The translations under genes were made by a program, and so were the position numbers. A DNA stretch of 64,000 nucleotides. Origin: Planctomycetota bacterium. GTDB taxonomy: Bacteria > Planctomycetota > UBA8108 > UBA1146 > JAJFFE01. Positions 1 to 64,000 of the stretch are shown here, in pieces. The notes under the pieces were generated by a model. It made no database searches. It was not told the origin of the DNA and worked only from the letters and a program-made list of their open reading frames with translations. How positions within the stretch are numbered: position 1 is the first letter of the stretch; every line of letters starts with the position of its first letter. The stretch is taken from contig JBFWWP010000032.1 in NCBI GenBank assembly GCA_050246115.1, positions 1,078-65,077 of the forward strand. Reading direction: 5' to 3'.

Positions 1-60
1 GATGTTCTGTCGACCGAAGGAGACCCCCTCGATGCCGAGATTCGGGGGACCGGCAACCTC

Positions 61-753
61 ATGGTTCTCGCGACAACCGACGAGGAGGCAAGACTGCGCG
101 CAAACCTCGACGAGTTGTACGGTGTACTCCGACGCACCAGCACCTGGCGCGTTCACTTCGGCTGGCTGCCCGAGGGGCAAATCACCGCCGGTGGACTGCT
201 GCCCGATGCGACTCTGCAGGCGCTCGTCAAACAGCTCGAGCAAACGCAGACGCTCAGCCTGGCCGCTTTGGATACTCAGAACGTGACGGCTTCGCGCGAG
301 GTAGCCCGCTCTTTCGTCCGCGACGTCGACATCGATCTAACGGGTCTCGACCCGGTGATGAACCCCGCCGTGGACACGGCGAGCGATGGACTCGTCGCCC
401 AACTGAGACCCCTCATCGGCCTCGAGAGCACGCTACTCGTCTTTCACGCGGAGTGGACCGAACTCAGTCCACCGGCGAAGAGGGAAACCGTTCGGGTGCC
501 AGCGACCACGAGCCCGGCAAGTGCCTCGACGACCTCGAAGGCCGAGGACCGGCAGGGTGGAGCCACCGTCACCCAAACGACATCGTCGAGGCCGACCCAC
601 CTGGACCCGGGGGTAACCCTCGAGATTCAACCGGAGGCACGTTGGGAATGGAGACCCAGCGGAGAGGTGTTCGTACCCCGGGGCTACGGACTCGTTCTCG
701 TGGGGCCCGGAGGCAAGCGCTCCCGCGTCATCGTGTTCGAGGAGGTGAGATAG
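61..753 (+). CDS. Hypothetical protein; probably 5'-partial because the frame stays open to base 1
   Basis: 230-aa ORF in track. No stop in-frame upstream to the window edge, so the N-terminus may lie outside. Ends TAG 751-753, overlapping the GTG start of the next gene. No recognisable domain. Confidence 0.4.
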   Translation: MVLATTDEEARLRANLDELYGVLRRTSTWRVHFGWLPEGQITAGGLLPDATLQALVKQLEQTQTLSLAALDTQNVTASREVARSFVRDVDIDLTGLDPVMNPAVDTASDGLVAQLRPLIGLESTLLVFHAEWTELSPPAKRETVRVPATTSPASASTTSKAEDRQGGATVTQTTSSRPTHLDPGVTLEIQPEARWEWRPSGEVFVPRGYGLVLVGPGGKRSRVIVFEEVR

Positions 754-1886
754 TGCAGACGCGAGCCCTGGCACGTTGGGTCGCCTGCGCGGCAATCGTC
801 GTGAGTTCCACGCTCGCCGCAGCTGCGCCACCCGAGACCGTCGATCTCCGGGTCGAGTCCCAACCGCTGCTCGTTCTTTGTGAGCGGCTCGCCCGTCAGT
901 GCGAAGTCGGCCTGGTGGTTCACCGCGAGGCCGTCGAGTCGCTCCAGCAGTCCGTGAGCATCTACGCCAAGGACGCGAAGTGGGACGACGCCTTGAAGCT
1001 CTTTCGCGAAGAGTATGGCGTCGAGTTGCGCCTCACGGAACGGCGCCTCGAGGTCCTCGACGCGGCGGCGGACTTCCGCAAGCGCATCCAGCGCCAGTAC
1101 TTCCCCACGGCGCAGATCACAGCGTCCGTTGACGACTACCCCGCTCCGAAACTGGGCTTCGAGGCGGAAGAAGAGTTCGGCGGAGGAGTCCTCAACTTCA
1201 GTGACGAGGATGGTCCCCCGCCTCTGATCGCCGATCTCGCGGGGCTCGTCGAGCACTCGGTCGGGAGCCTGGAACACTGGGAAAGGGATGGTGTCGGGCT
1301 CACGCTCACCGACGACGGCGGCCTTCTCTCGGTCCAGCAAGTCCCCGAACTCCAGGCCGGCGTTCGGACGTTCCTGGCGACCCTGGAACGAAACGCCACC
1401 CGCCAACTCGTCTGCCGGCTGCACCGACTGCCCGACGAAACGGTGCCGGGACAGTCCATCGCGAAGAGCGCCTACGCCGAACTCACTCGCAACCGGCGCC
1501 CCGAGGCGAGCTTCATGGTCGGGGACGGGCAGCGCAATCACCACTACGCGGGAAACGTCCGAACTTTCGTCGCGGAGTCCTGCGCGGTCGGGAAGTGCAT
1601 CGACCCCGTCGTCCGCGAGCTGCGCAGCGGCCTGGCGCTCGACGTGGAGCCCCACGTCACACGCGAAGGAGTCCTCGCCAACATCTCCTTGTCGCGCTGC
1701 ACCAACTCGGGGAGCACCCGGACTGGGGTGGTCACGGCGGATGGTCTGTCCCAGGTCGAGATCGAGCTCCCCATCCTGCAACACGAGAAGACCGGCGACA
1801 GCCGCCTCGTCCCGTTGGGAGGCGCGGTGGTGTACCTTTTGGGTGACGAGGTCTATGGCGTGAGCTTCGAGGTGTTCGAGCAGTGA
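753..1886 (+). CDS. Secreted protein with N-terminal STN-like (secretin/TonB short N-terminal) motif; function unknown
   Basis: GGAGGTGA Shine-Dalgarno then GTG at 753, within the longer 453..1886 track frame. Signal-peptide-like VQTRALARWVACAAIVVSSTLAAAAP. Motif VDLRVESQPLLVLCERLARQCEVGLVVH...VSIYAKDAKWDDALKLF resembles STN domains. Confidence 0.5.
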   Translation: MQTRALARWVACAAIVVSSTLAAAAPPETVDLRVESQPLLVLCERLARQCEVGLVVHREAVESLQQSVSIYAKDAKWDDALKLFREEYGVELRLTERRLEVLDAAADFRKRIQRQYFPTAQITASVDDYPAPKLGFEAEEEFGGGVLNFSDEDGPPPLIADLAGLVEHSVGSLEHWERDGVGLTLTDDGGLLSVQQVPELQAGVRTFLATLERNATRQLVCRLHRLPDETVPGQSIAKSAYAELTRNRRPEASFMVGDGQRNHHYAGNVRTFVAESCAVGKCIDPVVRELRSGLALDVEPHVTREGVLANISLSRCTNSGSTRTGVVTADGLSQVEIELPILQHEKTGDSRLVPLGGAVVYLLGDEVYGVSFEVFEQ

Positions 1887-2021
1887 CGACGGACGCGCGC
1901 ATCGTCGCTTGCCCGGGAGTCGCTCGAGATCTCCATCGGCCAAAGTCCCCCGTCACGTCGTGGCGGGTGTGGCACCGCTACCACTTGAGCCTCTCGCCGG
2001 GGCAGAGGAGGCCGTTAGGCT

Positions 2022-2567
2022 GTGACACGCTTCTGCAAGCTGTGCGCAATCTTGAGTGTCGCGCTTCTTGGATGCCGAAGCTCGGCACAAGTCATTCCTC
2101 TTGGGGAGTGGCTGTCGGACGACGGACTGGTTTGCATGAGAGTCTGGCAAGAAGGGTACTTTATGTGTGCAGAGCGAAAGCACCCGGCAACAGGTGGCGT
2201 GGGTCCAGAGATTAGCTGGGCTGTTGGCCAGTTCCATGCCGATGGGGTGTCCGTATACGGTCCGACCATGCGGGTGAACGACTATGCACCGCGGCAGAAG
2301 TGGGAAGTGCGTGACGAGGAACTCTTCTTTGACGGAGACTCCACCGGCCTGAGACTGTATCGACTCGCCCGGCACTATCGAATGCAAGTGGGGACGCTGC
2401 CATCGAACATCCGTGAGCCCCCCAAACCAGAGTATGGATCAGCATTGCAGTTGCTCATGGAGGGAGTGAATCCGCTCGAGCATCCTGATTGGCCGCGGGA
2501 CTACCATGGGATCTACGAGCCCACACTGATACCCGCGCGAAAATGGGGCGAAGCCCCCGCCCGATGA
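2022..2567 (+). CDS. Hypothetical secreted/lipoprotein-like protein
   Basis: 181-aa ORF with N-terminal hydrophobic segment CAILSVALLGCRSSAQ (lipobox-like LLGC). Locally lower GC than flanks. No known domain recognised. Confidence 0.45.
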   Translation: MTRFCKLCAILSVALLGCRSSAQVIPLGEWLSDDGLVCMRVWQEGYFMCAERKHPATGGVGPEISWAVGQFHADGVSVYGPTMRVNDYAPRQKWEVRDEELFFDGDSTGLRLYRLARHYRMQVGTLPSNIREPPKPEYGSALQLLMEGVNPLEHPDWPRDYHGIYEPTLIPARKWGEAPAR

Positions 2568-2942
2568 TCGCCTTGCAATCATGACCGATCATGTTCGTTG
2601 ACGGGGAACCTCGGCGGTCGGAAGCGAGGCGAGGCGTCGCGGAGGAGTCGTGGAACGGCGAGTCTTAGCCTCAGCCTCGATGGCCCAAGTCAAGGCAAGC
2701 GGGAGCGTTGCTGGCCCTGGCGGGACGGCTCATCGGGGGGCATGGTGATCCAGGTTGCGGAGGTCGGGATTCGAGCGGCTTGAACTTCGGAAGACGCTTC
2801 TCCGAGTACGACATGATCGTATGCAGGTGCTTTTCGAGAAAGCAGATTGAGTGGAGGCCCACTTGGAGAGAATCTTGGGCCCGAGGCAAGCGCGGCGCGC
2901 GCTGGATTTGGGTCTAGAGTTGCGGCGTGAGGGAGATTCGCG

Positions 2943-3902
2943 GTGGAGCCTTGGAACTCTGATCACGACCTGACGCGCGAGCAGCTGGCGGCGGCACTGG
3001 CTCGGGCGATCGAGAGCCGTGAGTATGTTGGCGAGGTGGACTTCGACGGCAGACCCCGACCGGTTTGGTTTGCGGAGGGTTGGGACTGCGATGTCTTTCG
3101 GGTGTGCGATGCCCGGGGGTGCACGTGGCTGTGCAAGCTCCCGAAACGCGGTGGGGTGCAGCCACACCTTCGGCGAGAGGCGTTGCTCCTCGACGATCTT
3201 CGGCGAGTCGCCGCTGGGTTGGTGCCCCGGATCGGGATGCGTGGTCCGTCGGGGACGTTGCCGTATGAGTGGATCGCGCTCTCCCTAGCTCCGGGGCAAC
3301 CGGTTTTCCCGCTCCTCCGCAGCATCGACCCCGGATCGTTCGGGCGCTCTTACGGGGCGCGCCTGAGCGAACTCCATCGTTGGCATCCGGAGCCGATCGG
3401 TCCGCGTCCGACCTCGACCGTTCACTCCTTCGGGAGACTCATCAACGATGCGCGAACCGCCGCCGATTCGCTGCGACCCCACGTGAGCCGTGATGGCATG
3501 AGGCGGATCGAGAACATGCTGACGCGCGCGGCGGATTACCCAGAGGTCGAGCTTCCCGCGACGTTCGTTCACGGCGATCTCTTTCCTGAACATGTGTACG
3601 TCGATCCCGAAACTTGCCAGGTCATACACCTGATCGACTGGGCCGACGCCAAGTGGGGCGATCCGGCTGTCGACTTCGCACTGCTCGGATGGCTGCTCGG
3701 GGACGACTTCCTGCGTGCTGCGACGGAAGCCTATGGCGGTGAGGACACCGACTCGTTGCGGCTGCGGGCGGCCCAGTTGGGCATGCTCTTCGGCATGTGT
3801 GACGTGCCGGTTGCCGAGCGTGGGGCGCCGAACGTTCCGCTCGCCGAACGCGTCGCGGTGCTCCAGCGTCGCGTGGCGGGGGGCTGGTTGGAGCGAATCT
3901 GA
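2943..3902 (+). CDS. Aminoglycoside/choline-kinase-type phosphotransferase (APH family)
   Basis: Motifs VHGDLFPEHVYVD (catalytic HGD loop) and HLIDWADAKWGDPAVDFALL (DxxD/Mg-binding region) are typical of the APH / protein-kinase-like fold. Confidence 0.7.
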   Translation: MEPWNSDHDLTREQLAAALARAIESREYVGEVDFDGRPRPVWFAEGWDCDVFRVCDARGCTWLCKLPKRGGVQPHLRREALLLDDLRRVAAGLVPRIGMRGPSGTLPYEWIALSLAPGQPVFPLLRSIDPGSFGRSYGARLSELHRWHPEPIGPRPTSTVHSFGRLINDARTAADSLRPHVSRDGMRRIENMLTRAADYPEVELPATFVHGDLFPEHVYVDPETCQVIHLIDWADAKWGDPAVDFALLGWLLGDDFLRAATEAYGGEDTDSLRLRAAQLGMLFGMCDVPVAERGAPNVPLAERVAVLQRRVAGGWLERI

Positions 3903-4139
3903 GCCAGAGGCAAGCCCGCTTGGATTCGCTTTCGTCTGCCGGAACAGACCCGCTCGACCCCTCACTCCCCGTCCGCCACCCGGGAGGGGCAGGCCTCGCG
4001 TGGAAATCGGCTCCGTGGGGGACTTCGCACTCCCATCGGCTTCGCGCTGGGGCGGGCACCCCAACCGGCGCGCTGCCCTGGGTCGCTTCCGCCCTTGAGT
4101 TTCAGGCGGCGCGTTTCAGAATGCGGCGCGGGGGAATCC

Positions 4140-4655
4140 ATGGATGATGATGCGAGCCCGAGATCCGAGAAGAGCACCTCCGAATGGAGCACGCCGATTC
4201 CGTCCGAGAAGGTCGTGGTCGGGTGGCGTGAGTGGTTGTCCCTCCCCGAACTCGGGGTGGACCGGATCAAGGCCAAGATCGACACCGGCGCACGCTCGTC
4301 GGCGATTCACGCGTTCGACGTCGTCGAGTACCACCGCGCTGGACGCCATTGGCTGCGCTTCAATCTGCATCCGCTGCAGCGAAGTAGCGACGTGATCGTG
4401 CCGGCCAGGGCCCGGGTGCTCGATCGCCGCGAAGTCCGGAGCTCGACGGGACATCTGCACCTTCGTTGGTTGATTCGCACCGAGGTGGTGCTCGCCGGGC
4501 AGCGCTTCCCCATCGAACTGACTTTGAGCCGCCGCGACGAGATGGGGTTTCGGATGCTGCTCGGGCGCCAAGCGCTTCGCGGCAGATTCGTGGTCGACCC
4601 GGGGAGGTCGTTCGTCAGCGACCCTCGGCGGCGACGGGCCCGACGCCAGGCCTGA
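4140..4655 (+). CDS. ATP-dependent zinc protease-like / retropepsin-like domain protein (RimK-associated family, PF05618-like)
   Basis: VGWREWLSLPELGVDRIKAKIDTGARSSAIHAF matches the conserved DTGA-containing core of the putative zinc-protease family. Start chosen at ATG 4140 (MDDDASP) inside the 4095 ORF. Confidence 0.6.
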   Translation: MDDDASPRSEKSTSEWSTPIPSEKVVVGWREWLSLPELGVDRIKAKIDTGARSSAIHAFDVVEYHRAGRHWLRFNLHPLQRSSDVIVPARARVLDRREVRSSTGHLHLRWLIRTEVVLAGQRFPIELTLSRRDEMGFRMLLGRQALRGRFVVDPGRSFVSDPRRRRARRQA

Positions 4656-4858
4656 CACGGCACTCGACCCAGATCAAGCACGCACCGCGCTTGATCTGGG
4701 CCTGAGTTCCTTTCACAGGGCTTTCGCAGAGCCCCTTCGTGGATGCGGCAGAGCCGCGTCTACTTCATCCAGACGCACGCTTCCGGTGGAGTGCGCTCCA
4801 ACGGGAACCAGCCTCGATCTGGCGCCGCCCACCAGTCACGTTGCCCGCCAGCTGCTCG

Positions 4859-7477
4859 TCACGGGCAGCTGCTCGGCGGGAACAGGCAACCGAGGAGCAC
4901 GCTGGCCGGGTGGCACGCGGGCAGGGCACCACCCCAAGCCGGCGGAGGAGGTCCGCCGGCAAAGAGCCACGCAAGAAGATAGATCGGGTCGGCGATGTTG
5001 AAGAGGTTGTCACTATTGCAGTCGAGCGCGGCAGTGCAAGACCCTGCGCCCGGCGCGAACGGCGTCGCGCCGAACGGGCCGGAGCCGCCGGCGCCGGGTG
5101 GAAACAGATTGCTCAGCGAGATGATCGCGTCGCCCACGGTGATGTTCCCGGTGCCGTCCGGATCGCCCGCGATGATCATCGTCGGACCTCCGAGCGTGAC
5201 CGAACAACAGGCCGGGGGTGCAATGAGTCCCAGCCCTTGTTCCTCGGCCCGAACGCAGAACTCGACCAAGCCGACGAGACCGGTCACAGTCTGAGTGTAG
5301 CTGAAGGAGAGCGGCCCGAACGGGCTTCCCGGGACTTCCGCTCCGTTCTGGAATACGCGGTAGTGGGTCGGCAGCGGCCCTATCGACGGCGGACTCCACG
5401 TCACGGTCAGCAAGTTCGCGATCGAGGCGTCGCAGTTGACATTCTCGGCCGGGGACAACGCGCCCGTTCCATCCAAGTTCAGACTCGCGAGGGATCCTTG
5501 GTTTCCGAGGGCCGTGATGACGCCGCCCAGAGCGAGGTCGTTGAAGGCCATCTGAGAGTCGGGCGGTAAGAGCGCCAAAGGGTGGCCGGGAACGCTGAGT
5601 TCCAGAGTTTCGTTCGAGCTGTTGGTGATCCACAGTCCGTGCTGGGGATTGAGGTTCTCCGGCGCATGAAGGTCGATGTTCGGGACGCTGAACTGCCCGG
5701 CCCCCGGAGGTCCGGCGAAGTCCACGACCGCCACCGGCCCCAAGTCGTCGACGTTCTCGAGTACCAACGCGTTGTCGACCACGCTGCCCAGGAAGGGGCT
5801 GCCTGCCGGGTCGTTGGAGGTGTCGGAGAGCTCCACTTCGATCTCCGACAGAAACTCGGCGATCGTCGAGAAGTTTACGACCTGGAACACCACATAGATG
5901 GTGAGGGTGGCGCCGGGAGCGCCGGGGATGATCTCGATGGTGGTCGTCTCCTCACAGGCTTCGGGCATATAGCGCGTGCCATCCAGCAGCGTGTCGTAGT
6001 CAGTGTTGTTCTTGCCCTTGAACATGCGGCGCATGCGATCGGCCGCCATTTGGTCTGCGGGGTCGATGCTTGCCTGCGCCATCGCGATCTTCCGGGCCTG
6101 GGCCGCCCAGTAGTTCTTACGTCCGCTGTTGATCACGGCCTGGGCTGCCGGGGAGATCTCGAACGCGGCGGCCCGGCGGATCTTGGTCTTCACGAAGCGG
6201 AAGGTCGGTGGCGTCGGCGGCAGTTGGATGTTCAGGCAGATGATCACGATGCCCGCCCGCGGATCGAGCGGGTCGACCGCGAAGTCGTTCATGCGCACGA
6301 GGATTCCGGTTTCATTCGGATCGTCGGGCCCGGGGAACGTCCCGAATCCGAGGCCGCCGCTCGCAAGCGAACCCGTGAGCGGGGAACTCGGGTCGAACAG
6401 ACGGGAGCGAGGAACCCCACACTCGACGTTCGCCGGGTTGCCATTGACCACTTGGAGCTCGGGTGGGCAAGGGCCGCCTGCATAGTGGAAGATGGGGATG
6501 CTGGTTCCCAGCTCGCGTATCTCGAACTGACCGATGCCGACCGAGGAAGGCCCGAAACCCCCGATCTGGATCAGCACCGTTTGCCCGGCGCTGGCAAGGA
6601 AGCGCACGGTCGACGTGAAGTTGTTGCAACCGGGTTCGTCGTCTTGGCACGCGATGGGGGGGAAGAGTCCCGGGTCGGGCGGGCACGGAACGCTATTGTC
6701 CCAGACAGCGATCCGAGTGTCGAAGTTGCCGATGTTGCACGTCGTGATCTCGATCTCGCCGCCATGGGTTACGGTATAGGTCCACCACAGGTCGTTGTGG
6801 ATGATCGGGTCGAGGCCGAACCACGGTGCACAAGTAGCCGGGATGATCCCCAGGCCGTCGGTTGTTGCCGTCGTCGTGTCGAGCGGGTTGAGTCCTTGGA
6901 CGGCCGCCAGAGGGTTCGTACAGCTGTCGTTGAGCGCTGGCGGGCCGCAGTTGACCGTGATCTGCCCAGCCCCGACCGCGCCATTGTATCCGCAAACCTG
7001 GAGGAGGTAGGTGGCGCCCGCGACGACCGGCCACATGACTACCGACTGCAGCCCACACGTGTCGTCGTCGCAGCCGACCTCCAAAGCCGGCGGGCACACC
7101 GTGTCGGCGTAGACCACGAGGCGAGTATCGTAGCTGCTTCCGCACATCGTGGCCGTCGCAAGACCGGTACAACTCGCCGTGTAGGTGTACCAAATGTCGA
7201 CCGGCTCGAGGGTGCCGCCACAGCTCGGGATCGGACCATCGTTCGAGTCGAAAGTCGTGTCGAACGACTGAGTCCCACCGTCGCTGAGCGGGATGGCGGA
7301 GAAGCAGCTGTTGTTCACCGACTGCGCATCGACGATCGCGATCCAGGAGGTTGCGATGAAACACGCCAGTCGTACCCACACGGTCCCGAGTGATCTCGAA
7401 GCGAATCGGGCCGTCGAGCCATGCGTCGGACTGGAGCGAGACCTGGTTGCCGGTAGCTGGATCCTGGTTCGGAACAT
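4859..7477 (-). CDS. Large secreted protein: two N-terminal PPC-like (pre-peptidase C-terminal) Cys-rich domains and a C-terminal dockerin-like double Ca-loop module
   Basis: Start taken at internal ATG 7477 (MFRTRIQ), ahead of the hydrophobic signal LACFIATSWIAIVDAQS. Two tandem ~120-aa repeats carry the DIWYTYT...SSYDTRLVVY...TYLLQVCGYNG and DLWWTYTV...NFDTRIAVW...TVLIQIGGFG patterns. C-terminus has DPDGTGNITVGDAIISLSNLF and NSDNLFNIADPIYLLAWLF loops and ends ...SSCP. Confidence 0.6.
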   Translation of the reverse strand: MFRTRIQLPATRSRSSPTHGSTARFASRSLGTVWVRLACFIATSWIAIVDAQSVNNSCFSAIPLSDGGTQSFDTTFDSNDGPIPSCGGTLEPVDIWYTYTASCTGLATATMCGSSYDTRLVVYADTVCPPALEVGCDDDTCGLQSVVMWPVVAGATYLLQVCGYNGAVGAGQITVNCGPPALNDSCTNPLAAVQGLNPLDTTTATTDGLGIIPATCAPWFGLDPIIHNDLWWTYTVTHGGEIEITTCNIGNFDTRIAVWDNSVPCPPDPGLFPPIACQDDEPGCNNFTSTVRFLASAGQTVLIQIGGFGPSSVGIGQFEIRELGTSIPIFHYAGGPCPPELQVVNGNPANVECGVPRSRLFDPSSPLTGSLASGGLGFGTFPGPDDPNETGILVRMNDFAVDPLDPRAGIVIICLNIQLPPTPPTFRFVKTKIRRAAAFEISPAAQAVINSGRKNYWAAQARKIAMAQASIDPADQMAADRMRRMFKGKNNTDYDTLLDGTRYMPEACEETTTIEIIPGAPGATLTIYVVFQVVNFSTIAEFLSEIEVELSDTSNDPAGSPFLGSVVDNALVLENVDDLGPVAVVDFAGPPGAGQFSVPNIDLHAPENLNPQHGLWITNSSNETLELSVPGHPLALLPPDSQMAFNDLALGGVITALGNQGSLASLNLDGTGALSPAENVNCDASIANLLTVTWSPPSIGPLPTHYRVFQNGAEVPGSPFGPLSFSYTQTVTGLVGLVEFCVRAEEQGLGLIAPPACCSVTLGGPTMIIAGDPDGTGNITVGDAIISLSNLFPPGAGGSGPFGATPFAPGAGSCTAALDCNSDNLFNIADPIYLLAWLFAGGPPPPAWGGALPACHPASVLLGCLFPPSSCP

Positions 7478-7790
7478 GAGATTCCCCTTTCGGTTGCGTG
7501 CCGGCCTGTGCTTCGCTCCTCGCGAGCACCCAGGTCGAGCACCGTTGGCGGGGCAACCACGGCGTTGTCGTGGAGTTGCTCCAGCTCCTCGTTGAGGAAT
7601 GGAGCCAATTGCGGACACACAATTCGGTGAGAACGAGGGGTCGTAGCGATTGTGGCCCACTCCCGGGACCCGGGTCGTCGCGCGTCTTGGGTGGCCAAGC
7701 CGCGATCGCGTCACCCCAGAAACGCTCGCCTTCGGCTCATAGCGCCAGCGCCAACTGGAGGCGCTCGTAAGTGTGCTCGCTCTTGGGGCA

Positions 7791-8489
7791 CTAGTCTGGG
7801 GCGGGACTTTCTTCGATGCCCAGGCGCCGCAACTGCTCGCGCAGTCGCGCGACCGCGCGTCGGTGGCGTTGGCGGGTCGCGTCCTCGCGGAGGCCGAGCG
7901 CCTTCGCGGCCTCGGGTAGGGGAACGTCCTCGTAATCGAGGAGCACCAGGATCTCCTGGTCAGCTGGGGCGAGTCGGGCGAAGGCCCGTTGCAGCCAGGC
8001 CGCGCCTTCGGTGCGCTGCAGGGCCTGCGATGGGGTCGATTGGTCTCCGGTGAAGCCGTCGAGACCTGGGTGAGCGTGGCTGGTCTCTCGGACCTCGGGT
8101 TTGGCTTCTCGGTCTACGCTCCGCTTTTGGGCGCGCTCGCGCTCGATGGCCTTGAGGAGGCTGTACTCCGCGATTTGGTCGAGATACGCGCGAAACGCGG
8201 TCGGGCCCAGATTCTCGAAACGATGGCGCAGCGAGACCAACTCGAGTGCCGTGAGTTGCACGATGTCGCTCGCTCCCAACCGCGCGCGGTACTTTGCCGG
8301 CAGACGCGCCGCGATGCGCTCCCGCAGCCGCGGGCCCTCCAGTTCGACGATCTCGCCGAGCGCCGTGTCATCGCCGGCAGCGAAACGAGCCAGCAGAGAC
8401 TCAGCGGCGCGCTCCGATCGCGCTTCGTCTTCGGGGGGATTCTCGGAACGCGCCACCGGTACGGCCTCCAGCCTGGGTACGATCGACAT
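7791..8489 (-). CDS. ECF-type RNA polymerase sigma-70 factor
   Basis: Region-2-like DIVQLTALELVSLRHRFENLGPTAFRAYLDQIAEYSLLKAI and region-4-like LAPADQEILVLLDYEDVPLPEAAKALGLREDATRQRHRRAVARLRE. Start at ATG 8489 (MSIVPRL) inside the longer track ORF. Divergent from the Ser/Thr kinase gene. Confidence 0.75.
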   Translation of the reverse strand: MSIVPRLEAVPVARSENPPEDEARSERAAESLLARFAAGDDTALGEIVELEGPRLRERIAARLPAKYRARLGASDIVQLTALELVSLRHRFENLGPTAFRAYLDQIAEYSLLKAIERERAQKRSVDREAKPEVRETSHAHPGLDGFTGDQSTPSQALQRTEGAAWLQRAFARLAPADQEILVLLDYEDVPLPEAAKALGLREDATRQRHRRAVARLREQLRRLGIEESPAPD

Positions 8490-8622
8490 GCCAACCCGCA
8501 GTCGGGCGATGCAGGGACGAGACGACCCCCGCCCGTCCGGGTGCTCCATTGTAGCCCCCGCGCCTACCCCGGCCACTGACGTGACCCTTGTCCGATCCTC
8601 GCCCCTGTGATTCGATGGACAA

Positions 8623-11418
8623 ATGATGCCTGCCGATTCCGCCGATCCCACCCGTCCGAGTTCCGCGTCTGCTCCCGAGGTCGTTGCCGACAGCTACGTC
8701 GACTTCCTGGTTCAGCAGCGCGTCGACTCGGGGGCCGACTTCGACCGCTTTTGTGGTGAGCGCCCGGCGCTCGCCCAAGCGCTCCGGCGCTTGCACGACC
8801 GCTTCCGAGCGGGTGTGGCCGAAGCGAGCGCTCCCATCTCGCTCGCCTTCTCCGAGAAGCTGCTCGGGCGGTACGGGCCGTGGACGGATTCGGGCGCCCA
8901 GGGTTCCGCGGCACCGGCGGGCGGTCCGTCGGCGACGGGAACCGCGACCGGCGCGCTGTCGGCTTCCGAGCCGCGTTACCAGGTTGGGGAAGAAGTCGCT
9001 CGCGGCGGCATGGGCGCGATTCTTCGGGTTTGGGACCGTTCCTTGGAGCGAACGCTCGCGATGAAGGTGATGCTCGCCGAGCGTCGAGCCTCCGGGGAGA
9101 ACTCACCGCTACTCCAACGCTTTTTGCGCGAAGCGCGGATCACCGGACGACTCGATCACCCGGGAGTGGTTCCTGTGTACGAGATCGGAGTCGACGCCAC
9201 GCAAGGGGTCTTCTTCACCATGCGTCTCGTCGCAGGGCGTGACCTCCGGCAGATCTTCGACCTCGTGCGTCGACGGGTCGATGGGTGGACCCGACGGCGC
9301 GCCCTCGAGGTCGTGCTGAAGGTCTGCGACACAATGGCTTACTGCCACGAGCAGGGAGTCGTGCATCGAGACCTCAAGCCCGCCAACATCATGGTGGGCA
9401 GCTTCGGTGAGGTCTATGTGATGGACTGGGGGCTGGCGCGGCTCGCCGACGAGTCTTGCCCGAACGTAAGCACCGACGATGGCGCCCAAAGCGCGCTCGC
9501 AATGGACGGACCGGACGCGAGCCTCACTCACGCCGGGCTGGTGCTCGGCACGCCGGCCTACATGCCGCCCGAGCAAGCATTGGGTCTGAACGAGTTGGTC
9601 GGGCCACGTGCCGACGTCTACTCGGTGGGGGCCATGCTGTACGCGTTGCTCGCGGGCTGTGCTCCCTATCGAGATGGCGAGGCGCCGCCGGCCGAAGTGA
9701 TCGCGGCCGTCCGCGTGGGGCCGCCCACAGCGATTGCGGTGCTGGATCCGCAGGCACCCGCAGGACTCGTTGCGATCTGTGAACGAGCGATGGCGCGCGA
9801 CCTGGAGCAGCGCTACGGCAGCATGGCGAGTATGGCCGATGCCCTTCGCGAGTACCTCGAGTCGGAGCAACAGGCCGCCCGGGAAGCGGAACGGGCGCGA
9901 GCCGAGGCGGAGAACGCGCAACGCGTCGCGAGCTTCCTCGCTTCCATCTTCTCGGTGTCCCACCCGGAGGAGGCCCGGGGGGCAAGCGTCTCTGCACGAG
10001 AGATCATTGACCGCGGCGCCGAGCGAATCGACCAAGATCTCGCGGATCAGCCCATCGTCCAGGCGACCTTGCGCCACACCCTCGGCGAGATCTACCGCAA
10101 TCTCGGACTCGTCGAGCCCGCCAGTCGCATGCTCGAGGCCGCGCTGGCGATGCGCGAAGCGGGACCGTGTGCTGACCCGGTCGAGGCCGCCCGCACACTG
10201 ACGGCGCTCGCCTCCGTTCGAGCGCAACAGGCTCGCAGTGGCGAGTCGCTGCCGCTGTTCCGACGCGCCCTCGAACTCCGGCGTTCAGTCTTGGGCAACG
10301 AGCATCCGGCGATCGCCGCGAGTGCGAGTGACCTCGCGGCCGCCTTGTGGGAAAGCGGCGACTATCGCGCGGCGGAACCTGTGATCCGTGACGCCGTGGA
10401 CCTCATGCGACGACTGGGTCTGGGAAAGACCCGCGAGATGGCGCCGGTGCTCCTGAACATGGCGCTCGTCTTGTTCGCCCAACAGCGGTGGAGCGAGGCG
10501 GTTCCGTGCTACCGTGAGGCGCTCGAGATCTTCCGGGAACAGGCGCCCGACTCCATCGAAGCGGCTTCGTGCGCCAACAACTTCGGAGACTGTTACTTCG
10601 CCATGGGAGACTACGCAGGTGCCTGGGAGTTGCACCAGGAGTCCCAGCGTTTGCGCCAGAACCTGTATGACGCGAGACATCCGGCCACGGCGATGGGCTA
10701 TCAGAATCAGGGAACCACCTTGGTGGCATGGGGTGACGCTGCGCGTGCCATACCGCTGCTCGAACTCGCGCTCGATATCCGCAGGGAGAGGTTTGGGAGC
10801 GAGCACCCTTCCGTCGCTACTTGCTACGCGAATCTCGCGACGTGTGCACGGGACCAAGGGCGCCTGACCGACGCCGAAGCGCTGCACCGGGAAGCGCTCC
10901 GAATCCGTGAAGCCAGCTTGGGACCAGAGAGCCCGGTCGTGGCCTCGAGTCTTGCTGGTTTGGCGGCTATCCTCGTGGCGGTCGGTCGGTTGGAGGAGGC
11001 CGAGTCCTTGTACGAACGCTCCTTGCGAATCCGCCGTCAGAAGATTGGCGATGACTACTTCGGCAACTGGACGAACGAGTTGGGACTGGCGACGATCGCG
11101 CATGCGCGCGGCCAACTGGCGGTAGCTCGAGCGAGTGCCCAGCGGGTCATCGATGCCTACGAGCGCCATTTGCCTCGGCACCCCAATGCCGCTTCGGCAC
11201 GTCACCTGCTCGCCACCATCCTAGCCGACCTGGGTGACCTCGAGGCTGCGGCGACACAGGCCCGCGAAGCGGCTGCCATTCGTCGCGAGCGTTTGCTTCC
11301 GACGCACCCCGCGCGGGCCGAATCGGAACAGCTCTGGCTGCGCCTCGAGGATGCGGGCCGGGACGGGGCGGGGCCACGCACGACGCACCCGCCAAACGAA
11401 ACGGAGAATCCTTGCTGA
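8623..11418 (+). CDS. Serine/threonine protein kinase with C-terminal TPR repeats
   Basis: Kinase subdomains GGMGAILRVWD...LAMKVM (GxGxxG / VAIK-like), HRDLKPANIMV (catalytic loop), DWGLAR (DFG-like) and APE-like PAYMPPE. C-terminal half is repetitive TPR-like (NLGLVEPASRMLEAALAMRE etc.). Confidence 0.85.
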   Translation: MMPADSADPTRPSSASAPEVVADSYVDFLVQQRVDSGADFDRFCGERPALAQALRRLHDRFRAGVAEASAPISLAFSEKLLGRYGPWTDSGAQGSAAPAGGPSATGTATGALSASEPRYQVGEEVARGGMGAILRVWDRSLERTLAMKVMLAERRASGENSPLLQRFLREARITGRLDHPGVVPVYEIGVDATQGVFFTMRLVAGRDLRQIFDLVRRRVDGWTRRRALEVVLKVCDTMAYCHEQGVVHRDLKPANIMVGSFGEVYVMDWGLARLADESCPNVSTDDGAQSALAMDGPDASLTHAGLVLGTPAYMPPEQALGLNELVGPRADVYSVGAMLYALLAGCAPYRDGEAPPAEVIAAVRVGPPTAIAVLDPQAPAGLVAICERAMARDLEQRYGSMASMADALREYLESEQQAAREAERARAEAENAQRVASFLASIFSVSHPEEARGASVSAREIIDRGAERIDQDLADQPIVQATLRHTLGEIYRNLGLVEPASRMLEAALAMREAGPCADPVEAARTLTALASVRAQQARSGESLPLFRRALELRRSVLGNEHPAIAASASDLAAALWESGDYRAAEPVIRDAVDLMRRLGLGKTREMAPVLLNMALVLFAQQRWSEAVPCYREALEIFREQAPDSIEAASCANNFGDCYFAMGDYAGAWELHQESQRLRQNLYDARHPATAMGYQNQGTTLVAWGDAARAIPLLELALDIRRERFGSEHPSVATCYANLATCARDQGRLTDAEALHREALRIREASLGPESPVVASSLAGLAAILVAVGRLEEAESLYERSLRIRRQKIGDDYFGNWTNELGLATIAHARGQLAVARASAQRVIDAYERHLPRHPNAASARHLLATILADLGDLEAAATQAREAAAIRRERLLPTHPARAESEQLWLRLEDAGRDGAGPRTTHPPNETENPC

Positions 11419-12182
11419 CGCCGATCACGAGCACGCGCAATCCCGAGGTGCGCCGACTCTGCACCCTCGCCACCGCCGCGGGCCGCCGCGAGCAAGGGAC
11501 GTTCTTGGTAGAGGGTTTGCGAGCCATCGACGGCTTTCTCGCCGCGGGCTGGATACCTCGACAGGCCTTCTTCGTCGACACCGGCGAGGCGCCACCTCAC
11601 TGGTCGCCGCTGTGGGCGCGTCCCGTCGCGAGTCTGGTGGCCCACAAGCTCAGCGGGCAGAAGACTCCATCCGGCTTCGCCGCAGAGTTTGCGATTCCGG
11701 TGCCCGCGGAACTCGACGAGCGGCACGGCGGCCTTGTCTGCGCAGGGGTCGCCGATCCGGGCAACCTCGGGACACTGCTGCGCAGCGCGGCCGCCTTCGG
11801 GGTCGAACAGGTGCTGCTGGTTGGGGGAGCCGATCCCTTTGCCCCCAAGGTCGTGCAAGCGAGTGCTGGAGCCCTCGCCTCATTGCGCCTCCGACGTGTG
11901 GACTCGATTCGGCTCGGTCTGGGGGGGAGCGCACGCGCCCCGATCGTCGGACTCGTCGTGGACGGCGGCGAGTTGCTCGGTGCCCAGCCCCGTTGGCCCG
12001 TATGGCTCGCAGTCGGCGGTGAGGCGCATGGGCTCGACAGCGAGGCGCTTGCTTGCTGCGACCATCGCTTCACACTGCCCATGCCGGGCGCGGCGATCGA
12101 AAGCCTCAACGCGGGTGTGGCTGGAGCCCTGGCCCTGTTCTTGCTCCGGGGGCTGCACCGCGACTCGCTGGCCGGTGCGTAG
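11412..12182 (+). CDS. SpoU/TrmH-family RNA 2'-O-methyltransferase
   Basis: TTG start overlapping the kinase stop. N-terminal TSTRNPEVRRL. SpoU motifs GVADPGNLGTLLRSAAAFG, ASAGAL and LPMPGAAIESLNAGVAGALALF. Confidence 0.75.
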   Translation: MLTPITSTRNPEVRRLCTLATAAGRREQGTFLVEGLRAIDGFLAAGWIPRQAFFVDTGEAPPHWSPLWARPVASLVAHKLSGQKTPSGFAAEFAIPVPAELDERHGGLVCAGVADPGNLGTLLRSAAAFGVEQVLLVGGADPFAPKVVQASAGALASLRLRRVDSIRLGLGGSARAPIVGLVVDGGELLGAQPRWPVWLAVGGEAHGLDSEALACCDHRFTLPMPGAAIESLNAGVAGALALFLLRGLHRDSLAGA

Positions 12183-12462
12183 ATCGGAGCTTCGCTCCGA
12201 ACGGACCGGCTGGCCCAGCGACTCTTCACCGGCGGAACCGCCCGAAGCCGCCCGCACCACGGCCCCTGTCCGTGTACTCCAGTGCTTCACGGCATCCGCC
12301 CCGACCCCCGAGCAGACGTGACCCAGCAACGAAAACGCGGTCGACCGACACGAACGTCGGACCACCGCGTTTTCTTCTTCGAAATCGGTGCTCGCCACGC
12401 CGCCTCCGAGGAGGCCAATCAGGCGGCGTGCGCGCTGCACCCGATCCAATCCCCGATGGAGG

Positions 12463-15400
12463 CTATGGGCACGGCATGTCGGCCGAGCACCCGAGCGTGT
12501 CCTCCTCGCCTGGGTCTGTGCCGCATCCCTCCACGAAGGGCTCGGGCGGGTTCGAGCCATTGGCGAACAAGTATCCAAGGAGGTAGATCGGGTCGCTGAT
12601 ATCCAAGTTGCCGCTGTCGTTCACGTCGCAGGCATCGTCGCAGGCTGCCGCTCCGCCGCCCGCGAACAGGAGTGAGAGCATCCGCACCGCGTCCGCGATA
12701 TCGACCGCACCGCTGGGGTTGCAGTCGCCGCGTACGAACTGCGGCAATCCAATCGCCGTGACCCCGACCGAGACCACCCAGTCCTGGACCGTAGTGCCAC
12801 CGGGCGCCGTGACGATCACGCGGAACGGGCGGTTGCCTGTCTGTACCCCGGTCGGCGTCCACTGAATCTGGCCAGTGTCGGGATCGATCGCAGCTCCTTG
12901 CGGTGCCAACGGCAACTGATAGTCGAGGCTACCGGCTTCCAAGCCAGGCAGGTAACCGTCTACGTCGTAGAGGTACGCCACGCCGACGGCGGCAGTCAGG
13001 ACCGGGGTGCTCACGACGACCGGGCCTGACAGGATCGGGCACGCGAAATCGACGGTGCAGCAGTGAGTGTTTCCGGGTATGCCCACCGAGTCGATGCAAG
13101 TGATGCAGTAGGTGCCCGCCTTGCAGTTGGGGACTACATACATCCCGTCGCTCGCTGCCACGAAAGCGATCGTCATACCGTTGAGGCTGATCTGCATCTC
13201 TCCGCAGCAGTCGGAGGGGGCCGGCGGTGGGGTCCAAGTCAGCACGAGGTTGCTCCCTTGGAACATACACATGACGCCGTCCACGCAGGGATCGCTGCAG
13301 TCTTCGGGGTCCACGGTGCAGCAGAGTACGGTCGGCGGCGTGCCCTGGTTGCTGCACTGCAGGCAGTACTCGCCGGGCTGGCATACTCCGGGAACCGTGA
13401 AGGTCGTTGTGCCGGGAGGAACCGGGAAGGTCGTGCCGCCGGCGGTGGTGACGCTGAGCGATTGGCAGCAGTCATGGCCCGATAGGGTCCAGGTCAGTAC
13501 CACCTGGCCGTTGACCACGTCGCACACGAAGTTCGACACGCACGGAGTGGGCCCGCAGGGCGGCAACGTGATGCAGCGATCGATCGCGCAGCAGTCCTGA
13601 AGGGTGGCGTCGTGGACCGAGATCTGGAAACAGAGAACCTGGCCCGGAACACCGCCCACGACCTGAGTCGACAAGGTCACGGATCCGCCAGGCGGGACCG
13701 GTGAGAAGCTGAACGCACTCGGCGCGAAGCTCACGCCAGCCGGGAGCGCCCCCAACAGGAAGGCGTTCTCGAGGGTAAAAGGAGAGACGTTCGTGAGCGT
13801 GAACTGATAGGTGTACTGGCCCGGGTTGAGCGGGTCACAGACGACCGACGCGTTCGAGACCTGGACGCAACCACAATCGGGTAGGTCCACACAGAACTCC
13901 GTGCCGCAGCAGTCCTCGAAGTTCGAGTCGAGCAACCCGAGGCGGAAGCACGCCTGGGTTCCACCCGTGCCGTTCGTGATCACGAACGTGACGGTCGCGC
14001 TGGCGCCGTTGGCGAGCGGCGGGCTCTGCGGAAACACGTTGGGCGAAGCCACCACCGGCGCCCCGGGAACGGTGGACGTCGGTGGAATCACGATGTTGGT
14101 GACGGGCACCCCCGAGTCGTTGGTCACCGTCATGTTGACGACGAACGTCGTGCCGGTCGGGTCGGTGAGGTCGCACAGGACTTCTACGTCGGTGATGGCC
14201 GCGCAGTCCGACGATGCAAACACCTCGGGAATCAGCACAAGGGTGCCGAGCGAGGTCTCCATCGAAGGGCCGCCACTCGCGGCGATGAAGGTGCTGTCGT
14301 CCCACTGCCCGCGAAGGTAGAGGTTGGCGTTGGTGTTGTCTTGATTGCGCACCAGCCAATTGAAGTAGCCCTCCCGCGGCGGGCCGGCGACGTTGGGTGC
14401 CAACCCGAATCCGGGTACGACTCCGGGGTTGCCCGTTTCCTCGCCGAACTCCCAGTCGAACGTCACGGCGCCGTTCACCAGCGGCACTTTCGCGATGTTG
14501 AGTGCGTCCGCTGTGATCCGAAGCGTGCGAGCTACGGTCCACATGGTGTAGTAGTTGCCACGGTTCCCTTCGCCGAGTCCGCCGATCGAGTCCTCGTGCC
14601 AGCCGGCCCCGAGCCAATCAATGGCTGCCTGACGTTTGGCTGCGATCGTGTTCAGCGGCGCCGGGGCCGCGGCAATCACGGCGCCCACCGGGACGATCGA
14701 CTCGGTTTCCACGAGTGCCAGCCCCGAGAGACCCGCGGACGTCGTCGATCGTCCTTGGTTGGTCGGCCAGGTAATGAGGGGCGAGTTCGAGTCGTAGCCG
14801 AACCACTGGGGGCCCGCCGCGTTCGGCTGGTGGAAGACCAGGCAGTACTCGGCTTCCTGCTTGATCCAGTCGGGAACAGGAATGTTGTAGTTGGTGGCCT
14901 CGGCACCCTCGAGTGTTACGAACATCCAGCTGTTGATGGACTGGTCGCTGCGCACCGATGGACCGGTGTAGTTCCAACCGCCGCGCGGGCCGCTCGGGGG
15001 AGCGCTGTTCTGTTGGGTGCCGATGAAGTCGATGAGATCCTCGACAACGGTCTTGTAAGAGTCACCGGCAAATGGACCCACCGTAACGAGACGGGCCGGT
15101 GACAGCGCGGCAATGATGGCCGCGGTCGAGATGGCGACCTGGTAGTTGTCCGAGGTGCCCATGCACGGCCGAATGCTACGTCCGTTCCCGTTCAAGTCGG
15201 AAACCCCGTTTGCGACCGCGCCCCGAACGACGTCAGCGTTTGCGGCAACAGTGCCCGCCACCACGAGGTTCGCGAACAGCTGATCGAGGCCACGTTGGAC
15301 GAACTCGGCGTAGATGTCGTCGTCGCTGGCGATTGGAGTGGTGGGCTTGTGTCCCTTGTTGCCGAAGCACCAGAGTGCGAACCCGCCCTCTGCACAGGGG

Positions 15401-15942
15401 TTGAAGCCAGGCCAGGCTCCGCTCGGAAGCTGCTGCAGGTAGAGGCGACGGAGACCGTTCTCGATGGCAATGTTGACGTCGATTTGCAGGCCCGCTGTTT
15501 GCGGGACCGAGGACGGGTCGGTGGGATCGATGATTTGAATGAACACGGAGTCAGAGAAGGTGTTGCTGAACCCATCGACGGCGGTCAAGGTTGCAAGGAT
15601 CGTCTCGTTGGTACTGAAGTTCAGGAGGTTGAAAGTCACCTCTTCGACGATGAACTTGGGGTCGGAGACGATGCCCGACAGGTTGCCGTCATCCACCACC
15701 TGTACGTTTGCGTTGGGGGCGAAAGACCAAGTGTAGCTGGAGCCAAGGGCGCCGGCTCCGCCACCGTTGGCATTGCCCCAGACGAGCGTTCCAACCGCAG
15801 GACGGGCGGGGTGCGGGGCAGTCCGCGGCATGTGCGGCGCGCCGGGCATAACGTTGACCTGGGTCAGCTGCGCATGCGCCGCGGTGGCGACGAGGAGGCA
15901 GAAACCAAGGGAAGTGAGCGACACAGCTCGGCAGCTCGTCAT
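12463..15942 (-). CDS. Very large secreted multidomain protein (1159 aa): signal peptide, possible alpha/alpha-toroid (prenyltransferase/terpene-cyclase-like) region, five DCC/CC Cys-motif repeats, C-terminal dockerin-like module
   Basis: Signal MTSCRAVSLTSLGFCLLVATAAHAQ. Repeated motifs FEDCCGTEFCVDLPDCG, LQDCCAIDRCITLPPCG, HDCCQSLSVT, SDCCGEMQISLNG, HCCTVDFACP. C-terminus GDCNPSGAVDIADAVRMLSLLF ... CDVNDSGNLDISDPIYLLGYLF ... CGTDPGEEDTLGCSADMPCP. Confidence 0.7.
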   Translation of the reverse strand: MTSCRAVSLTSLGFCLLVATAAHAQLTQVNVMPGAPHMPRTAPHPARPAVGTLVWGNANGGGAGALGSSYTWSFAPNANVQVVDDGNLSGIVSDPKFIVEEVTFNLLNFSTNETILATLTAVDGFSNTFSDSVFIQIIDPTDPSSVPQTAGLQIDVNIAIENGLRRLYLQQLPSGAWPGFNPCAEGGFALWCFGNKGHKPTTPIASDDDIYAEFVQRGLDQLFANLVVAGTVAANADVVRGAVANGVSDLNGNGRSIRPCMGTSDNYQVAISTAAIIAALSPARLVTVGPFAGDSYKTVVEDLIDFIGTQQNSAPPSGPRGGWNYTGPSVRSDQSINSWMFVTLEGAEATNYNIPVPDWIKQEAEYCLVFHQPNAAGPQWFGYDSNSPLITWPTNQGRSTTSAGLSGLALVETESIVPVGAVIAAAPAPLNTIAAKRQAAIDWLGAGWHEDSIGGLGEGNRGNYYTMWTVARTLRITADALNIAKVPLVNGAVTFDWEFGEETGNPGVVPGFGLAPNVAGPPREGYFNWLVRNQDNTNANLYLRGQWDDSTFIAASGGPSMETSLGTLVLIPEVFASSDCAAITDVEVLCDLTDPTGTTFVVNMTVTNDSGVPVTNIVIPPTSTVPGAPVVASPNVFPQSPPLANGASATVTFVITNGTGGTQACFRLGLLDSNFEDCCGTEFCVDLPDCGCVQVSNASVVCDPLNPGQYTYQFTLTNVSPFTLENAFLLGALPAGVSFAPSAFSFSPVPPGGSVTLSTQVVGGVPGQVLCFQISVHDATLQDCCAIDRCITLPPCGPTPCVSNFVCDVVNGQVVLTWTLSGHDCCQSLSVTTAGGTTFPVPPGTTTFTVPGVCQPGEYCLQCSNQGTPPTVLCCTVDPEDCSDPCVDGVMCMFQGSNLVLTWTPPPAPSDCCGEMQISLNGMTIAFVAASDGMYVVPNCKAGTYCITCIDSVGIPGNTHCCTVDFACPILSGPVVVSTPVLTAAVGVAYLYDVDGYLPGLEAGSLDYQLPLAPQGAAIDPDTGQIQWTPTGVQTGNRPFRVIVTAPGGTTVQDWVVSVGVTAIGLPQFVRGDCNPSGAVDIADAVRMLSLLFAGGGAAACDDACDVNDSGNLDISDPIYLLGYLFANGSNPPEPFVEGCGTDPGEEDTLGCSADMPCP

Positions 15943-16033
15943 GGGGACACCTTACACTTTCGGCTGAGCCGGGAACCGCGCTCTGCGGTCCTTCGGTTTG
16001 CGGATCGGGGATTCCTCGTCGTTCTTCTGATCA

Positions 16034-16705
16034 CTACGAGCACGGTGGAAAGTCGAGACAGCTGAGTTGGTCGTTGGTCGGATCGGTCCCGCAGCCGGGG
16101 TAGGGCGCCGGCGGAGGCGCGGCGCCACCGAACAGCACGGACAACGTACAAATCGCGTCCGCGATGTTCGCTTGCCCGTCGTCGTTACAGTCGCACGCGT
16201 CGAAACAGACCGGAGTCACGCCCTGTGAGAACAGGTAGCCCAAGAGAGAGATTGGATCTGCAATGTTGAAGTTGCCATCGGCGTTGCAGTCGCCTCGGAT
16301 GAGGGACGGTGTTCCGCAGCCCGGGAAGGTCAGGTCGAGCGCGACCGCGCAGCATTCCCCGAGGTCGGCATCGTGCAGGGACAAGAAGAGGCTTAGTTCC
16401 TGACCAGGGAATGCGCCGAAGACGGTGGCATGGAGGATCAGAGTCTGATCGGCGGCAAGGCCGAGGGATTCTTGCGGAGTGAGGGAGAAACCGATGTTCG
16501 GCGGCAGCGTTGGGTCGCCCAGGATGAATGCGTACTCCAAGGTGAAGCTCGCGAGGCTGTGGACCGACAACTCGAGGTCGTAGGTCGCCGTCGCCACATC
16601 CAGGCATTGGAGCGTCGGCACGACTTCGATGCAGTTCGCCACGAGGGGGGGGCCGCTCGACCCAACGGCGACCAACACCGCCACAGCAAGGAAGTTTCCG
16701 CGCAT
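16034..16705 (-). CDS. Small secreted protein with one CC Cys-motif and C-terminal dockerin-like module
   Basis: Signal MRGNFLAVAVLVAVGSS. LSLHDADLGECCAVALDLTFPGCG parallels the repeats in the 12463..15942 protein. C-terminus IRGDCNADGNFNIADPISLLGYLF ... CDCNDDGQANIADAICTLSVLF ... CGTDPTNDQLSCLDFPPCS. Confidence 0.6.
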   Translation of the reverse strand: MRGNFLAVAVLVAVGSSGPPLVANCIEVVPTLQCLDVATATYDLELSVHSLASFTLEYAFILGDPTLPPNIGFSLTPQESLGLAADQTLILHATVFGAFPGQELSLFLSLHDADLGECCAVALDLTFPGCGTPSLIRGDCNADGNFNIADPISLLGYLFSQGVTPVCFDACDCNDDGQANIADAICTLSVLFGGAAPPPAPYPGCGTDPTNDQLSCLDFPPCS

Positions 16706-17072
16706 GGTATTCCTAACGGCCGAACTGGCGGCCCTCTGGTCGAGCCGCCGCGTGGATCGGCACGATGAGCCTTGTCCAATCGAGAATCCGAAGTTGTGGT
16801 CCCACAGAAGAAAAGCCCGTCAGAAAAGCCCGTCTACGTCACGAGATGTTAGGTGCTGTCGAGGTGCTTGTAAAGGAATTGTGAAGCCCGCCGCGAATCG
16901 AACGGAGTGGGTGGTGACGGTATGGGGAGCGGGCTCGGGCGGCGCTTGGTGGGGGGGGGCGGTGGGGCATCCGTAGAACTGCTGAGTCGTTGACGCAAAA
17001 GAAGGTGAACCAAGGCCGGGCGACAGCCGATGACCGAGCAGGGAACACCGACCATCTCGAAGGGAGGCCAAG

Positions 17073-17450
17073 GTGAAGTCTGATCGAGTCGAACGCCGGC
17101 GAACCGTACGAGTGCCCTTCCGAGAGTCCACGACCGTCACCCTAGGTGGACGGTCGTGGACTGGGTGTACGCTGGACATGAGCCTGGGAGGTATGCGTTT
17201 TCGCGCCGACGAGGACGAGGGCCTGCCGAGTCTCGGCACGACGATCGACGGGTTGTTGCCGATTGCGCCTGGGCAACCGGTCACGGCGCTCTTCGAGGTG
17301 ATTCATCGAGAGCAGCGCGACCTCGGTCTGGCTTTGCGTGCCATCTCCGCGGACGGATTCGCTCACCTGCGCGAAGTGGTTCGCTGGAACTCGCCGACGG
17401 GTCACGATGGCTTCGCGGAGCTCACGGAGCTTCTCCGGGACGGCGACTGA
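17073..17450 (+). CDS. PilZ-domain c-di-GMP-binding protein
   Basis: RRRTVRVPF (RxxxR) and DMSLGGMRF (D/NxSxxG) PilZ signature motifs. GTG start after the AGGCCAAGG SD-like sequence. Confidence 0.7.
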   Translation: MKSDRVERRRTVRVPFRESTTVTLGGRSWTGCTLDMSLGGMRFRADEDEGLPSLGTTIDGLLPIAPGQPVTALFEVIHREQRDLGLALRAISADGFAHLREVVRWNSPTGHDGFAELTELLRDGD

Positions 17451-17524
17451 CCGTGACCCAAGAGGTCCGCCCGATCGATACGCCTGCAAGTGCGGGTTCG
17501 GGCGGTCGTCGATCGACGGGATGA

Positions 17525-18409
17525 TCAGGCCGGTTGGGGGCTTCGCGTCCTTACCGAGACCACGGGGCACTCGCCCAGACGTTGGAGCAGGTTGGCGTCG
17601 GCGCCGGCAACAATGACCGCCCGTGGACTGCTGATTGCCCCCGGCTCCAGCGCTTCCTCACGAACGAACTGGACCTGACCGGAGCGCGCCGCCTGCCGTA
17701 GGAACCGGAGGACCAGACCCGTGTGATCGACGAACATGACCGGGCAGGGTGCCGTGGTCGCCGTCTCCCGAGCCGGGCCGCCGCCGCCACCGGGCGCGGC
17801 CTCGGAGCCCGACGCCGGGGCAGTCCGGCGCACGAACGGCACGTCGGAAGGGATGGTCGCCTGCGTCGCGTGGAGCTCTCGGACAGGGAGGAAGACTGCG
17901 ACGTCGCTAGCCTCGCCGCCGACCCGCATGACGATGCGCAACGACTCCGGATGCACTCCGGCTTCCGGAGGAAGCGCGAGCCCAGCGGGGTAGTGTTCCA
18001 CCGCCCGTTCATCGACCTTCGTGGACATCCGCGCATCCGGGCTCGCGAGTCGATTCCACGACCCGAGAAGGACGTTCCAGATCTCAGTCAGCGCTTCCTC
18101 GACGAAGCCACCGAAGACGAACGGCTCGTCCGCGCGCGGTGGGTCCATGAGCATGGCGGCGTATGCCATGAGTAGCGCGAGCCGCTCACTCACTAGGATT
18201 CCGCCGACTCCGGAGGCATTGCGAATGTAGCAGGCGCGGCAGCACACGTGGCCGGCCTTGCCGGCACCGAGCAGGTCGTGAACCGAGGCGATGCTCAGGT
18301 TCCCGAGATCGAATGTCACCGGCAAGCCCAGGAGATTCGTCAGGTCGGTCGCAACGCCTTCGAAGCTCTTTCGGAGCTCGGCCTCGAAACTACGGCTGAT
18401 TCGCGCCAT
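17525..18409 (-). CDS. CheC/CheX-family chemotaxis phosphatase-like protein
   Basis: FEGVATDLTNLLGLPVTFDLGNLSI and EALTEIWNVLLGSWNRLASP resemble the paired E-x2-N...P repeats of CheC-type CheY-P phosphatases. Sits last in the cheX-cheY operon. Confidence 0.5.
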   Translation of the reverse strand: MARISRSFEAELRKSFEGVATDLTNLLGLPVTFDLGNLSIASVHDLLGAGKAGHVCCRACYIRNASGVGGILVSERLALLMAYAAMLMDPPRADEPFVFGGFVEEALTEIWNVLLGSWNRLASPDARMSTKVDERAVEHYPAGLALPPEAGVHPESLRIVMRVGGEASDVAVFLPVRELHATQATIPSDVPFVRRTAPASGSEAAPGGGGGPARETATTAPCPVMFVDHTGLVLRFLRQAARSGQVQFVREEALEPGAISSPRAVIVAGADANLLQRLGECPVVSVRTRSPQPA

Positions 18410-18491
18410 GAAGTTCCTCCGCGGCTTCGGGTGCCCGGCGATCAGGAAGGCCCGAAGGCCTTCACGACCGGCTCAACGCCCGGACCCGGTC

Positions 18492-18851
18492 TCATGCCGG
18501 TACGACTTCCTTGATCTGGCTGGCCAGTTGGTCGGGGGTGAAAGGCTTCGCAACGAAGCCGTTGGCGCCAGCGTTCTTGGCCTCCGTCTGCTTCGAGAAG
18601 TGGGTCTCTGTCGTCACCATCAACACCGGCGTCGTCGATCCCAGTTTCCGTAGTTCGCGCACGAAAGTCAGCCCGTCCATGTTGGGCATGTTCCAGTCGC
18701 ACAGGATCAAGTCCGGGTCGTTGGGAACTTGCGCGAGCGCAAGCTGTCCATCACCGGCTTCCAGGATCTCGGCTTGAACCCCGCCCGACGCCAACGCGCG
18801 CTTGATCATGTTCCGCATTACCGCCGAGTCGTCTACGATCAAGATCTTCAT
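18492..18851 (-). CDS. cheY: CheY-like single-domain response regulator
   Basis: MKILIVDDSAVMRNMIKRAL, phosphoacceptor region LILCDWNMPNMDG, LMVTTE, AKPF. 119 aa. Start overlaps upstream cheX stop (ATGA). Confidence 0.85.
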   Translation of the reverse strand: MKILIVDDSAVMRNMIKRALASGGVQAEILEAGDGQLALAQVPNDPDLILCDWNMPNMDGLTFVRELRKLGSTTPVLMVTTETHFSKQTEAKNAGANGFVAKPFTPDQLASQIKEVVPA

Positions 18852-19360
18852 TGAGCTCCTCCTGCACGGGCACGTTCATGGTTCGAACTGCACACCTTGT
18901 GTGGCTTCATCTGTAGCACGGTATCGACGACCAACCCACTCGCGAAACGGAAGCGATCGGCCTGAGACGCACAAGTCACGCATCCCGCCAAGCGTAGGCT
19001 GCGGCCCTGGATCACGGAGGGCAACCCAAGGCTCAGGTTGTGGGGCTCGAGTCGGGTCTTGATCCCGCCTGCCGCCAGATTGGCGATCTCTCCGAGTCCG
19101 TCACTCGTCGTCGCGTCATTGGTCGATGGCGCCCCGAGCATGGAGGCGACCAGCTCTTCCGCCGCCGTCGCCGTCACCAGGAGATGGAGCACTGCGTCCA
19201 TGGACTCGCCTTGTAGGGCGATCGTGGCGATGAAGTCGTTGGCTCCGTGGACATCGTCCCGATCGGGACTGACGATACGCTCGACCTCGACGCCAAACAT
19301 GCCGAGTGCCTCGCGCAACGCGGGCTCGACGGCACCGAACAACTCTGGGTCCAAGTGCAT
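18848..19360 (-). CDS. cheX: CheX-type chemotaxis phosphatase
   Basis: DGLGEIANLAAGGIKTRL...LSLGLPSVIQG matches the CheX/CheC GE-x-N-x3-G motif. Start at internal ATG 19360 (MHLDPELF) by frame arithmetic. Confidence 0.65.
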   Translation of the reverse strand: MHLDPELFGAVEPALREALGMFGVEVERIVSPDRDDVHGANDFIATIALQGESMDAVLHLLVTATAAEELVASMLGAPSTNDATTSDGLGEIANLAAGGIKTRLEPHNLSLGLPSVIQGRSLRLAGCVTCASQADRFRFASGLVVDTVLQMKPHKVCSSNHERARAGGAQ

Positions 19361-19595
19361 AGCTCCTTTCCCGACGAACGACCTGGCCTTTCGAGGTATC
19401 GGCGTTCTCCGGGGCGGTACTTTTGGGGAGGTTGAGACACGCTTGTCGTCCACGGCGCTTCGGGGGCCCGCCGGGACGCAGCTTACCGGCTCGTCCTCGA
19501 CCGGCGTCGAGGCGGGACCCCGGTGGACGAATTGGCCGGTTCGGCTGCCTCGGGGTATGTTTCTTAGGGGCTGCTACACCGGAAGAGAGTCCAAA

Positions 19596-19967
19596 ATGCG
19601 CACCATCGTCATCGATGATTCCCGGGCCATCCGCAGCATTCTGCGTCGTATCCTTACCGACCTCGGGTTCGAGGTGCTGGAAGCCGGGAATGGCAAGGAA
19701 GCGCTTTCGACACTCGCAGCCAGCGGTCCCGTGGAACTCGCGCTCGTCGACTGGAACATGCCGGAGATGAATGGTTACGAGTTCCTGAAAGCCTTTCGAG
19801 CGGACCCTAGTTCCGCCAATACGAAGATCATCATGGTGACCACGGAGACGGGCACCGAGGAGATGATCAAAGCGATCGAAGCCGGCGCCAATGAGTACGT
19901 CATGAAGCCCTTCGACAAGGAGATGATCGCCTCCAAGCTCGAGATCCTCGGGATCCCGGCCTGCTGA
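19596..19967 (+). CDS. cheY: CheY-like single-domain response regulator
   Basis: MRTIVIDDSRAIRSILRRIL, LALVDWNMPEMNG, IIMVTTE, MKPF. GGAAGAGAG SD upstream of ATG 19596. The upstream part of the 19038..19967 track ORF was rejected. Confidence 0.85.
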   Translation: MRTIVIDDSRAIRSILRRILTDLGFEVLEAGNGKEALSTLAASGPVELALVDWNMPEMNGYEFLKAFRADPSSANTKIIMVTTETGTEEMIKAIEAGANEYVMKPFDKEMIASKLEILGIPAC

Positions 19968-19980
19968 AAGAGGTGCGCTC

Positions 19981-21060
19981 ATGAAGGCGCGTGTTCTGAT
20001 CGTCGACGACTCCGTGGTGATTCGCCGGGTGCTGAGCCAAGCGCTCGGGAGCCATCCCGACATCGAAGTGGTCGGCACTGCTGCCAATGGCCAGATTGGG
20101 CTGGCGAAGATCGCTCAGCTCGAGCCAGACGTGGTCACCATGGACATCGAGATGCCAGTCCTGGACGGCCTCGAGACTTTGGCTGAGCTGCGGAAGACCC
20201 ACCCCCGGCTACCCGTGATCATGTTCAGCACACTGACGGAACGCGGTGGACAGGCAACTCTCAAGGCACTGTCGCTCGGGGCCTCCGACTATCTGACCAA
20301 GCCGAGCCAGACCGAGAGTCCGGGTGAAGCCATCGAGCAAGTGAAAGACGACTTGATCGCGCGGATCCTTGCCCTTACCGGCCGTGGTGAAGCGCCGGTG
20401 CGCACGCCGAGCCCCGCTCCTGCGCGCCCGCGGGATCCCCAGCCCGGCCGCGTGGACATCGTTGCGATCGGGGTCTCGACCGGCGGCCCCAATGCGCTCG
20501 CTGAGATCTTCCCGCGCTTGCCCGCCGACCTGCCGGTGCCGATCGTGCTGGTGCAGCACATGCCGCCGCTGTTTACGCGCTTGCTCGCCGAGCGGCTGGA
20601 CAGCGTCTCGCCGCTCAAGGTATCCGAGGCCAGCGACGGACAGGTGATCGCGCCGGGCACAGCGTGGATCGCCCCCGGGAACTTCCACATGACGGTCGAG
20701 CGGAGCGGCACTGACGTCGTTCTTCGGACCCATCAGGGTGCACCCGAGAACTCGTGCCGGCCGGCGGTCGATCCACTGTTTCGCTCAGTGGCCAGCGTGT
20801 ACGGCCGGCATACGCTGGCGGTGATCCTGACCGGGATGGGACAGGACGGTAAGAAGGGCTGCGAAGTGCTGCACGAACTCGGTGCTCAGATCATCGTGCA
20901 GGATCGCGCCAGCTCGGTCGTGTGGGGCATGCCTTCCGCGGTGGCCCTGAATGGCTTGGCACAAGCCGAGCTGCCGTTGAATGCGATTGCGGACGAAATT
21001 GGTCTGCGGACGCGCGCTCACCGAACCTCTCGGACGCGACGGTCCTTGGCCTCTTCCTGA
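19981..21060 (+). CDS. cheB: Chemotaxis response regulator protein-glutamate methylesterase CheB
   Basis: N-terminal REC domain (VLIVDDSVVIRRVL...VVTMDIEMPVLDG). C-terminal methylesterase DIVAIGVSTGGPNAL, VLVQHMPPLFT, GMGQDG. Confidence 0.9.
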   Translation: MKARVLIVDDSVVIRRVLSQALGSHPDIEVVGTAANGQIGLAKIAQLEPDVVTMDIEMPVLDGLETLAELRKTHPRLPVIMFSTLTERGGQATLKALSLGASDYLTKPSQTESPGEAIEQVKDDLIARILALTGRGEAPVRTPSPAPARPRDPQPGRVDIVAIGVSTGGPNALAEIFPRLPADLPVPIVLVQHMPPLFTRLLAERLDSVSPLKVSEASDGQVIAPGTAWIAPGNFHMTVERSGTDVVLRTHQGAPENSCRPAVDPLFRSVASVYGRHTLAVILTGMGQDGKKGCEVLHELGAQIIVQDRASSVVWGMPSAVALNGLAQAELPLNAIADEIGLRTRAHRTSRTRRSLASS

Positions 21061-21071
21061 ACGAGAGCTTA

Positions 21072-21905
21072 ATGCCGCCGAAGACTTCTGGTTTGGAGTT
21101 CGTCCGTACCCTGGTCCGAGACCGAGCGGGTATCGTCCTGGAGAGCAACAAGGACTACCTGATCGAGTCCCGCCTCAGTGCGGTCGCCCGTAAGTGCGGT
21201 CATAGTTCGCTCGACGACTTCTTGGACGCCATTCAAGGCAAGCGTGACCCCGAGGTCCTCGCGACCGTCGTCGATGCAATGACTACGAACGAAACCTCGT
21301 TCTTTCGTGAGATGCACGTCTTCGAAGGACTGAGGAAGACCGTGTTGCCGGAGTGCATCGAGTTCAACAAGTCTCGGAGGCAGCTGAACTTTTGGTGCGG
21401 GGCCGCCTCTAGCGGACAGGAACCGTACACGATCGCCATGGCGCTTCAGGACTGGTTCCCGGAACTTGCCACCTGGAAGATCCAGTTCACGGCCACGGAC
21501 ATCTCGCAGGAGATGCTCGCACGGTGCCAGGAGGGGGTTTACTCCCAGCTCGAGGTCAATCGTGGGCTGCCCGTACCCATGCTCCTGAAGCACTTTCAGA
21601 AGCAGGGTGCGGACTGGCGTGTCAAGGACCACCTGCGTCGGTACGTCACCTTCCGTGAGCTCAACCTGATCGGCAAGTGGCCGCCGTTCCCAACGCTCGA
21701 CGTGGTGTTCCTCCGCAACGTGCTGATCTACTTCGACGTCGATACCAAGAAGAAGATCCTCGCCAACATCCGCACCTTTCTTCGCCCGCAAGGATTCTTG
21801 TTCCTCGGCTCGGCCGAGACGACTTTGAACCTCGACAACGACTTCGAGCGCGTCAAGTTCGATCGCGGTTGCTGTTACCGTCACGTCCCCAGGAAGGCAA
21901 CCTGA
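21072..21905 (+). CDS. cheR: Chemotaxis protein methyltransferase CheR
   Basis: TNETSFFRE, SAdoMet-binding NFWCGAASSGQEPYTIAM, FLRNVLIYFD. Start at ATG 21072 (MPPKTSG) inside the 20922 ORF, just after the cheB stop. Confidence 0.85.
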   Translation: MPPKTSGLEFVRTLVRDRAGIVLESNKDYLIESRLSAVARKCGHSSLDDFLDAIQGKRDPEVLATVVDAMTTNETSFFREMHVFEGLRKTVLPECIEFNKSRRQLNFWCGAASSGQEPYTIAMALQDWFPELATWKIQFTATDISQEMLARCQEGVYSQLEVNRGLPVPMLLKHFQKQGADWRVKDHLRRYVTFRELNLIGKWPPFPTLDVVFLRNVLIYFDVDTKKKILANIRTFLRPQGFLFLGSAETTLNLDNDFERVKFDRGCCYRHVPRKAT

Positions 21906-21906
21906 C

Positions 21907-22368
21907 ATGCAGGCTCATATGCAGGAGATCACCCGCTTCACCGAGAGCATCTGGAGCACGATGCTCGGATTCATGGTGCAAGCCCAAGTGGGGTCGAGCG
22001 AGCGGGAACTCAGCGAGGTCTCGGACCACGAAGTCGTCGCTTCCGTGGCCATTGCGGGCGCCTGGAACGGTTCGGTCGCGGTCGTCTGTAGCGAGAATCT
22101 GGCGCGCCGTGCCGCTGGCGCCCTCTTCGAGAAGCCCTTCGGGGAGGTCACTCTCGAGGAACTCTCGGACGCCATGGGCGAACTCGCGAACATGATTGGT
22201 GGCAACCTGAAGTCGTTGCTGCCCGCTCCCTCGCATCTCGAAACGCCGTGGATGGCGTGTACTCGTCGCGGGGCCCGGTTCTTGCCCGAGCAGGCCATCA
22301 TCACCCAGGCTGCGTTCGAGTGCGATGGGGCCGGGTTCCGGGTCTACCTTCTCAAGCCGTCTTCCTGA
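21907..22368 (+). CDS. cheX: CheX-type chemotaxis phosphatase
   Basis: LSDAMGELANMIGGNLKSLLP is the CheX/CheC signature. 153 aa. Immediately follows cheR. Confidence 0.6.
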   Translation: MQAHMQEITRFTESIWSTMLGFMVQAQVGSSERELSEVSDHEVVASVAIAGAWNGSVAVVCSENLARRAAGALFEKPFGEVTLEELSDAMGELANMIGGNLKSLLPAPSHLETPWMACTRRGARFLPEQAIITQAAFECDGAGFRVYLLKPSS

Positions 22369-22512
22369 GTCCGGAGCCCAAGAGAGTCCTGCGGCAGTAC
22401 CGGGCAGACGTCACTTCTCCCCGCCACAGACCCCTTCGAACCAACCGGAGACCGGAGACGGCTAGCCGATCCCGACCACGGTGACAGGAACCGGCAACCA
22501 CCCAACGACGCG

Positions 22513-22543
22513 CCGGGGACGCCCCGTGGAGGGACGTCCCCAG
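22513..22543. terminator. GC-rich hairpin between convergent cheX and chemoreceptor genes; candidate bidirectional terminator
   Basis: GGGGACG-N13-CGTCCCC inverted repeat in the 185-bp gap between convergent gene ends (22368 and 22554). No U-tract, as expected in a high-GC genome. Confidence 0.3.
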
Positions 22544-22553
22544 CAGCCGGGCC

Positions 22554-24734
22554 TTACTCGAACTTGAACCGACCGACCAGCTTCTGGAGCCCCGCGGCCA
22601 TCTCCGAGAGTTCTTGGGCCGCCTTCTGGGTATCGCTTGCCCCGGAAGACGTGCTCTCCGCCGCTTGGGCGACTCCCGTGATGTTCTCGGCGATCTCGGT
22701 AGTGCCGCGGGCCGCCTCGGCCACGTTGCGTCCGATTTCGTTGGTGGCAGCGGTCTGCTCCTCGACCGCACTGGCGATGGTGTTCGAGATGTCGTTGATC
22801 TGCTTGATCACGCCCGAGATCTGGGCGATCGCGTTGACCGCGCTCTTCGTGTCCTCTTGGTTGGCCTCGATCTTCTGACTGATCTCCTCGGTTGCCTTGG
22901 CGGTCTCCTTGGCGAGCTCCTTGACCTCGTTCGCAACGACCGCGAAGCCCTTGCCGGCCTCTCCGGCGCGCGCCGCTTCGATGGTGGCGTTCAAGGCGAG
23001 CAGGTTCGTCTGTTGAGCGATCGAGGTGATCACTTTGATCACTTGTCCGATCTCCGCGCTGCTGTTCCCGAGCTTGGCGACGATCGCGTTGGTCTCGTCG
23101 GCCACGCGAACTGCTTGCGTCGCGACGCGCGCCGCTTCGTTCGCGTTGGTGGCGATCTCCGAGATGCTCGCGGTCATCTCCTCGGCGCCGGTTGCCACGG
23201 TTTGCACACTCTTGCTGACCTCGCCGGCCGCGTTCGACACCACACTGGCTTGGGCCGAGGTCTCCTCGGCGTTGGCGCTCATCTGCTCGCTGACGGCCGT
23301 GATCTCGTCCGCGGACGCCGCCAGGCCCTGGGCGCTGTGGGCGATCGTCGAGATGCTCCCGCGCAGGTTCGAGAGGAACTTGGACAGTCCGACCGCGAGC
23401 TGACCAATGGCATCGCTGCCATCGAGGTCGATGCCGCGGGTCAGATCGCCGTCCTGGGCCGACTGCACCACGTCCAGGATCAGGCTCACCTTCTCGCGCA
23501 GCTCGGCTGCTTGAGCGCGCTCGCGCTGCTGCGCCGCCTCGATCTCCTGCTCCTGCTTGAGCTGATCGGTGATTACCGCCCATGACACCATGGGCCCGAT
23601 GTAGGTGCCCTTGGCGTCGTTGATGGCCGACACCTGGAGGTCCAGCGTTTCCGGACCGAGCTGGATCTGTGCGCGGTGTGGCAGGTTGCGCGGGTCGCTG
23701 AGCATCTTGCGCTGATGCTCCGGTCGTTTGTGGAAGATGTCGATGCTCGCGCCGACGACCTTGTCGGCGGGAATCGGCAGGTACTGTTCGACTTTGCGCA
23801 GCGTGGCGAGCGATGCAGGGTTCATGTAGGTGATACGGAAGTCGAGGTCAGTCATCATGATGTTGATCGGCGCGTTCTCGACGAGGGCGAGGATCCGCGC
23901 CTGATCGTTGGCCATGCGGAGTTTGTCGGTGATCACCTCCCAGGTGACCATCGGACCGACGTAGTTGCCGTTGGCGTCGTAGATTGGGCTGACGAGCAGG
24001 TCCGCGGTCTCCGGGCCGATCTGAATCGACGTCCGGTGCGGCAGGTTCGCCGGGTTCTTCAGCAAGCGTCGCTGGTGCGAAGGGTTCTTGTGGAACACGT
24101 CGATGCTGGCGCCCACCATCTGATCCACCGGAATCGGCAGGTACTGCTCGAGCTTCTCGAGCGTGGTCCGTGAGGCCGGGTTGACGTACGTCAGGACGAG
24201 GTCTTCGTCCGCGAGCAGTACGTTGACTGGTGCGTTCTCGAGCATGGCCAGGAGGGTCTCCTGGGTCATTTCCTTTTGCCGCGTCTGCGTCTTCGTCATT
24301 GCCAAAGCCTCTTTTCCACCGACCGATTCGTCCGGGGTATTGATGATTTGTGCTGCCAGGGGACCGATCCGCTGCATGACCTCTCGAACTAGGTCGTCTT
24401 GGACACCGGCAGACGTGAGCGTTGCCGTGAGATGCTGGGCGATCCGCGAGAAGTGACGTCCTTGGATCGAGAGGTGAGAGTGGGCGGATTCCATGTCGCG
24501 CCCCTTGTAGCTGCGCGGCCCGTCCAAGGCCTGGGAGAAGAATGCAACTTGCTGCTTCTTCAGCCACTGCATGTCCGTACGTTCAAAGAACGTCGACACC
24601 AAGGGGTCATCCAGAACCAATTCATAGAAAGCATCCACGACGCTCTTGAGCGCTGCCTTGCCCCCGAGGCGGTCGTAGAGCGACTGCGTCGCGGGAGTTC
24701 CGGGTACTGAGGGCGTCTCGTTGCGCACGGTCAT
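22554..24734 (-). CDS. Methyl-accepting chemotaxis protein with N-terminal truncated haemoglobin (group I trHb), two PAS domains and C-terminal MCP signalling domain
   Basis: trHbN signature [32 protein letters not shown]...[15 protein letters not shown] (B10 Tyr, GG motif, proximal His). Two PAS-like segments follow. Highly conserved MCP core [33 protein letters not shown]. No transmembrane segment seen. Start at ATG 24734 (MTVRNET). Confidence 0.8.
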
Positions 24735-24762
24735 TGGAGTTCCGTTCACGCTGGGCAAAGAG

Positions 24763-25221
24763 TCAGAGCGACGGGGAAGACGCCACCGCAGTGTCGAGCG
24801 CCCTGCGGGTGTCGAGCACGAGGAGGAGTCGACCGGGGTGTTTGTAGACGCCCTTGATGAGCTCGCGCACCGACGCAGCGACCGTCTCGGGTGGAGATTC
24901 GTAGCTCTCCGGGTGGACTTCGAGAACGTCGCCGATGTCATCGACGAGGAGGCTCACCGCGCCTTCCGACTCGCGAACCACGACATTCATCGGCAGCTGC
25001 CCGGGCTCGCGATCGGGTAGGCCGAGGCGCCGTCGCAGGTCGATCGCGGTGACGATCTCCCCCCGCAAGTTGATCAGGCCGCTGACCTCGGGGGGGGCCA
25101 ACGGCACCATGGTCATGCGCTGGTAGCGGATGACCTCTTGAACGTCGAGTACGGGAATCCCGAGGAACAACTCACCCAGGTAGAAGGTGCAGAGCTGTCG
25201 GGTCTGGCTTTCGCTATGCAT
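24763..25221 (-). CDS. cheW: Chemotaxis coupling protein CheW
   Basis: [22 protein letters not shown]...[18 protein letters not shown]...LVLDTRRAL is a typical CheW fold. Start at ATG 25221 (MHSESQT), overlapping the cheA 3' end. Confidence 0.85.
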
Positions 25222-27448
25222 GAGCGACCTCCTGGAGCAAGCTGGGATCGAAGGCGGAAACGATCGAGTCGAGGTCGACGAACTGCGTGACGCGGTCATG
25301 GACGACGGCGGTTTGAGTGACGCCCTTGCGCGGGATCTTGCGTTGAACCTCGATCGTCTCATCGACGATGTCGAGGATGCGCCCGACGACCAGGCCAACG
25401 CTGGACGAGCCACGCGAATGAACGATGACCTGATAGACCTGCCGTTCGCTCTCCTCCGTGGTTACATTGAAGAGCCGTGGCAGGTTGAGGAGTGGCATGA
25501 TCTCGCCGCGGTACTGAACGACTTCTTGACCGCCGACGAGTTCGACGCGGTCGAACGGGATCTCTTCGAGCCGGGCAACCGCAGCCAAAGGCATGGCCAT
25601 CTGTTCTTTGCCGCCGAGGCTGAACAGGAGCAGGGCTTGGCGGCGCCCGACGCTCTTGCTGTCGGCATGCTCGAAGCGGCCGACCTGGCGCTCCGCGTGT
25701 TCGGTGACCACCTGGGCGCGCTGAGCCAAGCCCATGACGTCCAGGATCAGCGCTACCTTGCCGTCGCCACGGACGGTGGCTCCGGCGAAAGCACTGGCAC
25801 CCTTGAGTTGCCGACCGAGCGGTTTGACGACGATCTCCTCAGTGTCGTTGATCCCTTCGACGACGAGGCCGAACTGACGGTCGTCGGCCTGGAGGACGAC
25901 GATGTTGACGATCGAGTCGGTGCGCGGCGTGTCGGCAGCCTTGGCGATTCGCAGTTCCTCGTCCAGGAAGACGAGTGGGAGGATGTTCCCGCGGAGTCGG
26001 TAGACCGGGGCGCGGTGGACATACTCGATGCCGTCGCGGGCTTGGTCCCCCTCCAGGCGGACCAGTTCGAGGAGGTTGACCTGGGGGATCGCGTACTGCT
26101 CGCCGCCGGTCGAAACCACCAGCGCGGGGATGATGGCCAGGGTCAGCGGGATCTTCACCCGCAGCGTCATACCTTGGCCGAACACGCTTTGCACGTCGAC
26201 CGTGCCGCCGATCTTCTCGATGTTGGTGCGGACCACGTCCATGCCGACGCCGCGGCCGGAGACGTTGGTCACCTTTTCTGCGGTCGAGAAACCTGGACGG
26301 AAGATGAGGTTCACCGCCTCACGATCGCTCATGCGTGCGTGCTGCTCGGCGGTGATGACGCTACGCTGCAGGGCCTTCTCCTTGACCCTTTCGATGTTGA
26401 TGCCAGCGCCGTCGTCGATGATCTCGATATTGACCTGGCCGCCCTCGTGGAACGCTCGTAGGAGGAGGCAGCCTTCTTCGGGCTTTCCTTTCTGACGGCG
26501 GACTTCGGGGGGTTCGATACCATGGTCGACCGAGTTGCGAATGACGTGTGTGAGCGGGTCCTTGATGGCCTCGATGATGGTCTTGTCGAGCTCGGTGCCC
26601 TCACCCTCCATCTCCACACGGACCTTCTTGCCACAGGCGCGCGACAGATCGCGGACCACGCGTGGGAACCGACTCCACACGGTGTGGATGGGCTGCATGC
26701 GGGTTTTCATGACACCGCCTTGCAGTTCTGTCGTCACGAGGTTGAGTCGCTGAGTGGTCGCGAGGAAGGTGTTGTCGTTGAGGTTGGCGGAGAACTGGAG
26801 AATCTGGTTCCTGGCCAGCACGAGTTCGCCAACCAGGTTCATGAGCTTGTCGAGTTGGGCGACGTCGACCCGGACGGCGGTGTCGGCCAACGAGGCGGCC
26901 TTGGACTCGTTGGGACGGCTCGGCTCGGGCGCCGGTTCGCCGGGCGGCGACGAAGCAGGCGCTGCCCCCGCTTCGGCCGGACGAACTCGTTCGGCCTTCT
27001 CGACCATGGGCGGAACGGGCTCAGGTGGAGCCGCGGGGACCGCTTCGGCCACGGCCGGATCGGCTTGGCGGCTTGGGTCCTGCAGGCGCGTGAGCAGTGC
27101 GATCAGTCCGGAGTCGTCGCGAACCCCCTCGTTCCCGGAGTTCTCGATGGAGGAGAGCATTTGGCGCACCGCGTCGACCATGGCGAGCAACGCGGTGGTG
27201 ATCTCCTGGTTCAGTTGCAGCTTGCCGTCGCGCAGCATGCTGAGGAGGTTCTCCCCGTTGTGCGTGACGGACTCGAGCTTGTGGAAGGCGAGGAACCCGC
27301 AGGTACCCTTGATCGTGTGGATACAGCGGAAGATCGCCGCCAGGAGATTGCGGTCGGTTGGGTCCTTCTCGAGCGCGATCAGGTCACGGTCCAACTGGTC
27401 GAGGCCCTCGTAGCTCTCCACCAGAAACTCTCGGATTAGGTCGTCCAT
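25214..27448 (-). CDS. cheA: Chemotaxis histidine kinase CheA
   Basis: HPt site FRCIHTIKGTCGFLAF. Dimerisation and HATPase_c regions (HLIRNSVDHGIE, GRGVGMDVV). Two C-terminal CheW-like domains. Start at ATG 27448 (MDDLIREFLV). Confidence 0.9.
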   Translation of the reverse strand: MDDLIREFLVESYEGLDQLDRDLIALEKDPTDRNLLAAIFRCIHTIKGTCGFLAFHKLESVTHNGENLLSMLRDGKLQLNQEITTALLAMVDAVRQMLSSIENSGNEGVRDDSGLIALLTRLQDPSRQADPAVAEAVPAAPPEPVPPMVEKAERVRPAEAGAAPASSPPGEPAPEPSRPNESKAASLADTAVRVDVAQLDKLMNLVGELVLARNQILQFSANLNDNTFLATTQRLNLVTTELQGGVMKTRMQPIHTVWSRFPRVVRDLSRACGKKVRVEMEGEGTELDKTIIEAIKDPLTHVIRNSVDHGIEPPEVRRQKGKPEEGCLLLRAFHEGGQVNIEIIDDGAGINIERVKEKALQRSVITAEQHARMSDREAVNLIFRPGFSTAEKVTNVSGRGVGMDVVRTNIEKIGGTVDVQSVFGQGMTLRVKIPLTLAIIPALVVSTGGEQYAIPQVNLLELVRLEGDQARDGIEYVHRAPVYRLRGNILPLVFLDEELRIAKAADTPRTDSIVNIVVLQADDRQFGLVVEGINDTEEIVVKPLGRQLKGASAFAGATVRGDGKVALILDVMGLAQRAQVVTEHAERQVGRFEHADSKSVGRRQALLLFSLGGKEQMAMPLAAVARLEEIPFDRVELVGGQEVVQYRGEIMPLLNLPRLFNVTTEESERQVYQVIVHSRGSSSVGLVVGRILDIVDETIEVQRKIPRKGVTQTAVVHDRVTQFVDLDSIVSAFDPSLLQEVAHA

Positions 27449-27782
27449 GCACTTCCCTTGGAGTTGTTCGACGTGGCGATGGGGTACGCTAGGTCTCGGC
27501 CTGACAGCTTTATCGACAGAACTGCGCGGTTCCCTTAGCGACCGAGGCGTGGGTCCCGGAAGCGTGGCGAGGCCGGCCGTCGGGAGGGAGGAGCCCGGGG
27601 GCGCGCGACCGCAGCGCACCGGCGGGTTCGCCGCGCACGATGCAGGCTTGCCAGGGGGCTAGCGAGGAGCACCGTTGGCCAGTATCCTCGGAAGCCTTGC
27701 GAGCCGCTGGCGGGGAGGGCGGCGCGGCGACCCCGGTCTCGGGTCACTGTTTCGACGCCAACTCCCTTTCAGAAAACAGCTT

Positions 27783-28757
27783 ATGGACCAGGGACGGGCA
27801 CTCCAGAGGGAGCTTCCGCCGCCCTCTGGGCAAGAGCAGATGGACGATCAGCGTAGACACAACGAAACCTCCTTCCTCGCCGGGGCGCCGTTTCATCGCC
27901 TCACGCCAGCCCAAGAGTTGCGCCCATCCCTGGTCGTGATGCAGGGCGCCAACGTAGGGCTGCGGTATCTGTTGAACGAAGCCCGACTGGTCATGGGCCG
28001 TGGGCTCGACCAGGCCCAACTGGTACTTCCCGACCGTTCCGTCTCGGGTGTTCATGCGGTCGTTACGCGCACCGGCGAAGGCGTGACGGCGACTTACTCG
28101 GTACAGGATCTCGGAAGTCGGAACGGGACCTTCGTGAACGGAACCCGACTCGAGGGCTCGGAGACCCGGGTGTTGGTGTCCGAGGATCGTATCGCCCTGG
28201 GGGAGACGGTCCTCAAGTTCACGCTGATGGATGACGCCGAGGGCGACTTCTACGGCAAGATCAGCTCGCTCATGTATCAGGATGATCTGACGGGCCTGGT
28301 CAACAAGCGGCGCTTCGACACGGACTATCACGTCAGTTTCGAGTCCGCGGTCCTTCGCCGCCGCCCGATCGCCGTGGTCATGATGGACATGGACCGCGTC
28401 AAGCAGATCAACGACACCCACGGTCACCACTACGGGGCCTACACGATCGCCGCTACCGGGAAGTTGATCGGCGCGGCTTTTCGGCCGCCGGCCTTGGCCA
28501 CGCGATTCGGGGGGGACGAGTTCATCGCGTACATCCCGGGACTCCGGGCCGACGCCGCCGTGGAGGTCGCGCAGTCGGTCGTGCAAGCGGTGCGGGACTT
28601 CGTCTACGAACTCGATGGCGTCCGCGTCTATCCGACCCTCAGCGTTGGGGTCGCGGCCTACCCCGACGCCGGTCCGACCCCGGAGGAACTCGTTCGAGCT
28701 GCCGACGCGGCGCTCTATCGGGCCAAACAGAACGGACGCAACCAAGCGTCCGTGTAG
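27783..28757 (+). CDS. FHA-domain diguanylate cyclase (FHA-GGDEF)
   Basis: FHA core LVMGRGLDQAQLVLPDRSVSGVHAVV...GSRNGTFVNG. GGDEF domain with LTGLVNKRRF, RFGGDEF active site, and LYRAKQNGRNQ. Start ATG 27783 or 27840 (uncertain). Confidence 0.8.
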   Translation: MDQGRALQRELPPPSGQEQMDDQRRHNETSFLAGAPFHRLTPAQELRPSLVVMQGANVGLRYLLNEARLVMGRGLDQAQLVLPDRSVSGVHAVVTRTGEGVTATYSVQDLGSRNGTFVNGTRLEGSETRVLVSEDRIALGETVLKFTLMDDAEGDFYGKISSLMYQDDLTGLVNKRRFDTDYHVSFESAVLRRRPIAVVMMDMDRVKQINDTHGHHYGAYTIAATGKLIGAAFRPPALATRFGGDEFIAYIPGLRADAAVEVAQSVVQAVRDFVYELDGVRVYPTLSVGVAAYPDAGPTPEELVRAADAALYRAKQNGRNQASV

Positions 28758-28781
28758 CGCTTGACCGATCCGGTGAGGCGG

Positions 28782-30116
28782 CTACAAGCGCTTGATCGAT
28801 CGCAAGTAGTCGCGCAGTTCGTCGTACTGCCCACCTTGGTTTCCGTAGCTCGCGTAGTTCCGCGCGGTAGCCAGCCATTCTTCGGCGCTGGACGTCATCC
28901 GTGCCAGCTCCCGCTCGAGGTCGGCTTGGGTCACGGGATGGACTTCGTCGGTCTCGAGAGAACGTTCGAGGGCTCTTTCGGCGGCACGTTCACAGAGGGC
29001 TTCGAGGTCCGCTCCTGTGAACAACGCGGTTTTGCGGATGAGTTTCTTGGCATCGAGAGACTTGGCGCCGGGCAGCTTCGCCAAGCGTCTTGCAAGCATT
29101 TCGCCGCGAGCGGCCTCGTCCGGTGGCGGCACGAAGAAGGTGCGGTCGAAACGTCCAGGCCTGCGGAACGCGGCGTCGATGTGCCACGGTACGTTGGTCG
29201 CGGCAAACACCAGCACACCCTCGTTCGAAGCCACGGCTCCGTCCATCTCCTGCAGGATTTGGTCAGTCAGCGTCTTGTAGAACTGGGAGGTGGTGCCGCC
29301 GCGGCCGCCAGCAAGCGCGTCGAACTCATCGAAGAACAGCACCGTCGGCGTGCGCCGACGCGCCTCCTCGAACAGGCCGTGCACGAACTTCTCGCTCTCC
29401 CCGTAGTACTTGTCGAGAACGTCATGGATGCCCACGATGACGAAGCGCGCTTGGCACTCTCCCGCCGTGGCCCGCGCCAGGAAGGTTTTTCCACAACCCG
29501 GTGGTCCATAGAGCAGGATCCCACCCCCGGCCTTGCGGCCGAATGCGCTGAAGATCTCCTGTTTCTGAAACGGAGCGATGATCTTGAGGCGAATCGCGCG
29601 CTTCACGTCCTCGAGCCCGACGACGTCGGCGAACCCCGTGTGGAGATCTCCCCAATCGAACTGCTTGGCCCACTCGCTGACGTTCGTCGTATCGTCGTGT
29701 TCGATGGGCACGGCCACGCGCCCGAGCGGGGTTTGGACTCGAGTCTCCGGGGAGTCCGGGTTCTTCGCCTCTTTTGCCGCTTCGGGTGGAGCCTCAGCCT
29801 CACCGCGGCGGGCAGCCAGGATACGTTCCAACTCGGCACGGATCTCCGGGTCATCTCCGCGTTCGAGGATCTGGTCCGCCCGAATCAAGGCCTCGGCGAG
29901 GTGACCGTGCTGGCGCAGGAGCGGGATCAAGTTTCGGCCCACCTCGTCCGCCGGCGCACCCACCTGCTCGGCACTGCGGAGCGCTTCGATCGCCGCGGCC
30001 TCGCGACCGGCACGTCGTAGCAGGTCGGCATAATGCATCCACAGGGCAGGTTGCCGAGCGTTTGTCTCGAGTGCCAGTCGCAGCGCCGCGAGCACGGGGT
30101 CGAGTTCCATGAACAC
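28782..30116 (-). CDS. AAA+ ATPase with N-terminal TPR/MIT-like helical domain (Vps4/SpoVK/katanin-like architecture, no protease domain)
   Basis: Walker A GPPGCGKT, Walker B VLFFDEFDAL, second region of homology ATNVPWHIDAAFRRPGRFDR. N-terminal helical repeats. C-terminal helix. Confidence 0.75.
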   Translation of the reverse strand: MFMELDPVLAALRLALETNARQPALWMHYADLLRRAGREAAAIEALRSAEQVGAPADEVGRNLIPLLRQHGHLAEALIRADQILERGDDPEIRAELERILAARRGEAEAPPEAAKEAKNPDSPETRVQTPLGRVAVPIEHDDTTNVSEWAKQFDWGDLHTGFADVVGLEDVKRAIRLKIIAPFQKQEIFSAFGRKAGGGILLYGPPGCGKTFLARATAGECQARFVIVGIHDVLDKYYGESEKFVHGLFEEARRRTPTVLFFDEFDALAGGRGGTTSQFYKTLTDQILQEMDGAVASNEGVLVFAATNVPWHIDAAFRRPGRFDRTFFVPPPDEAARGEMLARRLAKLPGAKSLDAKKLIRKTALFTGADLEALCERAAERALERSLETDEVHPVTQADLERELARMTSSAEEWLATARNYASYGNQGGQYDELRDYLRSIKRL

Positions 30117-30144
30117 TCCTGAACGAAGGCGGTCCGCGATTCGG

Positions 30145-31059
30145 TTACAGCCGAGCCGGAAACAGTCGTACCCAGACTTTCATGAGAGGACTAGCAAGCC
30201 ACGTGTAGACACAGAGGCCGAGGTACCCGAGCGAGATCCCAACGACCACCGCACGCGGGACTCCCAGGGAGTCGGACAGGAACACGAAGGCCACGACTGC
30301 GGCCCACACGGAGAGCGCGCCGCCGGGTATCTTGCCGCAGAGTTTCCCGAATCCATAGTAGAGGAGAAACGGCCACCGGCAGTGTTTGTCGATGTCGTGG
30401 AAGGCCTCCTGAGTGTCGGTGTTCTCCGGGTCGATCCGCAGGGCTTCACGAACGTGCCGCCGCGCTCGAAACGGCTGGAACCTCTCGAAGGCCGCGGCCG
30501 CAGCGGCCAAGTGCGAGACTTCATCGTCGGGCGACAGGCGCAGGCCGACCTGGTTCGAGAGCGTCGCTTGCTTGCTCGACCCTCGGGCGAGCTGAACGAT
30601 CGACAGTAGATTCTGAGCGTCGGCATCGGTGGGGGCTATACGAAGAGCTTCGCGGACGAGGAGCTCTGCCTTCTCGAGTTCGCCGACACTGTTCTGTAGC
30701 CAGGCGTAGCCACACAAAGCGTCGACATCGGTCGGGTCGCGGCGGAGCAGTTCGAGGAAGTGGGCCTCCGACTCTCGATTGCGTCCTTGAAGCATCGTCG
30801 ACCGTGCCAGCACTCGCGTGGCCGCCGTCTCCTCCGGATCCAGGAGTAGTGCCTCACGGGCGGCGGCCTCCGCATCGGCCGGCCGGGACTGCCTCAGGAA
30901 CACCAACGCGCGCAACGCATGGAGCGACGCAGCGTCCGGCTCCTCCGCGAGCGCCCGCTCGATGAGTTCATGTGCGCGCCCATACTGCCTGATCTCCAAG
31001 TTCTGGTGGACGACCTCGAAGAGGCGCGATCGCGACGATTGTGACGAAGGGCGCTCCAT
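30145..31059 (-). CDS. TPR-repeat protein with C-terminal transmembrane segments
   Basis: Start at ATG 31059 (MERPSSQSS). Multiple TPR-like helical repeats. Hydrophobic C-terminus VWAAVVAFVFLSDSLGVPRAVVVGISLGYLGLCVYTWLA. Confidence 0.55.
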   Translation of the reverse strand: MERPSSQSSRSRLFEVVHQNLEIRQYGRAHELIERALAEEPDAASLHALRALVFLRQSRPADAEAAAREALLLDPEETAATRVLARSTMLQGRNRESEAHFLELLRRDPTDVDALCGYAWLQNSVGELEKAELLVREALRIAPTDADAQNLLSIVQLARGSSKQATLSNQVGLRLSPDDEVSHLAAAAAAFERFQPFRARRHVREALRIDPENTDTQEAFHDIDKHCRWPFLLYYGFGKLCGKIPGGALSVWAAVVAFVFLSDSLGVPRAVVVGISLGYLGLCVYTWLASPLMKVWVRLFPARL

Positions 31060-31117
31060 CAGTGAACTCACTTCTTCCGGCGGCCAAGCCGCGCACCGGT
31101 CACCCCAGCGGACGACC

Positions 31118-31726
31118 TCACAGAATCCAACGGTAGTCGTAGATCCAGTAGTAGAGTCCGCATTGCACCGCCAACCCGAGTACCGCCGCACCGAGCGCCG
31201 GCCAGAGCAGTCGTCCCACTCGAACTTCGTGATGGCGAGTGAGGTGGAAACGAGCCCATTGCGGACGAGCGGCGAGGTACAGCGCGAGCAAGGTGATGCC
31301 ATCCCACACGTACCGGTGCAGTCGACCCCACTTTCGGAGCGCGGCCTTTCGCGCAGCGGCCGCTTCTCCCATCTGCTCGAGCAGGCCAGGGGTCTGGAGC
31401 GTCGCGGTCAGGGAGGTCTTAGCCACGGTATCCGACGCGACTTTCTCCGACGGCACCGAGCCCCGCCAATCGTGACTCTGGGTCGCGTTCAGCATCCATC
31501 CAGTCGAGAGCAGAGCGCCGACCAGGAGCGCAGCCGCGGTCGCAATGATGCGCAAGCGGATCGCGGGCAGCCCCAGCCGAGCGCAGTTGGCGGTGAATAG
31601 GAGGCCACCCGTCAGCGGTCCGCAGAGGAACGTCGCGATCATCAGATGTCGCGGGTCCCACGGTTGTCGGAGACCTGCTACGTCGTGCCGTGCCTCGAGG
31701 GTCGGCTTGAACAGCTCGTTGTTCAT
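31118..31726 (-). CDS. Hypothetical integral membrane protein
   Basis: Start at ATG 31726 (MNNELFK). Three or four predicted TM helices (IATFLCGPLTGGLLF, IIATAAALLVGALLS, ITLLALYLAA, AVLGLAVQCGLYYWIY). Co-directional with the TPR and AAA genes. Confidence 0.45.
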   Translation of the reverse strand: MNNELFKPTLEARHDVAGLRQPWDPRHLMIATFLCGPLTGGLLFTANCARLGLPAIRLRIIATAAALLVGALLSTGWMLNATQSHDWRGSVPSEKVASDTVAKTSLTATLQTPGLLEQMGEAAAARKAALRKWGRLHRYVWDGITLLALYLAARPQWARFHLTRHHEVRVGRLLWPALGAAVLGLAVQCGLYYWIYDYRWIL

Positions 31727-32113
31727 GACTCTCTCCAAGGGGCCTTCGAAAGTCCCCTCGCGGCTGCGGCCAAGCCGCATCCACTTCACCCTAAAACGCT
31801 CGTCTTCGGCTCGTAGCCAAAAGCGCGAACTCGAGTTGCTTTCGTTTCACCCGAAAATGCTCGCCTTCGGCTCGTTCCGCAAGGCGCAGACTGGGGTTGT
31901 GGAACAACGCGCTTGATTGGGCACTAGTTCGGAACTCCAGGTGGCTGCCAGACCGACCGCCGAGAATAGTAGCGGGGCGTGCTCGAGTCGAGCCCAACGC
32001 CAGAATCAAACGCGTGCCGCGCTCGTGGGGGGGCGAGGGGTAGAGAAACCCAGGCCGAGTTCGCGGCGCTCGTCGGTTGGCGCCAGGCCCGTTCTGGCGT
32101 CACCCGCCGCAGT

Positions 32114-33967
32114 TCACGGGCAGGCGGCGGCGCACCCCAGAGTGTCCGCCGTCGGATCCACTCCGCAAGTTCCAACGGGCGGGCGTAAGGGGATGGGGGG
32201 TTGTCCGAACAGCGACCCGAGTAGGATCACGGCGTCCGCGAGGTTCAGCCCTCCGTCATCATTCGCGTCACAAGCGTCGCTGCAGGTGACCGCGTTTGGA
32301 GTGCCGGTAGGAAAGAGGAAGCCCAACAGGAACACCGCATCGGAGATGTTCTCTGCGCCGTCGACATTACAGTCTCCGCGCACGAGCGTCGCCGTTGCCG
32401 AACACTCATCCGGGGTTCCGTCGCCGTCGGTGTCCGTACTCGTTCCACTCGCGATGTCGCATGGGTCCGGAGTGCCATTGCTGTTGCAATCGGCGAAGGC
32501 GGGCGCGGTGAACAGAAGCCACAAACTCCCGAACCCGGTGGTCGGGAAGTCGCCGACGGCCCCGACCGCGATCTCGCGGTGTCCGTCTCCATCGATGTCG
32601 GCGAGCGCCTGGAGCGAGCGACCGAACGAGCTCGTGTCGATCAGTGCACCATCGAAGTCGCCGGCGGTGTCGCTGATCTTCTGCCCACCGAGCACCGTGC
32701 CGCCAGGTTGCAGCGTGAGCACCCACACCGCACCGCGGTTTGCGAAGTTGCCCACGCCGCCATCGTCGTCCAACGGGGCGCCGACCAACAAGTCGGGGAT
32801 GTCGTCGCCATTCAGGTCACCGGGCGCCCCGACCGCGGAGCCGAAGGCATCACCACCGCTCAGTCCCGCAGGGAGATTGCCGGCGAGCGCGCTGATCTTC
32901 TGCGTTCCGGAAACCGATCCGAGCGGGCTCAGAAACAAGATCCAAACGGCGCCCGTGTCGTTTGCGCCGTCGTCGTCGAGGCGCGCGCCGACCGCGATGT
33001 CGCCCACGAGGTCCCCATCGACATCGCCCACCGCTGCCACCGAGCTGCCGAAACCGTCGAGGTCGTCCAACACTCCCGCGAACGCCCCGGAGGTTGCGCT
33101 GATCTTGTGCTCCGCCACGACGCTCCCGGTGTTCGTCAAATCGAGGAGCCAGACCGCGCCGCGGTCCATGCCGCCATCGTCCGTTCCGCGGGCACCGACC
33201 GCGAGGTCCGGGACGCCGTTCCCATCACGGTCGCCCAACGCTGCCAGCGACTCGCCAAAGAAGTCGAATGCGGCGAGCGTGCCCATGAATGAGCCCTGCG
33301 TCGCGCTGACCTTGGCGAAGCCGCTCACCGCGGGGCCGGGAGCGAGAAACAAAATGTACACGGCACCCGCATCGCTGGCGCCATCGTCATCACCAGTAGC
33401 TCCTACCGCCAGGTCCACTGTGCCGTTCTGGTCGACATCGCCTACTGCAGCGACGGCGGACCCGAAGCGGTCGCTCGCGTCGAGTGGGCCCGTGAATCCG
33501 CCTTGGCCCTCCGCGATCTTCGTGTGGCTGGAGACCGTGCCATCGGCCGCGAGGAGCAAGATGTAGACGGCGCCTTGGTCCGATCCGCCATCGTCATCGC
33601 CGGGTGCGCCCACCGCAATGTCGGGGATCCCATCGCCATTGAGGTCGCCCACCGAGGCGATGGCTTGGCCGAAGCGGTCGAAGGGGTCGAGGTCCACGCC
33701 GAACCCGCCGGTAAGGTCACCGATCTCCGTCTCCCCCGTGAGCGCCCCTGCCCACGCGCCGAGGTCGCACTCGTCAGGAATGCCGTTGACGTTGCAGTCG
33801 GCACTGGTGCCGCTGCTCAAGTCCAGCGCGTCGTCGATGCCGTTGCCATTGCAGTCAGCACCCCGAAGTGCAGTTGGCTCGCTCAGCGTACCCGCGAGCA
33901 GCAGGGTCACTCCCGCCAGCCAGCCCTGCCAGCGCGTGAGCGCGGTGAAACGGAACAACGAAGCCAT
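32114..33967 (-). CDS. Secreted FG-GAP/VCBS-repeat (integrin-alpha-like beta-propeller) protein with C-terminal dockerin-like module
   Basis: Signal MASLFRFTALTRWQGWLAGVTLLLAGTLS. At least 7 repeats of the DxNGDGxxDLAVGAxGDDDGG type. C-terminus LVRGDCNVDGAENISDAVFLLGFLF ... CDANDDGGLNLADAVILLGSLF ... CGVDPTADTLGCAAACP. Confidence 0.7.
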   Translation of the reverse strand: MASLFRFTALTRWQGWLAGVTLLLAGTLSEPTALRGADCNGNGIDDALDLSSGTSADCNVNGIPDECDLGAWAGALTGETEIGDLTGGFGVDLDPFDRFGQAIASVGDLNGDGIPDIAVGAPGDDDGGSDQGAVYILLLAADGTVSSHTKIAEGQGGFTGPLDASDRFGSAVAAVGDVDQNGTVDLAVGATGDDDGASDAGAVYILFLAPGPAVSGFAKVSATQGSFMGTLAAFDFFGESLAALGDRDGNGVPDLAVGARGTDDGGMDRGAVWLLDLTNTGSVVAEHKISATSGAFAGVLDDLDGFGSSVAAVGDVDGDLVGDIAVGARLDDDGANDTGAVWILFLSPLGSVSGTQKISALAGNLPAGLSGGDAFGSAVGAPGDLNGDDIPDLLVGAPLDDDGGVGNFANRGAVWVLTLQPGGTVLGGQKISDTAGDFDGALIDTSSFGRSLQALADIDGDGHREIAVGAVGDFPTTGFGSLWLLFTAPAFADCNSNGTPDPCDIASGTSTDTDGDGTPDECSATATLVRGDCNVDGAENISDAVFLLGFLFPTGTPNAVTCSDACDANDDGGLNLADAVILLGSLFGQPPIPLRPPVGTCGVDPTADTLGCAAACP

Positions 33968-34172
33968 CGAGGCACCTCCTGGTTCGGCGTGGAGTCGCTG
34001 CGGCCTTGCGGGCAGGCTCTCGCGGCCGGGCCCGGTGAGCACCACGACCGGAGGCGTTGCTCGAGGTTCCGGCGGCTCGCTGCTGCGATCGAGAGTACTG
34101 ACTGCGCGCCAGACGCGCGAGCGCGGATGGCCGCGTTTCGCGTATCCAGCCGTGCGCCACGGACGGGTCCGC

Positions 34173-37100
34173 TCAGAAGCGGGATCGTGGCAGCGGCTCG
34201 AGTAGGTCCTGGTAGCGGGCGCGCTCCGATGGCGTGAAGTCGCGGAAGAGACGACCGCGGACGGCGTCGAGCAGAGTCTCCGGACTGGCCCACCACAAGC
34301 GCGCCGTGCGGTCGAACGACGACGTCGCGACGCGGGTCCCGTCGGCGGAGAACTCGGCCGACCATACGACTCCGGAGTGGCCGTTCAACGTGAGCACGAG
34401 GGTGCCGTCCAGGCTCCAAATGCGCGCGGTCTGATCTCGCGACGCCGTGAGTACGCGTTGCCCGTCGGGCGAGAAGACCGCGCTGAGGACCGCTCCTTCA
34501 TGACCGCGAAGGACGGCGAGGCACGCGCCGTCGGCCACGCGCCAAACACGCGCGGTGCCGTCGTCGGAGCCGCTCACCAGGGTACTGCCGCTTGGGTCGA
34601 ACCGTACGCTATGAGGCAGCCCCGTGTGACCGTCGAGCTGGGTGATCAGGGCGCCCTGCGGGGTCCAAACGCGAATGCTCTTCGCGCTCGTCGTCGCCAA
34701 TCGCTGGCCGTCCGGCGCGAAGACCGCCGACCACACGAGGTCGTCGTGCCCCGTGAGTCGAGCGAGGACTCGTGCGTCGGCGTCGAGCACCAATGCGGAG
34801 CGATCGTTGCCGCGGGCGACGAAGCGCCATGCGGTCCCACCGAACCAGCCGCAGAGGACTCTCTTCTCGGGACTCGCGATCGTCCAGTGGAGGGTGCCAT
34901 CGAGGCTCCACACGTAGGCGCTTGGACCACTGGTGGTGGTGAACACGCGCGCCCCAGTGGGCAAGAAGGAAGCCGAGTAGACGAGCTCATCGTGGGGCAG
35001 TACGAGCCGCTCCCGTCCGTCGCGACTCCACACTCGCGCCGTGCGGTCGCGCCCGCCGGTGACGACGAGGTCGCCGTCGCACGAGAACGCCGCTGAGTAC
35101 AAACCCAGAGAGTGACCGCGAAAGACAGGGAGTCCCGCCGGTTGCAGGTCCCAGAGGCGCACGGTGGTGTCGGTCGAGGCCGTGACCACCGTGGTCATGT
35201 CCGGCGCGACCAGCGCCGCGTTGACGCTGGCGTCGTGCCCTCGAAAGAAGCTGACCGGTGTGCCGTCGAGGCGCCAGAGACAGGCCGATTGGTCGGCGCT
35301 CGCGGTGACGACGTACTGATCGTCGGGCGTGATCGTTGCATGATGGACGGCTCCGCCGTGGCCGCGGAACACGGCGATCTCGCGTCCGGCACGGTCGAAG
35401 AGACGCGCGGTCTGATCCGACGAAGTGGCGAGGATCTCACCGCGCGGCGTGAAGGATACGCTCTGCACGCGATCGTCGAGGGCGAGTTGCGGCCCCAGGG
35501 ACTCACCGTCGGCACCGAATCGCAGCAACTCGCGGTTCCCGACGGCCACGAACTCCGGTTCGCCGAACGCGGTCGCGAGTCGTGGAGGCCCACTGAAGTT
35601 CGTCACGCGTTCCCATTGCTCCTTGCCGGTCTCGACTTCGAAGCAGCGGAGACTTCCGCCGGCGCCCGCAACGATGAGAAGTCGGTCGCGATCGATGAGC
35701 GCTGCGTCGTGGAGCCGACTCATGCCCATCGGAAACTGGGAGCGAACGGCTCCGGACGCCGCGTCCCGGATGGTGCAGCGCGCGCACTCGACCTCGAAGA
35801 GGGTCGCACCCAGCGTGTCGAAACGAAGTATCCGCGGTGAGCGCTCGGGATCTGAGTCGCCAGCCGCCACGTGGGCGTCGCCCACGAGGGTCGGGCTGGG
35901 TGTCTGGGCCAGATTCCAGGCGAAGGTGTTCCCAGCGCTCGTAGCGAACGCGAGGCGTCGGCCGCTCGGCGCGACGGCCACCGTCACGATCTCCTCGGTC
36001 GACGCGAAGCTCGCGATCCGGACGCCGCCCCAGGTCCACGCCTGCAGGGTATGGCGATCGACGCTGACGAAGCCGGTCGCGTCGCCCAATGCGTAGAGTT
36101 GCTCGACACTCTCCTCGTGGCCCGTGAGCACCTGGCGCTCGTGGAGCGCCGCCATCACTTGATGGAGTTGCGATAGCGTCCGTGGGGTGGGCTCGGTGTC
36201 GACGGCTTCGCGAGCGAGGAGTAGCGCCAGCAACGGATCTTGACCCGCGGCTTCGGCGGACGCGCTCACGAAGGTGACCGCGCGCGCATGCCTGAGGCTC
36301 CGATCGCGGTGGTCGATCGCTTGATTCAAGCCATGAACGTAAACCGCCGTGGTCGCGAGCAAAACGATGGTCGTTGCCGCCAGCGTGGCGGCGAGGATGG
36401 GGTTGCGCGCGATGGCCATCTGCAACAGCTCGCGCACGCTCGGCCGACGCGCCGCGATGGGGCGCGCCTCGAGAAAGGCGCGCAGATCGCTCGCCAACTC
36501 GGCCGCGGAGGCATAGCGTTGATCCGGCAGGGGCAGCGTGGCGCGGCGGATGATGACATCGAGATCTCGGGGTACGCGCGGCTCCAGGCGACGCACGCGC
36601 GGCACCATCCCACGAGCCCATGGGTGCGACCGGGCGTCGGGGTTCATGCCGACCAGCGGATGCTGCTGCGCCAAGAGTTCGAACAAAGTCACGCCCAAGC
36701 TGAAGATGTCGCTCCGCACTTCCGCCCGGCCTTGCAGGCACTCTGGCGCCAAGTAGCGGAGCGTGCCGACGAGGTCACCGGTACGGGTGAGATCGCTTCC
36801 TTCCTCGGTCTTGCACAGGCCGAAGTCGGTGACCCACGCATGGTCCTGGTCGTCGAGCAGGATGTTCGAGGGCTTGATGTCGCGGTGCACGACCCCGTGC
36901 GCGTGCGCATGGGCCAAGGCTTCCGCTACTTCGAGGCCGATCCGAGCCGCGCGCCGCAGATGCGCCTCCCATGCCTCCGCGGCGCTCAGTGCGCTCGCGT
37001 CCAGACCCTGGATCACGGCGTCGAGCCCCCGACCCTCGATGTATTGCATCGCATAGTAGTGCCGGCCGCGGTCCGTACCCACGTCGTACACGGGAACGAT

Positions 37101-37520
37101 GTGGGGGTGGTGGAGGCGTGCGGCGGCACGCGCTTCACGGTGGAAGCGCAGGGCGAGCCCTTTGGGATCGCCGCCCGGGAGTTCCAGAACCTTGAGGGCG
37201 ACGCGGCGACCCAGCGCAGGGTCCAGGGCTTCGAAGACGACGCCCATCCCGCCTCGCGCCAGTTCGCGAAGGACAGGGTAGCCGCCAAGTTCCGTGCTCG
37301 CGGTCAGCCGCTCTCCCGGAGGGGGCGGGAGTTCGACGAGTGCGGCGTGCAGGTCGAGAATCTCCTCCGCGAGATCCGGGTGTCGGGTGACGAACTCGCT
37401 CACCGGTGGAATCGATCCGTCGACGAAGCCTTGCGCGAGCGTGTCCGCGATGCGCCCCAAGGTTTCGTCTGGAGTCGCGGAGGGCGCGTGAGGTGGTGGG
37501 GAGGGGAGCACGTCGCTCAT
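34173..37520 (-). CDS. Serine/threonine protein kinase with C-terminal WD40 beta-propeller repeats (~14 repeats)
   Basis: GGMGVVFEA, ALKVL, HRDIKPSNILL, DFGLCK, LAPE. The C-terminal ~700 aa is made of WD-like repeats (GHxxxVxxxxFSPDG...WD). Start overlaps the upstream ECF sigma gene by ATGA. Confidence 0.85.
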   Translation of the reverse strand: MSDVLPSPPPHAPSATPDETLGRIADTLAQGFVDGSIPPVSEFVTRHPDLAEEILDLHAALVELPPPPGERLTASTELGGYPVLRELARGGMGVVFEALDPALGRRVALKVLELPGGDPKGLALRFHREARAAARLHHPHIVPVYDVGTDRGRHYYAMQYIEGRGLDAVIQGLDASALSAAEAWEAHLRRAARIGLEVAEALAHAHAHGVVHRDIKPSNILLDDQDHAWVTDFGLCKTEEGSDLTRTGDLVGTLRYLAPECLQGRAEVRSDIFSLGVTLFELLAQQHPLVGMNPDARSHPWARGMVPRVRRLEPRVPRDLDVIIRRATLPLPDQRYASAAELASDLRAFLEARPIAARRPSVRELLQMAIARNPILAATLAATTIVLLATTAVYVHGLNQAIDHRDRSLRHARAVTFVSASAEAAGQDPLLALLLAREAVDTEPTPRTLSQLHQVMAALHERQVLTGHEESVEQLYALGDATGFVSVDRHTLQAWTWGGVRIASFASTEEIVTVAVAPSGRRLAFATSAGNTFAWNLAQTPSPTLVGDAHVAAGDSDPERSPRILRFDTLGATLFEVECARCTIRDAASGAVRSQFPMGMSRLHDAALIDRDRLLIVAGAGGSLRCFEVETGKEQWERVTNFSGPPRLATAFGEPEFVAVGNRELLRFGADGESLGPQLALDDRVQSVSFTPRGEILATSSDQTARLFDRAGREIAVFRGHGGAVHHATITPDDQYVVTASADQSACLWRLDGTPVSFFRGHDASVNAALVAPDMTTVVTASTDTTVRLWDLQPAGLPVFRGHSLGLYSAAFSCDGDLVVTGGRDRTARVWSRDGRERLVLPHDELVYSASFLPTGARVFTTTSGPSAYVWSLDGTLHWTIASPEKRVLCGWFGGTAWRFVARGNDRSALVLDADARVLARLTGHDDLVWSAVFAPDGQRLATTSAKSIRVWTPQGALITQLDGHTGLPHSVRFDPSGSTLVSGSDDGTARVWRVADGACLAVLRGHEGAVLSAVFSPDGQRVLTASRDQTARIWSLDGTLVLTLNGHSGVVWSAEFSADGTRVATSSFDRTARLWWASPETLLDAVRGRLFRDFTPSERARYQDLLEPLPRSRF

Positions 37521-38146
37521 GCGGAGTTCATTCCGTGGTTTGGCTCGGCAAGGGTTCGCAGCGCGCGGCCAAGGCGCTGCAGTGCGCGCGCGTAGCGCAA
37601 GCTCGCGGCGGGCTCCGACAACTCGAGCCGCTGCGCCACTTCTTGATTGGTCAGACCTTCGAAGTGCCGGAGCCCCAGCACTTCCCGATCCGAGTCGCCG
37701 AGACGGGCGAGTGCGGTCCGTAAACGAAGCGCGTGTTCCCGTTGTGCCAGGAGCACCGACGGAGAGTCGCCGCTGGCGGCCAGAGTCCCGACGGTCGCCT
37801 CGGAGTCACCCTCCCGGGCCCGACCCGCGAGTCGGGCCTCGCGCCGGACGTCGCGCTTGCGCCGGCCGAGGTGATGCCGGTGCACCTCCGCGATCTTCTG
37901 AAGGGCGAGGTAACGAACCCAAACCGAGAGCGAGACGCTGGGCTCTTGGGCTTCATAGCTCGGCAGGCGGGTCACGGCCTCGACGAAGATGTCCTGCACC
38001 ACGTCGGACGGGTCGACGCGTCCGCGGAGGCGTCGGTCGAGTCGGACAGCGACCATGCGCCGGATCCACGCGCGATGGGTTTCGAGGCGTTCGTACGCGT
38101 CGAGTCGTGCAGGTACGTTGGGCGTCGGCGCGGATTCGGCGCGCAT
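37517..38146 (-). CDS. ECF-type RNA polymerase sigma-70 factor, translationally coupled to the downstream Ser/Thr kinase
   Basis: Region 2 DVVQDIFVEAVTRLPSYE...VWVRYLALQKI. Region 4 DREVLGLRHFEGLTNQEVAQRLELSEPAASLRYARALQRL. Confidence 0.8.
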   Translation of the reverse strand: MRAESAPTPNVPARLDAYERLETHRAWIRRMVAVRLDRRLRGRVDPSDVVQDIFVEAVTRLPSYEAQEPSVSLSVWVRYLALQKIAEVHRHHLGRRKRDVRREARLAGRAREGDSEATVGTLAASGDSPSVLLAQREHALRLRTALARLGDSDREVLGLRHFEGLTNQEVAQRLELSEPAASLRYARALQRLGRALRTLAEPNHGMNSA

Positions 38147-38401
38147 GGCTCTCCAGTCGTTCGCTGGCCGGTGGGGTCCCTCGCACTCGGACGACCCAAT
38201 GGTAGCGGACGCGCGGCGAATCGGCTGCCCCCTGGCGCGTGGCGAGGGCTGAGCGCAGGTCCCGAGGACGAGTTCGAGATTCTCGGTTAATTCCTTCGGC
38301 GGCCGTCAGTACTACCGGGGTGGCGAATCGGCGAGTTCGGTGCCCCCGGCGAGCGCATTCGCTCCCGATTCAGCCCTCGGTCGAACGAAAGGACCCCTGC
38401 C

Positions 38402-39283
38402 ATGGACTACTCGATCCGGGCGACATTCCGGCTCGTCTTCGTGTCTGCGACTCTCTGCGGTGCGCTCGGCGCGCAGTCGATCAACGTGAACTTCGGAACG
38501 ACAGCGTTGCCCGTCGACTACGCCGGGGTCGGCCTGCCGGGCTTTTGGAACGTGACGAGCGGTGCGCAGGGGCCGGTCCATCCCTTGATGAGCCTGGCGG
38601 GACAGCCGACGTCCGTGAACTTCACGAACATCGGCGGCACCGCCCTCCTGACGCAAGCGAGCCCCGCCCCGGGTGTGGACGGAGACCTCATGACGCAGTA
38701 CCTCGTCACCCACAATCCCAACCTCGAGGTGTGCATCTTCTTTCACAACTTGCAGCCTGGCACCTATCTCGTGATTGCGTACACCTGGCTTCCCAATGCC
38801 AGCAGTCTGGTGAGTGTCGATCAGGCAGTGGGTCCGGACGAACTGGTAGGGGGCCCATGGCCCGGGGGGCTTGCCGAGGGACGAACTCACTCCGTGCGAG
38901 TGGCCCAGGTCACCAACGGCAACCTGGGGCTGCACTCGGGGGTGCCGCCGGGAGCCAGTCCGGTGGTGGCGGCACTCAACGGCGTGCAACTCGTGCTACT
39001 GCCCGTGTCGAACCCCTTCGTTCGGGGCGACGTCAATGGCGATGGGTCGCGCGACATCGGCGACGCCGTGGGTACGCTGCAGCACCTCTTCGGTGGGGTA
39101 CCGAGTTCGTGTCTGGATGCGCTCGACTTCAACGATGACGGCGCCGTGGACATCGGCGACGCCGTGGCGTTGCTCGCGAACTTGTTCCAAGGACAGCCGG
39201 GACCGACGCTCCCGAGTGTTGCCTGCGGACCCGACCCGTCGTTGGACCCGATCGGTTGCACGAGCACCGCGGCGTGCCCCTGA
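38402..39283 (+). CDS. Secreted protein with C-terminal dockerin-like module
   Basis: Signal MDYSIRATFRLVFVSATLCGALGAQS. C-terminus FVRGDVNGDGSRDIGDAVGTLQHLF ... LDFNDDGAVDIGDAVALLANLF ... CGPDPSLDPIGCTSTAACP. Confidence 0.6.
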   Translation: MDYSIRATFRLVFVSATLCGALGAQSINVNFGTTALPVDYAGVGLPGFWNVTSGAQGPVHPLMSLAGQPTSVNFTNIGGTALLTQASPAPGVDGDLMTQYLVTHNPNLEVCIFFHNLQPGTYLVIAYTWLPNASSLVSVDQAVGPDELVGGPWPGGLAEGRTHSVRVAQVTNGNLGLHSGVPPGASPVVAALNGVQLVLLPVSNPFVRGDVNGDGSRDIGDAVGTLQHLFGGVPSSCLDALDFNDDGAVDIGDAVALLANLFQGQPGPTLPSVACGPDPSLDPIGCTSTAACP

Positions 39284-39373
39284 TGGGACCTGTTCGCGGT
39301 CGAGTCCCGGCGCTGCTTGCGGCTCCGGGTCCCTGCCGAGCGTCCCGACGAGACACGCGCTGTGATCGATTCG

Positions 39374-42106
39374 TCAGCGGATCTCGAGCGAACGCGCAGC
39401 GATCGAGGCGGTGAGATCGTGCTCCATCAGCAGATAGGGCAGAACCTCGACGAGCCGACCGGAGAACGGAACGAGCGTCGCTTCATCGAGGCGCGAAGAG
39501 GCCGTGAGCGTCGGGGTCAGAGTCAGCTCGACCCGGCACTGGGTCGAGAGCCAGCCAAGAAACTGGCGTAGCGTCAGCCGGGACTCGACGGTGACGAACA
39601 GGTCGTTCGAGAAGCACGAGCTCAGGTCCAGTGGGTGATCGTCCGGAGCCAGAGCGCGGAGGCGAACCTCGACGGGCTGGCCATCCCTTGCAGCCGATAC
39701 GTTGCGCATCGTCGCGACATCGTGGTCTGGTGCCGCAACGGTGAGGTCGTAACGACCGGGCGGCAAGGTCAGCGCCAGAGAGTCTGCGGCTTGGTGGGTC
39801 GAGAGTGCGGGAGCGCCGAGTTCTGCGATGGTGGCTTGGGCAAAAGCTGCGGATATCGGCAAGCCGTCGTTCGATCGAAGTCGCAAGACGAGGTTCACGC
39901 GGGAACTCGGGACGTCGGCGATGGTGACGCTTCCGGCACCCTGGCCGTCGGCAATCTCGACCGGTTGTACGGCACACAGGACCACTTGGTCCCACTCTCC
40001 GGTCCGGTAGAGCAGTGCGAGATAGGAGCCTGCCGGAACATTTCTGGCGACGAACTCGCCGGCGACGTCGCAGCGCGATGTCACTTGCGGTTGCTCGCCC
40101 CGCCAGGATCGGGTGAGGCTGACCCAGCGAACCTGGTACTCGTCCGGATTCACACCCGGAGCCGGCAGCACTCGTCCACTCACCGTGTTTCCCAGCGGCA
40201 GGGGCAGGGTGAGCGCTGTCTCGCTGCCCGGCGTCACGACGACCGAACGACGAATCAGCGAGAACGGGCCGCGCCCGGCCTCGATCTCGTACGACGCTGG
40301 CGCCAGGTTGGCGAAGACCGTAGCACCTTCCAGCGAAGTCAGCCCGTGGCCGACAATGCGGGTTCCGGTGATGACCGTGACCTCGATCTCGGGCAATGGC
40401 TCGCCTGAGTTGGTATCGAGGACTGCGACGCTGACGGATCCGCCGCGGTTCAGCTCGAGGCGCAAGTGCTCGTCGCCGGCATTGGCTTCCATCTGGCCTG
40501 TTGTCCAACCTGGCGCCTTGGCGGCGACCAGCACTCGCCCTGCGGGCACTCCGTCGAGCCGAAAGCACCCGGCCGGATCGGCGGTGGTGGCGCGATCACC
40601 CTCGGCTAGCGCACTTGGCCCGTTGTGAGCGACGATGGTCACGACGGCTCCGGGAATCGGGTAGCCGTCTCCGAACACGCAGCCGCCGAGGAGCAACGCG
40701 GAAACCAAGGCAAGGTCGATCGACTCGGTTGCCTGTGCAGGAAGCTCGAACGAGATCGACCGGCGCGGCGCATAGCCGAGGGCCGAGGCTTGCACTTGGT
40801 GCCGTGGGCCGTTGCCTTCGAGGAGGAGCATTGATCCGCCCAGTGTGACGAGCGCGTCGCCGTCACGTTCAGCCTGCATCCCCGCTTCGCTCTCCGGCGA
40901 TGGGCTGGTCGTAGACCCATCGGCAGGAGTTCCAGGGTTCGAGCTTGCGGGCGGAACCGCAAGTTCCGGCCGTGCAAAGAACGCATAGAACCCGTCCGTG
41001 TCGGAAACCGTCGCGGCGACGCGAACGAGCGAGGTCGAGGCCTCGGGGTTCTCGCCGTCGGCGTCCGCGGGTTGCTCGCCGAGGAGTTCCACGACGGCGC
41101 CAGCGATCGGATGACCGACGGGATCCACGACGCGGCCGGCGACACTTGGGACCTGCGCCACTTCGGATGCCGCCGGCGTGCTCGGGGCGAACCGCGACTC
41201 GGACGCAGTCTGGGCTCCCGTGGAGGCGACGGTGTCTGGCAGTGGGCGTGGCATCCCGCTCGCGTTGGCGGTCTCGGCGGTGACGTCACTCGCGCCGTTG
41301 GCCAGCGACGGTGGCTTCGGGTCGTTCGCAGCCGTGTCACCCGAGGAGGAGTAGACGGTCAGGATTACGCCGGGGCCGAGCACGACGCAGAGGAGCAGCA
41401 CTGCCCACTGACGCGCGCCGATCCCCGCACTCAGGCTCGCGTTCGACGTGGGCGCGAGAAGCGGGGCTTCGAACGCAGCATCGACTGCGGCATGGAGTCT
41501 GGCGGCGAGCGCGGTCGGCTCGGGGATGCGAGCGGGTCGCGCCAGCCAGTGCTCCAACTCGCAGAGGGATGTGGGCGCTAGACCGAGTGCGGCGGCCGGC
41601 CCCAGGAGTTCGCGCAGCCGTTCCTTGGCAGTCGCAATGCGCCGGGCAACGGTGCCTTCCGGGCAGCCCAGCGTGACGGCGATCTCGCGATACTTGAGGC
41701 CTTCGTGATAGTGAAGGACCAGCGGCATGCGAAGGGTGTCCGGCAGTTCGGCGAGCGCAGTGACCAGGGCTCGATTCGTCATCTCGACCTCCGCATCCGA
41801 TTCCGGGTTGGCGCGCGTGTCGGGCTCGACCGGCGCCAAGGCCTCCCGACGACGCCGACGTGTATCGTCGCGTCGCGCGCTGCGGGCAGCGTTCAACGTG
41901 ACCCGCACCAGCCACGGTGTGAGCGTCTGAATCGGCGGCGAATCGGTGCGGCTGCGGACGAGGCGGAGGAACACTTCCTGCGCCACATCTTCGGCGTCTT
42001 CCGCGTTTCCCAGCGCGCGATACGCCACCCGGTAAACGAGTCCACGGTGGCTCTCGACCGCCGCGTGGACGAACTGGCGAAACGACTCCGTGCTGGCGTG
42101 GGACAT
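39374..42106 (-). CDS. ECF sigma factor fused to a transmembrane helix and a large extracytoplasmic domain with carboxypeptidase-regulatory-like beta-sandwich repeats (single-polypeptide sigma/anti-sigma-like protein)
   Basis: N-terminal sigma regions 2 and 4 (DVAQEVFLRLV...; LVLHYHEGLKYREIAVTLGCPEGTVARRIATAKERL). Hydrophobic helix QWAVLLLCVVLGPGVILTV at about aa 225-245. Then a ~650-aa periplasmic region with GRVVDPVGHPIAGAVVEL-type repeats. Confidence 0.7.
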   Translation of the reverse strand: MSHASTESFRQFVHAAVESHRGLVYRVAYRALGNAEDAEDVAQEVFLRLVRSRTDSPPIQTLTPWLVRVTLNAARSARRDDTRRRRREALAPVEPDTRANPESDAEVEMTNRALVTALAELPDTLRMPLVLHYHEGLKYREIAVTLGCPEGTVARRIATAKERLRELLGPAAALGLAPTSLCELEHWLARPARIPEPTALAARLHAAVDAAFEAPLLAPTSNASLSAGIGARQWAVLLLCVVLGPGVILTVYSSSGDTAANDPKPPSLANGASDVTAETANASGMPRPLPDTVASTGAQTASESRFAPSTPAASEVAQVPSVAGRVVDPVGHPIAGAVVELLGEQPADADGENPEASTSLVRVAATVSDTDGFYAFFARPELAVPPASSNPGTPADGSTTSPSPESEAGMQAERDGDALVTLGGSMLLLEGNGPRHQVQASALGYAPRRSISFELPAQATESIDLALVSALLLGGCVFGDGYPIPGAVVTIVAHNGPSALAEGDRATTADPAGCFRLDGVPAGRVLVAAKAPGWTTGQMEANAGDEHLRLELNRGGSVSVAVLDTNSGEPLPEIEVTVITGTRIVGHGLTSLEGATVFANLAPASYEIEAGRGPFSLIRRSVVVTPGSETALTLPLPLGNTVSGRVLPAPGVNPDEYQVRWVSLTRSWRGEQPQVTSRCDVAGEFVARNVPAGSYLALLYRTGEWDQVVLCAVQPVEIADGQGAGSVTIADVPSSRVNLVLRLRSNDGLPISAAFAQATIAELGAPALSTHQAADSLALTLPPGRYDLTVAAPDHDVATMRNVSAARDGQPVEVRLRALAPDDHPLDLSSCFSNDLFVTVESRLTLRQFLGWLSTQCRVELTLTPTLTASSRLDEATLVPFSGRLVEVLPYLLMEHDLTASIAARSLEIR

Positions 42107-42232
42107 GCCGAATTCCGTTCTGGACCAGGCGCTCGAGCGCGAGCCGAGCGATCGTCGGGCGGGCTGCTACCGGGGATCGGGCACGCGGCAGTTTCGACCC
42201 TCCATCGACCCTGCCGCGTGCAGTGGCAGTAG

Positions 42233-42805
42233 CTACTGCTCGCTGCCACCTTCGATGATCTCACCGACTCCCGTGGTCTCGCCACCGGCATACGCCGGTA
42301 CCTTGCCGGTGTCGACCATCGCCTGAGCCTCTTGGATCTCGCGCTGCGCTCGCACCAGGGCCATCAGCACGAGAGTGTTGACCTCCGCCGCCGGCTTCCC
42401 CTTCTCGAGCTTGCTCAGAGCGACCCCGAGTTGTTTCACTTGGGCTTTGAAGTCGGCCAAGGTGAGAGGATACAGCCCGGCTTCGCCCAAAGCGCCGAGA
42501 ACGGCGTCGATTCGCAGCTGCACCTTCTCGTTCTCGTGACGCCGCATCTGGGTGAGGGCATGGATGACTTCGACGCGATCGACGCCCCGCGCGCGCTCGA
42601 GCAGCTTGCCCTTGGCCTCCGTCCAGTTGTCGTCCTTCAGTTGGAAGACCAGTGGATAGACGCCGTCTTCCTCGACGAGCACGAGCGCGGTCCCGTCCTG
42701 TCCCCCTTCGATGATGATTTGCCCTTGGGTAGGCCCGGCTCCCACCATCAGCACCCAGCCCAGCGCGAACGAGACCAGAACCGACCAAGCAAACACGCGT
42801 ACCAT
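42233..42805 (-). CDS. Hypothetical secreted protein
   Basis: AAAGGAG SD then ATG at 42805. Signal MVRVFAWSVLVSFALGWVLMVGAG. Helical, Lys/Glu-rich, no known domain. Confidence 0.5.
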   Translation of the reverse strand: MVRVFAWSVLVSFALGWVLMVGAGPTQGQIIIEGGQDGTALVLVEEDGVYPLVFQLKDDNWTEAKGKLLERARGVDRVEVIHALTQMRRHENEKVQLRIDAVLGALGEAGLYPLTLADFKAQVKQLGVALSKLEKGKPAAEVNTLVLMALVRAQREIQEAQAMVDTGKVPAYAGGETTGVGEIIEGGSEQ

Positions 42806-43102
42806 CGGAACTCCTTTCGTTGGGTCCACCCTGTAGACTCCGCGGACGGAGTTTTCTTCGCTCGGGATCGAGATCATGGGCGTTCTGGTCGAGGCCGTTC
42901 GCGGGGAGGCCGGGCCGAGGTCAACGGTGACTTGGGCGCGGAGGGGCAACCGGGCTCCCGGGGTGGGGGCGCGAGCGCGAGGCCGAATCTTCGGGCCGGC
43001 CTCCCGAGCCGGCCGATGTGTGGGGAATGGCAAGGCGTGGGACCGGCGGCAGCGACGCCGTAGTGACCGGCTTGGCGGAGGCCGCGTTACCGGTCGGCAG
43101 CC

Positions 43103-43681
43103 CTACGAGGCGTACTCCCGCTTCAGGTGATCCACGGACTCCCGAATGAGGGTCGCCAGGGTGGGCTGGTCGATGTCGGCGAGCGACTTCACGTACAAGC
43201 ACGACTTCCCGGTCTTGTGCTTGCCGAGTCGGCTCATGAGCGCCGGGTAACGCGCAAAGCCCGACATGATGTAGATGGTCAGGTTCTGCTTGCGCGGCGA
43301 GAATCCGGTGAAGAACCAGTCAACTTCGCGGCCGCTGTCGTAGGTCATCGAGAAGGCGCCGAAGCCGACGATACTGGTGCCATACATGAACGGTCGCTCG
43401 CCGGTCAGCTCTTGCATGAGCTTCAGGAGCGTATGCGAGTCCTGTCGTTGCGCTGGATCCGGGATGGAAGCCAAGAAGTCGTGGACGCTCGCGCTCGTCT
43501 TCTGCGTCTTGTTGGTGTTCTTGGCGACCTTCTTTGCTTTTTTTGTCTTCTTTGCCACCTGCTTGCGGGTGGACCCGGTCAGGGTGCGCGCCGAAGCGGA
43601 AGTCTTGGTCGACGTCTTCGCCGCGCTCTTCGCCGTGCTCGCAACCTTCTTACCGCGTCGGGTCTTTGCCGTCTTGGCCAC
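43103..43681 (-). CDS. DUF1801 (YdhG-like) domain protein with lysine-rich histone-H1-like N-terminal tail
   Basis: N-terminus AKTAKTRRGKKVASTAKSAAKTSTK...KKTKKAKKVAKN. DUF1801-like core DFLASIPDPAQRQDSHTLLKLMQELTGE...IVGFG...GFSPRKQNLTIYI. Confidence 0.55.
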   Translation of the reverse strand: MAKTAKTRRGKKVASTAKSAAKTSTKTSASARTLTGSTRKQVAKKTKKAKKVAKNTNKTQKTSASVHDFLASIPDPAQRQDSHTLLKLMQELTGERPFMYGTSIVGFGAFSMTYDSGREVDWFFTGFSPRKQNLTIYIMSGFARYPALMSRLGKHKTGKSCLYVKSLADIDQPTLATLIRESVDHLKREYAS

Positions 43682-43862
43682 CGTTCACACCTCGCGTCGT
43701 GTTCTGTTGACCGGGCAATGGGCCGAGCCCATCGGCCCGTGAGGGTCGCCGGGGCGTGGCGTGGCGCGCAAACACTCGCTCCCTCGGCCGACGAGGGGGA
43801 GGGCGCGTGCCCCCGCGCGTCAGGCTAGCGTGGCGATCCGCCGGTCGTCAACGCGTCGCGGC

Positions 43863-45293
43863 TCAGGTCTTCGCCAGCACTGCCCTTTGCGACGGCGCAT
43901 GACCGAGCGCCGAGCCGCGGTCCGTGAACGGCGGGCGCGAAGGTCCAGGGTCGACGTCGGTGCGGCCCTTCCGCTCCTGGATCAGCCGATCCAAGAGCGT
44001 CACCACGGCCTGCGACGCCAGTTCCATCTGCTCGAACCGTTGCTCCGCTTCCTCACGGCGGCCTTCGGTGTGGGCCTTGGCTGCCTCGCGACCGAATCGA
44101 TGGACCTGAGCGTGCGGCTCCGCGAGGGCTTGGAAGTCGGGATTGTGCACGAACCAAGAGTCACGAAGCGAGTCGTACCACTTGCCGAGCCGGCATTGGT
44201 GGTGATCGGCCAGTTCCTCGTAGCGCAGGTTCGTGCGGCCGACGAACAGCTCGGCGAGCCGCTTCTTCCAGATGAAGTGATCGGACTTGGCTCGGAAGAG
44301 GACGTAGTCGGGGATCTCCATCGCTTCGAGTAGCTTGAACTGTTCTTCGACGAGGCACTCCGTGGCTCCCACGACGGCGAGCGTTCGGTGGGTGCGGTGT
44401 CGATTGCGGCTCGAGAGTTCGGCCACGGTGGCGGTCCCGGATCCGATTTCCTCGACGGCTTGGGTCTGCTCGGACAGCATCGATGCGACCTGCGCCATGC
44501 GGGTGGACACGACGGAAGCGTCCTCGCTGATCCTCTGAACTTCCGCCTGCGCTGCGGCGGCAGCGGCCTTGCCGGCCTCCACCTCGCGGGTCACTTCGGA
44601 GACCGATTGGGATAGCGCGACGATCTCGGTGGTGACGACCTGAATGCGCTTGCGAATGTCCTCCGTCGCGGACGATGTCTGCTGTGCGAGCTTCTTGACT
44701 TCATCGGCGACGATGGCGAAGCCGGCTCCGTGCGCGCCCGCCCGCGCCGCTTCGATCGTCGCGTTGAGGGCGAGCAAGTTGGTCTGGCGAGCGATGGCGT
44801 CGATCGTGTCGACGATCCCCGAGATCTGGCGAGAAGCGCTCGAAAGCGTCTGCGCGCGAATCTCGACCATTGCGACCACGTCATTGAAGTGGTCCATGCG
44901 CTCGACGACGTCCTCCATTCTCGACACGCCTTCGCTCGCCGCATCTTTCGAGGCCGTGGCGAGGTCGGACGCCGACCTGCTGGCTTCGGTCAGGCTGCCG
45001 ATCGAGGCGGTGAGCTGTTCGATGGCGGCAGCCATGGCTTGGGTCCGTTGATCGGTCACTTCCAGGATGCTCGACATTTGAGCGACGGCAGTCATGGCCT
45101 CGCTCGCGTTCATGGAGAACCGTACGGTGCGATCCAGGCTGTCGCGCGCTTCTGCCGCGAGCGACAGTCCGAGTTCCCGAATGGCGCAGGAGAGTGGATC
45201 TTCGCCGGTCGGGAGGCACGAGAAGTCGCGGACCAGTAGAGACTGAGCGGCAGCGATCAACGGGTCGGGGTTGGTCATGGATGTCCTGATCAT
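43863..45293 (-). CDS. Soluble methyl-accepting chemotaxis protein with C-terminal CZB (chemoreceptor zinc-binding) domain
   Basis: MCP core [36 protein letters not shown] motif [12 protein letters not shown]...H at the C-terminus. No transmembrane helix. Start ATG 45293 (or 45278). Confidence 0.8.
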
Positions 45294-45502
45294 CGAGCGG
45301 GCCCCTCCCGAGTCGTGTATCGACCCTCCGGGCTCTCGCGCCTTCGCGCTTTGTGCGGGGCCCGTGACAGTGACTAGGTAAGTTGATTTCCCGTTGCGAC
45401 TTGAGTAAGTGACCGCACCCCGGCCCAGGCGGCTTTCGCGGATCCTTGGGAACGGCTCCGAGTCCCACCCGACGGTACGCGTCCCGGTAGCCACCGTGAC
45501 CG

Positions 45503-45557
45503 CGGAGGTCGAGCGGAGGTCGAGCGGAGGTCGAGCGGAGGTCGAGCGAAGGTCGAG
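45503..45557. repeat. 11-bp tandem repeat (CGGAGGTCGAG)x5 in a divergent intergenic region
   Basis: Directly visible: cggaggtcgag x4 plus one variant cgaaggtcgag, between the CZB chemoreceptor start (45293, minus) and the next gene start (45686, plus). Confidence 0.8.
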
Positions 45558-45685
45558 GGGTGGGCAGGGCCGGTCGCGGACTCAACGCCCACCGGTTCAG
45601 AATCGACCGGCGACGTGCTAGAGTCAGCGGCGCCAGGCGCGCGCGTAGCGCCCCCTCGATCACCCCCATCGGAAGGAAACACGAG

Positions 45686-46384
45686 ATGAAGGTGACCCCA
45701 ACCACTCGAGCGCTGGCCCTGATCGCTCTCCTCCTCGTCGCGACGCCCGCCTCCGGCTTCATTCGGGGCGACGTGGACGGGGGAGGAAGCGTGGATATCG
45801 GCGACGCGGTCGTTCTGCTCAACTCGTTGTTCGCACCCCAACCGCCGCAGGTCGCGTGCGCGGACTCCGCGGACACGAACGATGACGGAGCGGTGAATCT
45901 CGCTGACGCCATCTACTTGTTGGCGGCGCTGTTTCAGCCTTCCGCTCCGCCCATTCCTCCCCCGTACCCGAGCGATGGTATCGACCCGACTGCGGACCCA
46001 CTGCCACCCTGCGGTCCGCTGGGACTGCTGACCGTCGCAACGTTGTCCCAGGGTCCGGTCTCCGGGGACAGCACGCCGACGCAAGAGATCATCGTCGACG
46101 CGGTCGCCTGGAGTGCTTTCTGGGCGCAGCACTCGTCCGATCCGCAACCGTTCGTCGACTTCAGCACCGAGATGGTCGTCGCCATTCGCGAGGCGTTCGA
46201 TAACGCCGGCGTCACCATCAACATCGACGAGATCGAGGCGCTTGGAGCGACGCTCGAGATTCGCTATACGCTCACGCTTCCCGGTGTGCCACTTTCCCAG
46301 GCGGAGCAACCGCATCACTTCGTGCGTTGCCCGAAGGTGATTGCGCCGCCGGTCTGGGTGGCGACCGTCATCGCCTTGCCGTAG
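45686..46384 (+). CDS. Secreted protein with the dockerin-like module at the N-terminus, directly after the signal peptide
   Basis: GGAAGGAAAC SD-like then ATG 45686. Signal MKVTPTTRALALIALLLVATPASG. FIRGDVDGGGSVDIGDAVVLLNSLF ... CADSADTNDDGAVNLADAIYLLAALF ... PSDGIDPTADPLPPCGP. Confidence 0.6.
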   Translation: MKVTPTTRALALIALLLVATPASGFIRGDVDGGGSVDIGDAVVLLNSLFAPQPPQVACADSADTNDDGAVNLADAIYLLAALFQPSAPPIPPPYPSDGIDPTADPLPPCGPLGLLTVATLSQGPVSGDSTPTQEIIVDAVAWSAFWAQHSSDPQPFVDFSTEMVVAIREAFDNAGVTINIDEIEALGATLEIRYTLTLPGVPLSQAEQPHHFVRCPKVIAPPVWVATVIALP

Positions 46385-46525
46385 TCCAAGGATCTTCACC
46401 TCGGCGCGTCCGTCCGAGTTTGGGGGAGTCCAGGCCGAGTGGGTGCTAACCACGCGCGCACCCTCACGGTCGGCGGGCGCGTATCACCCCTGATGAGACC
46501 CGGTCCGATGTTCGAGGAGGATCGA

Positions 46526-49500
46526 ATGCGCCGATCGAGTGGCCTTGGTGCGTGGAGCGTCGTCCTGCTTTGGGCCATGGCCCTCGTGTGCCGGCCTGGG
46601 GCCGCCTTCGCGCAGGACATCGACATTGACCTGCTCGCGGGCATGAAGGCACGTGCGATCGGGCCCGCCACCATGAGTGGGCGGATCGCCGCGATCGACG
46701 CCGTCGTCGCCGATCCGCGGATCATCTACGTCGGCGCGGCGACGGGCGGGTTGTGGAAGACCACCAACGGCGGCCTGGAGTGGACGCCGCTCTTCGACGA
46801 TCAAGAAGCGCATGCCGTCGGAGCGGTCGCGATCTTCCAGCGCTCGCCTGACCTCGTCTGGGTTGGCACGGGAGAAGGCAATCCGCGAAACAGCGCTTCC
46901 GTCGGCAACGGCGTGTATCGCTCGCGCGACGGCGGGAAGACCTGGGTCCATCTGGGCCTCGCGAAGACCGAGCGGATCCATCGCATTTGCCTGCATCCCA
47001 CGGACCCCGACGTGGCCTATGTCGCGGCCATGGGGACATCTTGGGGCGAGAACTCCGAGCGCGGCGTCTATCGCACGACCGACGGCGGCCGCAGCTGGGA
47101 GCGCATCCTGTTCGTCGACGAGCGCACCGGGTGTGCCGACCTCGCCATCGACCCCACGAACCCCGCGAAGCTGTTCGCCGCGATGTGGGATCACCGCCGG
47201 TGGCCGTGGTCGTTTCGCTCCGGCGGGCCCGGATCGGGGTTGTTCGTGACCGACGACGGCGGCAACCACTGGCAGCGGCGCACCGAAGACGACGGCCTGC
47301 CGGCGGGAGATCTGGGGCGCATCGGGCTCGCGATCGCGCCGTCGGCCCCGCACGTCGTGTATGCGTACGTCGAGGCCCGCGAGAACTGCATCTGCCGGTC
47401 GGACGATGGCGGTGTGACGTGGCGGGTGGTGAGCACCGGGCAGGACATCGGCAATCGTCCCTTCTACTACGCGGATCTCCGAGTGGACCCGGTCGACCCG
47501 AAGCGGGTCTATAGCCTCTGGTCTCTGGTCAGCGTTTCCATCGATGGCGGCAAGAACTTCGAGATCCTCGTGCCCTTTGCCGAAGTGCATCCGGATCACC
47601 ATGCGTTGTGGATCAATCCGACCGACCCCCGGCACTTGATCAATGGCAACGATGGCGGCGTCGCCATCAGCCATGACCAGGGGCGCACCTGGCGTTACGT
47701 TCGGAACCTTCCCCTCGCGCAGTTCTATCATGTGCGCTACGACCTCGAGCGCCCCTACAACCTGTACGGCGGTCTGCAGGACAACGGCTCTTGGAAAGGA
47801 CCGAGCACCGTTTGGGAGAACGGCGGGATCCGCAACTACCACTGGCAGGAGGTGGCGTTCGGTGACGGTTTCGACACCGTGCCGGATCCTCGCGATCCCA
47901 CGACCGGGTATGCCATGAGCCAGGAGGGGTATCTGTGTCGGTGGAACACCGTGACCGGCGAGCGCAAGATGATCCGGCCGGAAGGGCCAGCGGGCGTAGA
48001 GCTACGCTTCAACTGGAACGCCGCGATCGCGATCGACGGGTCCCAGCCCGACACGATCTACTTCGGGAGTCAGTTCGTGCACCGCTCGCGAGATCGGGGG
48101 GAGACCTGGGATGTCATCAGCGGGGATCTGACCACCAATCACCCGGAGTGGCAGCAGCAGACCCGCAGCGGGGGACTCACGCCCGACGTGACCGGGGCGG
48201 AGAACTTCACGACCATCGTGGCGCTTGCGCCGAGTCCGCTCGATTCGTCGATCCTCTGGGTCGGAACGGACGACGGTCGGCTCCACGTCACGCGCGATGC
48301 CGGAGCGAGTTGGACCAGCCTCGAGGAACGGGTGCCCGGAGTGCCCCGGCACGCTTGGATTCCCCACATCACACCGTCGCAGCATCACGATGGGACCGCG
48401 TACGTCGTGTTCGACGATCATCGACGGTCGAACTGGGAACCCTACCTGTTTCGCACTCGTGACTTTGGCCAGACTTGGACCCGGCTCGCGGGCGCCGGGG
48501 TTTCGGGCTACTGCCTAGCCGTGGCCGAGGATCCGGTCGATCCCGATCTGCTCTTTCTCGGTACCGAGTTCGGTCTCTACTTGAGCTGTGACGGCGGGGC
48601 CCGTTGGCAGCGATGGAGTCACGGAGTTCCCCATGCATCGGTCATGGACCTTGCCATCCATCCGCGCGAGCATGACCTCATCGTCGCGACCCACGGGCGC
48701 GCGCTCTTCGTTCTCGACGACATTCGTCCGCTGCGGGGCCTGACCGGGGAGAAGCTGGCGGCACCGCTCACCTTGTTCGAGATCCCGCCGGCACAGCAGT
48801 ATTGGGTCGCCCAGACCGGATCGTCGCGGTTCGCGGGGCACGAGGAGTTCCGCGGTGCGAGCCGACCCTACGGTGCCCTGATCACGTTCGCGCTCAACGG
48901 TGACGGGTTGCCGCATCCCGACGAGCAGCAAGAGCGCTTGCGCAAAGAGCGAGCGCGCGCGGCCCGGGCCACGCTGGGGGACGGGCCGGAACCCCGAGCG
49001 CCGGGGGAGGGCGCCGCAGAGTCCAAGGCGGATCCGAAGCCCGAAGTCGAGATTCAGATCGCCACTCGCGACGGCACGGTCATTCGCACCTTCAAGCAGT
49101 CGGCGAAGCTCGGGATCAATCGAGTCGTCTGGAACCTGCGGCAGAAGGGGTTTCGCAGCCCACGCGACCCGGACGCGCCCCAGCCGTCGGCGGACGCCGA
49201 AGAGCCGCAGGGCCCCGAGGTGGTTCCCGGCGACTATCGGTTGACCGTCAAGTACCAGGACTACGTGGCTTCCGGTGTCGTGCAGGTGCTCGCCGATCCA
49301 CGCCTCCCGATCCCGCTGGCCGAGCGTGAGCGGAAGAGATCCGCGCAGTTACAGGTTGCGCAGTGGATCGAGACTCTCGCCATTGCCCTCGAACGAATTG
49401 GCGAAGTGAGGGGCGACCTGACGCGGGTGACGGAGAAGAGCGTTCAGCGCGACCGCCAACTCGGTGTGAAGCGCAAGGCCGGTGAGGAGACGGAACTCGC

Positions 49501-49825
49501 GCAGCGCGTGCAGCAGCTTCGCAAGGGACTCGATGAGGTCGAGAAGCGCCTGCGCAAGCCCGACGAGAGCAAGGGCATTCTCGCCGACGACACCGCCCTC
49601 GACCTCCTCTACCGGGCCAGCTGGTTCCTCGGCTCCTCTTGGGACGCTCCGACTGCTGCGCAGCAGGTCCTCATGGAGCGCGCGAGTAGCCAGCTGCAGT
49701 CGGTGCTCGACTCCCTCGACGAACTGCTCGCGCGCGAGGTGCCCGCACTCCGCGCGCTCGCGGTCGGAGAGGGATTCGACCTGTTCCAGCCCCAGGAGCC
49801 CTTGCGGCTATGGTTGCCCCGATGA
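46526..49825 (+). CDS. Large secreted BNR/Asp-box-repeat (sortilin/Vps10-like) beta-propeller protein
   Basis: GAGGAGG SD then ATG 46526. Signal MRRSSGLGAWSVVLLWAMALVCRPGAAFA. Repeated S-x-D-x-G-x-T-W Asp-box motifs (YRSRDGGKTW, YRTTDGGRSW, SDDGGVTW, SHDQGRTW, TRDAGASW, TRDFGQTW, SCDGGARW). Confidence 0.7.
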   Translation: MRRSSGLGAWSVVLLWAMALVCRPGAAFAQDIDIDLLAGMKARAIGPATMSGRIAAIDAVVADPRIIYVGAATGGLWKTTNGGLEWTPLFDDQEAHAVGAVAIFQRSPDLVWVGTGEGNPRNSASVGNGVYRSRDGGKTWVHLGLAKTERIHRICLHPTDPDVAYVAAMGTSWGENSERGVYRTTDGGRSWERILFVDERTGCADLAIDPTNPAKLFAAMWDHRRWPWSFRSGGPGSGLFVTDDGGNHWQRRTEDDGLPAGDLGRIGLAIAPSAPHVVYAYVEARENCICRSDDGGVTWRVVSTGQDIGNRPFYYADLRVDPVDPKRVYSLWSLVSVSIDGGKNFEILVPFAEVHPDHHALWINPTDPRHLINGNDGGVAISHDQGRTWRYVRNLPLAQFYHVRYDLERPYNLYGGLQDNGSWKGPSTVWENGGIRNYHWQEVAFGDGFDTVPDPRDPTTGYAMSQEGYLCRWNTVTGERKMIRPEGPAGVELRFNWNAAIAIDGSQPDTIYFGSQFVHRSRDRGETWDVISGDLTTNHPEWQQQTRSGGLTPDVTGAENFTTIVALAPSPLDSSILWVGTDDGRLHVTRDAGASWTSLEERVPGVPRHAWIPHITPSQHHDGTAYVVFDDHRRSNWEPYLFRTRDFGQTWTRLAGAGVSGYCLAVAEDPVDPDLLFLGTEFGLYLSCDGGARWQRWSHGVPHASVMDLAIHPREHDLIVATHGRALFVLDDIRPLRGLTGEKLAAPLTLFEIPPAQQYWVAQTGSSRFAGHEEFRGASRPYGALITFALNGDGLPHPDEQQERLRKERARAARATLGDGPEPRAPGEGAAESKADPKPEVEIQIATRDGTVIRTFKQSAKLGINRVVWNLRQKGFRSPRDPDAPQPSADAEEPQGPEVVPGDYRLTVKYQDYVASGVVQVLADPRLPIPLAERERKRSAQLQVAQWIETLAIALERIGEVRGDLTRVTEKSVQRDRQLGVKRKAGEETELAQRVQQLRKGLDEVEKRLRKPDESKGILADDTALDLLYRASWFLGSSWDAPTAAQQVLMERASSQLQSVLDSLDELLAREVPALRALAVGEGFDLFQPQEPLRLWLPR

Positions 49826-50213
49826 GTCGCTGGCGGACGCGCGGCGCGTAGCGGTCGTCCCCGCGCGAGTGCTCTCATCGCGAGCTTCGCAGCCCGGCAC
49901 GTGGTTCCACCCGACGGCCGCCGTGGCGACCGGATGGCGCCGACCCCGAGGGGTCAGGGTCGACCCCCGACTCACGTTCTCGAAAATCGTTTCGGCGAAC
50001 CGGGCGACTCGCGACGTGTATGAGGTAGGACGGACGTTGGGCGTCGGTGAACCCTCGCCCGGCGAGGGCAAGGGGTGCCGCCCCTTCGCCCTCGGCCGGG
50101 TTTCTTCACGGTTCGGGTCCACCCCGGACGTGACCGCCCGGAAACCGCGATGCCCGGCCACCGGATCGCTCGTTTCGCGTCTCATCTTCGTGCGTGGTTG
50201 ACGAGGCAATGTA

Positions 50214-52166
50214 ATGTCACCCGAGTATCGATACCTACGATCTGACGCGCTCCCCGACCGCGTATCCCTCGAGGCTTGTGTGGAAACATGCGCCGAGCGG
50301 GCATGGCGGCTCGCCTACGCGCTGTTGCGCAGCCACGACGACGCGTTCGACGTGGTGCAGCAGGCGTGTCTCGTTGCCGCCCTCAAGCCCGGGCAGATCC
50401 CGCGTCCACCCGCCGATCCCTGGCCCTGGTTCAGTGTGGTCATTGCGAACGAGGCTCGCAACTCCCGGCGCAAGGCTCGGAGAAGTCCACTGTCGCTCGC
50501 GAGCGGTGAGAAAGGAGAGTCCATGGATGTCGTCGACCATCGCGGGGTGGATCCAACGGACGCACTCGCCGTCGAGGACTCGCACCGCGCGCTGTGGCGA
50601 GAGATCGATGCGCTCCCTGAGCCGGAGCGCACGGCGTTGGTGCTCACCCGTATCGGCGGCCTCAGCCATGAAGCCGTTGCCCGCTCGGTCGGAGTGCCGC
50701 GTCAAACGCTGACGTCTCAGATCGCGCGCGCGATGGAGCGTCTGCGCGCTCGACTGCGGCGGGAGGATCCCGCGATTCTTGCGCAAATGGCGCTCTTGCC
50801 GGTGGCGCTCCCCGACCGCGGTTGGTCCGCGGCGATCGCCGCCTGGAAGACCACGGCTTCGGCTGGTCTGGCTGCGAAAGCGGCCGCCGGCACCATGACC
50901 CTAGGAGGTATCATGACACTCAGCAAGCCAACGCTGGCAGCGGCGATTTCGGTGGCACTTGGCGTCGGCTTGACCACGGGCTACTTCGCGGGCGATCACC
51001 GGCCGACTGCGCTGCGGGGAGTCGAGGAACGAGCCCAAAGTGAGCACGCAGCGATCGCGACGCTCGCAGACGCACCTGCGGCCCTACGACCGGTGATCGA
51101 CGCAGCCATCGCGGAGGCCTGCGCGACGACCTCCGCCCGTGTCCGCGAGTCGTTCGACTCCGAGCTTGCGGCCCTTCGCGCCCAGCACGAATCCGTGGTC
51201 GCCGAGCGCGACGCGCTCCGCGGCCAACTGGCTGAACTCGAAACCCCGAGTGACCCCGCAGGCCCGACCTTCACCTTCGGCGAAGGCGGACAGCTCCCGG
51301 AGGTGGCGCAGGCGAACTGGGCGGAGATGGCAGAGGCCTCCCACATCGTCGCTGGCGCGATCAAGGACATGGTCGCCTACCAAGATCGCGGCGAACCGGT
51401 CCCGACGAGCGTCGGCATTGCGATGCAGGAGAACGTCGAGAAGATGCGCAAGTACGAGTATCGCGTCTTCCAGAAGCTCCCATCCGAGGCCCGGTTCAAC
51501 GGCGAGTTCACGCACCCGATCTCGGTCACCAACCTGCTCGCAGCCGAGCTGACGCGTTCCGGGCTGCCGCTCACCGCCCCGCAGGTCGAGGCCATCAGCC
51601 GAGTCGGGGAGCAGTACGAGCAAGACGCCGCGCGCTACCGCGACAACTACCCGCCCGACACGCTTCGAGTGCGCAGGATCCTCGACGAGTACCTGCTCAA
51701 GAGCGACTTCACCGAGGCGGTCTACGAGGTGCTCACTCGTGAGCAACGACAGATCATCATCGATCCGGCGACGAACCGCATCGCGTTCCTCGATCTCTAC
51801 TGCCCCTCGCTGATGATCATCCACACGTCGCCGATCCTCCAGGGTGCGACGCCCGAGGAGTTGAAGACCAAGCTGGGGCAACTCGTGAGCGCTCGCTACT
51901 CGTTGGCCGACGCCGAAGGGGTCTGGCTCGAAGGGCTACTCCAAAACTGGCGCGCCCGCGTAGCCCCGATCCTGCACGAGGTTCCACCCCATCGCGTCCG
52001 CTACTACACTTTCGAAGAGAGCGTGATCGCCGGACACGCCACAGTGGAGCTACTGACCGAGCTACTCGGCCACGCGACCGACGACGCCGCGCGCGCCACG
52101 ATCCTGGATGAGGCTGGCTTCCTCATCCCGCGACTCGTCGCGGCGCCGACCGTCAGTCAAGGCTGA
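50214..52166 (+). CDS. ECF sigma factor fused to a transmembrane segment and a ~400-aa extracytoplasmic domain (second sigma/anti-sigma-like single polypeptide)
   Basis: Region 2 DDAFDVVQQACLVAAL...PWFSVVIANEARN. Region 4 ERTALVLTRIGGLSHEAVARSVGVPRQTLTSQIARAMERL. Hydrophobic segment LGGIMTLSKPTLAAAISVALGVGLTTGYF. Long helical C-terminal domain with no recognised family. Confidence 0.7.
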   Translation: MSPEYRYLRSDALPDRVSLEACVETCAERAWRLAYALLRSHDDAFDVVQQACLVAALKPGQIPRPPADPWPWFSVVIANEARNSRRKARRSPLSLASGEKGESMDVVDHRGVDPTDALAVEDSHRALWREIDALPEPERTALVLTRIGGLSHEAVARSVGVPRQTLTSQIARAMERLRARLRREDPAILAQMALLPVALPDRGWSAAIAAWKTTASAGLAAKAAAGTMTLGGIMTLSKPTLAAAISVALGVGLTTGYFAGDHRPTALRGVEERAQSEHAAIATLADAPAALRPVIDAAIAEACATTSARVRESFDSELAALRAQHESVVAERDALRGQLAELETPSDPAGPTFTFGEGGQLPEVAQANWAEMAEASHIVAGAIKDMVAYQDRGEPVPTSVGIAMQENVEKMRKYEYRVFQKLPSEARFNGEFTHPISVTNLLAAELTRSGLPLTAPQVEAISRVGEQYEQDAARYRDNYPPDTLRVRRILDEYLLKSDFTEAVYEVLTREQRQIIIDPATNRIAFLDLYCPSLMIIHTSPILQGATPEELKTKLGQLVSARYSLADAEGVWLEGLLQNWRARVAPILHEVPPHRVRYYTFEESVIAGHATVELLTELLGHATDDAARATILDEAGFLIPRLVAAPTVSQG

Positions 52167-52292
52167 GCCCACGCTCGAGGCCCGGAGTTCCTGCAGACCC
52201 AAGCGGAGCTGCAGCGGTTGCGCGCCGATTTCGAGGAGCTCGTGCCGAGCGACGAGCGCGAGGCCCTGAAGCAAGCGCATGCCGCGCTTGCT

Positions 52293-53090
52293 TCAGGCCG
52301 AGGTTGGTTCAGGCCGAGGTTGCGCACTGCGGTTCAAGGGTTCAAGGGGCGGGCCCTTTCGGAGCTGCTCCAATTCACTTCGGAGCGCCGCCCAGTACCT
52401 CCGGTCGACTTCACGTTCGGTGCGTTCCTCCGTCGCGATCTCGTTTTCGACTCCGACGAGGTCACCTTTGCAAGCGGCGGACACCGCGGGTCGTTCGTCG
52501 GCACACTCGGCAGCAAGTTGCGGTTGTTGGGTACAGAGTTCGACCAGAAACTCGGCCGTCCTCAGTTCCGCTAGCCAGAAACGGACTTTGGCCGGGTTTG
52601 CCGCCGCTCGGCCGGAGACATAGCTTGCTTCGACGAGGCGCCGCAGCATCCCCCGGTCCTGGTCACGCTGAGTCTTCTTGGCTCGGACGAGGTCCGGTAG
52701 CGACATGACCTCGATCGTCGCGCCGCCTCCGACCTCGATGGTAGTGCGTCGTGCGCACAACCGCTCGAAGTCTGCCACACCGCGCATGACCGCCATCACG
52801 TCCACCCTCATGCCGCGAGCCTCGGGATGATGACAGCGAAAGTGGATGCCATGACCGCGTTGGAGCTACTCGAGTTCGAGGGGAGGAACTGCGATCGTCT
52901 CCGCTTGCAGTTCCCGCAGAGCCTCACGGAGCCGGACGAGGTTCTCTTCGGACGAGCGAATCGCCAGGTTTGTGTCCCGGCTAAACTCCGCCCCTCCGTA
53001 CAATACGCAGGCTTGCCCCCCCATGAGGAGGCTCTGCACTTGGTGCCTTTGCATCGTAGAAAGGACTTTGCGTATCGGGCTCGGGGTCAA
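52293..53090 (-). pseudogene. Nucleotidyltransferase-like ORF interrupted by an in-frame TAG (52863-52865); candidate pseudogene
   Basis: Track ORFs 52866..53090 and 52293..52811 are in the same frame, separated only by TAG. Translation across it reads ...AVPPLELE*LQRGHGIHFRCHHPEARGMRVDVMAV.... Family assignment (minimal nucleotidyltransferase / AbiEii-like) is low confidence. Confidence 0.35.
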
Positions 53091-53541
53091 GGCTACCTCC
53101 CAGCATGAGGAAGTCGTTCCACAACTTCATGGACTCGGCGAATCGCTCGGCCGGGCTCAGCAGGTACCAAGCGGACCACTCGTACCCGCACACGTCGGCG
53201 GGTATCCAATCGGGCTGAGTCCCCACCCAGAGTTTCCTTCCACTGGCGCTACGCTACGCAGATCGTTCCACCGGGCTCGAGGGTGGGCCCAGCGACGCGT
53301 GCTGGAACGCTCTCGGGCCCCAAAGCCCCAATGCGTTGAGTCGAGTCTACGCGCCTGCCCCCGCAGTTCTCAAGGCCCCGGCACGCGAGTTCAGGGGTTC
53401 GGCATCCTCTGGCCCGGCGAACATCGCGCTCGACGCGAACCTCCCGCGCGAACCTCCCGCCCGAGAGTACTCCGCCCAGTGTGCACGAACACCCCGCCGG
53501 GCCGGCCGCTCGAGACTCGTTTCACGAATCGACCCACTGCC

Positions 53542-53620
53542 TATCGGCGGCCTCAGCCATGAAGCTCGTTGCCCGCTCGGAGGTATCATGACACTCAGCG
53601 AGCCAACGCTCGCAGCGGCG
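53542..53620. other. Chimeric remnant of the 50214..52166 sigma-fusion gene: two non-adjacent segments joined
   Basis: tatcggcggcctcagccatgaagc...gcccgctcgg matches 50651-50690. It is joined directly to aggtatcatgacactcagc.agccaacgct.gcagcggcg, which matches about 50906-50945. Confidence 0.5.
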
Positions 53621-53932
53621 GGGCTGCCGACTCCCCCGCGGGTGCGTCGCCCGCAGGCGCCACTCCCAGGCCACGCTCGCTTTCGGCTCCTAGCGTGAGA
53701 CGTGGTTCGGGAAGCCGATGAACGCGTTTCGCTTCGCGTGCAGCCTCCTGCTGCCTTCTCCAGCGCTGCCGCGCGTTACGGGGCAGTTCGGCCTCGTCGG
53801 CCTCGTTCCCTCGGAGTAACCCCTGCGATTCCGGACGTGGCCATTGTTTCGAAGGCGGGCGGAGCTACAGTCGTCGCACCAGCGCTCGCACAGGCGGGTG
53901 GCAATCTCGGCGGTGTTGACGGGAGGTCTCGG

Positions 53933-54226
53933 ATGCTCGAACTCGTGGCATGGGTCGTAGGCTGCGTCGTCGTGAGCTCGGAGCCGGCGGCGCCGCCACG
54001 CTTCGAAGCGCCTGTGCGACTCATGGCCGGTGAGAAACCGATGGGCGGCGACCGGCTCTATCCGTCGCCAGTGTTGCACGATGTCGATGGCGACGGGGTC
54101 GCGGATATGGTGATTGGCGATCTGGTCGGGAATCTCACTGTTTCGAAACGGGTCGCCGGCGCCTGGCTGGCCCCGACGCCACTCACCGCGGCCGACGGCA
54201 AGCCGCTCAAGTTCAACAACTGGTGA
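53933..54226 (+). CDS. N-terminal part (signal peptide + first FG-GAP repeat) of an FG-GAP/VCBS protein, ended by in-frame TGA 54224-54226
   Basis: MLELVAWVVGCVVVSSEPAAPP signal-like. VLHDVDGDGVADMVIGDLVG repeat. Same reading frame as the following 54236..55240 ORF. Confidence 0.35.
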   Translation: MLELVAWVVGCVVVSSEPAAPPRFEAPVRLMAGEKPMGGDRLYPSPVLHDVDGDGVADMVIGDLVGNLTVSKRVAGAWLAPTPLTAADGKPLKFNNW

Positions 54227-54235
54227 TGCATCGGC

Positions 54236-55240
54236 ATGGCTCCACAGTTCGTGGAGTTTAGCGGCGATCGGCATCTCGACATCGTCACTGCGACTTTCGA
54301 TGGTTCCGCGCACGTAGCTTTCGGAAGCGAAGGTGGGTTCCTCGCGCCCGAGCACATTCTCGACTCGAAAGGTCACCGGGTGTTGCTTGCGCAGTACTGG
54401 GACTATGAGCGCAAGGACTGGTTGGAGAACGCCAAGCAGCCCAAGGGACACTGCACCTCTGCCGTGGCGTTCGATTGGGACGGCGATGGCGACCTCGATC
54501 TGCTTCTCGGATCCTACGGTGATGGGCAACTCTATCGGCAGATGAACGAGGGCAAGGCCGGAGCCCCGCAGTTCACGGGCGTGAACCTGCCGATCTCCGC
54601 GGGGGGACAACCGCTACGCGTCGCAGGAGGCATCACGACCCCGCAGCTCGTCGACTGGAACGGCGACGGCCTCACCGACATCTTGTGTGGTGGTTTCGGC
54701 GACAGCTACGGCGACGGGCCCGGTGGGGGCGTCTGGGTCTACCTGAACTGCGGTGCGGCCAAGTCACCGAGCTTCGACGCACCGATCACGCTCATCCCAA
54801 CGAGTCCCAAGGGCGCGAAACAGCCGACCCGCCCCGACTCTGCCTTGTACGCACACGCAGTCGACTACGACGCCGACGGCGACCTGGACCTCATCGTCGG
54901 CGGATACAGCCACTGGAGTCCGCCCGCCCGATCGCTGAGTGAGGCCGAGCAAACGCGAGTGTTGGAACTCCAGCGCCAAATCGAGGGCGTAGAAGAGCGA
55001 GTCGCGAAGCTCTACGCCGCTGTCGAGAAAGGGCTCGAAGCCGCCACTCCGGAAGCGCAAAGCGCCGCGATCGACAAGCTCTTCGAAAGCCCGGAGTTCC
55101 TGGAGGCTCAAGCGGAGCTGCAGCGGCTGCACGCCGAACTCGACGGACTCGTGCCCAGCGACAAGCGCGAGGCCTTCGTCTGGTACTACGAGAGATCGAC
55201 CGCGAGCCAGTCGACGACGAAGACCACCGGTACCTTCTGA
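54236..55240 (+). CDS. FG-GAP/VCBS-repeat protein (C-terminal portion if the TGA at 54224 is a disruption)
   Basis: Repeats FDWDGDGDLDLLLGSYGDGQLY, VDWNGDGLTDILCGGFGDSYGDG, VDYDADGDLDLIVGGYSHW. Helical C-terminal tail. Stop TGA 55238-55240, immediately abutted by an IS fragment. Confidence 0.6.
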   Translation: MAPQFVEFSGDRHLDIVTATFDGSAHVAFGSEGGFLAPEHILDSKGHRVLLAQYWDYERKDWLENAKQPKGHCTSAVAFDWDGDGDLDLLLGSYGDGQLYRQMNEGKAGAPQFTGVNLPISAGGQPLRVAGGITTPQLVDWNGDGLTDILCGGFGDSYGDGPGGGVWVYLNCGAAKSPSFDAPITLIPTSPKGAKQPTRPDSALYAHAVDYDADGDLDLIVGGYSHWSPPARSLSEAEQTRVLELQRQIEGVEERVAKLYAAVEKGLEAATPEAQSAAIDKLFESPEFLEAQAELQRLHAELDGLVPSDKREAFVWYYERSTASQSTTKTTGTF

Positions 55241-55242
55241 GG

Positions 55243-55770
55243 ACCCCGGTGCCCACACGGTCTCCCACTGACCCTGGTGGCAGTTGAGGGCACGGGCGAC
55301 CTGGCTACCTGAGAACTGCATGAACTTGGGAAGGGTCTTTCCAGAGTACGAGACGACGAGGTGCAAGTGATTGCTCAAGACCTGGAAGGCGTGGACCCTG
55401 ACCGAGTAGCGCTCCGCCGCGACGGCGAGCAGATACAAGATGAGCTGGTTCACCTCCCGGCTCGGCCGAAGTCGATGCTGACGTTTCAAGACGCGTCGCG
55501 TCACCATGACCGTGCCGCTCGGCGGCAGCAGGCGTGGGGGTGTCGCCATGCGAACTCCTCTCACGGAGGATGTTCGCAATCCGCCAGCCGGGCTGTTATC
55601 AGCGACCCCGAAAGGCCGCAACTGCAGACTACCACCGCGATTGAACCTCCGACGTCAGGGAATCGTCGGCCCTGGGGCCAACGACCGAACCAGGACGAAG
55701 CACCGGAGGCGGTTGCCCGAGTGGTGGGGGGCGGGGCACGGGGATTTCTCTCGGGCGGGTGTTTCCCCCC
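55243..55770 (-). mobile_element. IS fragment: right-end sequence plus the 5' ~105 codons of the HUH transposase gene (55243..55558), truncated
   Basis: Near-identical to 57845..58391 of the complete copy. Homology begins exactly 2 bp after the FG-GAP gene stop and ends near gggcgggtgtttcccc. Confidence 0.75.
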
Positions 55771-55803
55771 AAAGGCCTAAAGGGCCCGGAGGACTGCCCC
55801 GAG

Positions 55804-56052
55804 ATGCTAAAGGTCATCGAAAGGCTAGAACTGGTGATTCGATTGCGCGAGTTGCGCGCAAGACTCAACTGCCGCAATGCACGAAACGCGGGGCATGCGG
55901 AAGCATGGGAGAACTATAGACTGGCACTTTTGTATTGTCGGTACAAAATCCTGACCGAGTGCTCGGAGCCACGCGCTCCCGGGCTTCCTGACCTGATTCC
56001 GCCGACGCCGATGGAGCCGCCACCAGACCCGCCGATCGACGAAGGAGGTTGA
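55804..56052 (+). CDS. Small hypothetical protein (83 aa), lower-GC cargo between IS copies
   Basis: ATG 55804 (MLKVIERLELVIRLRELRAR...). Stop overlaps the ATG of the next ORF. No known domain. Confidence 0.35.
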   Translation: MLKVIERLELVIRLRELRARLNCRNARNAGHAEAWENYRLALLYCRYKILTECSEPRAPGLPDLIPPTPMEPPPDPPIDEGG

Positions 56053-56771
56053 TGGATATCGAGTTGTTCCCTGGCGGCTTCAGTGAATGGCGTGAAGTTG
56101 TCTTCCGGACTCCGGACAGCGACCTGATTGACAAGTTGATCGACGCCGACCCTCGCCGGGCGCTTCGCTACTTTGCCGCCTGTCTTTCGCTGGCACGTGA
56201 ACTTGCGCAGTACGACGCGTTGGACGTACGTGCCGGCCTCTACTGCCTGGCGATTGAGAGTGACTATCTGCGGCTGTGGAAGAATCATCTCCTTCCGTTA
56301 GATGATCGCCTGTCTGCCGTTGCGGCCATGGGTGTTCTGTTCGAAGACTACTTTGCATTGCACTGTCAGCCGACGCATTCTCGTGAGACTGAGTTGGGTA
56401 AACAGCTAGAGAATCTCTCTGAGCCTTGGTGGGAGATGGACCGGCTGCCGGTCAGTAATATCGCCAGGGTGCCTGGAGCACTGGAGCTACTTGCAACCAA
56501 CTGGTGGGACGAAGTGCCCTTTCATCCCAAGAGAGACGACCACGCGTTCATTTCGGTTTTGAGGAGACTGCTTGCCAGGTTGCTCGGCAGTGACGCGCTG
56601 GTTTGTCAAGAGTCAGCGCTATACGGAATGTCGGAGAATGAAGACGTGTTGTCGGTGAGTTGGCGTAAGCGGCTTGTGGGAGCATATTACGCAAGGACAT
56701 CTGACTGCCATCCGCTGCGTACACTAACTGTCGAAACACTCGTACATCTGAATCATCTCGCTCCGGAGTAA
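56049..56771 (+). CDS. Hypothetical protein (240 aa), lower-GC cargo between IS copies
   Basis: GGAGG SD then TTG/ATG at 56049/56052. Helical and Trp-rich (WWEMDRLP, TNWWDEVPF). No recognised domain. GC clearly below the window average. Confidence 0.5.
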   Translation: MMDIELFPGGFSEWREVVFRTPDSDLIDKLIDADPRRALRYFAACLSLARELAQYDALDVRAGLYCLAIESDYLRLWKNHLLPLDDRLSAVAAMGVLFEDYFALHCQPTHSRETELGKQLENLSEPWWEMDRLPVSNIARVPGALELLATNWWDEVPFHPKRDDHAFISVLRRLLARLLGSDALVCQESALYGMSENEDVLSVSWRKRLVGAYYARTSDCHPLRTLTVETLVHLNHLAPE

Positions 56772-56841
56772 GGTGAGGTGTCGGCACGCGTGCGTCACGA
56801 GGAATTTTCTGAGCTTCGGTGAGGCGGGTCGAGGAGCATCC

Positions 56842-58391
56842 GGAGCATCCCGCCCGAAAGTAATCCGCTGAGTGAGCCCGGTAGCACGTTCGTGTCTTCC
56901 GCGAAGTGCGCCCTCGGTGTCGAGAACGGCATGATGAGTCCATCGCGACCGAGTCCTGGGCGTGCCAGTTGGCCTCGGTCGGTCGGTGAGGGGGCCGGTT
57001 GCTGAGTGGCGTGACCGTCGGCAATCGTCGTTCAGGCTGGCCCGATGGCGGGCGGTGTTGGCGAGTGTTGCTGGTGACGAGCGCCAACGACTTAGTGTTC
57101 AGCGATCTCTGGCACTCGGGGTCCGCGCCCACGAGAACCGAGTCGTGCCACAGACCTTCACGAGTGAGTCGGCGGGGGCTGCGAAGCGAGCCAAGAGTGC
57201 TGCCGCAGAGATCTCAAAGCCGTGTCGTGAGCGACGCACGTCAGGAGGGGGCTGGATCCTCGCAGCGCGCGCCGAGAAAGACGTGCATCCGGTATGTGCC
57301 ACTCGGGAAGACGACGGAGCGCTGGCCGGACACGAAGCGCGCGAGTGCATGTGCGTAACGGGCGAGGAACTCCTTGAGTCGTTGGATCGCCTCGAGGCGC
57401 GCCCAGCGATTGGAGGCCGCGATCCTCGGGTTGAGACCCCGCCGTGGTTCGCCGCCTCTTGGGTAGGAGTGCGGCGACTGCGCGAGTATGGCCTGGGCGC
57501 CGAGGAACCCCAGGCCCTTCGCTTTGCGATCTCGGCGGATCGTGCGCTCGCGCTCTCTGCAGTTGGCGATGAGTTGGCCCCGCGCTTCCTCCGCGGACAG
57601 CCCGGGGATGCGCGGCATCGAGGTCTCGAGCACCACCGACTCGGGCATGCCTCCCTCCGCGTCGAAGAAGAAGTCGGGACGGTCGACCTGCCAAGATCGT
57701 CGACCGATCTCATGCGCGAGAATCTTGACTCCTGGCCACTCCTTGGCGCTCCGCACGAGTCCGGCCGCGACGACGTTCGTCAGCACGTACAGCATGTACT
57801 TGAAGATCGTCGCTCGATCTCGGAGGAAGTCGAGTTTGTTGTAGGACCCCGGTGCCCACACGGTCTCCCACTGGCCCTGGTGGCAGTTGAGGGCCCGGGC
57901 GACCTGGCTACCTGAGAACTGCATGAACTTGGGGAGGGTCTTCCCAGAGTACGAGACGACGAGGTGCAAGTGGTTGCTCAAGACCTGGAAGGCGTGGACC
58001 CTGACCGAGTAGCGATCCGCCGCGACGGCGAGCAGATACAAGATGAGCTGGTTCACTTCCCGGCTCGGCCGAAGTCGATGCTGCCGTTTCAAGACGCGCC
58101 GCGTCACCATGACCGTGCCGCTCGGCGGCAGCAGACGTGGGGGTGTCGCCATGCGAACTCCTCTCTCGGAGGACGTTCGCAATCCGCCAGCCGGGCGGTC
58201 ATCAGCGACCCCGAAACGCCGCAACTGCGGAGTTCCACCGCGATTGAACCTCCGACGTCAAGGAATCGTCGGCCCTGGGCCTTCGTCGTCGAACGACCGA
58301 ACCAGGACGAAGCACCGGAGGCGGTTGCTCGAGTGGTGGGGGGCGGGGCACGGGGATTACTCTCGGGCGGGTGTTTCCCCGGTGTTTCCCC
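56842..58391 (-). mobile_element. Complete copy of a ~1.55 kb IS-like element encoding an HUH-type (IS200/IS605-like Y1) transposase; imperfect terminal repeats around a CCCGCCCGA core
   Basis: Left end GGAGCATCCCGCCCGAAAG is shared by the copies at 59563 and 63578. Right end ...CTCGGGCGGGTGTTTCCCC is shared with 55770. The reverse-complemented ends share CCCGCCCGA. Confidence 0.7.
57241..58152 (-). CDS. Transposase, HUH superfamily (IS200/IS605-like)
   Basis: GAGAGAGGAG SD then ATG 58152 (MATPPRLLPP). HUH-like motif VLSNHLHLVV. 304 aa. Same protein repeated (partial) at 55243..55558 and 59958..60252. Confidence 0.55.
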   Translation of the reverse strand: MATPPRLLPPSGTVMVTRRVLKRQHRLRPSREVNQLILYLLAVAADRYSVRVHAFQVLSNHLHLVVSYSGKTLPKFMQFSGSQVARALNCHQGQWETVWAPGSYNKLDFLRDRATIFKYMLYVLTNVVAAGLVRSAKEWPGVKILAHEIGRRSWQVDRPDFFFDAEGGMPESVVLETSMPRIPGLSAEEARGQLIANCRERERTIRRDRKAKGLGFLGAQAILAQSPHSYPRGGEPRRGLNPRIAASNRWARLEAIQRLKEFLARYAHALARFVSGQRSVVFPSGTYRMHVFLGARCEDPAPS

Positions 58392-58437
58392 AAAAGAGAG
58401 CCACTGGAACAAAGATTGGCGAACATGGTTAGAAGGC

Positions 58438-58695
58438 ATGGAGGTGCAACAGATTACGGAAGCGGACATAGACGATCAGCTGGCCAGAATGGAGAATGAC
58501 GCAAAGTACGCGGAGAAGCTGAAGCACGGCACGCCCGCCACCACGGTAGATGGAGGCAAAGGAGTCGGTTACAGGGAGTGGAAGAGTGACAAGGGCGGGA
58601 TTAAGACCCGCTGCAACAAGAACTTCCACGCAGGACTCGGAGTAGTCGACAAGAAGATGGGGAAGATGGGCAAGGCCCTCGGGCGTTGCGGATAA
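58438..58695 (+). CDS. Small basic hypothetical protein (85 aa), lower-GC cargo
   Basis: ATG 58438 (MEVQQITEADIDDQLARMEND...KTRCNKNFHAGLGVVDKKMGKMGKALGRCG). Lys/Gly-rich C-terminus. Coding-like codon usage. No domain recognised. Confidence 0.35.
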   Translation: MEVQQITEADIDDQLARMENDAKYAEKLKHGTPATTVDGGKGVGYREWKSDKGGIKTRCNKNFHAGLGVVDKKMGKMGKALGRCG

Positions 58696-58940
58696 CGGGA
58701 AAGCTCGGAGGTTTGCTTGGAGTAGTGCTTAGTGCAACGTCGATAGCGTCTGCTGCTACGGAGGGCGACATAGAAGGAGTAATGTTGGAGGCGACACCAG
58801 CGGGGTTGTTGCGGGACGTTGGGAACTACGTTAATGACGAGGTTGTCAGTGTGCTCCAGAGGGCCGTTTCGAAGGGCCCGGGAACAGCGTCGGGCTATGA
58901 TAAGGCCGGCCAGGATCTGAGTAAGCCAGAGGGATATTAG
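58686..58940 (+). CDS. Small hypothetical secreted-like protein (84 aa)
   Basis: MRITGKLGGLLGVVLSATSIASAATEG signal-like N-terminus. Overlaps the preceding ORF by 10 nt. Confidence 0.3.
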   Translation: MRITGKLGGLLGVVLSATSIASAATEGDIEGVMLEATPAGLLRDVGNYVNDEVVSVLQRAVSKGPGTASGYDKAGQDLSKPEGY

Positions 58941-58944
58941 ATCA

Positions 58945-59478
58945 ATGAGGAGCGAAGTGATTTTTAAGATTGACACGTGCCCGCCGGGCGGGGATTACGG
59001 GCATGAACTCATGAACGGATCTTCCTCATGGGATGGTAGCGTGTTCCGTTACGTGCGGTCGGGCCCGTATGTCCCGCCACTTTCGCTCGTCATCGGGACA
59101 GCAATAGGAACTCGTGAGTTCGTGAGCGCCTACGATCGAATGGAGGGGTGGACCCTCTTTGCGTACGCGGTCACCCCGGGGAAGGTGTACCGTGCGAATT
59201 GGCGAGAGTGGGGCGACAGGTGGAGGTACCCGTCGGACTTGCAGCCGGACCTTGAAGAGCCGGAAGACTACCATGAGCTGCCTGAGGATGCAGAAACGAG
59301 AGCGGCTTGCCCGGAGCTGTTCGTTCTTGACTTCAAGTTGAGCGAGTCGCCGCCCAAGTACGGGGGGTTCTTTCGGCGGTTCCCAATGGGGCGGATTTTC
59401 TGTACGCAGAAGGAGAAGGACTGGTTTGAGAACGAGTTTAACAGCGATGGCCTTTACCACTTCGTCGAAGTTGAGTGA
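58945..59478 (+). CDS. Hypothetical protein (177 aa), lower-GC cargo
   Basis: MRSEVIFKIDTCPPGGDYGHELMNGSSSWDGSVFRYV.... Acidic and Trp-rich. No known domain. Bounded downstream by IS fragment 59563. Confidence 0.45.
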   Translation: MRSEVIFKIDTCPPGGDYGHELMNGSSSWDGSVFRYVRSGPYVPPLSLVIGTAIGTREFVSAYDRMEGWTLFAYAVTPGKVYRANWREWGDRWRYPSDLQPDLEEPEDYHELPEDAETRAACPELFVLDFKLSESPPKYGGFFRRFPMGRIFCTQKEKDWFENEFNSDGLYHFVEVE

Positions 59479-59562
59479 GCCGTGTTGTCCCGTCATGTTG
59501 CACTACCAGGGGGCGTTGGTGCATGGTTGCTTCGGGGTCGGAAGTTGTTTATCCTACGAGAG

Positions 59563-60252
59563 GGAGCATCCCGCCCGAAAGTAATCCGCCGAGTGAGCCC
59601 GGTAGCACGTTCGTGTCTTCCGCGAAGTGCGGGCTCGGTGTCGAGAACGGCATGATGGGTCCATCGCGATCGAGTCCTGGGCGTGCCAGTTGGCCTCGGT
59701 CGGTCGGTGGGGGGGCCGGTTGCTGAGTGGCGTGACCGTCGGCAATCGTCGTTCAGGCTGGCCCGATGGCGGGCGGTGTTGGCGAGTGTTGCTGGTGACG
59801 AGCGCCAACGACTTGGTGTTCAGCGATCTCTGGCACTCGGGGTCCGCGCCCACGAGAACCGAGTCGTGCCACATTCACGAGTGAGTCGGCGGGGGCTGCG
59901 AAGCGAGCCAAGAGTGCTGCCGCAGAGATCTCAAAGCCGTGTCGTGAGCGACGCACGTCAGGAGGGGGCTGGATCCTCGCAGCGCGCGCCGAGAAAGACG
60001 TGCATCCGGTATGTACCACTCGGGAAGACGACGGAGCGCTGGCCGGACACGAAGCGCGCGAGTGCATGTGCGTAACGGGCGAGAAACTCCTTGAGTCGTT
60101 GGATCGCCTCGAGGCGCGCCCAGCGATTGGAGGCCGCGATCCTCGGGTTCAGGCCCCGCCGTGGTTCGCCGCCTCTTGGGTAGGAGTGCGGCGACTGCGC
60201 GAGTATGGCCTGGGCGCGGAGCAGATACACGATGAGCTGGTTCACTTCCCGG
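59563..60252 (-). mobile_element. IS fragment: left end plus 3' transposase segment with a ~0.5 kb internal deletion, truncated at 60252
   Basis: 59563..~60215 is near-identical to 56842..~57500 of the full copy, then jumps to the ...cagatacacgatgagctggttcacttcccgg segment (about 58028-58060 in the full copy). Confidence 0.75.
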
Positions 60253-60345
60253 CAGCTTGGGTCGCCGAGGATGTCGGTGGCTTCAGCGCGAGCGAAGGCC
60301 GACGTGGCCATCTCCGTCATCCGGTCCAACGCGCGCCGCCACTCG

Positions 60346-61284
60346 TCACGCGGTTCGTGCGGGCCGCTCCAGCGTTGCACCGCGGCGCGCCGCTCCTCCA
60401 CCTAGCCGCTGCACCTTCGGGTGGTGGAACAGCCGGGTGAAGGACGCCCGCGCCGGCGCACGCCAGGTGCGCAGGAACCGCTCGAGTTCGTTCAGGAAGC
60501 CGACCCCGCAGTTGTGGTCCGAGACCTCGTCGTGGGTCGATCTCGCCGTCGGCCGCTCGGTTCGGATGCGGAGGACCATGCTCGTGGCTCGTGGATGCGT
60601 GACGGCGGCATGCAGAAAGCGCCACGTGGCCTCCCGCTGCCGGCCCAACTCGTGCGCGGCGAGGGCGGCGATGAGATTCTGTTCCGGGTACAGCTCGCTC
60701 AGCCCTTTCGCCGCCTCGAAGGACTCGGCCCAGTTGCTGCGGTTCAGGTGAATCGTGGCTCGGTGAGCGGCCGCCGTGATGTCGTCGCCGTATCTCCTGT
60801 CCAGTCGGTCGCACAGATCGAGCGCCTCATCATCGCGCCCCGCGCGGGCCAGGGTGAGGGTCAGGTTGCGGAGGCCGCGCAGGAAGGGCCGTATCTCGAG
60901 TAGCGTCCAGTAGTGTTGCTTCGCGAGCCGGCTCGGGAACTGCTTGCGGCCCACCTCGATGGTGCGCCGGAAGTGCTCCTCCGCCGGTTCTAGTTGACCC
61001 CGGTCGAGCGCGATGAGTCCAAGGTAGTTGTACCCATTCGCGAATGCGCCGAAGCAGTCGAGGAGCAGGCGGAAGACCGACTGGGCCTCGTCCATGCGGC
61101 CTTCTCGGTAGAGATTGGCCGCCATCTCCTCGACCTCTGGCGGGACCCCGGATGGAGACAGGGTGTAGCTCCAGCCGAAAGCGTCGGCCAAGAACGGCGA
61201 GCCCTCCGCTCCGGTGCAGACCCGGACCCGCGTTTCGATGAGGTCGCGCAGGAATGCGAGCTCGTGGCGGTGCTCCTGGATCAC
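60346..61284 (-). CDS. TPR-like helical repeat protein (hypothetical)
   Basis: GTG start (MIQEHRHELAF). Repeats such as YNYLGLIALDRGQLEPAEEHFRRTIEV and AGRDDEALDLCDRL. The C-terminal ~60 aa are low-complexity and may be over-extended. Confidence 0.45.
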   Translation of the reverse strand: MIQEHRHELAFLRDLIETRVRVCTGAEGSPFLADAFGWSYTLSPSGVPPEVEEMAANLYREGRMDEAQSVFRLLLDCFGAFANGYNYLGLIALDRGQLEPAEEHFRRTIEVGRKQFPSRLAKQHYWTLLEIRPFLRGLRNLTLTLARAGRDDEALDLCDRLDRRYGDDITAAAHRATIHLNRSNWAESFEAAKGLSELYPEQNLIAALAAHELGRQREATWRFLHAAVTHPRATSMVLRIRTERPTARSTHDEVSDHNCGVGFLNELERFLRTWRAPARASFTRLFHHPKVQRLGGGAARRGATLERPARTA

Positions 61285-61626
61285 CTGCGCAGTGGGGGTT
61301 CGCCGTGGCGAGCTCGCGCGTGAACCCGATCAGGCGGTTTCGGAAGCCATTGGTCAGCTGGGCGCCCCTTGGCGGGTAGGTGTCCGGCAACGTGTCGAGC
61401 CCCTCCCTTTCGAGTTGTGTTTTTGGTTTGTGCGAACACAACATCAAAGTCAATGGGCCGAATCGGGAACTGTGCTCAGGACATTTCTGGACGTTCTTCC
61501 AGGGACCGGGGTCGCGAACCAGCGCCCACCGGACAGGATCGGACGGGATCGGGAGAACGGGCACTTTTGACACAAGAATGTTCTATTCACTGGACCTTTG
61601 GTGCGCTGAAGTATATTTTACTCAAC

Positions 61627-61941
61627 ATGACCAAGCGGACGGTTCCGGTCTTCCCCCAAGGGCAGCGCCAGCTCGAGCAGCTCGGGGAACGGCTGCGGCT
61701 GGCGCGGCTGCGGCGGCGTCTGACCCAGGCCATCGTGGCGGCGCGGGTCGGGGTGTCGAAGCAGACGCTCGGCAAGCTAGAAGCGGGGAACGCCTCGACG
61801 AGCCTCGCGACGCTCGTACGGCTCCTGGGTGTGCTCGGCCTCGCCGAGGACCTCGACCGCCTCGCTGCGGACGACGAACTCGGGCGGCGCCTCCAGGACC
61901 TCGAGCAGAAGGCCCCGCCCCGGGGCAAGGCGAAGCCGTGA
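61627..61941 (+). CDS. hipB: HipB-like XRE-family HTH antitoxin
   Basis: LRLARLRRRLTQAIVAARVGVSKQTLGKLEAGNASTSLATLVRLLGVLGL is a Cro/C1-type HTH. AT-rich TTGACA-containing promoter-like stretch upstream. Stop overlaps the hipA GTG start. Confidence 0.7.
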   Translation: MTKRTVPVFPQGQRQLEQLGERLRLARLRRRLTQAIVAARVGVSKQTLGKLEAGNASTSLATLVRLLGVLGLAEDLDRLAADDELGRRLQDLEQKAPPRGKAKP

Positions 61942-63185
61942 TCGAGCGCGTCGAGGTCTGGATCGACGACGAGCTCGCGGGCGAAGGCCCCGCGCGCGTC
62001 GGGGAGCTGCGGGCAGCCGGTGAGCGTGGCCGTATGGTGACGCGCTTCCGCTACGACTCGCGCTGGCTGGTGCGCGGCGCCGGCGGCTTCGCGATCGACC
62101 CGGAGTTGCCTCTGGGTGAGGGGGATTTCTTCCCCGGGGCCGGCTGCGCGCTCCATGGCGCCTTGCGGGACACATCCCCGGATCGCTGGGGGCGCAGGCT
62201 GATGGACCGCCGCGAGCGGGACGAGGCCACTCGGGAGCGCCGCCGCGCGCGCGCGCTGACGGAGTGGGACTACATGTTGGGCGTTCAGGACGCGGGCCGA
62301 CTGGGCGCCCTGCGGCTGCGCGACCCCGAATCCGGGTGCTGGCTCGATGAGCGGACGCCCGGGATTCCGCCGGTCGCGCGCCTCCGCCAGCTCGAGGCCG
62401 CCGCCGCCCGTATCGACGCGGATTCCACAGCGCCCCTCGATCCGGCGATCGCCAGCCTGATCCAGCCGGGAAGCAGCCTGGGCGGCGCGCGCCCCAAGGC
62501 GACCTTCCGGGAAAGCGACGGCTCCCTTTGGCTCGCCAAGTTCCCCTCGCGGGACGATCGTCTGGACGTTGGCGCCGCGGAGTATCTGCTGAACCAGCTC
62601 GCCCGCGCCTGCGACATCGAAGTCCCCCCCGCTTGGCACAAGGCGCTCGGCGGTCGCGGTCGCACCTTCTGCGTCCAGCGTTTCGATCGCCGAGGGTCCC
62701 GTAGGCGCATGTTCTGGTCGGCGATGACCCTGCTCGGCAAGTCTGACCGGGACGACGCAGGCTACCTCGACATCGCCGAAGCGTTGCAGAACCAGGCTGA
62801 CGCGAACACCGTCGTGCCCGATCTGCACCAGCTCTATCGCCGCGCCCTGTTCAACATTCTGGTCGGCAACCGTGACGACCACCTGCGCAACCACGGGTTC
62901 CTGCGTCAGCCCTCGGGCTGGTCTCTGGCGCCGGCGTTCGACTTGAACGTCGAGCTCGATCGGCTCGAACACTCCCTCTCCATCGACGAGTCCGACCACC
63001 GGCCGAGCCCCGAGAACCTGCGGGCTACCGCCGAACTCTACCGCCTGACCCCGGCCGCAGCCGCGCGCATCGAGGACGAATTGCGCGCTCGGCTCGCCAA
63101 TTGGCGCGCGATGGCGAAGAGCATCGGCATTCCTGGGAATGAGATCGATCTTCTCGACTCAGTGATCTTGCGGGCGGGGATCTGA
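61938..63185 (+). CDS. hipA: HipA-family serine/threonine kinase toxin
   Basis: N-terminal couple_hipA-like VEVWIDDELAGEG...RFRYDSRW. Catalytic motif VGNRDDHLRNHGFL. GTG start within the long 61380..63185 ORF. Confidence 0.75.
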   Translation: MIERVEVWIDDELAGEGPARVGELRAAGERGRMVTRFRYDSRWLVRGAGGFAIDPELPLGEGDFFPGAGCALHGALRDTSPDRWGRRLMDRRERDEATRERRRARALTEWDYMLGVQDAGRLGALRLRDPESGCWLDERTPGIPPVARLRQLEAAAARIDADSTAPLDPAIASLIQPGSSLGGARPKATFRESDGSLWLAKFPSRDDRLDVGAAEYLLNQLARACDIEVPPAWHKALGGRGRTFCVQRFDRRGSRRRMFWSAMTLLGKSDRDDAGYLDIAEALQNQADANTVVPDLHQLYRRALFNILVGNRDDHLRNHGFLRQPSGWSLAPAFDLNVELDRLEHSLSIDESDHRPSPENLRATAELYRLTPAAAARIEDELRARLANWRAMAKSIGIPGNEIDLLDSVILRAGI

Positions 63186-63392
63186 GCACCGAATGGGCCA
63201 CGCAGGATGCTCTTTCGTAACGATGACCCGCTGTCTCTCGGGCGTGGTGGCTTCGTTGGTCATGGCGTCGGCCAGCAGGAGCGAACCCGGTCTACTTGAT
63301 CTCGGATCGGCGGGGTCGCACGAGCCAGCCCGCGCACTTACGCAAGGTGGTCGAGAGCGAGCCGTGGGTGCGGGTTTGGCCTGGATAGTGGC

Positions 63393-63577
63393 TCACAGCA
63401 ACTGGGAGACGAAGGTCCTCGCCGGCACGGTGACGGGTCGCCCGGGTGCCGAGAAACAGTCGAGGTCGACGTAGTCTGCGTTCAGCACGACCTGGAACGG
63501 GAACGCAGCCCCGAGTTGCCGTTGGAAGTACTCGAGCGCTGGGGTGAGAGAGTCGTCGGTGATCTTCACTTCTACGG
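63393..63577 (-). pseudogene. 3' remnant of a gene whose upstream portion is replaced by an IS insertion
   Basis: The track ORF 63393..63668 reads out of the IS left end. Only ...PVEVKITDDSLTPALEYFQRQLGAAFPFQVVLNADYVDLDCF... is native sequence. Origin unknown. Confidence 0.3.
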
Positions 63578-64000
63578 GGAGCATCCCGCCCGAAAGTAAT
63601 CCGCCGAGTGAGCCCGGTAGCACGTTCGTGTCTTCCGCGAAGTGCGCCCTCGGTGTCGAGAACGGCATGATGGGTCGATCGCGATCGAGTCCTGGGCGTG
63701 CCAGTTGGCCTCGGTCGGTCGGTGGGGGGACCGGTTGCTGAGTGGCGTGACCGTCGGCAAGCGTAGTTCAGGCTGGCCCGATGGCGGGCGGTGTTGGCGA
63801 GTGTTGGTGACGGGCTCTAACGCCTTGATGTTCCGCGATCTCTAGCACTCGGAGTCCGCGCCCACGAGAACCGAGTCGGGCCACATTCACGAGTGAGTCG
63901 GCGGGGGCTGCGAAGCGAGCCAAGAGTGCTGCCGCAGAGATCTCAAAGCCGTGTCGTGAGCGACACACGTCAGGAGGGGCTGGATCCTCGCAGCGCGCGC
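63578..64000 (-). mobile_element. Fourth copy of the IS element (left end + 3' transposase region), running off the window end
   Basis: GGGGAGCATCCCGCCCGAAAGTAATCC... is near-identical to 56842.. and 59563... Carries small indels (e.g. tgttggtgacgggctctaacgcc) relative to the other copies. Confidence 0.75.

Follow-up and report, generated by a model that had tools for sequence, protein, structure and literature searches.

We interpret a segment of about 90 residues, found in six proteins with signal-peptide-like N-termini, as a Planctomycetota-type dockerin, that is, the type I dockerin fold extended by an additional tail, fastened by a predicted disulfide clasp and inferred to dock onto cohesins; we put the probability of this reading at about 0.6. 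The module, a very common yet unnamed variant of a known docking module, most likely serves to hold secreted proteins at extracellular sockets of the cohesin type. The window analysed, a 64-kb stretch of DNA, belongs to a contig of a Planctomycetota MAG whose locus tags begin with AB7O52_ and whose NCBI proteins include MGE3166585, MGE3166586 and MGE3166605. Scans of the whole window for tRNAs and Rfam families gave no matches.

Translations and alignments placed all six copies where the first-pass annotation had proposed them; the module is present in 6 of roughly 40 genes in the window:

12466..12759, minus strand: full-form C-terminal module, loops DCNPSGAVDIAD and DVNDSGNLDISD, tail CGTDPGEEDTLGC..CP
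16037..16321, minus strand: full-form C-terminal module, ending ...CGTDPTNDQLSCLDFPPCS
32117..32401, minus strand: full-form C-terminal module, residues 523-617 of its carrier, the copy modelled with AlphaFold2 (pLDDT 89.7)
38990..39280, plus strand: C-terminal module with both predicted tail disulfide pairs, without the optional Cys pair of loop 1 and the residue before loop 2
4862..5188, minus strand: divergent C-terminal module with a 14-aa linker insertion and tail ACHPASVLLGC..SSCP
45737..46003, plus strand: short-form module directly after the signal peptide, its only cysteines being the linker Cys and a single tail Cys

A self-built HMM derived from these copies gave exactly six matches in the six-frame translation of the window. 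As an independent test of relatedness, pairwise BLASTP with composition correction, for which the entire six-frame window defined the database size, was significant for all 15 module pairs (E from 4e-5 for the weakest to 2e-21), which disposes of the concern that the segments might be unrelated. In line with the double loops recognised at first pass as type I dockerin-like, every copy contains two 12-residue loops of the form D-x-[ND]-x-[DSTG]-[GDN]-x-x-[DNT]-[IVL]-x-D, with the residues at the Ca ligand positions of both loops conserved. The proposed common CP ending needs two exceptions, the 16034 copy, which ends in CS, and the copy in the protein referred to here as '45560', where the final Cys is absent; the latter is termed the short form because the CG and CP cysteines of the tail are both missing. 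The proposed tail consensus also fails for the 4859 copy, which has no GxDPT alongside its linker insertion.

Type I dockerins (PF00404) consist of two tandem 12-residue Ca-binding loops, each with an alpha-helix, in repeats of about 22 residues. By fold comparison, the AlphaFold2 model of the 32117..32401 copy has the dockerin three-dimensional fold, with helices at residues 19-29 and 54-64, one after each loop. The Dockerin_1 profile search suggested at first pass gave a mixed result: two of the six carriers scored above the Pfam gathering threshold of 22.9 bits (27.9 bits for the 45737..46003 copy and 24.5 bits for the 38990..39280 copy) and one fell below it at 15.9-18.2 bits, whereas with the modules scanned alone the profile detected five of the six (best E 3.9e-7) and missed one. 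At E<=1e-5, Dockerin_1 found just 4 of 90 module relatives. A canonical EF-hand pair (PF13499) was considered and rejected; one of the six modules gave an EF-hand_7 match at E 0.23 and the others none, and structural matches of the model to calmodulin-type proteins were insignificant. Nothing in Pfam, NCBIfam or the solved structures corresponds to the Pro-rich, Cys-containing tail of about 30 residues, and, as had been suspected, the matched solved dockerins show no equivalent. The model, which the first-pass annotation had suggested for inspecting this tail, nevertheless predicts it confidently as folded with the core into one compact dockerin fold.

The cysteines of the module vary in pairs. 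Across 493 modules, taken as raw counts that ignore kinship, the CG Cys and the terminal Cys are both present in 266, the first alone in none, the last alone in 29 and neither in 198; for the loop-1 Cys and the Cys before loop 2, the same raw counts, again ignoring kinship, are 127 with both, 5 and 17 with one of them and 344 with neither. Conservation is about 98% for the linker Cys and about 97% for the LxC Cys. From this joint presence and absence of cysteines in three pairs we therefore predict a disulfide 'clasp' made up of a near-invariant bond between the linker Cys and the LxC Cys, a bond between the CG Cys and the final C(P) Cys, both of which are present or neither, and an optional third that would join the residue preceding loop 2 to loop 1, at position 3 of the latter. 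In the numbering of the modelled copy, the predicted pairs are C40-C90, C79-C94 and C11-C44, in that order. The core would be a duplicated EF-hand-like Ca2+-binding loop-helix pair, followed by a Pro-rich spacer and a tail of about 20 residues that would fold back against both the N-terminal strand and the linker between the repeats. In the model, DSSP assigns isolated beta-bridges to precisely C40 and C90 and shows residues 5-6 paired with 80-81. Given its predicted locking by disulfides, the tail would therefore be a covalent version of the dockerin 'intramolecular clasp', one that would suit an oxidising extracellular environment.

A profile of the module matched 45,709 representative proteins, with 26,040 library representatives at E<=1e-10, and the standard annotation of most of the matched proteins is 'hypothetical'. 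Every related genome locus belongs to an uncultured MAG, in nearly all cases with the label Planctomycetota, and single related MAGs hold dozens of modules each; one contributing sample is labelled as being from 2000 m depth. The cargo is highly varied, with 55 different Pfam families in 90 module-bearing proteins. It might be supposed that the resemblance between modules reflects chance, or the composition of Asp/Gly/Pro-rich sequence in a genome of 65% G+C, the segments being rich in D, G, P and A. This reading is already refuted by the composition-corrected BLASTP pairs, the library census and the confident fold prediction, and the conserved, covarying cysteine pattern also speaks against it.

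The six carriers all have signal-peptide-like N-termini, as judged by eye:

12463..15942, minus strand: 1159 aa; signal peptide, unknown N-region, repeated Cys-Cys beta-domains, He_PIG Ig domain, module
16034..16705, minus strand: 223 aa; signal peptide, one Cys-Cys beta-domain, module
32114..33967, minus strand: about 617 aa; signal peptide, FG-GAP beta-propeller between DCNxNGxPDxCD motifs, module
38402..39283, plus strand: 293 aa; signal peptide, 180-aa passenger domain, module
4859..7477, minus strand: about 872 aa; signal peptide, galactose-binding-like regions (weak matches), unknown regions, divergent module
45686..46384, plus strand ('45560'): about 232 aa; signal peptide, short-form module, 124-aa C-terminal domain of unknown family

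Likely true starts lie at 7477 (MFRTR), 33967 (MASLF) and 45686 (MKVTP). The earlier description of the carriers as otherwise unrelated has to be amended for one pair, since the N-domain of the 16034 protein is homologous to part of the protein next to it, 12463 (residues 684-794; E 8e-13), both being Cys-Cys beta-domains. The PPC domain attributed to the 4859 carrier did not hold up, as Pfam returned only a sub-threshold GBD_T9SS_assoc match. Two domains were considered as possible cohesins and set aside. The C-terminal domain of the 45560 protein had no phmmer match to 150 multi-module proteins and only insignificant Pfam matches, together with a weak NCBIfam PrcB match (E 0.019) that we do not trust. 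The N-domain of the 38402 protein is a passenger domain with interchangeable anchors, its homologues ending in the module, another short dockerin-like repeat, nothing or a PEP-CTERM signal.

As the first-pass annotation had observed, no cohesin-like domain is present in the 64-kb window, either by Pfam on about 36 predicted proteins or by a spacer-derived HMM run on the six-frame translation at maximum sensitivity. The link to cohesins comes from relatives, many of which alternate the module with divergent cohesin domains; examples are proteins of about 650 aa such as P0136, in which three modules enclose two cohesin-like domains. The spacers of about 180 residues between modules form one family (124/130 match a single HMM), and the Pfam Cohesin gathering score is passed by two related proteins, P0129 (46.2 bits) and P0135 (37.6 bits), and by isolated spacers at 29.2, 26.0 and 25.5 bits, with many other cohesin-like assignments lying below that threshold. 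In 11 of 80 related loci, a set retrieved with a subfamily alignment and hence biased towards the three-disulfide form, a cohesin-like domain lies within 10 kb, and in 9 of these 11 the ORF that encodes it also carries a full-form module at its C-terminus. The four best PDB matches of a profile built from these locus domains are all cohesins, although the matches are weak; an AlphaFold2 model of P0287 (signal peptide-cohesin-like-module), made from an 8-sequence alignment, reached a pLDDT of 43.7 and was left out of the fold search. This fusion and alternation in relatives supports a Ca-dependent docking to cohesins, in which a module appended, mostly C-terminally, to many unrelated secreted proteins would plug into divergent cohesin modules whose genes lie in other parts of the genome, thereby tethering or assembling its carriers at the cell surface or in an extracellular matrix.

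Anchoring, sorting and docking had all been entertained at first pass; the fusions favour docking, whereas sorting fares poorly. The module would, on the sorting reading, be a C-terminal secretion or sorting tag read by an outer-membrane export or attachment machinery, with the free ...CP end mattering. The full form (CG and terminal Cys) does lie within five residues of the stop in 231 of 266 cases (87%), with P the commonest last residue, and its very diverse cargo, the signal-peptide-like N-termini of all six window carriers and its exchange with PEP-CTERM on one passenger family would suit such a tag. The position is not obligatory, however: the 45560 module is N-terminal, and relatives with 2-7 tail-bearing copies per protein carry them internally, N-terminally and in tandem, so the tail is not strictly C-terminal as had been claimed. 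It has no hydrophobic membrane-spanning segment or basic end, being polar, Pro- and Cys-rich and ending in CP or CS; Pfam and NCBIfam sorting-signal models matched none of the six proteins, which also speaks against the possibility, raised at first pass, that it is an annotated sorting domain; and no dedicated sortase-like or translocon gene stands beside the genes in the 64-kb window. With the whole segment predicted as one compact fold, the tail is not a C-terminal sorting peptide, and we regard the module as a tag of this kind as quite improbable.

Dockerin-like modules outside cellulosomal bacteria often occur in genomes without recognisable cohesins, and the module might accordingly be a partner-less, dockerin-like appendage, stabilised by Ca2+ and disulfides and serving folding, solubility or protease resistance, or else a binder of something other than a cohesin, for example a cell-wall glycan, a component of the S-layer or outer membrane, or colonised mineral or algal surfaces. 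The cohesin-free window, the 69 of 80 related loci with no cohesin-like domain within 10 kb and the heavy investment in predicted disulfides and Ca sites, consistent with a stability role, are all compatible with this. Set against them is the repeated fusion of the module with cohesin-family domains, a link of the Rosetta-stone type; that the module and PEP-CTERM replace each other on one passenger domain points towards a localising role and away from a stabilising one, and a stabiliser would hardly be expected in arrays of up to seven tail-bearing copies per protein. We therefore consider a partner-less module unlikely and favour cohesin docking.

Planctomycetota are largely aerobic aquatic bacteria. 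We suggest, tentatively and with some doubt, that they may run a very large, uncharted cohesin-dockerin system, in which disulfide-clasped dockerins on a wide range of unrelated secreted enzymes and adhesins meet divergent cohesins, and [dockerin-cohesin]n-dockerin proteins self-assemble into a protein network outside the cell or on its surface, a 'planctosome' matrix. If so, cohesin-dockerin assembly would be one of the main ways of organising the cell surface in bacteria far removed from the anaerobic cellulolytic Firmicutes, with the Cys clasp as the system's adaptation to oxidising water. With a defined model of the full module of about 95 residues, much of the Planctomycetota secretome would gain an annotation; the disulfide map obtained from covariation is a directly testable structural prediction, and the fusion with divergent cohesins renders the 'planctosome' idea open to experiment. 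The predicted disulfide-locked, Ca-dependent dockerin could also serve as a robust affinity or assembly tag.

Like PEP-CTERM/exosortase signals and the T9SS CTD, the module is a promiscuous C-terminal appendage on unrelated secreted proteins, and one passenger family uses either PEP-CTERM or the module; it is set apart from them by its different fold, by the lack of any transmembrane helix or basic tail, and by its occurrence at positions other than the C-terminus. In the solved type I dockerins of cellulosomes (PF00404; PDB 1OHZ, 2CCL, 5M2O, 3UL4), nothing corresponds to the extension of about 30 residues formed by the Pro-rich spacer and CGxDPTxDxLxC..CP; the module has 4-6 conserved, pairwise-covarying cysteines. 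Cellulosomal dockerins belong to anaerobic cellulolytic Firmicutes, whereas the module belongs to uncultured Planctomycetota and its cargo is not cellulolytic.

In the Ruminococcus flavefaciens ScaA dockerin, an intramolecular clasp based on Trp-Pro stacking brings the segment before loop 1 into contact with the C-terminal end and stabilises the Ca-bound fold; the known dockerin clasps consist of one or two residues held by non-covalent contacts of an aromatic, hydrophobic or electrostatic kind (PMC3821032). The termini of our module are likewise paired in the model, but through a dedicated hairpin of about 20 residues, predicted to be locked by two disulfides. The 'Planctosome' hypothesis holds that cohesin and dockerin proteins of the freshwater Nemodlikiaceae, among them adaptor proteins with both domains, assemble extracellular multiprotein complexes; its basis was the annotation of domains in a small number of proteins from a single family, and it did not describe the Cys tail (PMC6461901). 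Both proposals concern non-cellulosomal cohesin and dockerin modules in Planctomycetes, and ours goes beyond the earlier one in defining a very large module subfamily and linking it to alternating module-cohesin arrays.

The double-loop module is present at all six places where the first-pass annotation had put it: the ORF translations agree with its coordinates, and a module HMM built from the six copies gave six hits and no more in the six-frame translation of the window. Because this HMM was self-built, pairwise BLASTP with the whole six-frame window as search space served as an independent test of relatedness, and 15 of 15 pairs were significant (E 2e-21 to 4e-5), in line with the proposal that the six segments are mutually related. 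Two canonical acidic loops of 12 residues are seen in every copy, and the six carriers, among roughly 36-40 predicted window genes, all have a hydrophobic, signal-peptide-like N-terminus by visual inspection. The carriers, named by ORF coordinate, and one neighbouring gene are as follows.

4859, minus strand: carrier with the module at its C-terminus
12463-15942, minus strand: 1159-aa carrier, module at its C-terminus
16034-16705, minus strand: carrier, module at its C-terminus
32114-33967, minus strand: FG-GAP propeller carrier, module at its C-terminus
38402, plus strand: carrier with a 180-aa passenger domain (38474-39010, plus strand), module at its C-terminus
45686-46384, plus strand: likely gene of carrier 45560, module at its N-terminus
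46439-49825, plus strand: 1128-aa BNR/Sortilin-Vps10 repeat protein

The module at 4859 is present but divergent, with an insertion in the linker and no GxDPT in its tail, and the CP ending ascribed to the six copies has to be given up for 16034, which ends in CS, and for 45560, whose N-terminal copy is without the first and last tail cysteines. Nor are the carriers all otherwise unrelated, as had been supposed, since a ~110-aa Cys-Cys beta-domain is common to the adjacent 12463 and 16034 (BLASTP, E 8e-13); it ends with a conserved HDAxLxxCC motif, and the 1159-aa protein has two or more copies of it (at about residues 590-690 and 684-794). This domain belongs to no Pfam family and gave only a weak DUF11-type repeat match; in the database fragments P0006 and P0028 it lies, as 'ECC...', directly upstream of the module. 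The propeller of 32114 is flanked by the Cys/Asp motifs DCNxNGIPDxCD / DxDGNGIPDECE (residues ~35-70 and ~490-520), and motifs of this kind directly precede the module in many database fragments, including P0019, P0021 and P0024-P0026; they may be a further small unit, Ca-binding or disulfide-bonded, that travels with the dockerin. The short-form module of 45686-46384 is followed by a 124-aa C-terminal domain with only a weak match to NCBIfam PrcB (E 0.019), and since the co-oriented BNR/Sortilin-Vps10 gene begins 55 bp further downstream, the two may form one operon.

The Pfam Dockerin_1 gathering score was passed by two of the six full-length carriers, and when the modules were scanned alone the family was detected in five of six. 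Against all PDB sequences, a 39-sequence profile ranked dockerins first (best 2y3n_B, E 1.3e-6), with the PDB dockerin matches covering profile positions 10-65 only. An AlphaFold2 model of the 32114 module from a 39-sequence alignment reached a mean pLDDT of 89.7 and a pTM of 0.80, and its top 33 Foldseek matches in the PDB were all dockerins. The two loops with their helices thus form a genuine type I-like dockerin, as first proposed, an identity and fold that are well supported.

The last ~30 residues (a Pro-rich spacer, CGxDPTxDxLxC, 3-5 residues and CP) found no match in Pfam, NCBIfam, PDB sequences or PDB folds, which bears out the view that this tail is foreign to classical dockerins, among the PDB sequences and folds searched. 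As modelled, it is not a loose peptide and is confidently placed, with pLDDT values of 90, 90 and 75 in the last three 10-residue blocks; DSSP pairs a two-residue strand at 5-6, before loop 1, with 80-81, after the CG cysteine, and sets isolated bridges exactly at C40 (linker) and C90 (LxC). We counted cysteines, without correction for phylogeny, in a pooled set of 493 modules drawn from the window as well as from genome loci, database fragments and representative proteins: the CG and terminal cysteines occur together in 266, the former alone in 0, the latter alone in 29 and neither in 198, while those at loop-1 position 3 and at the residue before loop 2 occur together in 127, the former alone in 5, the latter alone in 17 and neither in 344. 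The linker and LxC cysteines were present in 98% and 97%, respectively, of a smaller 126-sequence set. Three predicted disulfides would be the simplest reading of this pattern, supported by covariation and model: a linker-LxC bond that would always be present, a CG-C(P) bond that would define the full form, and an optional bond between loop 1 and the residue before loop 2. All three Cys pairs are found in 12463, 16034 and 32114, the two tail pairs in 38402 and 4859, and the invariant pair only in 45560 (short form).

The full form ends no more than five residues before the stop codon in 231 of its 266 occurrences, most commonly with Pro as the last residue; this C-terminal bias is real, and it is what a secretion or sorting tag would call for. 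The tail is not strictly C-terminal, however, as had been claimed, for tail-bearing copies are also internal, in head-to-tail arrays with as many as seven copies in one protein, or directly after the signal peptide, as in 45560 of the window. Because of these non-terminal copies, and because the tail has neither a hydrophobic helix nor a basic end and is matched by no sorting-signal model in Pfam or NCBIfam, we read it as part of the domain and not as a signal peptide, and a sorting tag appears improbable.

Among 1.84 billion 50%-identity representatives, the module profile matched 45,709 proteins at E<=1e-3, 26,040 at E<=1e-10 and 905 at E<=1e-30, counts that are upper bounds for the tail-bearing form since plain dockerin repeat arrays score too; at least one module extends into the tail in 142 of the top 150. 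Named matches are almost throughout from Planctomycetota MAGs, annotated "hypothetical" or "dockerin type I". A one-genome-per-species scan with a single peptide pattern gave 238 confirmed loci, and the 80 kept (1.25 Mb, 191 modules) come without exception from uncultured MAGs, nearly all of which carry the label Planctomycetota, with more than 20 loci from MAG P01_B01_bin.70. At least two modules occur in 49 of these loci, and paralog clusters like that of the window are thus typical. A few matches carry the label 'Candidatus Poseidoniia archaeon' or 'Bacillota bacterium' (P0021; L026); being nearly identical to Planctomycetota sequences, they seem to stem from mis-binned contigs and not from a wider taxonomic range. 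The cargo is very diverse in that 90 module-bearing proteins matched 55 Pfam families, among them FG-GAP propellers, di-haem cytochrome c peroxidases, glyoxal/galactose oxidase-like proteins and subtilases, as well as GH76, PKD, beta-helix and VWA domains. Dockerin_1 reached E<=1e-5 in only four of the 90, so the module is badly under-annotated; its very large abundance, this poor annotation and the concrete experiments that it enables give it moderate interest.

The window itself is nearly all of a 65.7-kb MAG contig labelled "Planctomycetota bacterium" (NCBI), with a G+C of ~65%. Exact-sequence matches of its proteins include MGE3166586 ("hypothetical protein AB7O52_16925"), MGE3166585 ("putative Ig domain-containing protein") and MGE3166605 ("dockerin type I repeat-containing protein"). 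The non-module gene content is consistent with Planctomycetota; no tRNA or Rfam family was found across the window.

7791-8651, 37517-38146, 39374-42106 and 50214-52166: four sigma-70/ECF-type factors
8623-11418: Ser/Thr kinase-TPR repeat fusion
17073-27619: chemotaxis/signalling cluster (PilZ protein, CheY-like receiver, CheB, CheX, globin-PAS-MCP, CheA-CheW)
22554-24941: globin-PAS-MCP chemoreceptor (globin-coupled MCP) within this cluster
25214-27619: CheA-CheW within this cluster
27675-28757: FHA-GGDEF protein adjoining this cluster
34173-37520: Ser/Thr kinase-WD40 repeat fusion
57241-58224: IS200-like Y1 transposase, weak match
61380-63185: HipA-like kinase, beyond the transposase match

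The four sigma factor genes adjoin genes for module-bearing or other secreted proteins; two of the four products have long C-terminal extensions, one of them with CarboxypepD_reg domains. Between 56001 and 60000 the G+C falls to 0.61 and the GC skew rises to 0.13, and this stretch may be an inserted element.

For the passenger domain of 38402, 13 homologs (P0274-P0286) revealed four kinds of C-terminus: the module, a short dockerin-like repeat (GDVDGDG...LLAAWG-CPGC-DLDGDG...LLxNWG), no appendage, or a PEP-CTERM sorting signal (PF07589). The module here takes the place of a known surface-anchoring signal, an interchange that would be expected of a localisation module.

A search of the 64-kb window detected no cohesin, just as none had been visible at first reading, and this speaks for a partner-less stabilising domain or a binder of another ligand, a reading that we regard as rather doubtful. 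Among relatives, the highest-scoring representatives recurrently show a signal peptide-module-~180-aa spacer-module-spacer-module architecture, with three modules in 600-720 aa in 25 of the top 150. A single HMM matched 124 of 130 spacers, and members of this family pass the Pfam Cohesin gathering score (P0129, 46.2 bits; P0135, 37.6 bits; isolated spacers, 29.2, 26.0 and 25.5 bits), others being too divergent to do so. Proteins of ~650 aa in which three modules alternate with two cohesin-like domains after a signal peptide include P0134, P0136, P0137, P0140, P0141, P0144 and P0147; with three plugs and two sockets in one protein, self-polymerisation into a network could be possible. A cohesin-like domain occurs within 10 kb in 11 of the 80 genome loci, and nine of the 11 share an ORF with a C-terminal full-form module as small signal peptide-cohesin-like-module proteins. 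The four best PDB matches of the locus cohesin-like profile are cohesins of solved cohesin-dockerin complexes, albeit weak (best E 0.009); four of eight locus domains gave weak Pfam Cohesin matches, and an AlphaFold model of a cohesin-like plus module protein from a shallow alignment had a pLDDT of 43.7. In one related MAG, an in-frame stop codon interrupts the cohesin-like domain that precedes a full-form module (L050:2092-2526), which is thus a pseudogene or else the product of misassembly. The domain fusions in relatives suggest that the module binds cohesins, and among the anchoring, sorting and docking functions first proposed they favour docking. We give a probability of about 0.6 to a Planctomycetota-specific, disulfide-clasped dockerin that would form a Ca-dependent tether between diverse secreted proteins and divergent cohesins encoded elsewhere. 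Chance resemblance, whose likelihood is vanishingly small, is already refuted.

Dockerin-like domains themselves are known in Planctomycetes at annotation level, with expansions noted (PMC5264255; PMC6461901). What appears new here is the Cys tail, its covarying cysteine pairs and the alternating module-cohesin proteins, of which we found no description in the open-access literature searched. Natural intramolecular disulfides in dockerins receive no mention in a 2025 structural review of cellulosomes. In the R. flavefaciens ScaA dockerin, an intramolecular clasp between the termini stabilises the Ca-bound fold and the cohesin-binding site (PMC3821032); the tail resembles it functionally, although the predicted clasp of the module would be covalent. 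Finally, the putative module-cohesin tether would resemble the "planctosome", a proposal based on domain annotation in freshwater Nemodlikiaceae (PMC6461901).

Follow-up and report, generated by a model that had tools for sequence, protein, structure and literature searches.

To our knowledge, crosstalk between c-di-GMP and chemotaxis is understood in a few proteobacteria only, where YcgR, MapZ and the Cle proteins have lately been joined by the PlzC-CheX pair, and chemotaxis in the Planctomycetota is essentially unstudied. Chemosensory systems of the F5 class are recognized by receptors of 38 heptads, or 38H, a CheA with an added CheW domain and an AW...BR gene order (PMC10746217), with two CheW domains reported for 99% of F5 CheAs (Berry et al., PMC10782961). 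Named examples include the CheAI cluster of Caulobacter crescentus and the Che1 systems of Azospirillum brasilense and Rhodospirillum centenum. Receptors of Bac_globin+PAS+MCP architecture were earlier proposed to serve aerotaxis (PMC6194562); such a cytoplasmic receptor is encoded in the 'aerotaxis' cluster Cc-5 of Corallococcus coralloides, described in silico by Sharma, Parales and Singer (2018), who also list the architecture for a planctomycete, Rubinisphaera brasiliensis. In MapZ-CheR1 of Pseudomonas aeruginosa and in PlzC-CheX of Vibrio cholerae (Park et al. 2026), the PilZ-domain protein has a chemotaxis enzyme as its target, and the latter pair is a functional precedent for a PilZ protein working on a CheY-P phosphatase of the CheC/CheX family, by which c-di-GMP is tied to flagellar switching (PMC12799141). 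In the cyclase DgcB of Bdellovibrio bacteriovorus (Bd0742, PDB 6HBZ), the FHA domain binds its own phosphorylated N-terminal tail (PMC6733907).

The locus described here comes from a Planctomycetota bacterium MAG (GCA_050246115.1) and lies within a stretch of 64,000 nt (JBFWWP010000032.1, positions 1,078-65,077, forward strand), which we call the window. Its order is PilZ, CheC-like-cheY-cheX, cheY-cheB-cheR-cheX, mcp(trHb-PAS-PAS)-cheW-cheA and FHA-GGDEF (Table 1), and gene orientation defines five transcription units, with PilZ and FHA-GGDEF each monocistronic. The inventory given in the earlier note, including three proteins of the CheC/CheX superfamily, was recovered in full, by Pfam and, for the CheC-like protein, by a structure model. 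Its remark that flagellar genes are absent was borne out over the whole 64 kb, where a domain scan of every plausible ORF returned neither flagellar nor pilus domains. Of PilZ and FHA-GGDEF, which it had taken as a bracket, each is by orientation its own transcription unit, PilZ being convergent with the CheC-like gene and FHA-GGDEF divergent from cheA. The same 64 kb is rich in signalling genes, among them two Ser/Thr kinases, several ECF sigma factors and a second MCP. Some of the longest ORFs overstate gene length, and likely starts were taken from start-site inspection, NCBI and Logan gene calls and the onset of homologue alignments. For instance, alignments to CheA begin at residue ~58 of an 801-aa ORF, giving ATG 27448; cheW starts at ATG 25221 with AGGAGG ahead of it and an 8-nt overlap with the cheA stop; and cheX1 starts at ATG 19360 behind GGAG, in agreement with the Logan call. 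Promoter and terminator scans did no better than shuffles. For comparison, 160 related che loci were used, and loci of relatives are numbered with the prefix L.

Table 1. Genes of the chemosensory locus and its two flanks, in window positions.
Feature	Length (aa)	Position	Strand	Evidence and remarks
PilZ, single-domain, predicted c-di-GMP receptor	125	17073..17450	+	Pfam PilZ E=8e-13
U294, CheC/FliY/FliM-fold	294	17525..18409	-	last gene of cheX-cheY-U294 operon; AlphaFold2 + Foldseek
CheY1, single-domain receiver	119	18492..18851	-	Pfam Response_reg E=6e-29; DWNMP motif
CheX1, CheY-P phosphatase family	170	18848..19360	-	Pfam CheX E=3.6e-11
CheY2	123	19596..19967	+	Pfam Response_reg E=6e-27; opens cheY-cheB-cheR-cheX operon
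CheB methylesterase, N-terminal receiver	359	19981..21060	+	Pfam CheB_methylest E=3e-64 + Response_reg
CheR methyltransferase	277	21072..21905	+	Pfam CheR E=9e-55 + CheR_N
CheX2, CheY-P phosphatase family	153	21907..22368	+	Pfam CheX E=9e-15
MCP	726	22554..24734	-	Pfam Bac_globin E=2e-23 + PAS + PAS + HAMP + MCPsignal
CheW	152	24763..25221	-	Pfam CheW E=2e-31
CheA	744	25214..27448	-	Pfam Hpt, dimerisation, HATPase, CheW, CheW
FHA-GGDEF, DgcB-type	305	27840..28757	+	Pfam FHA E=1e-16, GGDEF E=2e-34; longest ORF from 27675

CheA bears a second CheW-like domain, seen as two Pfam CheW stretches after HATPase_c, and has neither P2 nor a receiver domain. The two-CheW form is retained across the 160 relatives, in which tblastn matches reach the C-terminus. 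The window places A-W-mcp on one strand and Y-B-R-X on the opposite strand; the genes run co-directionally, as A-W-(mcp)-Y-B-R-X, in four relatives (L009, L010, L021 and L048). Measured from the hairpin tip, the receptor arms are 133 and 134 residues long, or 19 heptads each, by a hand count on alignments rather than by class HMMs. The stretch from HAMP to tip exceeds that of Tsr (36H) by 7 residues, and the stretch from tip to C-terminus, at 134 residues, falls between those of Tsr (126) and TM1143 (44H, 153). By these three reported hallmarks, which stand in place of class-specific HMMs or a tree in our use of the Wuichet and Zhulin scheme, the cluster would be an F5-class, flagellum-type chemotaxis system and not a Wsp-like one. 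Since the 64 kb is free of flagellar genes, a flagellar output is inferred from class alone. The receptor, in which no hydrophobic segment was seen on reading the sequence, is to all appearances a cytoplasmic (soluble) chemoreceptor with a 38-heptad signalling domain. Its globin domain matches M. tuberculosis HbN over 115 aa without a gap (E=1.2e-24), with Tyr-B10 (FY = B9-B10) and the proximal His-F8 aligned; it is by sequence a group-1 truncated haemoglobin (trHbN) and is predicted to bind haem.

CheB scores 406 bits against the NCBIfam CheB model, above its cut-off, and the best NCBIfam match of CheY1 is CheY. Gene calling on an independent contig from Logan gives the same CheY1 protein and a CheY2 of 123 aa; homologues of CheY2, 50-65% identical, sit at the equivalent position in relatives. 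Both CheX proteins carry ExxN in the conserved helix, as EIAN in CheX1 (43.4 bits) and ELAN in CheX2 (55 bits), against a curated Pfam cut-off of 27 bits. The cheX1 stop and the cheY1 start overlap by 4 nt, 235 bp separate the divergent cheX1 and cheY2 genes, and cheX2 is kept 3' of cheR in relatives from Binatia and Planctomycetota. A phosphate sink, suggested earlier to account for two CheY and three CheC/CheX copies, is not needed, each CheY sharing an operon with a CheX of its own.

The FHA-GGDEF protein was the foundation of the earlier suggestion of an alternative, c-di-GMP-related output. Developed in full, that reading makes the locus a Wsp-like system with a non-motility output, in which FHA takes the place of REC, the cyclase sets c-di-GMP under Ser/Thr-kinase input and PilZ is the effector. 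Parts of it hold. The cyclase does have an FHA domain rather than REC, its GGDEF motif is intact (RFGGDEF) and the FHA domain has the canonical phosphothreonine-binding residues. Its gene lies directly upstream of cheA, in divergent orientation, such that a shared regulatory region is possible; the window has no flagellar genes; and in some Acidobacteria other c-di-GMP proteins adjoin related che clusters. However, the cluster has the F5 hallmarks, divergent transcription makes co-transcription of the cyclase with the che genes impossible, and the cyclase lacks any Response_reg match, so that there is no receiver for CheA to phosphorylate and CheA has no known route to it. Nor is the gene conserved with the che operon, being found at 0 of the 160 related che loci, with no GGDEF gene near the U294-PilZ modules (see below) of L166, L173 (on the PilZ side), L174 or L176. 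In L162, the closest relative, FHA-GGDEF lies 306 bp from PilZ, and neither che genes nor the CheC-like gene occur at the locus. A Wsp-like output is thus highly improbable, and FHA-GGDEF, as judged from these comparisons, has no conserved place in the chemosensory system. The cyclase beside cheA is no evidence of such an output, and an over-reading is corrected.

The ligand of the FHA domain also argues against a Wsp-like role. Over its full length, the best PDB match of the cyclase is Bdellovibrio DgcB (6HBZ, E=9.5e-30), and the family is widespread, with >3000 members. Counted from ATG 27840, the N-terminal tail reads N-E-T10-S-F-L13, and the Thr with an aliphatic or aromatic residue at +3 is conserved in 13 aligned homologues. 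The window FHA domain most likely binds its own phosphorylated N-terminal tail, as DgcB does. The phospho-Thr partner sought in the earlier note would be a self ligand centred on T10. The RxxD inhibitory site, RSND in DgcB, reads RPPA in the window cyclase and is found in none of the 120 close family members examined. As for the history of the flank, insertion of the che genes between PilZ and FHA-GGDEF was considered and dropped. Given that U294 adjoins PilZ in L173 and L166 too, it is more parsimonious to suppose that the L162 lineage lost its che genes. No border repeats, direct or inverted, of >=11 nt were found around the cluster, and the intergenic DNA is too diverged for breakpoints to be placed.

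The CheC-like protein, referred to here as U294, is one of a rare family: an exhaustive HMMER search of 1.84 billion proteins recovered 22 representatives, and every named member is from the Planctomycetota. Sequence searches of Pfam, NCBIfam and PDB returned nothing significant, a word-indexed homology search returned only the self match, and BLASTP found no match to the two window CheX proteins. The single-sequence AlphaFold model was unusable (pLDDT 37.6). With both routes failing, the fold was resolved only through the family alignment: AlphaFold2 on an alignment of 17 homologues gave a mean pLDDT of 82.9, and >90 in the N-terminal domain. The top 32 Foldseek matches of this model in PDB are all CheC, FliY, FliM-middle or CheX (best 4HYN, E=1.5e-7), and in the model the N-terminal ~180 residues superpose on T. 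maritima FliY with a TM score of 0.67. When the family is compared with CheX by hhalign (E=1.7e-4), the ExxN motifs fall in register, the U294 motif E104-x3-E108-x2-N111 aligning with the CheX active-site helix, and 3 of 17 family members match Pfam CheX. U294 is thereby confirmed, at the level of a predicted structure, as a CheC-superfamily protein.

The active-site motif of the superfamily phosphatases, (D/S)xxxExxN, has a conserved Pro ~22 residues on, and U294 has prolines at +12 and +29. Its first pseudo-repeat lacks a conserved ExxN and the second keeps it in part, leaving one candidate active site; ExxN is kept in ~11 of 17 family members, with N111 replaced in several. AlphaFold2 also places an extra C-terminal alpha/beta domain of ~70 aa beyond the CheC fold. 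U294 may bind but not hydrolyse CheY-P. Taken further, U294 would be a FliM-like acceptor of CheY-P rather than a phosphatase, and REC, U294 and PilZ would form a stand-alone switch on a non-flagellar target, with the che cluster as just one among several inputs. The FliM middle domains and FliY among the best structural matches, the degenerate repeats and the added domain agree with such an acceptor, as does the module of L174/175 and L176, which lies far from any cheA and next to a CheX-REC fusion or to REC-HDOD, PAS and REC genes. Family members follow cheX-cheY or a REC gene in the window, L166, L167, L170, L173, L174/175 and L176. On the other side, in four lineages U294 comes after cheX-cheY within or beside a full che cluster. 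A CheX-like gene holds the equivalent position in L048, and most of the family has ExxN. We regard a FliM-like acceptor as unlikely, and prefer a divergent CheC/FliY-fold protein that probably still takes part in CheY-P removal.

The PilZ gene converges on that of U294 across a 74-bp gap and is not co-transcribed with it; a hairpin between the two is not significant (z=-1.1). Both c-di-GMP-binding motifs are intact, RxxxR as RRTVR and (D/N)xSxxG as DMSLGG, and binding is predicted. They are also intact in the PilZ proteins of L162, L166, L173, L174 and L176. A search for PilZ homologues returned two proteins, and PilZ contexts were studied through U294 homologues only. Among eight lineages in which the downstream side of the U294 homologue is visible, five (the window, L166, L173, L174/175 and L176) have a convergent single-domain PilZ just 3' of it, 13-95 bp downstream, and three (L167, L168/169 and L171/172) have U294 without PilZ. 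One of the five, L173, reproduces the entire 11-gene layout with a CheA 68% identical to that of the window.

The recurrence of this pair bears on the reading in which PilZ and FHA-GGDEF are both bystanders and their bracketing of the cluster is a gene-order accident of one lineage, with no meaning for chemotaxis. Such an accident would suit two separate transcription units in a window dense in signalling genes, an FHA-GGDEF gene unconserved with che clusters and a PilZ gene that persists in L162 without che genes. Nevertheless, the U294 proteins of the PilZ-bearing lineages are only 34-40% identical to that of the window and the genes beyond PilZ differ in each. Adjacency in five lineages so diverged, with differing far flanks, makes chance or residual synteny hard to credit, and we judge the bystander reading to be quite unlikely. 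PilZ appears to travel in evolution with U294, and FHA-GGDEF does not appear to travel with the cluster. The c-di-GMP link drawn in the earlier note consequently divides, being credible on this gene-neighbourhood evidence for PilZ and falling away for FHA-GGDEF.

Built on the observed domain content, fold and synteny, with activities and contacts drawn from family membership and motifs, our preferred account is an F5 chemotaxis system with a globin receptor, a PilZ protein acting on the cheX-cheY-U294 node and a separate FHA-GGDEF; as a whole we hold it to be reasonably probable. The soluble trHb-PAS-PAS-HAMP-38H receptor would sense O2, NO or redox state and, with CheW, control the two-CheW CheA, which would phosphorylate CheB and both CheYs. 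CheR and CheB would give adaptation. CheY-P would be removed by the two CheX proteins and probably also by U294. PilZ, on the strength of conserved synteny, would act on the cheX-cheY-U294 node, and c-di-GMP would tune the lifetime or routing of CheY-P, as an input to the pathway and not its output, comparable to PlzC on CheX and MapZ on CheR1. The FHA-GGDEF protein would stand apart, probably switched on by a Ser/Thr kinase that phosphorylates its N-terminal tail, and may be a local source of c-di-GMP for PilZ in this narrow lineage. More tentatively, and at odds we would put well short of even, U294, with its new C-terminal domain, could form a node with a CheY-like receiver and a single-domain PilZ dedicated to it, seen so far in Planctomycetota only, which integrates CheY phosphorylation with c-di-GMP, as a c-di-GMP-gated CheY-P phosphatase or as a soluble FliM-like adaptor that also works away from che clusters (L174, L176). 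U294 represents a rare, previously undescribed CheC-fold family that keeps its PilZ partner through repeated rearrangement, and the pair is a candidate, testable c-di-GMP-controlled step in CheY-P turnover.

The locus shares with the named F5 systems the duplicated CheW-like domain in CheA, the lack of P2, the cheA-cheW...cheB-cheR order seen in relatives, the 38H receptor and adaptation by CheB and CheR. It differs from them in a CheA without a C-terminal receiver, in a layout of three units of which the Y-B-R-X block is inverted, in a CheC-fold protein encoded beside two CheX genes, and in its planctomycete host, with its class taken from hallmarks only. As in Cc-5, a cytoplasmic Bac_globin+PAS+MCP receptor is encoded after cheA-cheW. 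The window receptor, however, has two PAS domains and HAMP, the cluster has additional CheX, CheY, CheC-like and PilZ genes and lacks ABC1 or ABM, and both clusters are known in silico only. With DgcB the window cyclase shares the order of tail, FHA and GGDEF, the N-terminal Thr with a hydrophobic residue at +3 and the intact GGDEF, whereas it is without the RxxD inhibitory site and its host is not predatory. Beside CheC, FliY, CheX and FliM, U294 has the same fold and one ExxN, but the site is single and not invariant, Pfam and NCBIfam models do not match it, its C-terminal alpha/beta domain is not FliN/SpoA and no N-terminal CheY-binding peptide is evident. The window PilZ is single-domain like MapZ, yet its similarity to PA4608/MapZ, its best sequence match in PDB, is weak (E~0.07). 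In contrast to PlzC and MapZ, its link to chemotaxis is known from gene neighbourhood alone, and its likely partner is a member of a new CheC-fold family.

The gene set claimed by the earlier note is present at 17073-28757, as confirmed by ORF listing, third-position G+C (the window has 62-69% G+C) and Pfam and NCBIfam scans, with start codons set by ribosome-binding sites, independent gene calls and the onset of homologue alignments. The three che operons are tightly packed, with overlaps of 4-8 nt and most gaps of 1-28 nt; the sole larger gap inside them is the 82 nt between cheY1 and the gene for the CheC-like protein U294. PilZ is a unit of its own, convergent with U294 (74 bp between), and so is FHA-GGDEF, divergent from cheA (~390 bp between), orientations that make co-transcription of either with the che genes impossible. 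No flagellar or pilus domains were found across the full 64 kb window, which bears out the earlier statement that flagellar genes are lacking. Other signalling genes are two Ser/Thr kinases, several ECF sigma factors and a second soluble MCP; the ECF-sigma/kinase pairs, dockerin-like repeats and FG-GAP proteins also carried here fit, in our judgement, a planctomycete host. The HipA-like protein may be a toxin-antitoxin type kinase and appears unrelated to the che cluster.

Features of the che cluster and of other genes in the window
Feature	Position	Strand	Start	Remark
Sigma-70 region-4 protein	7791-8651	-		abuts kinase-TPR protein
Kinase-TPR protein	8623-11418	+
He_PIG-domain protein, 1159 aa	12463-15942	-		PilZ flank
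223-aa protein	16034-16705	-		PilZ flank; two dockerin/EF-hand-like Asp-rich repeats
PilZ	within 17073-28757	+
U294, 294 aa	17525-18409	-		no family match
CheY1	within 17073-28757	-
CheX1	within 17073-28757	-	ATG 19360
CheY2	within 17073-28757	+	ATG 19596
CheB	within 17073-28757	+
CheR	within 17073-28757	+	ATG 21072
CheX2	within 17073-28757	+
Bac_globin-PAS-PAS-HAMP-MCP receptor	within 17073-28757	-	ATG 24734
CheW	within 17073-28757	-	ATG 25221
CheA	within 17073-28757	-	ATG 27448
FHA-GGDEF	within 17073-28757	+	ATG 27840
Ser/Thr kinase-WD40 propeller	34173-37520	-
ECF-type sigma factor	37517-38146	-		4-nt overlap with start of kinase-WD40 gene
ECF-like sigma factor, 910 aa	39374-42106	-		very long C-terminal extension, CarboxypepD_reg repeats
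Second soluble chemoreceptor	43863-45494	-		MCPsignal, C-terminal CZB zinc-binding domain; no membrane segment
ECF-like sigma factor, 650 aa	50214-52166	+		very long C-terminal extension
601-aa protein	61380-63185	+		HipA-like C-terminal kinase domain

A search with CheA, covering a single genome for each species plus the JGI metagenomes, gave 160 related loci (<=62% identity), spread over Acidobacteriota, Binatia, Planctomycetota and others. As depicted by tblastn maps, these relatives keep a core of cheA-cheW-mcp-(cheY)-cheB-cheR-cheX, frequently accompanied by a neighbouring cheY/cheX pair, and the closest arrangements (L009, L010, L021 and L048) run A-W-mcp-Y-B-R-X in a single direction. 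CheA has the Pfam architecture Hpt-dimerisation-HATPase-CheW-CheW. According to Berry, Andrianova and Zhulin (PMC10782961), nearly all two-CheW CheAs are F5, and 99% of F5 CheAs are so duplicated; PMC10746217 characterises F5 by the AW...BR order, an additional CheW domain and cognate receptors of the 38H class. Receptor heptads were counted with Tsr (36H) and TM1143 (44H) as alignment references. The N-arm exceeds that of Tsr by one heptad and the C-arm has 134 residues, versus 126 in Tsr and 153 in TM1143, which makes the receptor 38H. Because of the two-CheW CheA, the AW...BR order and the 38H receptor, we assign the system to F5, a flagellar class, on these three hallmarks rather than on class HMMs. 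The earlier note had suggested an alternative, possibly c-di-GMP-related output and pointed out that the cyclase has FHA where Wsp-type systems have REC. A Wsp-like output through FHA-GGDEF is not supported, given the F5 hallmarks and the absence of FHA-GGDEF beside all 160 related loci.

The first domain of the receptor aligns without gaps to M. tuberculosis HbN over 115 residues (E=1.2e-24), with the B9-B10 Phe-Tyr and proximal His in place, and no membrane segment was seen on reading the receptor sequence. Full-length homologues lie 3' of cheA-cheW in other phyla (L002, L013, L117). The Bac_globin+PAS+MCP architecture and its cluster are already on record, from in silico work, as a putative aerotaxis system, planctomycete example included (PMC6194562). 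The system is probably an F5 chemotaxis system for aerotaxis or NO taxis. In the closest receptor relative (L173:2911-3320, +; 66% identity over PAS-PAS-HAMP-MCP), no globin domain was detected and the first ~136 residues match no Pfam family, a swap of the sensor module between close relatives. The CZB chemoreceptor, ~19 kb from the che cluster, has ~133 residues between hairpin tip and CZB domain; for this reason it may also be 38H, feeding the same array.

The FHA-GGDEF protein aligns over its full length with Bdellovibrio DgcB (6HBZ, E=9.5e-30) and belongs to a very large family of ~300-aa proteins (>3000 hits) that occurs in Planctomycetota, Myxococcota and further groups. Among 120 members, GGDEF is intact in 119 and the RxxD I-site is absent from all. 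Also conserved is an N-terminal Thr followed at +3 by a hydrophobic residue (N-E-T-S-F-L in the window). Like the FHA-GGDEF order, this feature is shared with DgcB, in which the tail Thr, once phosphorylated, is bound by the FHA domain of the same protein and switches the cyclase on (PMC6733907). Because of the conserved Thr and the DgcB mechanism, the phospho-Thr partner sought by the earlier note is most likely the protein's own N-terminal tail. The kinase-WD40 and kinase-TPR proteins are purely conjectural candidates for phosphorylating it. The most similar homologue (80% identity) comes from contig L162, which is colinear with window 12469-16546 and continues with PilZ and then FHA-GGDEF, both on one strand with 306 bp between them and none of the ~10-kb che cluster. 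Since the more distant contigs L173 and L166 have U294 beside PilZ, the L162 lineage most likely lost its che genes. No repeats were found at the cluster borders. Whether or not a loss is the explanation, cyclase and PilZ persist at this locus without the che cluster, which counts further against FHA-GGDEF as the pathway's output. FHA-GGDEF stands outside the chemosensory system; it would be a kinase-controlled DgcB-type cyclase that may feed PilZ in this narrow lineage. The two proteins on the PilZ flank are also conserved in the che-less relative (~64% amino-acid, ~75% nucleotide identity).

Unrelated GGDEF proteins occur in 8 of the 160 loci. In some Acidobacteriota (L044:16273-19365, -; also L051, L072, L077), a ~1000-aa membrane protein with HD-GYP, GAF, GGDEF and PilZ domains lies convergent just 3' of cheB in a cheA-cheW-mcp-cheB cluster, a different c-di-GMP protein beside the same che cluster type. 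A PAS-GGDEF-EAL membrane protein of unrelated architecture, divergent from cheA in a few loci of Acidobacteriaceae (L032:7748-9805, -; also L127, L157), occupies the same slot as FHA-GGDEF in the window.

U294 has no sequence match in Pfam, NCBIfam or PDB, the best PDB profile match being a CheC, not significant. Exhaustive HMMER searches of 1.84 billion representatives returned only 22 relatives, most of them full-length proteins of 280-307 aa; all named members, including the identical AB7O52_16935 [Planctomycetota bacterium], are 'hypothetical protein' of Planctomycetota MAGs. An AlphaFold2 model built on 17 of the 22 has a mean pLDDT of 82.9 (>90 over residues 1-180). Foldseek hits 1-32 in PDB are CheC, FliY, FliM-middle or CheX, led by T. 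maritima FliY (E=1.5e-7, target TM 0.67), and the first hit beyond this set has E=0.6. Compared profile to profile, the family and a CheX alignment match at E=1.7e-4 with their ExxN motifs aligned, and Pfam CheX is touched by 3 of 17 members. The earlier CheC-like call was therefore correct, and U294 is a distinct family of CheC fold. It has one candidate ExxN site (E108/N111, not invariant in the family); the first pseudo-repeat has none that is conserved. At its C-terminus, U294 carries an additional alpha/beta domain of ~70 residues. In the Pirellulales MAG contig L048, a cheX-cheY-cheX module 3' of cheR (13622-14759, +) has a CheX-like gene in the slot of U294, an arrangement which hints that U294 arose from, or took the place of, a CheX.

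The contexts of nine further U294 homologues were compared with the window.

Genes flanking U294 and its homologues on related contigs
Locus	Upstream	Downstream
Window	cheX-cheY	PilZ, convergent
L166	only cheY visible (contig start)	PilZ, convergent
L173	cheX-cheY	PilZ, convergent
L174/175	CheX-REC fusion	PilZ, convergent
L176	REC-HDOD, PAS, REC genes	PilZ, convergent
L167	cheX-cheY	convergent cheY-cheW-cheA, no PilZ
L168/169	no che or REC genes	no PilZ
L171/172	no che or REC genes	no PilZ
L170	cheX-cheY	beyond contig end
L177	no che or REC genes	beyond contig end

Where there is a PilZ, it has one domain and 117-138 aa and lies 13-95 bp past the U294 stop, and the genes on its far side differ in every locus. 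RxxxR and (D/N)xSLGG are retained in all of these PilZ proteins, which have further positions in common. L173 copies the whole window layout from cheA-cheW-mcp to PilZ (CheA 68% identity). HMMs of both families found no stand-alone U294 or PilZ homologue in the 160 loci of other phyla, the only hit being a PilZ domain inside the large acidobacterial multidomain protein described above. The U294 proteins with recurring PilZ are only 34-40% identical to that of the window, and this recurrence is the main evidence, from synteny only, that PilZ is functionally coupled to the cheX-cheY-U294 node. Of the c-di-GMP link proposed earlier, the PilZ half is thus credible and the FHA-GGDEF half is not supported. 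The CheX-receiver fusion (419 aa; L174:8748-10007, +; L175:2210-3469, +) lies directly 5' of the U294 homologue and PilZ, with no cheA within 10 kb. A stand-alone single-domain Hpt (107-119 aa) occurs 2-9 kb upstream of the homologue in L168, L170, L171 and L176, accompanied by DUF2270 in all four and by DUF420 in all but L171; it may reflect residual synteny or a link through a phosphorelay.

With a CheX in the operon of either CheY, CheY1/CheX1 and CheY2/CheX2 would be dedicated pairs. U294, encoded 3' of cheX1-cheY1, is a third CheC-fold protein, and its conserved PilZ neighbour would let c-di-GMP modulate the turnover of CheY-P. Taken together, the cluster adds a new member to known kinds, with the U294-PilZ module as a new variation that deserves experimental testing. 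A functional precedent for PilZ beside cheX-cheY-U294 is V. cholerae PlzC, which modulates CheX, a CheY-3-P phosphatase, independently of c-di-GMP binding (PMC12799141).

Follow-up and report, generated by a model that had tools for sequence, protein, structure and literature searches.

The gene at 22554..24734 on the (-) strand of the window (the whole 64,000-nucleotide stretch of Planctomycetota DNA analysed here) comprises 726 codons plus a stop and encodes a chemoreceptor with the order trHbN - linker - PAS1 - PAS2 - HAMP - MCP kinase-control module, in which trHbN is a group I truncated haemoglobin (trHb). We give slightly better than even chances to the reading that the product is a soluble, dimeric-type haem-PAS receptor of the Aer2 kind with an extra N-terminal trHbN, in which PAS2 would sense O2 and the trHbN would modulate the response. 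This reading draws on the sequence and on analogy with Aer2 receptors that have been characterised. The analysis established which domains are present, which haem and ligand residues are conserved, how the gene is placed and how widely the fusion is distributed; haem binding, ligands, signalling direction and the role of the trHbN are what we infer.

The full open reading frame spans 22554..24941 on the (-) strand (795 aa), with Met70 at 24734, and a start at this methionine yields the 726-aa protein. The cheW stop codon lies at 24763-24765, upstream of the 24734 start, so the 795-aa version would share ~180 nt with cheW in a different frame. A Planctomycetota MAG protein in the NCBI database (MGE3166595.1/MGE3964989.1) is 100% identical and likewise 726 aa long, and homologues of the receptor begin 5-30 residues ahead of the SLY/FxRLGG motif. 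The cheW overlap, the NCBI protein and the homologue starts all back the start at 24734, which a preliminary description of this DNA had preferred to the longer frame. An alternative GTG start at 24752, six codons upstream, may be used instead and would make no material difference. The highest Kyte-Doolittle mean over 19-residue windows of the receptor was 1.05, with none above this value, and the protein is thus predicted to lack a transmembrane helix, as that description had stated.

The N-terminal domain (aa 18-131; 24342..24683, (-) strand) had been proposed to be a trHb. Pfam Bac_globin (PF01152) matched aa 18-131 with 83.4 bits (E=1.9e-23; cut-off 21), whereas Protoglobin (PF11563) reached 12.8 bits, below its cut-off of 25. 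The best matches in a phmmer search of the PDB were Mycobacterium tuberculosis HbN (1IDR/5AB8, E=1.3e-24); group I matches ranged from E=1e-24 to 1e-14, the best group II match (HbO) was at ~5e-6, and no group III globin was recognised in the match list. An AF2 model of the domain was confident (pLDDT 93.5) and Foldseek returned 1IDR as its top match (TM 0.89, rmsd 0.8 Å, 43% identity), with ranks 1-27 all occupied by group I proteins. The predicted structure has the 2-on-2 helical sandwich fold by both AF2 and Foldseek. The globin motifs quoted in the preliminary description are all present, namely LYDRLGG (with G24 and G25), FY37ELV, F49F50 and SAH85SH. Alignment to HbN placed Y37 at B10 (nt 24624-24626), F50 at CD1, L58 at E7, Q62 at E11, F66 at E15, H85 at the proximal position F8 (nt 24480-24482) and I98 at G8, all encoded on the (-) strand. 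H85, Y37, F50, L58, Q62 and G24-G25 are kept in 60-68 of 68 fused homologues (H85 and F50 in 68/68, Y37 in 67/68, Q62 in 63/68). Collectively, sequence and model identify the domain as a group I trHb (trHbN, T1) and not a sensor globin, and a haem at H85 that binds gas is predicted. The two objections foreseen against a trHb, membership of the protoglobin family and loss of the haem-ligating His and Tyr, both failed on these data.

Two PAS domains follow, both on the (-) strand. PAS1 (aa 151-269; 23928..24284) carries the predicted haem ligand H215 (nt 24090-24092) and the O2-contacting W265 (nt 23940-23942). PAS2 (aa 270-389; 23568..23927), which adjoins the HAMP unit, carries the predicted haem ligand H335 (nt 23730-23732) and W385 (nt 23580-23582). 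In a phmmer search of the PDB, PAS2 matched the PAS domains of VcAer2 (6CEQ, E=6.8e-18) and PaAer2 (3VOL, 3.9e-16). In Aer2 PAS domains, the E-eta His coordinates haem and the I-beta Trp stabilises O2 (PMC10107281). The pairs H215/W265 and H335/W385 were invariant in the alignment; across the PAS repeats of the family the haem His was found in 413/415 and the Trp in 411/415, and every trHb-MCP inspected has at least one intact Aer2-type PAS. The two PAS domains noted earlier are therefore present (Pfam), but they are Aer2-type haem PAS domains rather than generic spacers. Since both are of this type, an Aer2-like O2 receptor is the description that fits best, with three b-type haem sites predicted per monomer from the sequence (trHbN H85, PAS1 H215 and PAS2 H335). 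The HAMP-adjacent PAS is the O2 sensor of characterised Aer2 receptors and is alone enough for signalling (PMC10107281), so this receptor is not simply "built on" its trHb, as the preliminary description had it.

The trHb is the domain most distal from the receptor output, and it sits on a variable linker. This low-complexity tether (aa 132-150; 24285..24341, (-) strand; AF2 and family alignment) connects the trHb H helix to the N-cap helix of PAS1. Residues 137-149 have AF2 pLDDT values below 50. Across the family the tether is rich in A/T/S/G/K/N/P and unconserved, and the distance from the end of the H helix to the conserved PAS1 Asn varies between 22 and 85 aa (median 45). A connection of this kind is an unusual route for the allosteric coupling of a sensor domain, which counts against the reading preferred here.

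The ~70 residues separating PAS2 from the signalling bundle (aa 390-460; 23355..23567, (-) strand) appear to hold a linker helix and a single HAMP-like unit, with AS1 at ~416-427 and AS2 from ~442. This call rests on AF2 secondary structure, in which one AS1/AS2 pair was seen at low pLDDT, and on alignment to E. coli MCP profiles; the Pfam HAMP match was insignificant (E=0.93). No di-HAMP was found between PAS2 and the kinase-control module by AF2 or by alignment to the single-HAMP E. coli MCP profiles. The remainder of the protein is the MCP kinase-control module (aa 461-726; 22557..23354, (-) strand), and the MCP signalling domain recognised earlier was recovered by PF00015 at aa 530-695 (E=1.7e-33). 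E-values such as those of Bac_globin and MCPsignal lie well outside what chance would give. Residues 417-704 of the receptor and positions 223-510 of the E. coli/Salmonella MCP profiles, 288 in each case, align with no net indel. These E. coli receptors belong to class 36H, and the module matches this 36-heptad class by sequence length. A C-terminal tethering pentapeptide (e.g. EWEEF) is absent: the receptor ends in ...LVGRFKFE and its homologues in ...V(G/S)xFK(Y/V). The AF2 model of the whole monomer had a pTM of 0.35, at which inter-domain contacts are unreliable.

The receptor adjoins cheW and cheA, as the preliminary description reported. Both lie on the same (-) strand directly upstream: cheW at 24763..25221 (PF01584, E=1.9e-31), with its start overlapping the cheA stop, and cheA at 25214..27448, in which Pfam found Hpt, dimerisation, HATPase_c and two CheW-like domains. 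On the (+) strand, convergent with the receptor gene, are cheY (19596-19967), cheB (19981-21060), cheR (21072-21905) and cheX (21907-22368). In most relatives these four genes come after the receptor on its own strand, and the usual setting of the fused receptors is a cheA-cheW-receptor-cheY-cheB-cheR-cheX cluster. In a Pfam scan of the neighbours, which recovered only CheX, CheR, CheB, CheY, CheW and CheA, no ABC1 or ABM gene was found near the receptor.

These features place the receptor close to the Aer2 proteins PaAer2/McpB of P. aeruginosa, VcAer2 of V. cholerae, VvAer2 of V. vulnificus and LiAer2 of L. interrogans. It shares with them PAS domains homologous to 6CEQ, 3VOL and 4HI4 that keep the E-eta His and I-beta Trp, a soluble form (LiAer2 being the exception among Aer2 proteins), a module of 36H length and a che cluster. 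Tandem PAS-haem domains are also common to both, with two in VcAer2, three in VvAer2 and two here. The N-terminal domains listed for Aer2 are HAMP, PAS and periplasmic ligand-binding domains, with globin unmentioned, and di-HAMP is considered part of the Aer2 "core" (PMC10107281). The present receptor differs in its N-terminal truncated haemoglobin, in having one HAMP rather than di-HAMP, in lacking the C-terminal xWxxF pentapeptide and in its cheA-cheW-receptor-cheY-cheB-cheR-cheX order with CheX phosphatases. The NCBIfam model for the Vibrio Aer2 equivalog (NF041847) gave 290.8 bits against a cut-off of 1200, with the match confined to the PAS region (aa 145-399). At the sequence level, the single HAMP, the missing pentapeptide and this low score would count against an Aer2 assignment.

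The comparison with HemAT and other globin-coupled sensors is looser. They too carry an N-terminal haem globin on a soluble MCP with a proposed role in aerotaxis, but HemAT has a 3-on-3 sensor globin of the Protoglobin family joined to the signalling helices without PAS, whereas here the globin is a 2-on-2 group I trHb, with a flexible tether, the haem domains PAS1 and PAS2 and the HAMP unit lying between it and the output. The receptor thus has the MCP output domain of a globin-coupled sensor but lacks the N-terminal 3-on-3 sensor globin. With M. tuberculosis HbN, the trHbN shares 43% identity, a predicted fold within 0.8 Å rmsd and the same residues at B10 (Tyr), E11 (Gln), E7 (Leu), E15 (Phe), CD1 (Phe) and F8 (His). 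HbN, however, is a free-standing NO-detoxification protein and the domain described here is an N-terminal chemoreceptor module.

The architecture itself is already known, from in silico work published in 2018 (PMC6194562), and the present receptor is a further member. By the available text of that study, seven Bac_globin+PAS+MCPsignal receptors were described in silico only, including Cc_4972 of Corallococcus coralloides and one from the planctomycete Rubinisphaera brasiliensis (Sharma, Parales & Singer 2018, PMC6194562). As published there, Cc_4972 resembles the receptor in its three Pfam domains, in being an MCP that lacks TM segments and in the cheA-cheW-MCP order, and differs in that ABC1 and ABM genes separate the MCP from cheB. 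The same available text does not contain the word "truncated", names no trHb group and does not identify Aer2-type haem PAS domains (PMC6194562).

The fusion is also widespread among uncultured bacteria. A trHb was joined to the receptor in 69 of the 120 best homologues, the other 51 having no globin and retaining the PAS-HAMP-MCP core. Species-representative loci were gathered with a globin+PAS alignment, and 31 of 80 such genomes or loci carried the trHb-receptor fusion, in at least eight phyla as read from record titles (Planctomycetota, Acidobacteriota, Bdellovibrionota, Myxococcota, Nitrospirota, Gemmatimonadota, Spirochaetota, Verrucomicrobiota and Elusimicrobiota). With these counts and the 2018 report (PMC6194562), the preliminary view that a trHb joined to an MCP would be unusual no longer holds. 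On the sequence evidence of 69/120 homologues and 31/80 loci, the fusion is under selection and is not an assembly artefact. In the fused homologues the globin is always at the receptor N-terminus, the typical position of an input domain. It also occurs in CheA, either between the Hpt and dimerisation domains (locus L029) or at the N-terminus (L069), and three receptors (P0028, P0071 and P0085) have a 3-on-3 PF00042 globin in the trHb position. Several fusion hosts, namely Nitrospina and Nitrospirales MAGs, oxidise nitrite. Stand-alone globin ORFs beside PAS-MCP genes at two loci (L024 and L067) are probably unrelated, at a distance of 0.7-0.8.

A globin-domain search of the representatives gives a rough picture in which 99 of the 150 matches listed are multi-unit trHbs; single-globin matches among these 150 comprised 14 MCPs, 2 CheAs and 25 short proteins. 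Globin distances averaged 0.55 among the fused domains and 0.56 between these and free-standing trHbN. Because the distances did not separate the two, we claim no dedicated clade for the fused trHbN. For three of four CheA-fused globins the nearest neighbour was receptor-fused, at most a weak hint. We tentatively suggest, at rather less than even chances, that one family of Aer2-like haem-PAS pathways has taken up group I trHbs as a dedicated module, placed interchangeably at the receptor N-terminus or in CheA and sometimes exchanged for a 3-on-3 globin.

By analogy with characterised Aer2, O2 would bind the haem of the HAMP-proximal PAS2, held by W385, and the resulting conformational change would pass from the PAS2 C-terminal helix through the single HAMP to the 36-heptad kinase-control bundle. 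The bundle would regulate the CheA/CheW encoded directly upstream, with adaptation and termination of the signal left to CheR, CheB, CheY and CheX of the cluster. PAS1 and the trHbN would act as upstream modulators. Because its distal pocket resembles that of HbN (Tyr at B10, Gln at E11, Leu at E7), the trHbN should have a very high affinity for O2 and should react with NO. On its flexible tether, it would most likely give a second gas input or tune the PAS response, by contacts that depend on the bound ligand and not by way of a continuous helix; it might, for instance, let the receptor respond at much lower O2 or render the response dependent on NO.

The preliminary description had cast the trHbN as the principal gas sensor in place of the HemAT sensor globin, with the PAS domains mainly transmitters. 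The near-invariance of the haem and ligand residues in the fused globins and their constant N-terminal position are consistent with this, but we consider it improbable: the haem His and O2-contacting Trp of Aer2 are retained in each of the two PAS domains and in nearly all repeats of the family, the 51 globin-free homologues retain the PAS-HAMP-MCP core, a HAMP-proximal PAS alone suffices in characterised Aer2 (PMC10107281), and what joins the trHb to PAS1 is a disordered tether, not a continuous helix. Far less probable still is that the genes for a trHb and an MCP were merged by a frameshift, an assembly chimera or a wrong start, or that the globin is a haem-less relic. Nothing specific points that way beyond the source being a single MAG-derived sequence, and the idea is effectively refuted by the conservation of the proximal His and Tyr B10; the frame is continuous from 24734 to 22554, the globin model is confident and the fusion is seen again in many phyla, across dozens of independent assemblies.

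A less remote alternative, though in our estimate an unlikely one, is that the trHbN is not a signalling input and serves as an enzyme or buffer tethered to the array, either an HbN-type NO dioxygenase or an O2 store beside the PAS haems. It would then shield the ferrous PAS sensors from NO poisoning or false triggering, or condition the local O2, and the O2 signal would come from the PAS haems alone. The NO dioxygenase activity of HbN, in which oxy-haem and NO yield nitrate, is established, and the distal pocket of the trHbN matches that of HbN down to Phe E15 and Phe CD1. The flexible, unconserved tether also fits such a role, as do the repeated joining of the globin to different pathway proteins (the receptor N-terminus and, in L029 and L069, CheA), the 3-on-3 PF00042 globin found in the same position and the nitrite oxidisers among the hosts; both recruited globin classes are those known for NO dioxygenation, and neither is the sensor globin. 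On the other side, the cluster has no conserved reductase gene for recycling ferric haem, a free-standing trHbN could do the same job unfused, and VcAer2 and VvAer2 were reported to be unresponsive to NO or CO (PMC10107281). That relatives have the globin in CheA is explained no less well by an accessory function for the pathway as a whole than by a sensory one within the molecule. We nevertheless favour the Aer2-like reading, with PAS2 as the probable O2 sensor and the trHbN as its putative modulator.

The physiological roles of trHbs are debated and include NO detoxification, O2 delivery and oxidative chemistry. In the literature searched, we found no experimental study of a truncated haemoglobin or globin with a chemoreceptor or MCP, of a trHb fused to another signalling output, or of Aer2 with a globin. 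Should kinase output in fact depend on the haem state of the trHb (deoxy, oxy or NO-oxidised), a 2-on-2 haemoglobin would for the first time have a role in signalling, and the receptor would be a three-haem protein integrating O2 across a very wide concentration range, or O2 and NO. A review has assigned chimeric bacterial T globins to groups O and P and not to N (PMC7475203), and why the N-terminal domains of Aer2 vary is a question posed by Aer2 researchers (PMC10107281). The receptor described here provides a well-defined, testable system and corrects the view that bacterial chimeric T globins belong to groups O and P only. Its family is a natural and widespread test case for whether a 2-on-2 globin can be a signalling input or is instead an inbuilt protector of haem sensors.

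The receptor lies in a minus-strand ORF of 795 aa (22554..24941) whose Met70 falls at 24734. The cheW stop codon (24763-24765) is 28 nt ahead of the ATG at 24734, and the 795-aa reading would run into cheW in a different frame. The shorter product of 726 aa (22554..24734) is 100% identical to MGE3166595.1, the NCBI annotation from a Planctomycetota MAG. Since this start avoids the overlap and reproduces the NCBI protein, the position proposed in the preliminary description was accepted; a GTG six codons upstream is a possible alternative and is immaterial to the outcome. The cytoplasmic chemoreceptor layout described there was also borne out, as Pfam detected MCPsignal at aa 530-695 (E=1.7e-33) and a hydropathy scan of the receptor revealed no TM segment and no hydrophobic stretch near TM values. 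The full-length AlphaFold2 model (pLDDT 79, pTM 0.35) runs from the globin (aa 18-130) through a low-confidence linker (aa 131-149) to helix-joined PAS1 and PAS2, a single AS1/AS2 pair (low confidence) and then one long helical module.

The N-terminal domain had been assigned to the group I truncated haemoglobins (trHbN) rather than to the sensor globins, and this proved correct. The truncated haemoglobin profile, Bac_globin (PF01152), matched aa 18-131 with 83.4 bits (Pfam E=1.9e-23, cut-off 21), compared to 12.8 bits for the sensor-globin family profile, Protoglobin, below its cut-off of 25. The top PDB sequence matches were all group I proteins, led by M. tuberculosis HbN (E=1.3e-24) and followed by Chlamydomonas, Tetrahymena and Synechocystis proteins, with group II HbO reaching only ~5e-6. 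An AlphaFold2 model of aa 1-145 (pLDDT 93.5) matched HbN (1IDR) at 43% identity with an rmsd of 0.8 Å and a TM score of 0.89, and the first 27 Foldseek hits were group I without exception. The ungapped HbN alignment assigns Y37 to B10, F50 to CD1, L58 to E7, Q62 to E11, F66 to E15, H85 to the proximal F8 and I98 to G8. The key residues are conserved among 68 receptor-fused homologues: His F8 in 68, Tyr B10 in 67, Phe CD1 in 68, Gln E11 in 63 and Leu E7 in 60. There was no sign of a built-in sixth haem ligand in this set, E10 having no conserved His or Lys.

Both PAS domains of the preliminary description are present (PAS1, ~aa 151-269; PAS2, ~aa 270-389; Pfam), and what it overlooked is that they are of the Aer2 haem-PAS type. 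The NCBIfam Vibrio Aer2 model matches aa 145-399 with E=2e-86, although far under its equivalog cut-off, and the region matches the solved PAS-haem domains of VcAer2 (6CEQ, E=6.8e-18) and PaAer2 (3VOL, 4HI4). In Aer2 PAS domains the E-eta His coordinates haem and the I-beta Trp stabilises O2 (PMC10107281). PAS1 and PAS2 each have the His, within an FHK motif (H215 and H335), and the Trp (W265 and W385); of the family's 415 aligned PAS repeats, 413 keep the former and 411 the latter. Because trHbN and both PAS domains keep their haem residues, three haem sites are predicted in the receptor. MCP profiles from E. coli and Salmonella cover aa 417-704 with no net indel (288 versus 288 positions), which indicates a putative single HAMP at ~aa 410-460 and a bundle of 36-heptad length. 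Its sensor part is thus Aer2-like, but the receptor falls outside the full Aer2 'core' definition, which demands a di-HAMP. The C-terminus lacks a tethered pentapeptide.

The gene immediately follows cheA (25214-27448, -) and cheW (24763-25221, -), the adjacency reported earlier. This CheA has two CheW-like stretches, P5 and a second C-terminal CheW-like domain, as do the CheAs of two related loci, L029 and L069. The cheY, cheB, cheR and cheX genes (19596-22368, +) are convergent with the receptor gene and inverted relative to 22554-27448 (-), whereas most relatives carry them on the same strand after the receptor. A second cheX-cheY pair (18492-19453, -; CheX 18848-19453, CheY 18492-18851) is followed by a 294-aa ORF (17525-18409, -) that matches no Pfam family and has no counterpart among the 80 related loci. 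Upstream of cheA and divergent from it is an FHA-GGDEF diguanylate cyclase gene (27675-28757, +); ORFs similar to GGDEF also occur near the receptor cluster in loci L024, L030, L051 and L053. The wider surroundings (4859-7714, -; 8623-11418, +; 34173-37520, -; 39374-42106, -; 50214-52166, +) appear typical of Planctomycetota, with two long ECF-sigma fusion proteins and several Ser/Thr kinases that carry fused TPR or WD40 repeats. The 951-aa ORF at 4859-7714 matched no Pfam family and may not be a real gene, given the large ORF that overlaps it on the opposite strand.

Among the 120 best homologues, 69 carry an N-terminal trHb ahead of 2-6 Aer2-type PAS repeats in tandem and an MCP module; the remaining 51 share the PAS-MCP body but lack a globin. 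A scan of species-representative genomes gave 489 relatives, and 31 of the 80 loci kept encode trHb-PAS(n)-MCP. Their sources are MAGs of Planctomycetota, Acidobacteriota (Bryobacterales, Terriglobia), Bdellovibrionota, Polyangiaceae, Nitrospirales, Gemmatimonadales, Spirochaetaceae, Verrucomicrobia and Elusimicrobia. In ~24 of the 31, cheA-cheW or contig-end remnants directly precede the receptor, and in most cheY-cheB-cheR-cheX follow it on the same strand. At least one Aer2-type PAS is kept in each trHb-MCP that was inspected. Given this wide distribution and constant PAS retention, the fusion is, on sequence comparison, judged to be genuine, of ancient or repeated origin, and under selection, and an artefact, ranked last, is extremely improbable. 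The PAS-haem arrays of homologues reach 6-7 per receptor (e.g. P0001, P0004 and P0008), compared to one to three PAS domains in characterised Aer2 receptors, with the haem His and O2 Trp kept in nearly every repeat. One homologue, P0039 (1171 aa), carries a tandem pair of trHb domains (aa 8-125 and 129-244) before its PAS repeats.

By analogy, the supported core of the receptor is an Aer2-like mechanism. O2 would bind the PAS2 haem, the signal would pass from the PAS2 C-terminal helix through one HAMP and the 36-heptad bundle to CheA/CheW, and adaptation would proceed via CheR and CheB. In Aer2 receptors the HAMP-adjacent PAS is the O2 sensor and domains upstream modulate it (PMC10107281). The linker from the H-helix end of trHb to the conserved PAS1 Asn spans 22-85 residues (median 45) in the family, is unconserved and A/T/S/G/K/N/P-rich, and at times holds extra PAS domains. 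This is unlike sensor globins, which are coupled to their output by tight helical connections; that trHb is the principal sensor was ranked third and is improbable.

Globins also occur elsewhere in these systems. Pfam placed PF01152 in two CheAs, between Hpt and the dimerisation domain in a Nitrospina sp. MAG (JABHBK010000001.1, L029:10050-12683) and N-terminal to Hpt in a SAR324 MAG (JACZSY010000016.1, L069:3596-7228); the former is the usual P2 position. Each adjoins an Aer2-type poly-PAS MCP without globin. The combination recurs in two fragments, P0201 and P0226. Three homologues (P0028, P0071 and P0085) have a 3-on-3 'Globin' (PF00042) at the trHb position (aa ~40-145) on the same poly-PAS-MCP body, a recruited class unrelated to trHb. 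Together, the variable linker, the CheA fusions and the alternative globin suggest that what counts may be some globin tethered to the signalling array. This pattern would suit either a second gas input with a modulatory effect or a globin acting locally as NO dioxygenase or O2 buffer. We rank first, as somewhat probable when taken as a whole, the reading in which an Aer2-like core receives additional or modulating input from the trHb; an accessory enzyme or buffer comes second and is considered possible, if doubtful. Overall, the trHb-PAS-PAS-MCP observation of the preliminary description is confirmed and its interpretation is supported in part.

In their passages on such receptors, Sharma, Parales & Singer 2018 (PMC6194562) describe a Bac_globin+PAS+MCPsignal protein in Corallococcus coralloides and six more among 8,075 complete genomes, including one planctomycete, with cheA-cheW-MCP order and a proposed role in aerotaxis. 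These passages draw no connection between the PAS and Aer2, and the word 'truncated' is absent from the text. A 2026 aerotaxis review still cites only this in-silico study on the topic (PMC13401364), a 2020 globin review gives chimeric bacterial T globins as groups O and P (PMC7475203), and Aer2 N-terminal variations are given as HAMP, PAS and periplasmic domains, not globins (PMC10107281). Our literature search found no experimental work on any trHb-PAS-MCP receptor. The gene is thus an added member of an architecture known computationally and experimentally untouched, and the receptor would gain interest should the trHb turn out to act as a genuine signalling input.
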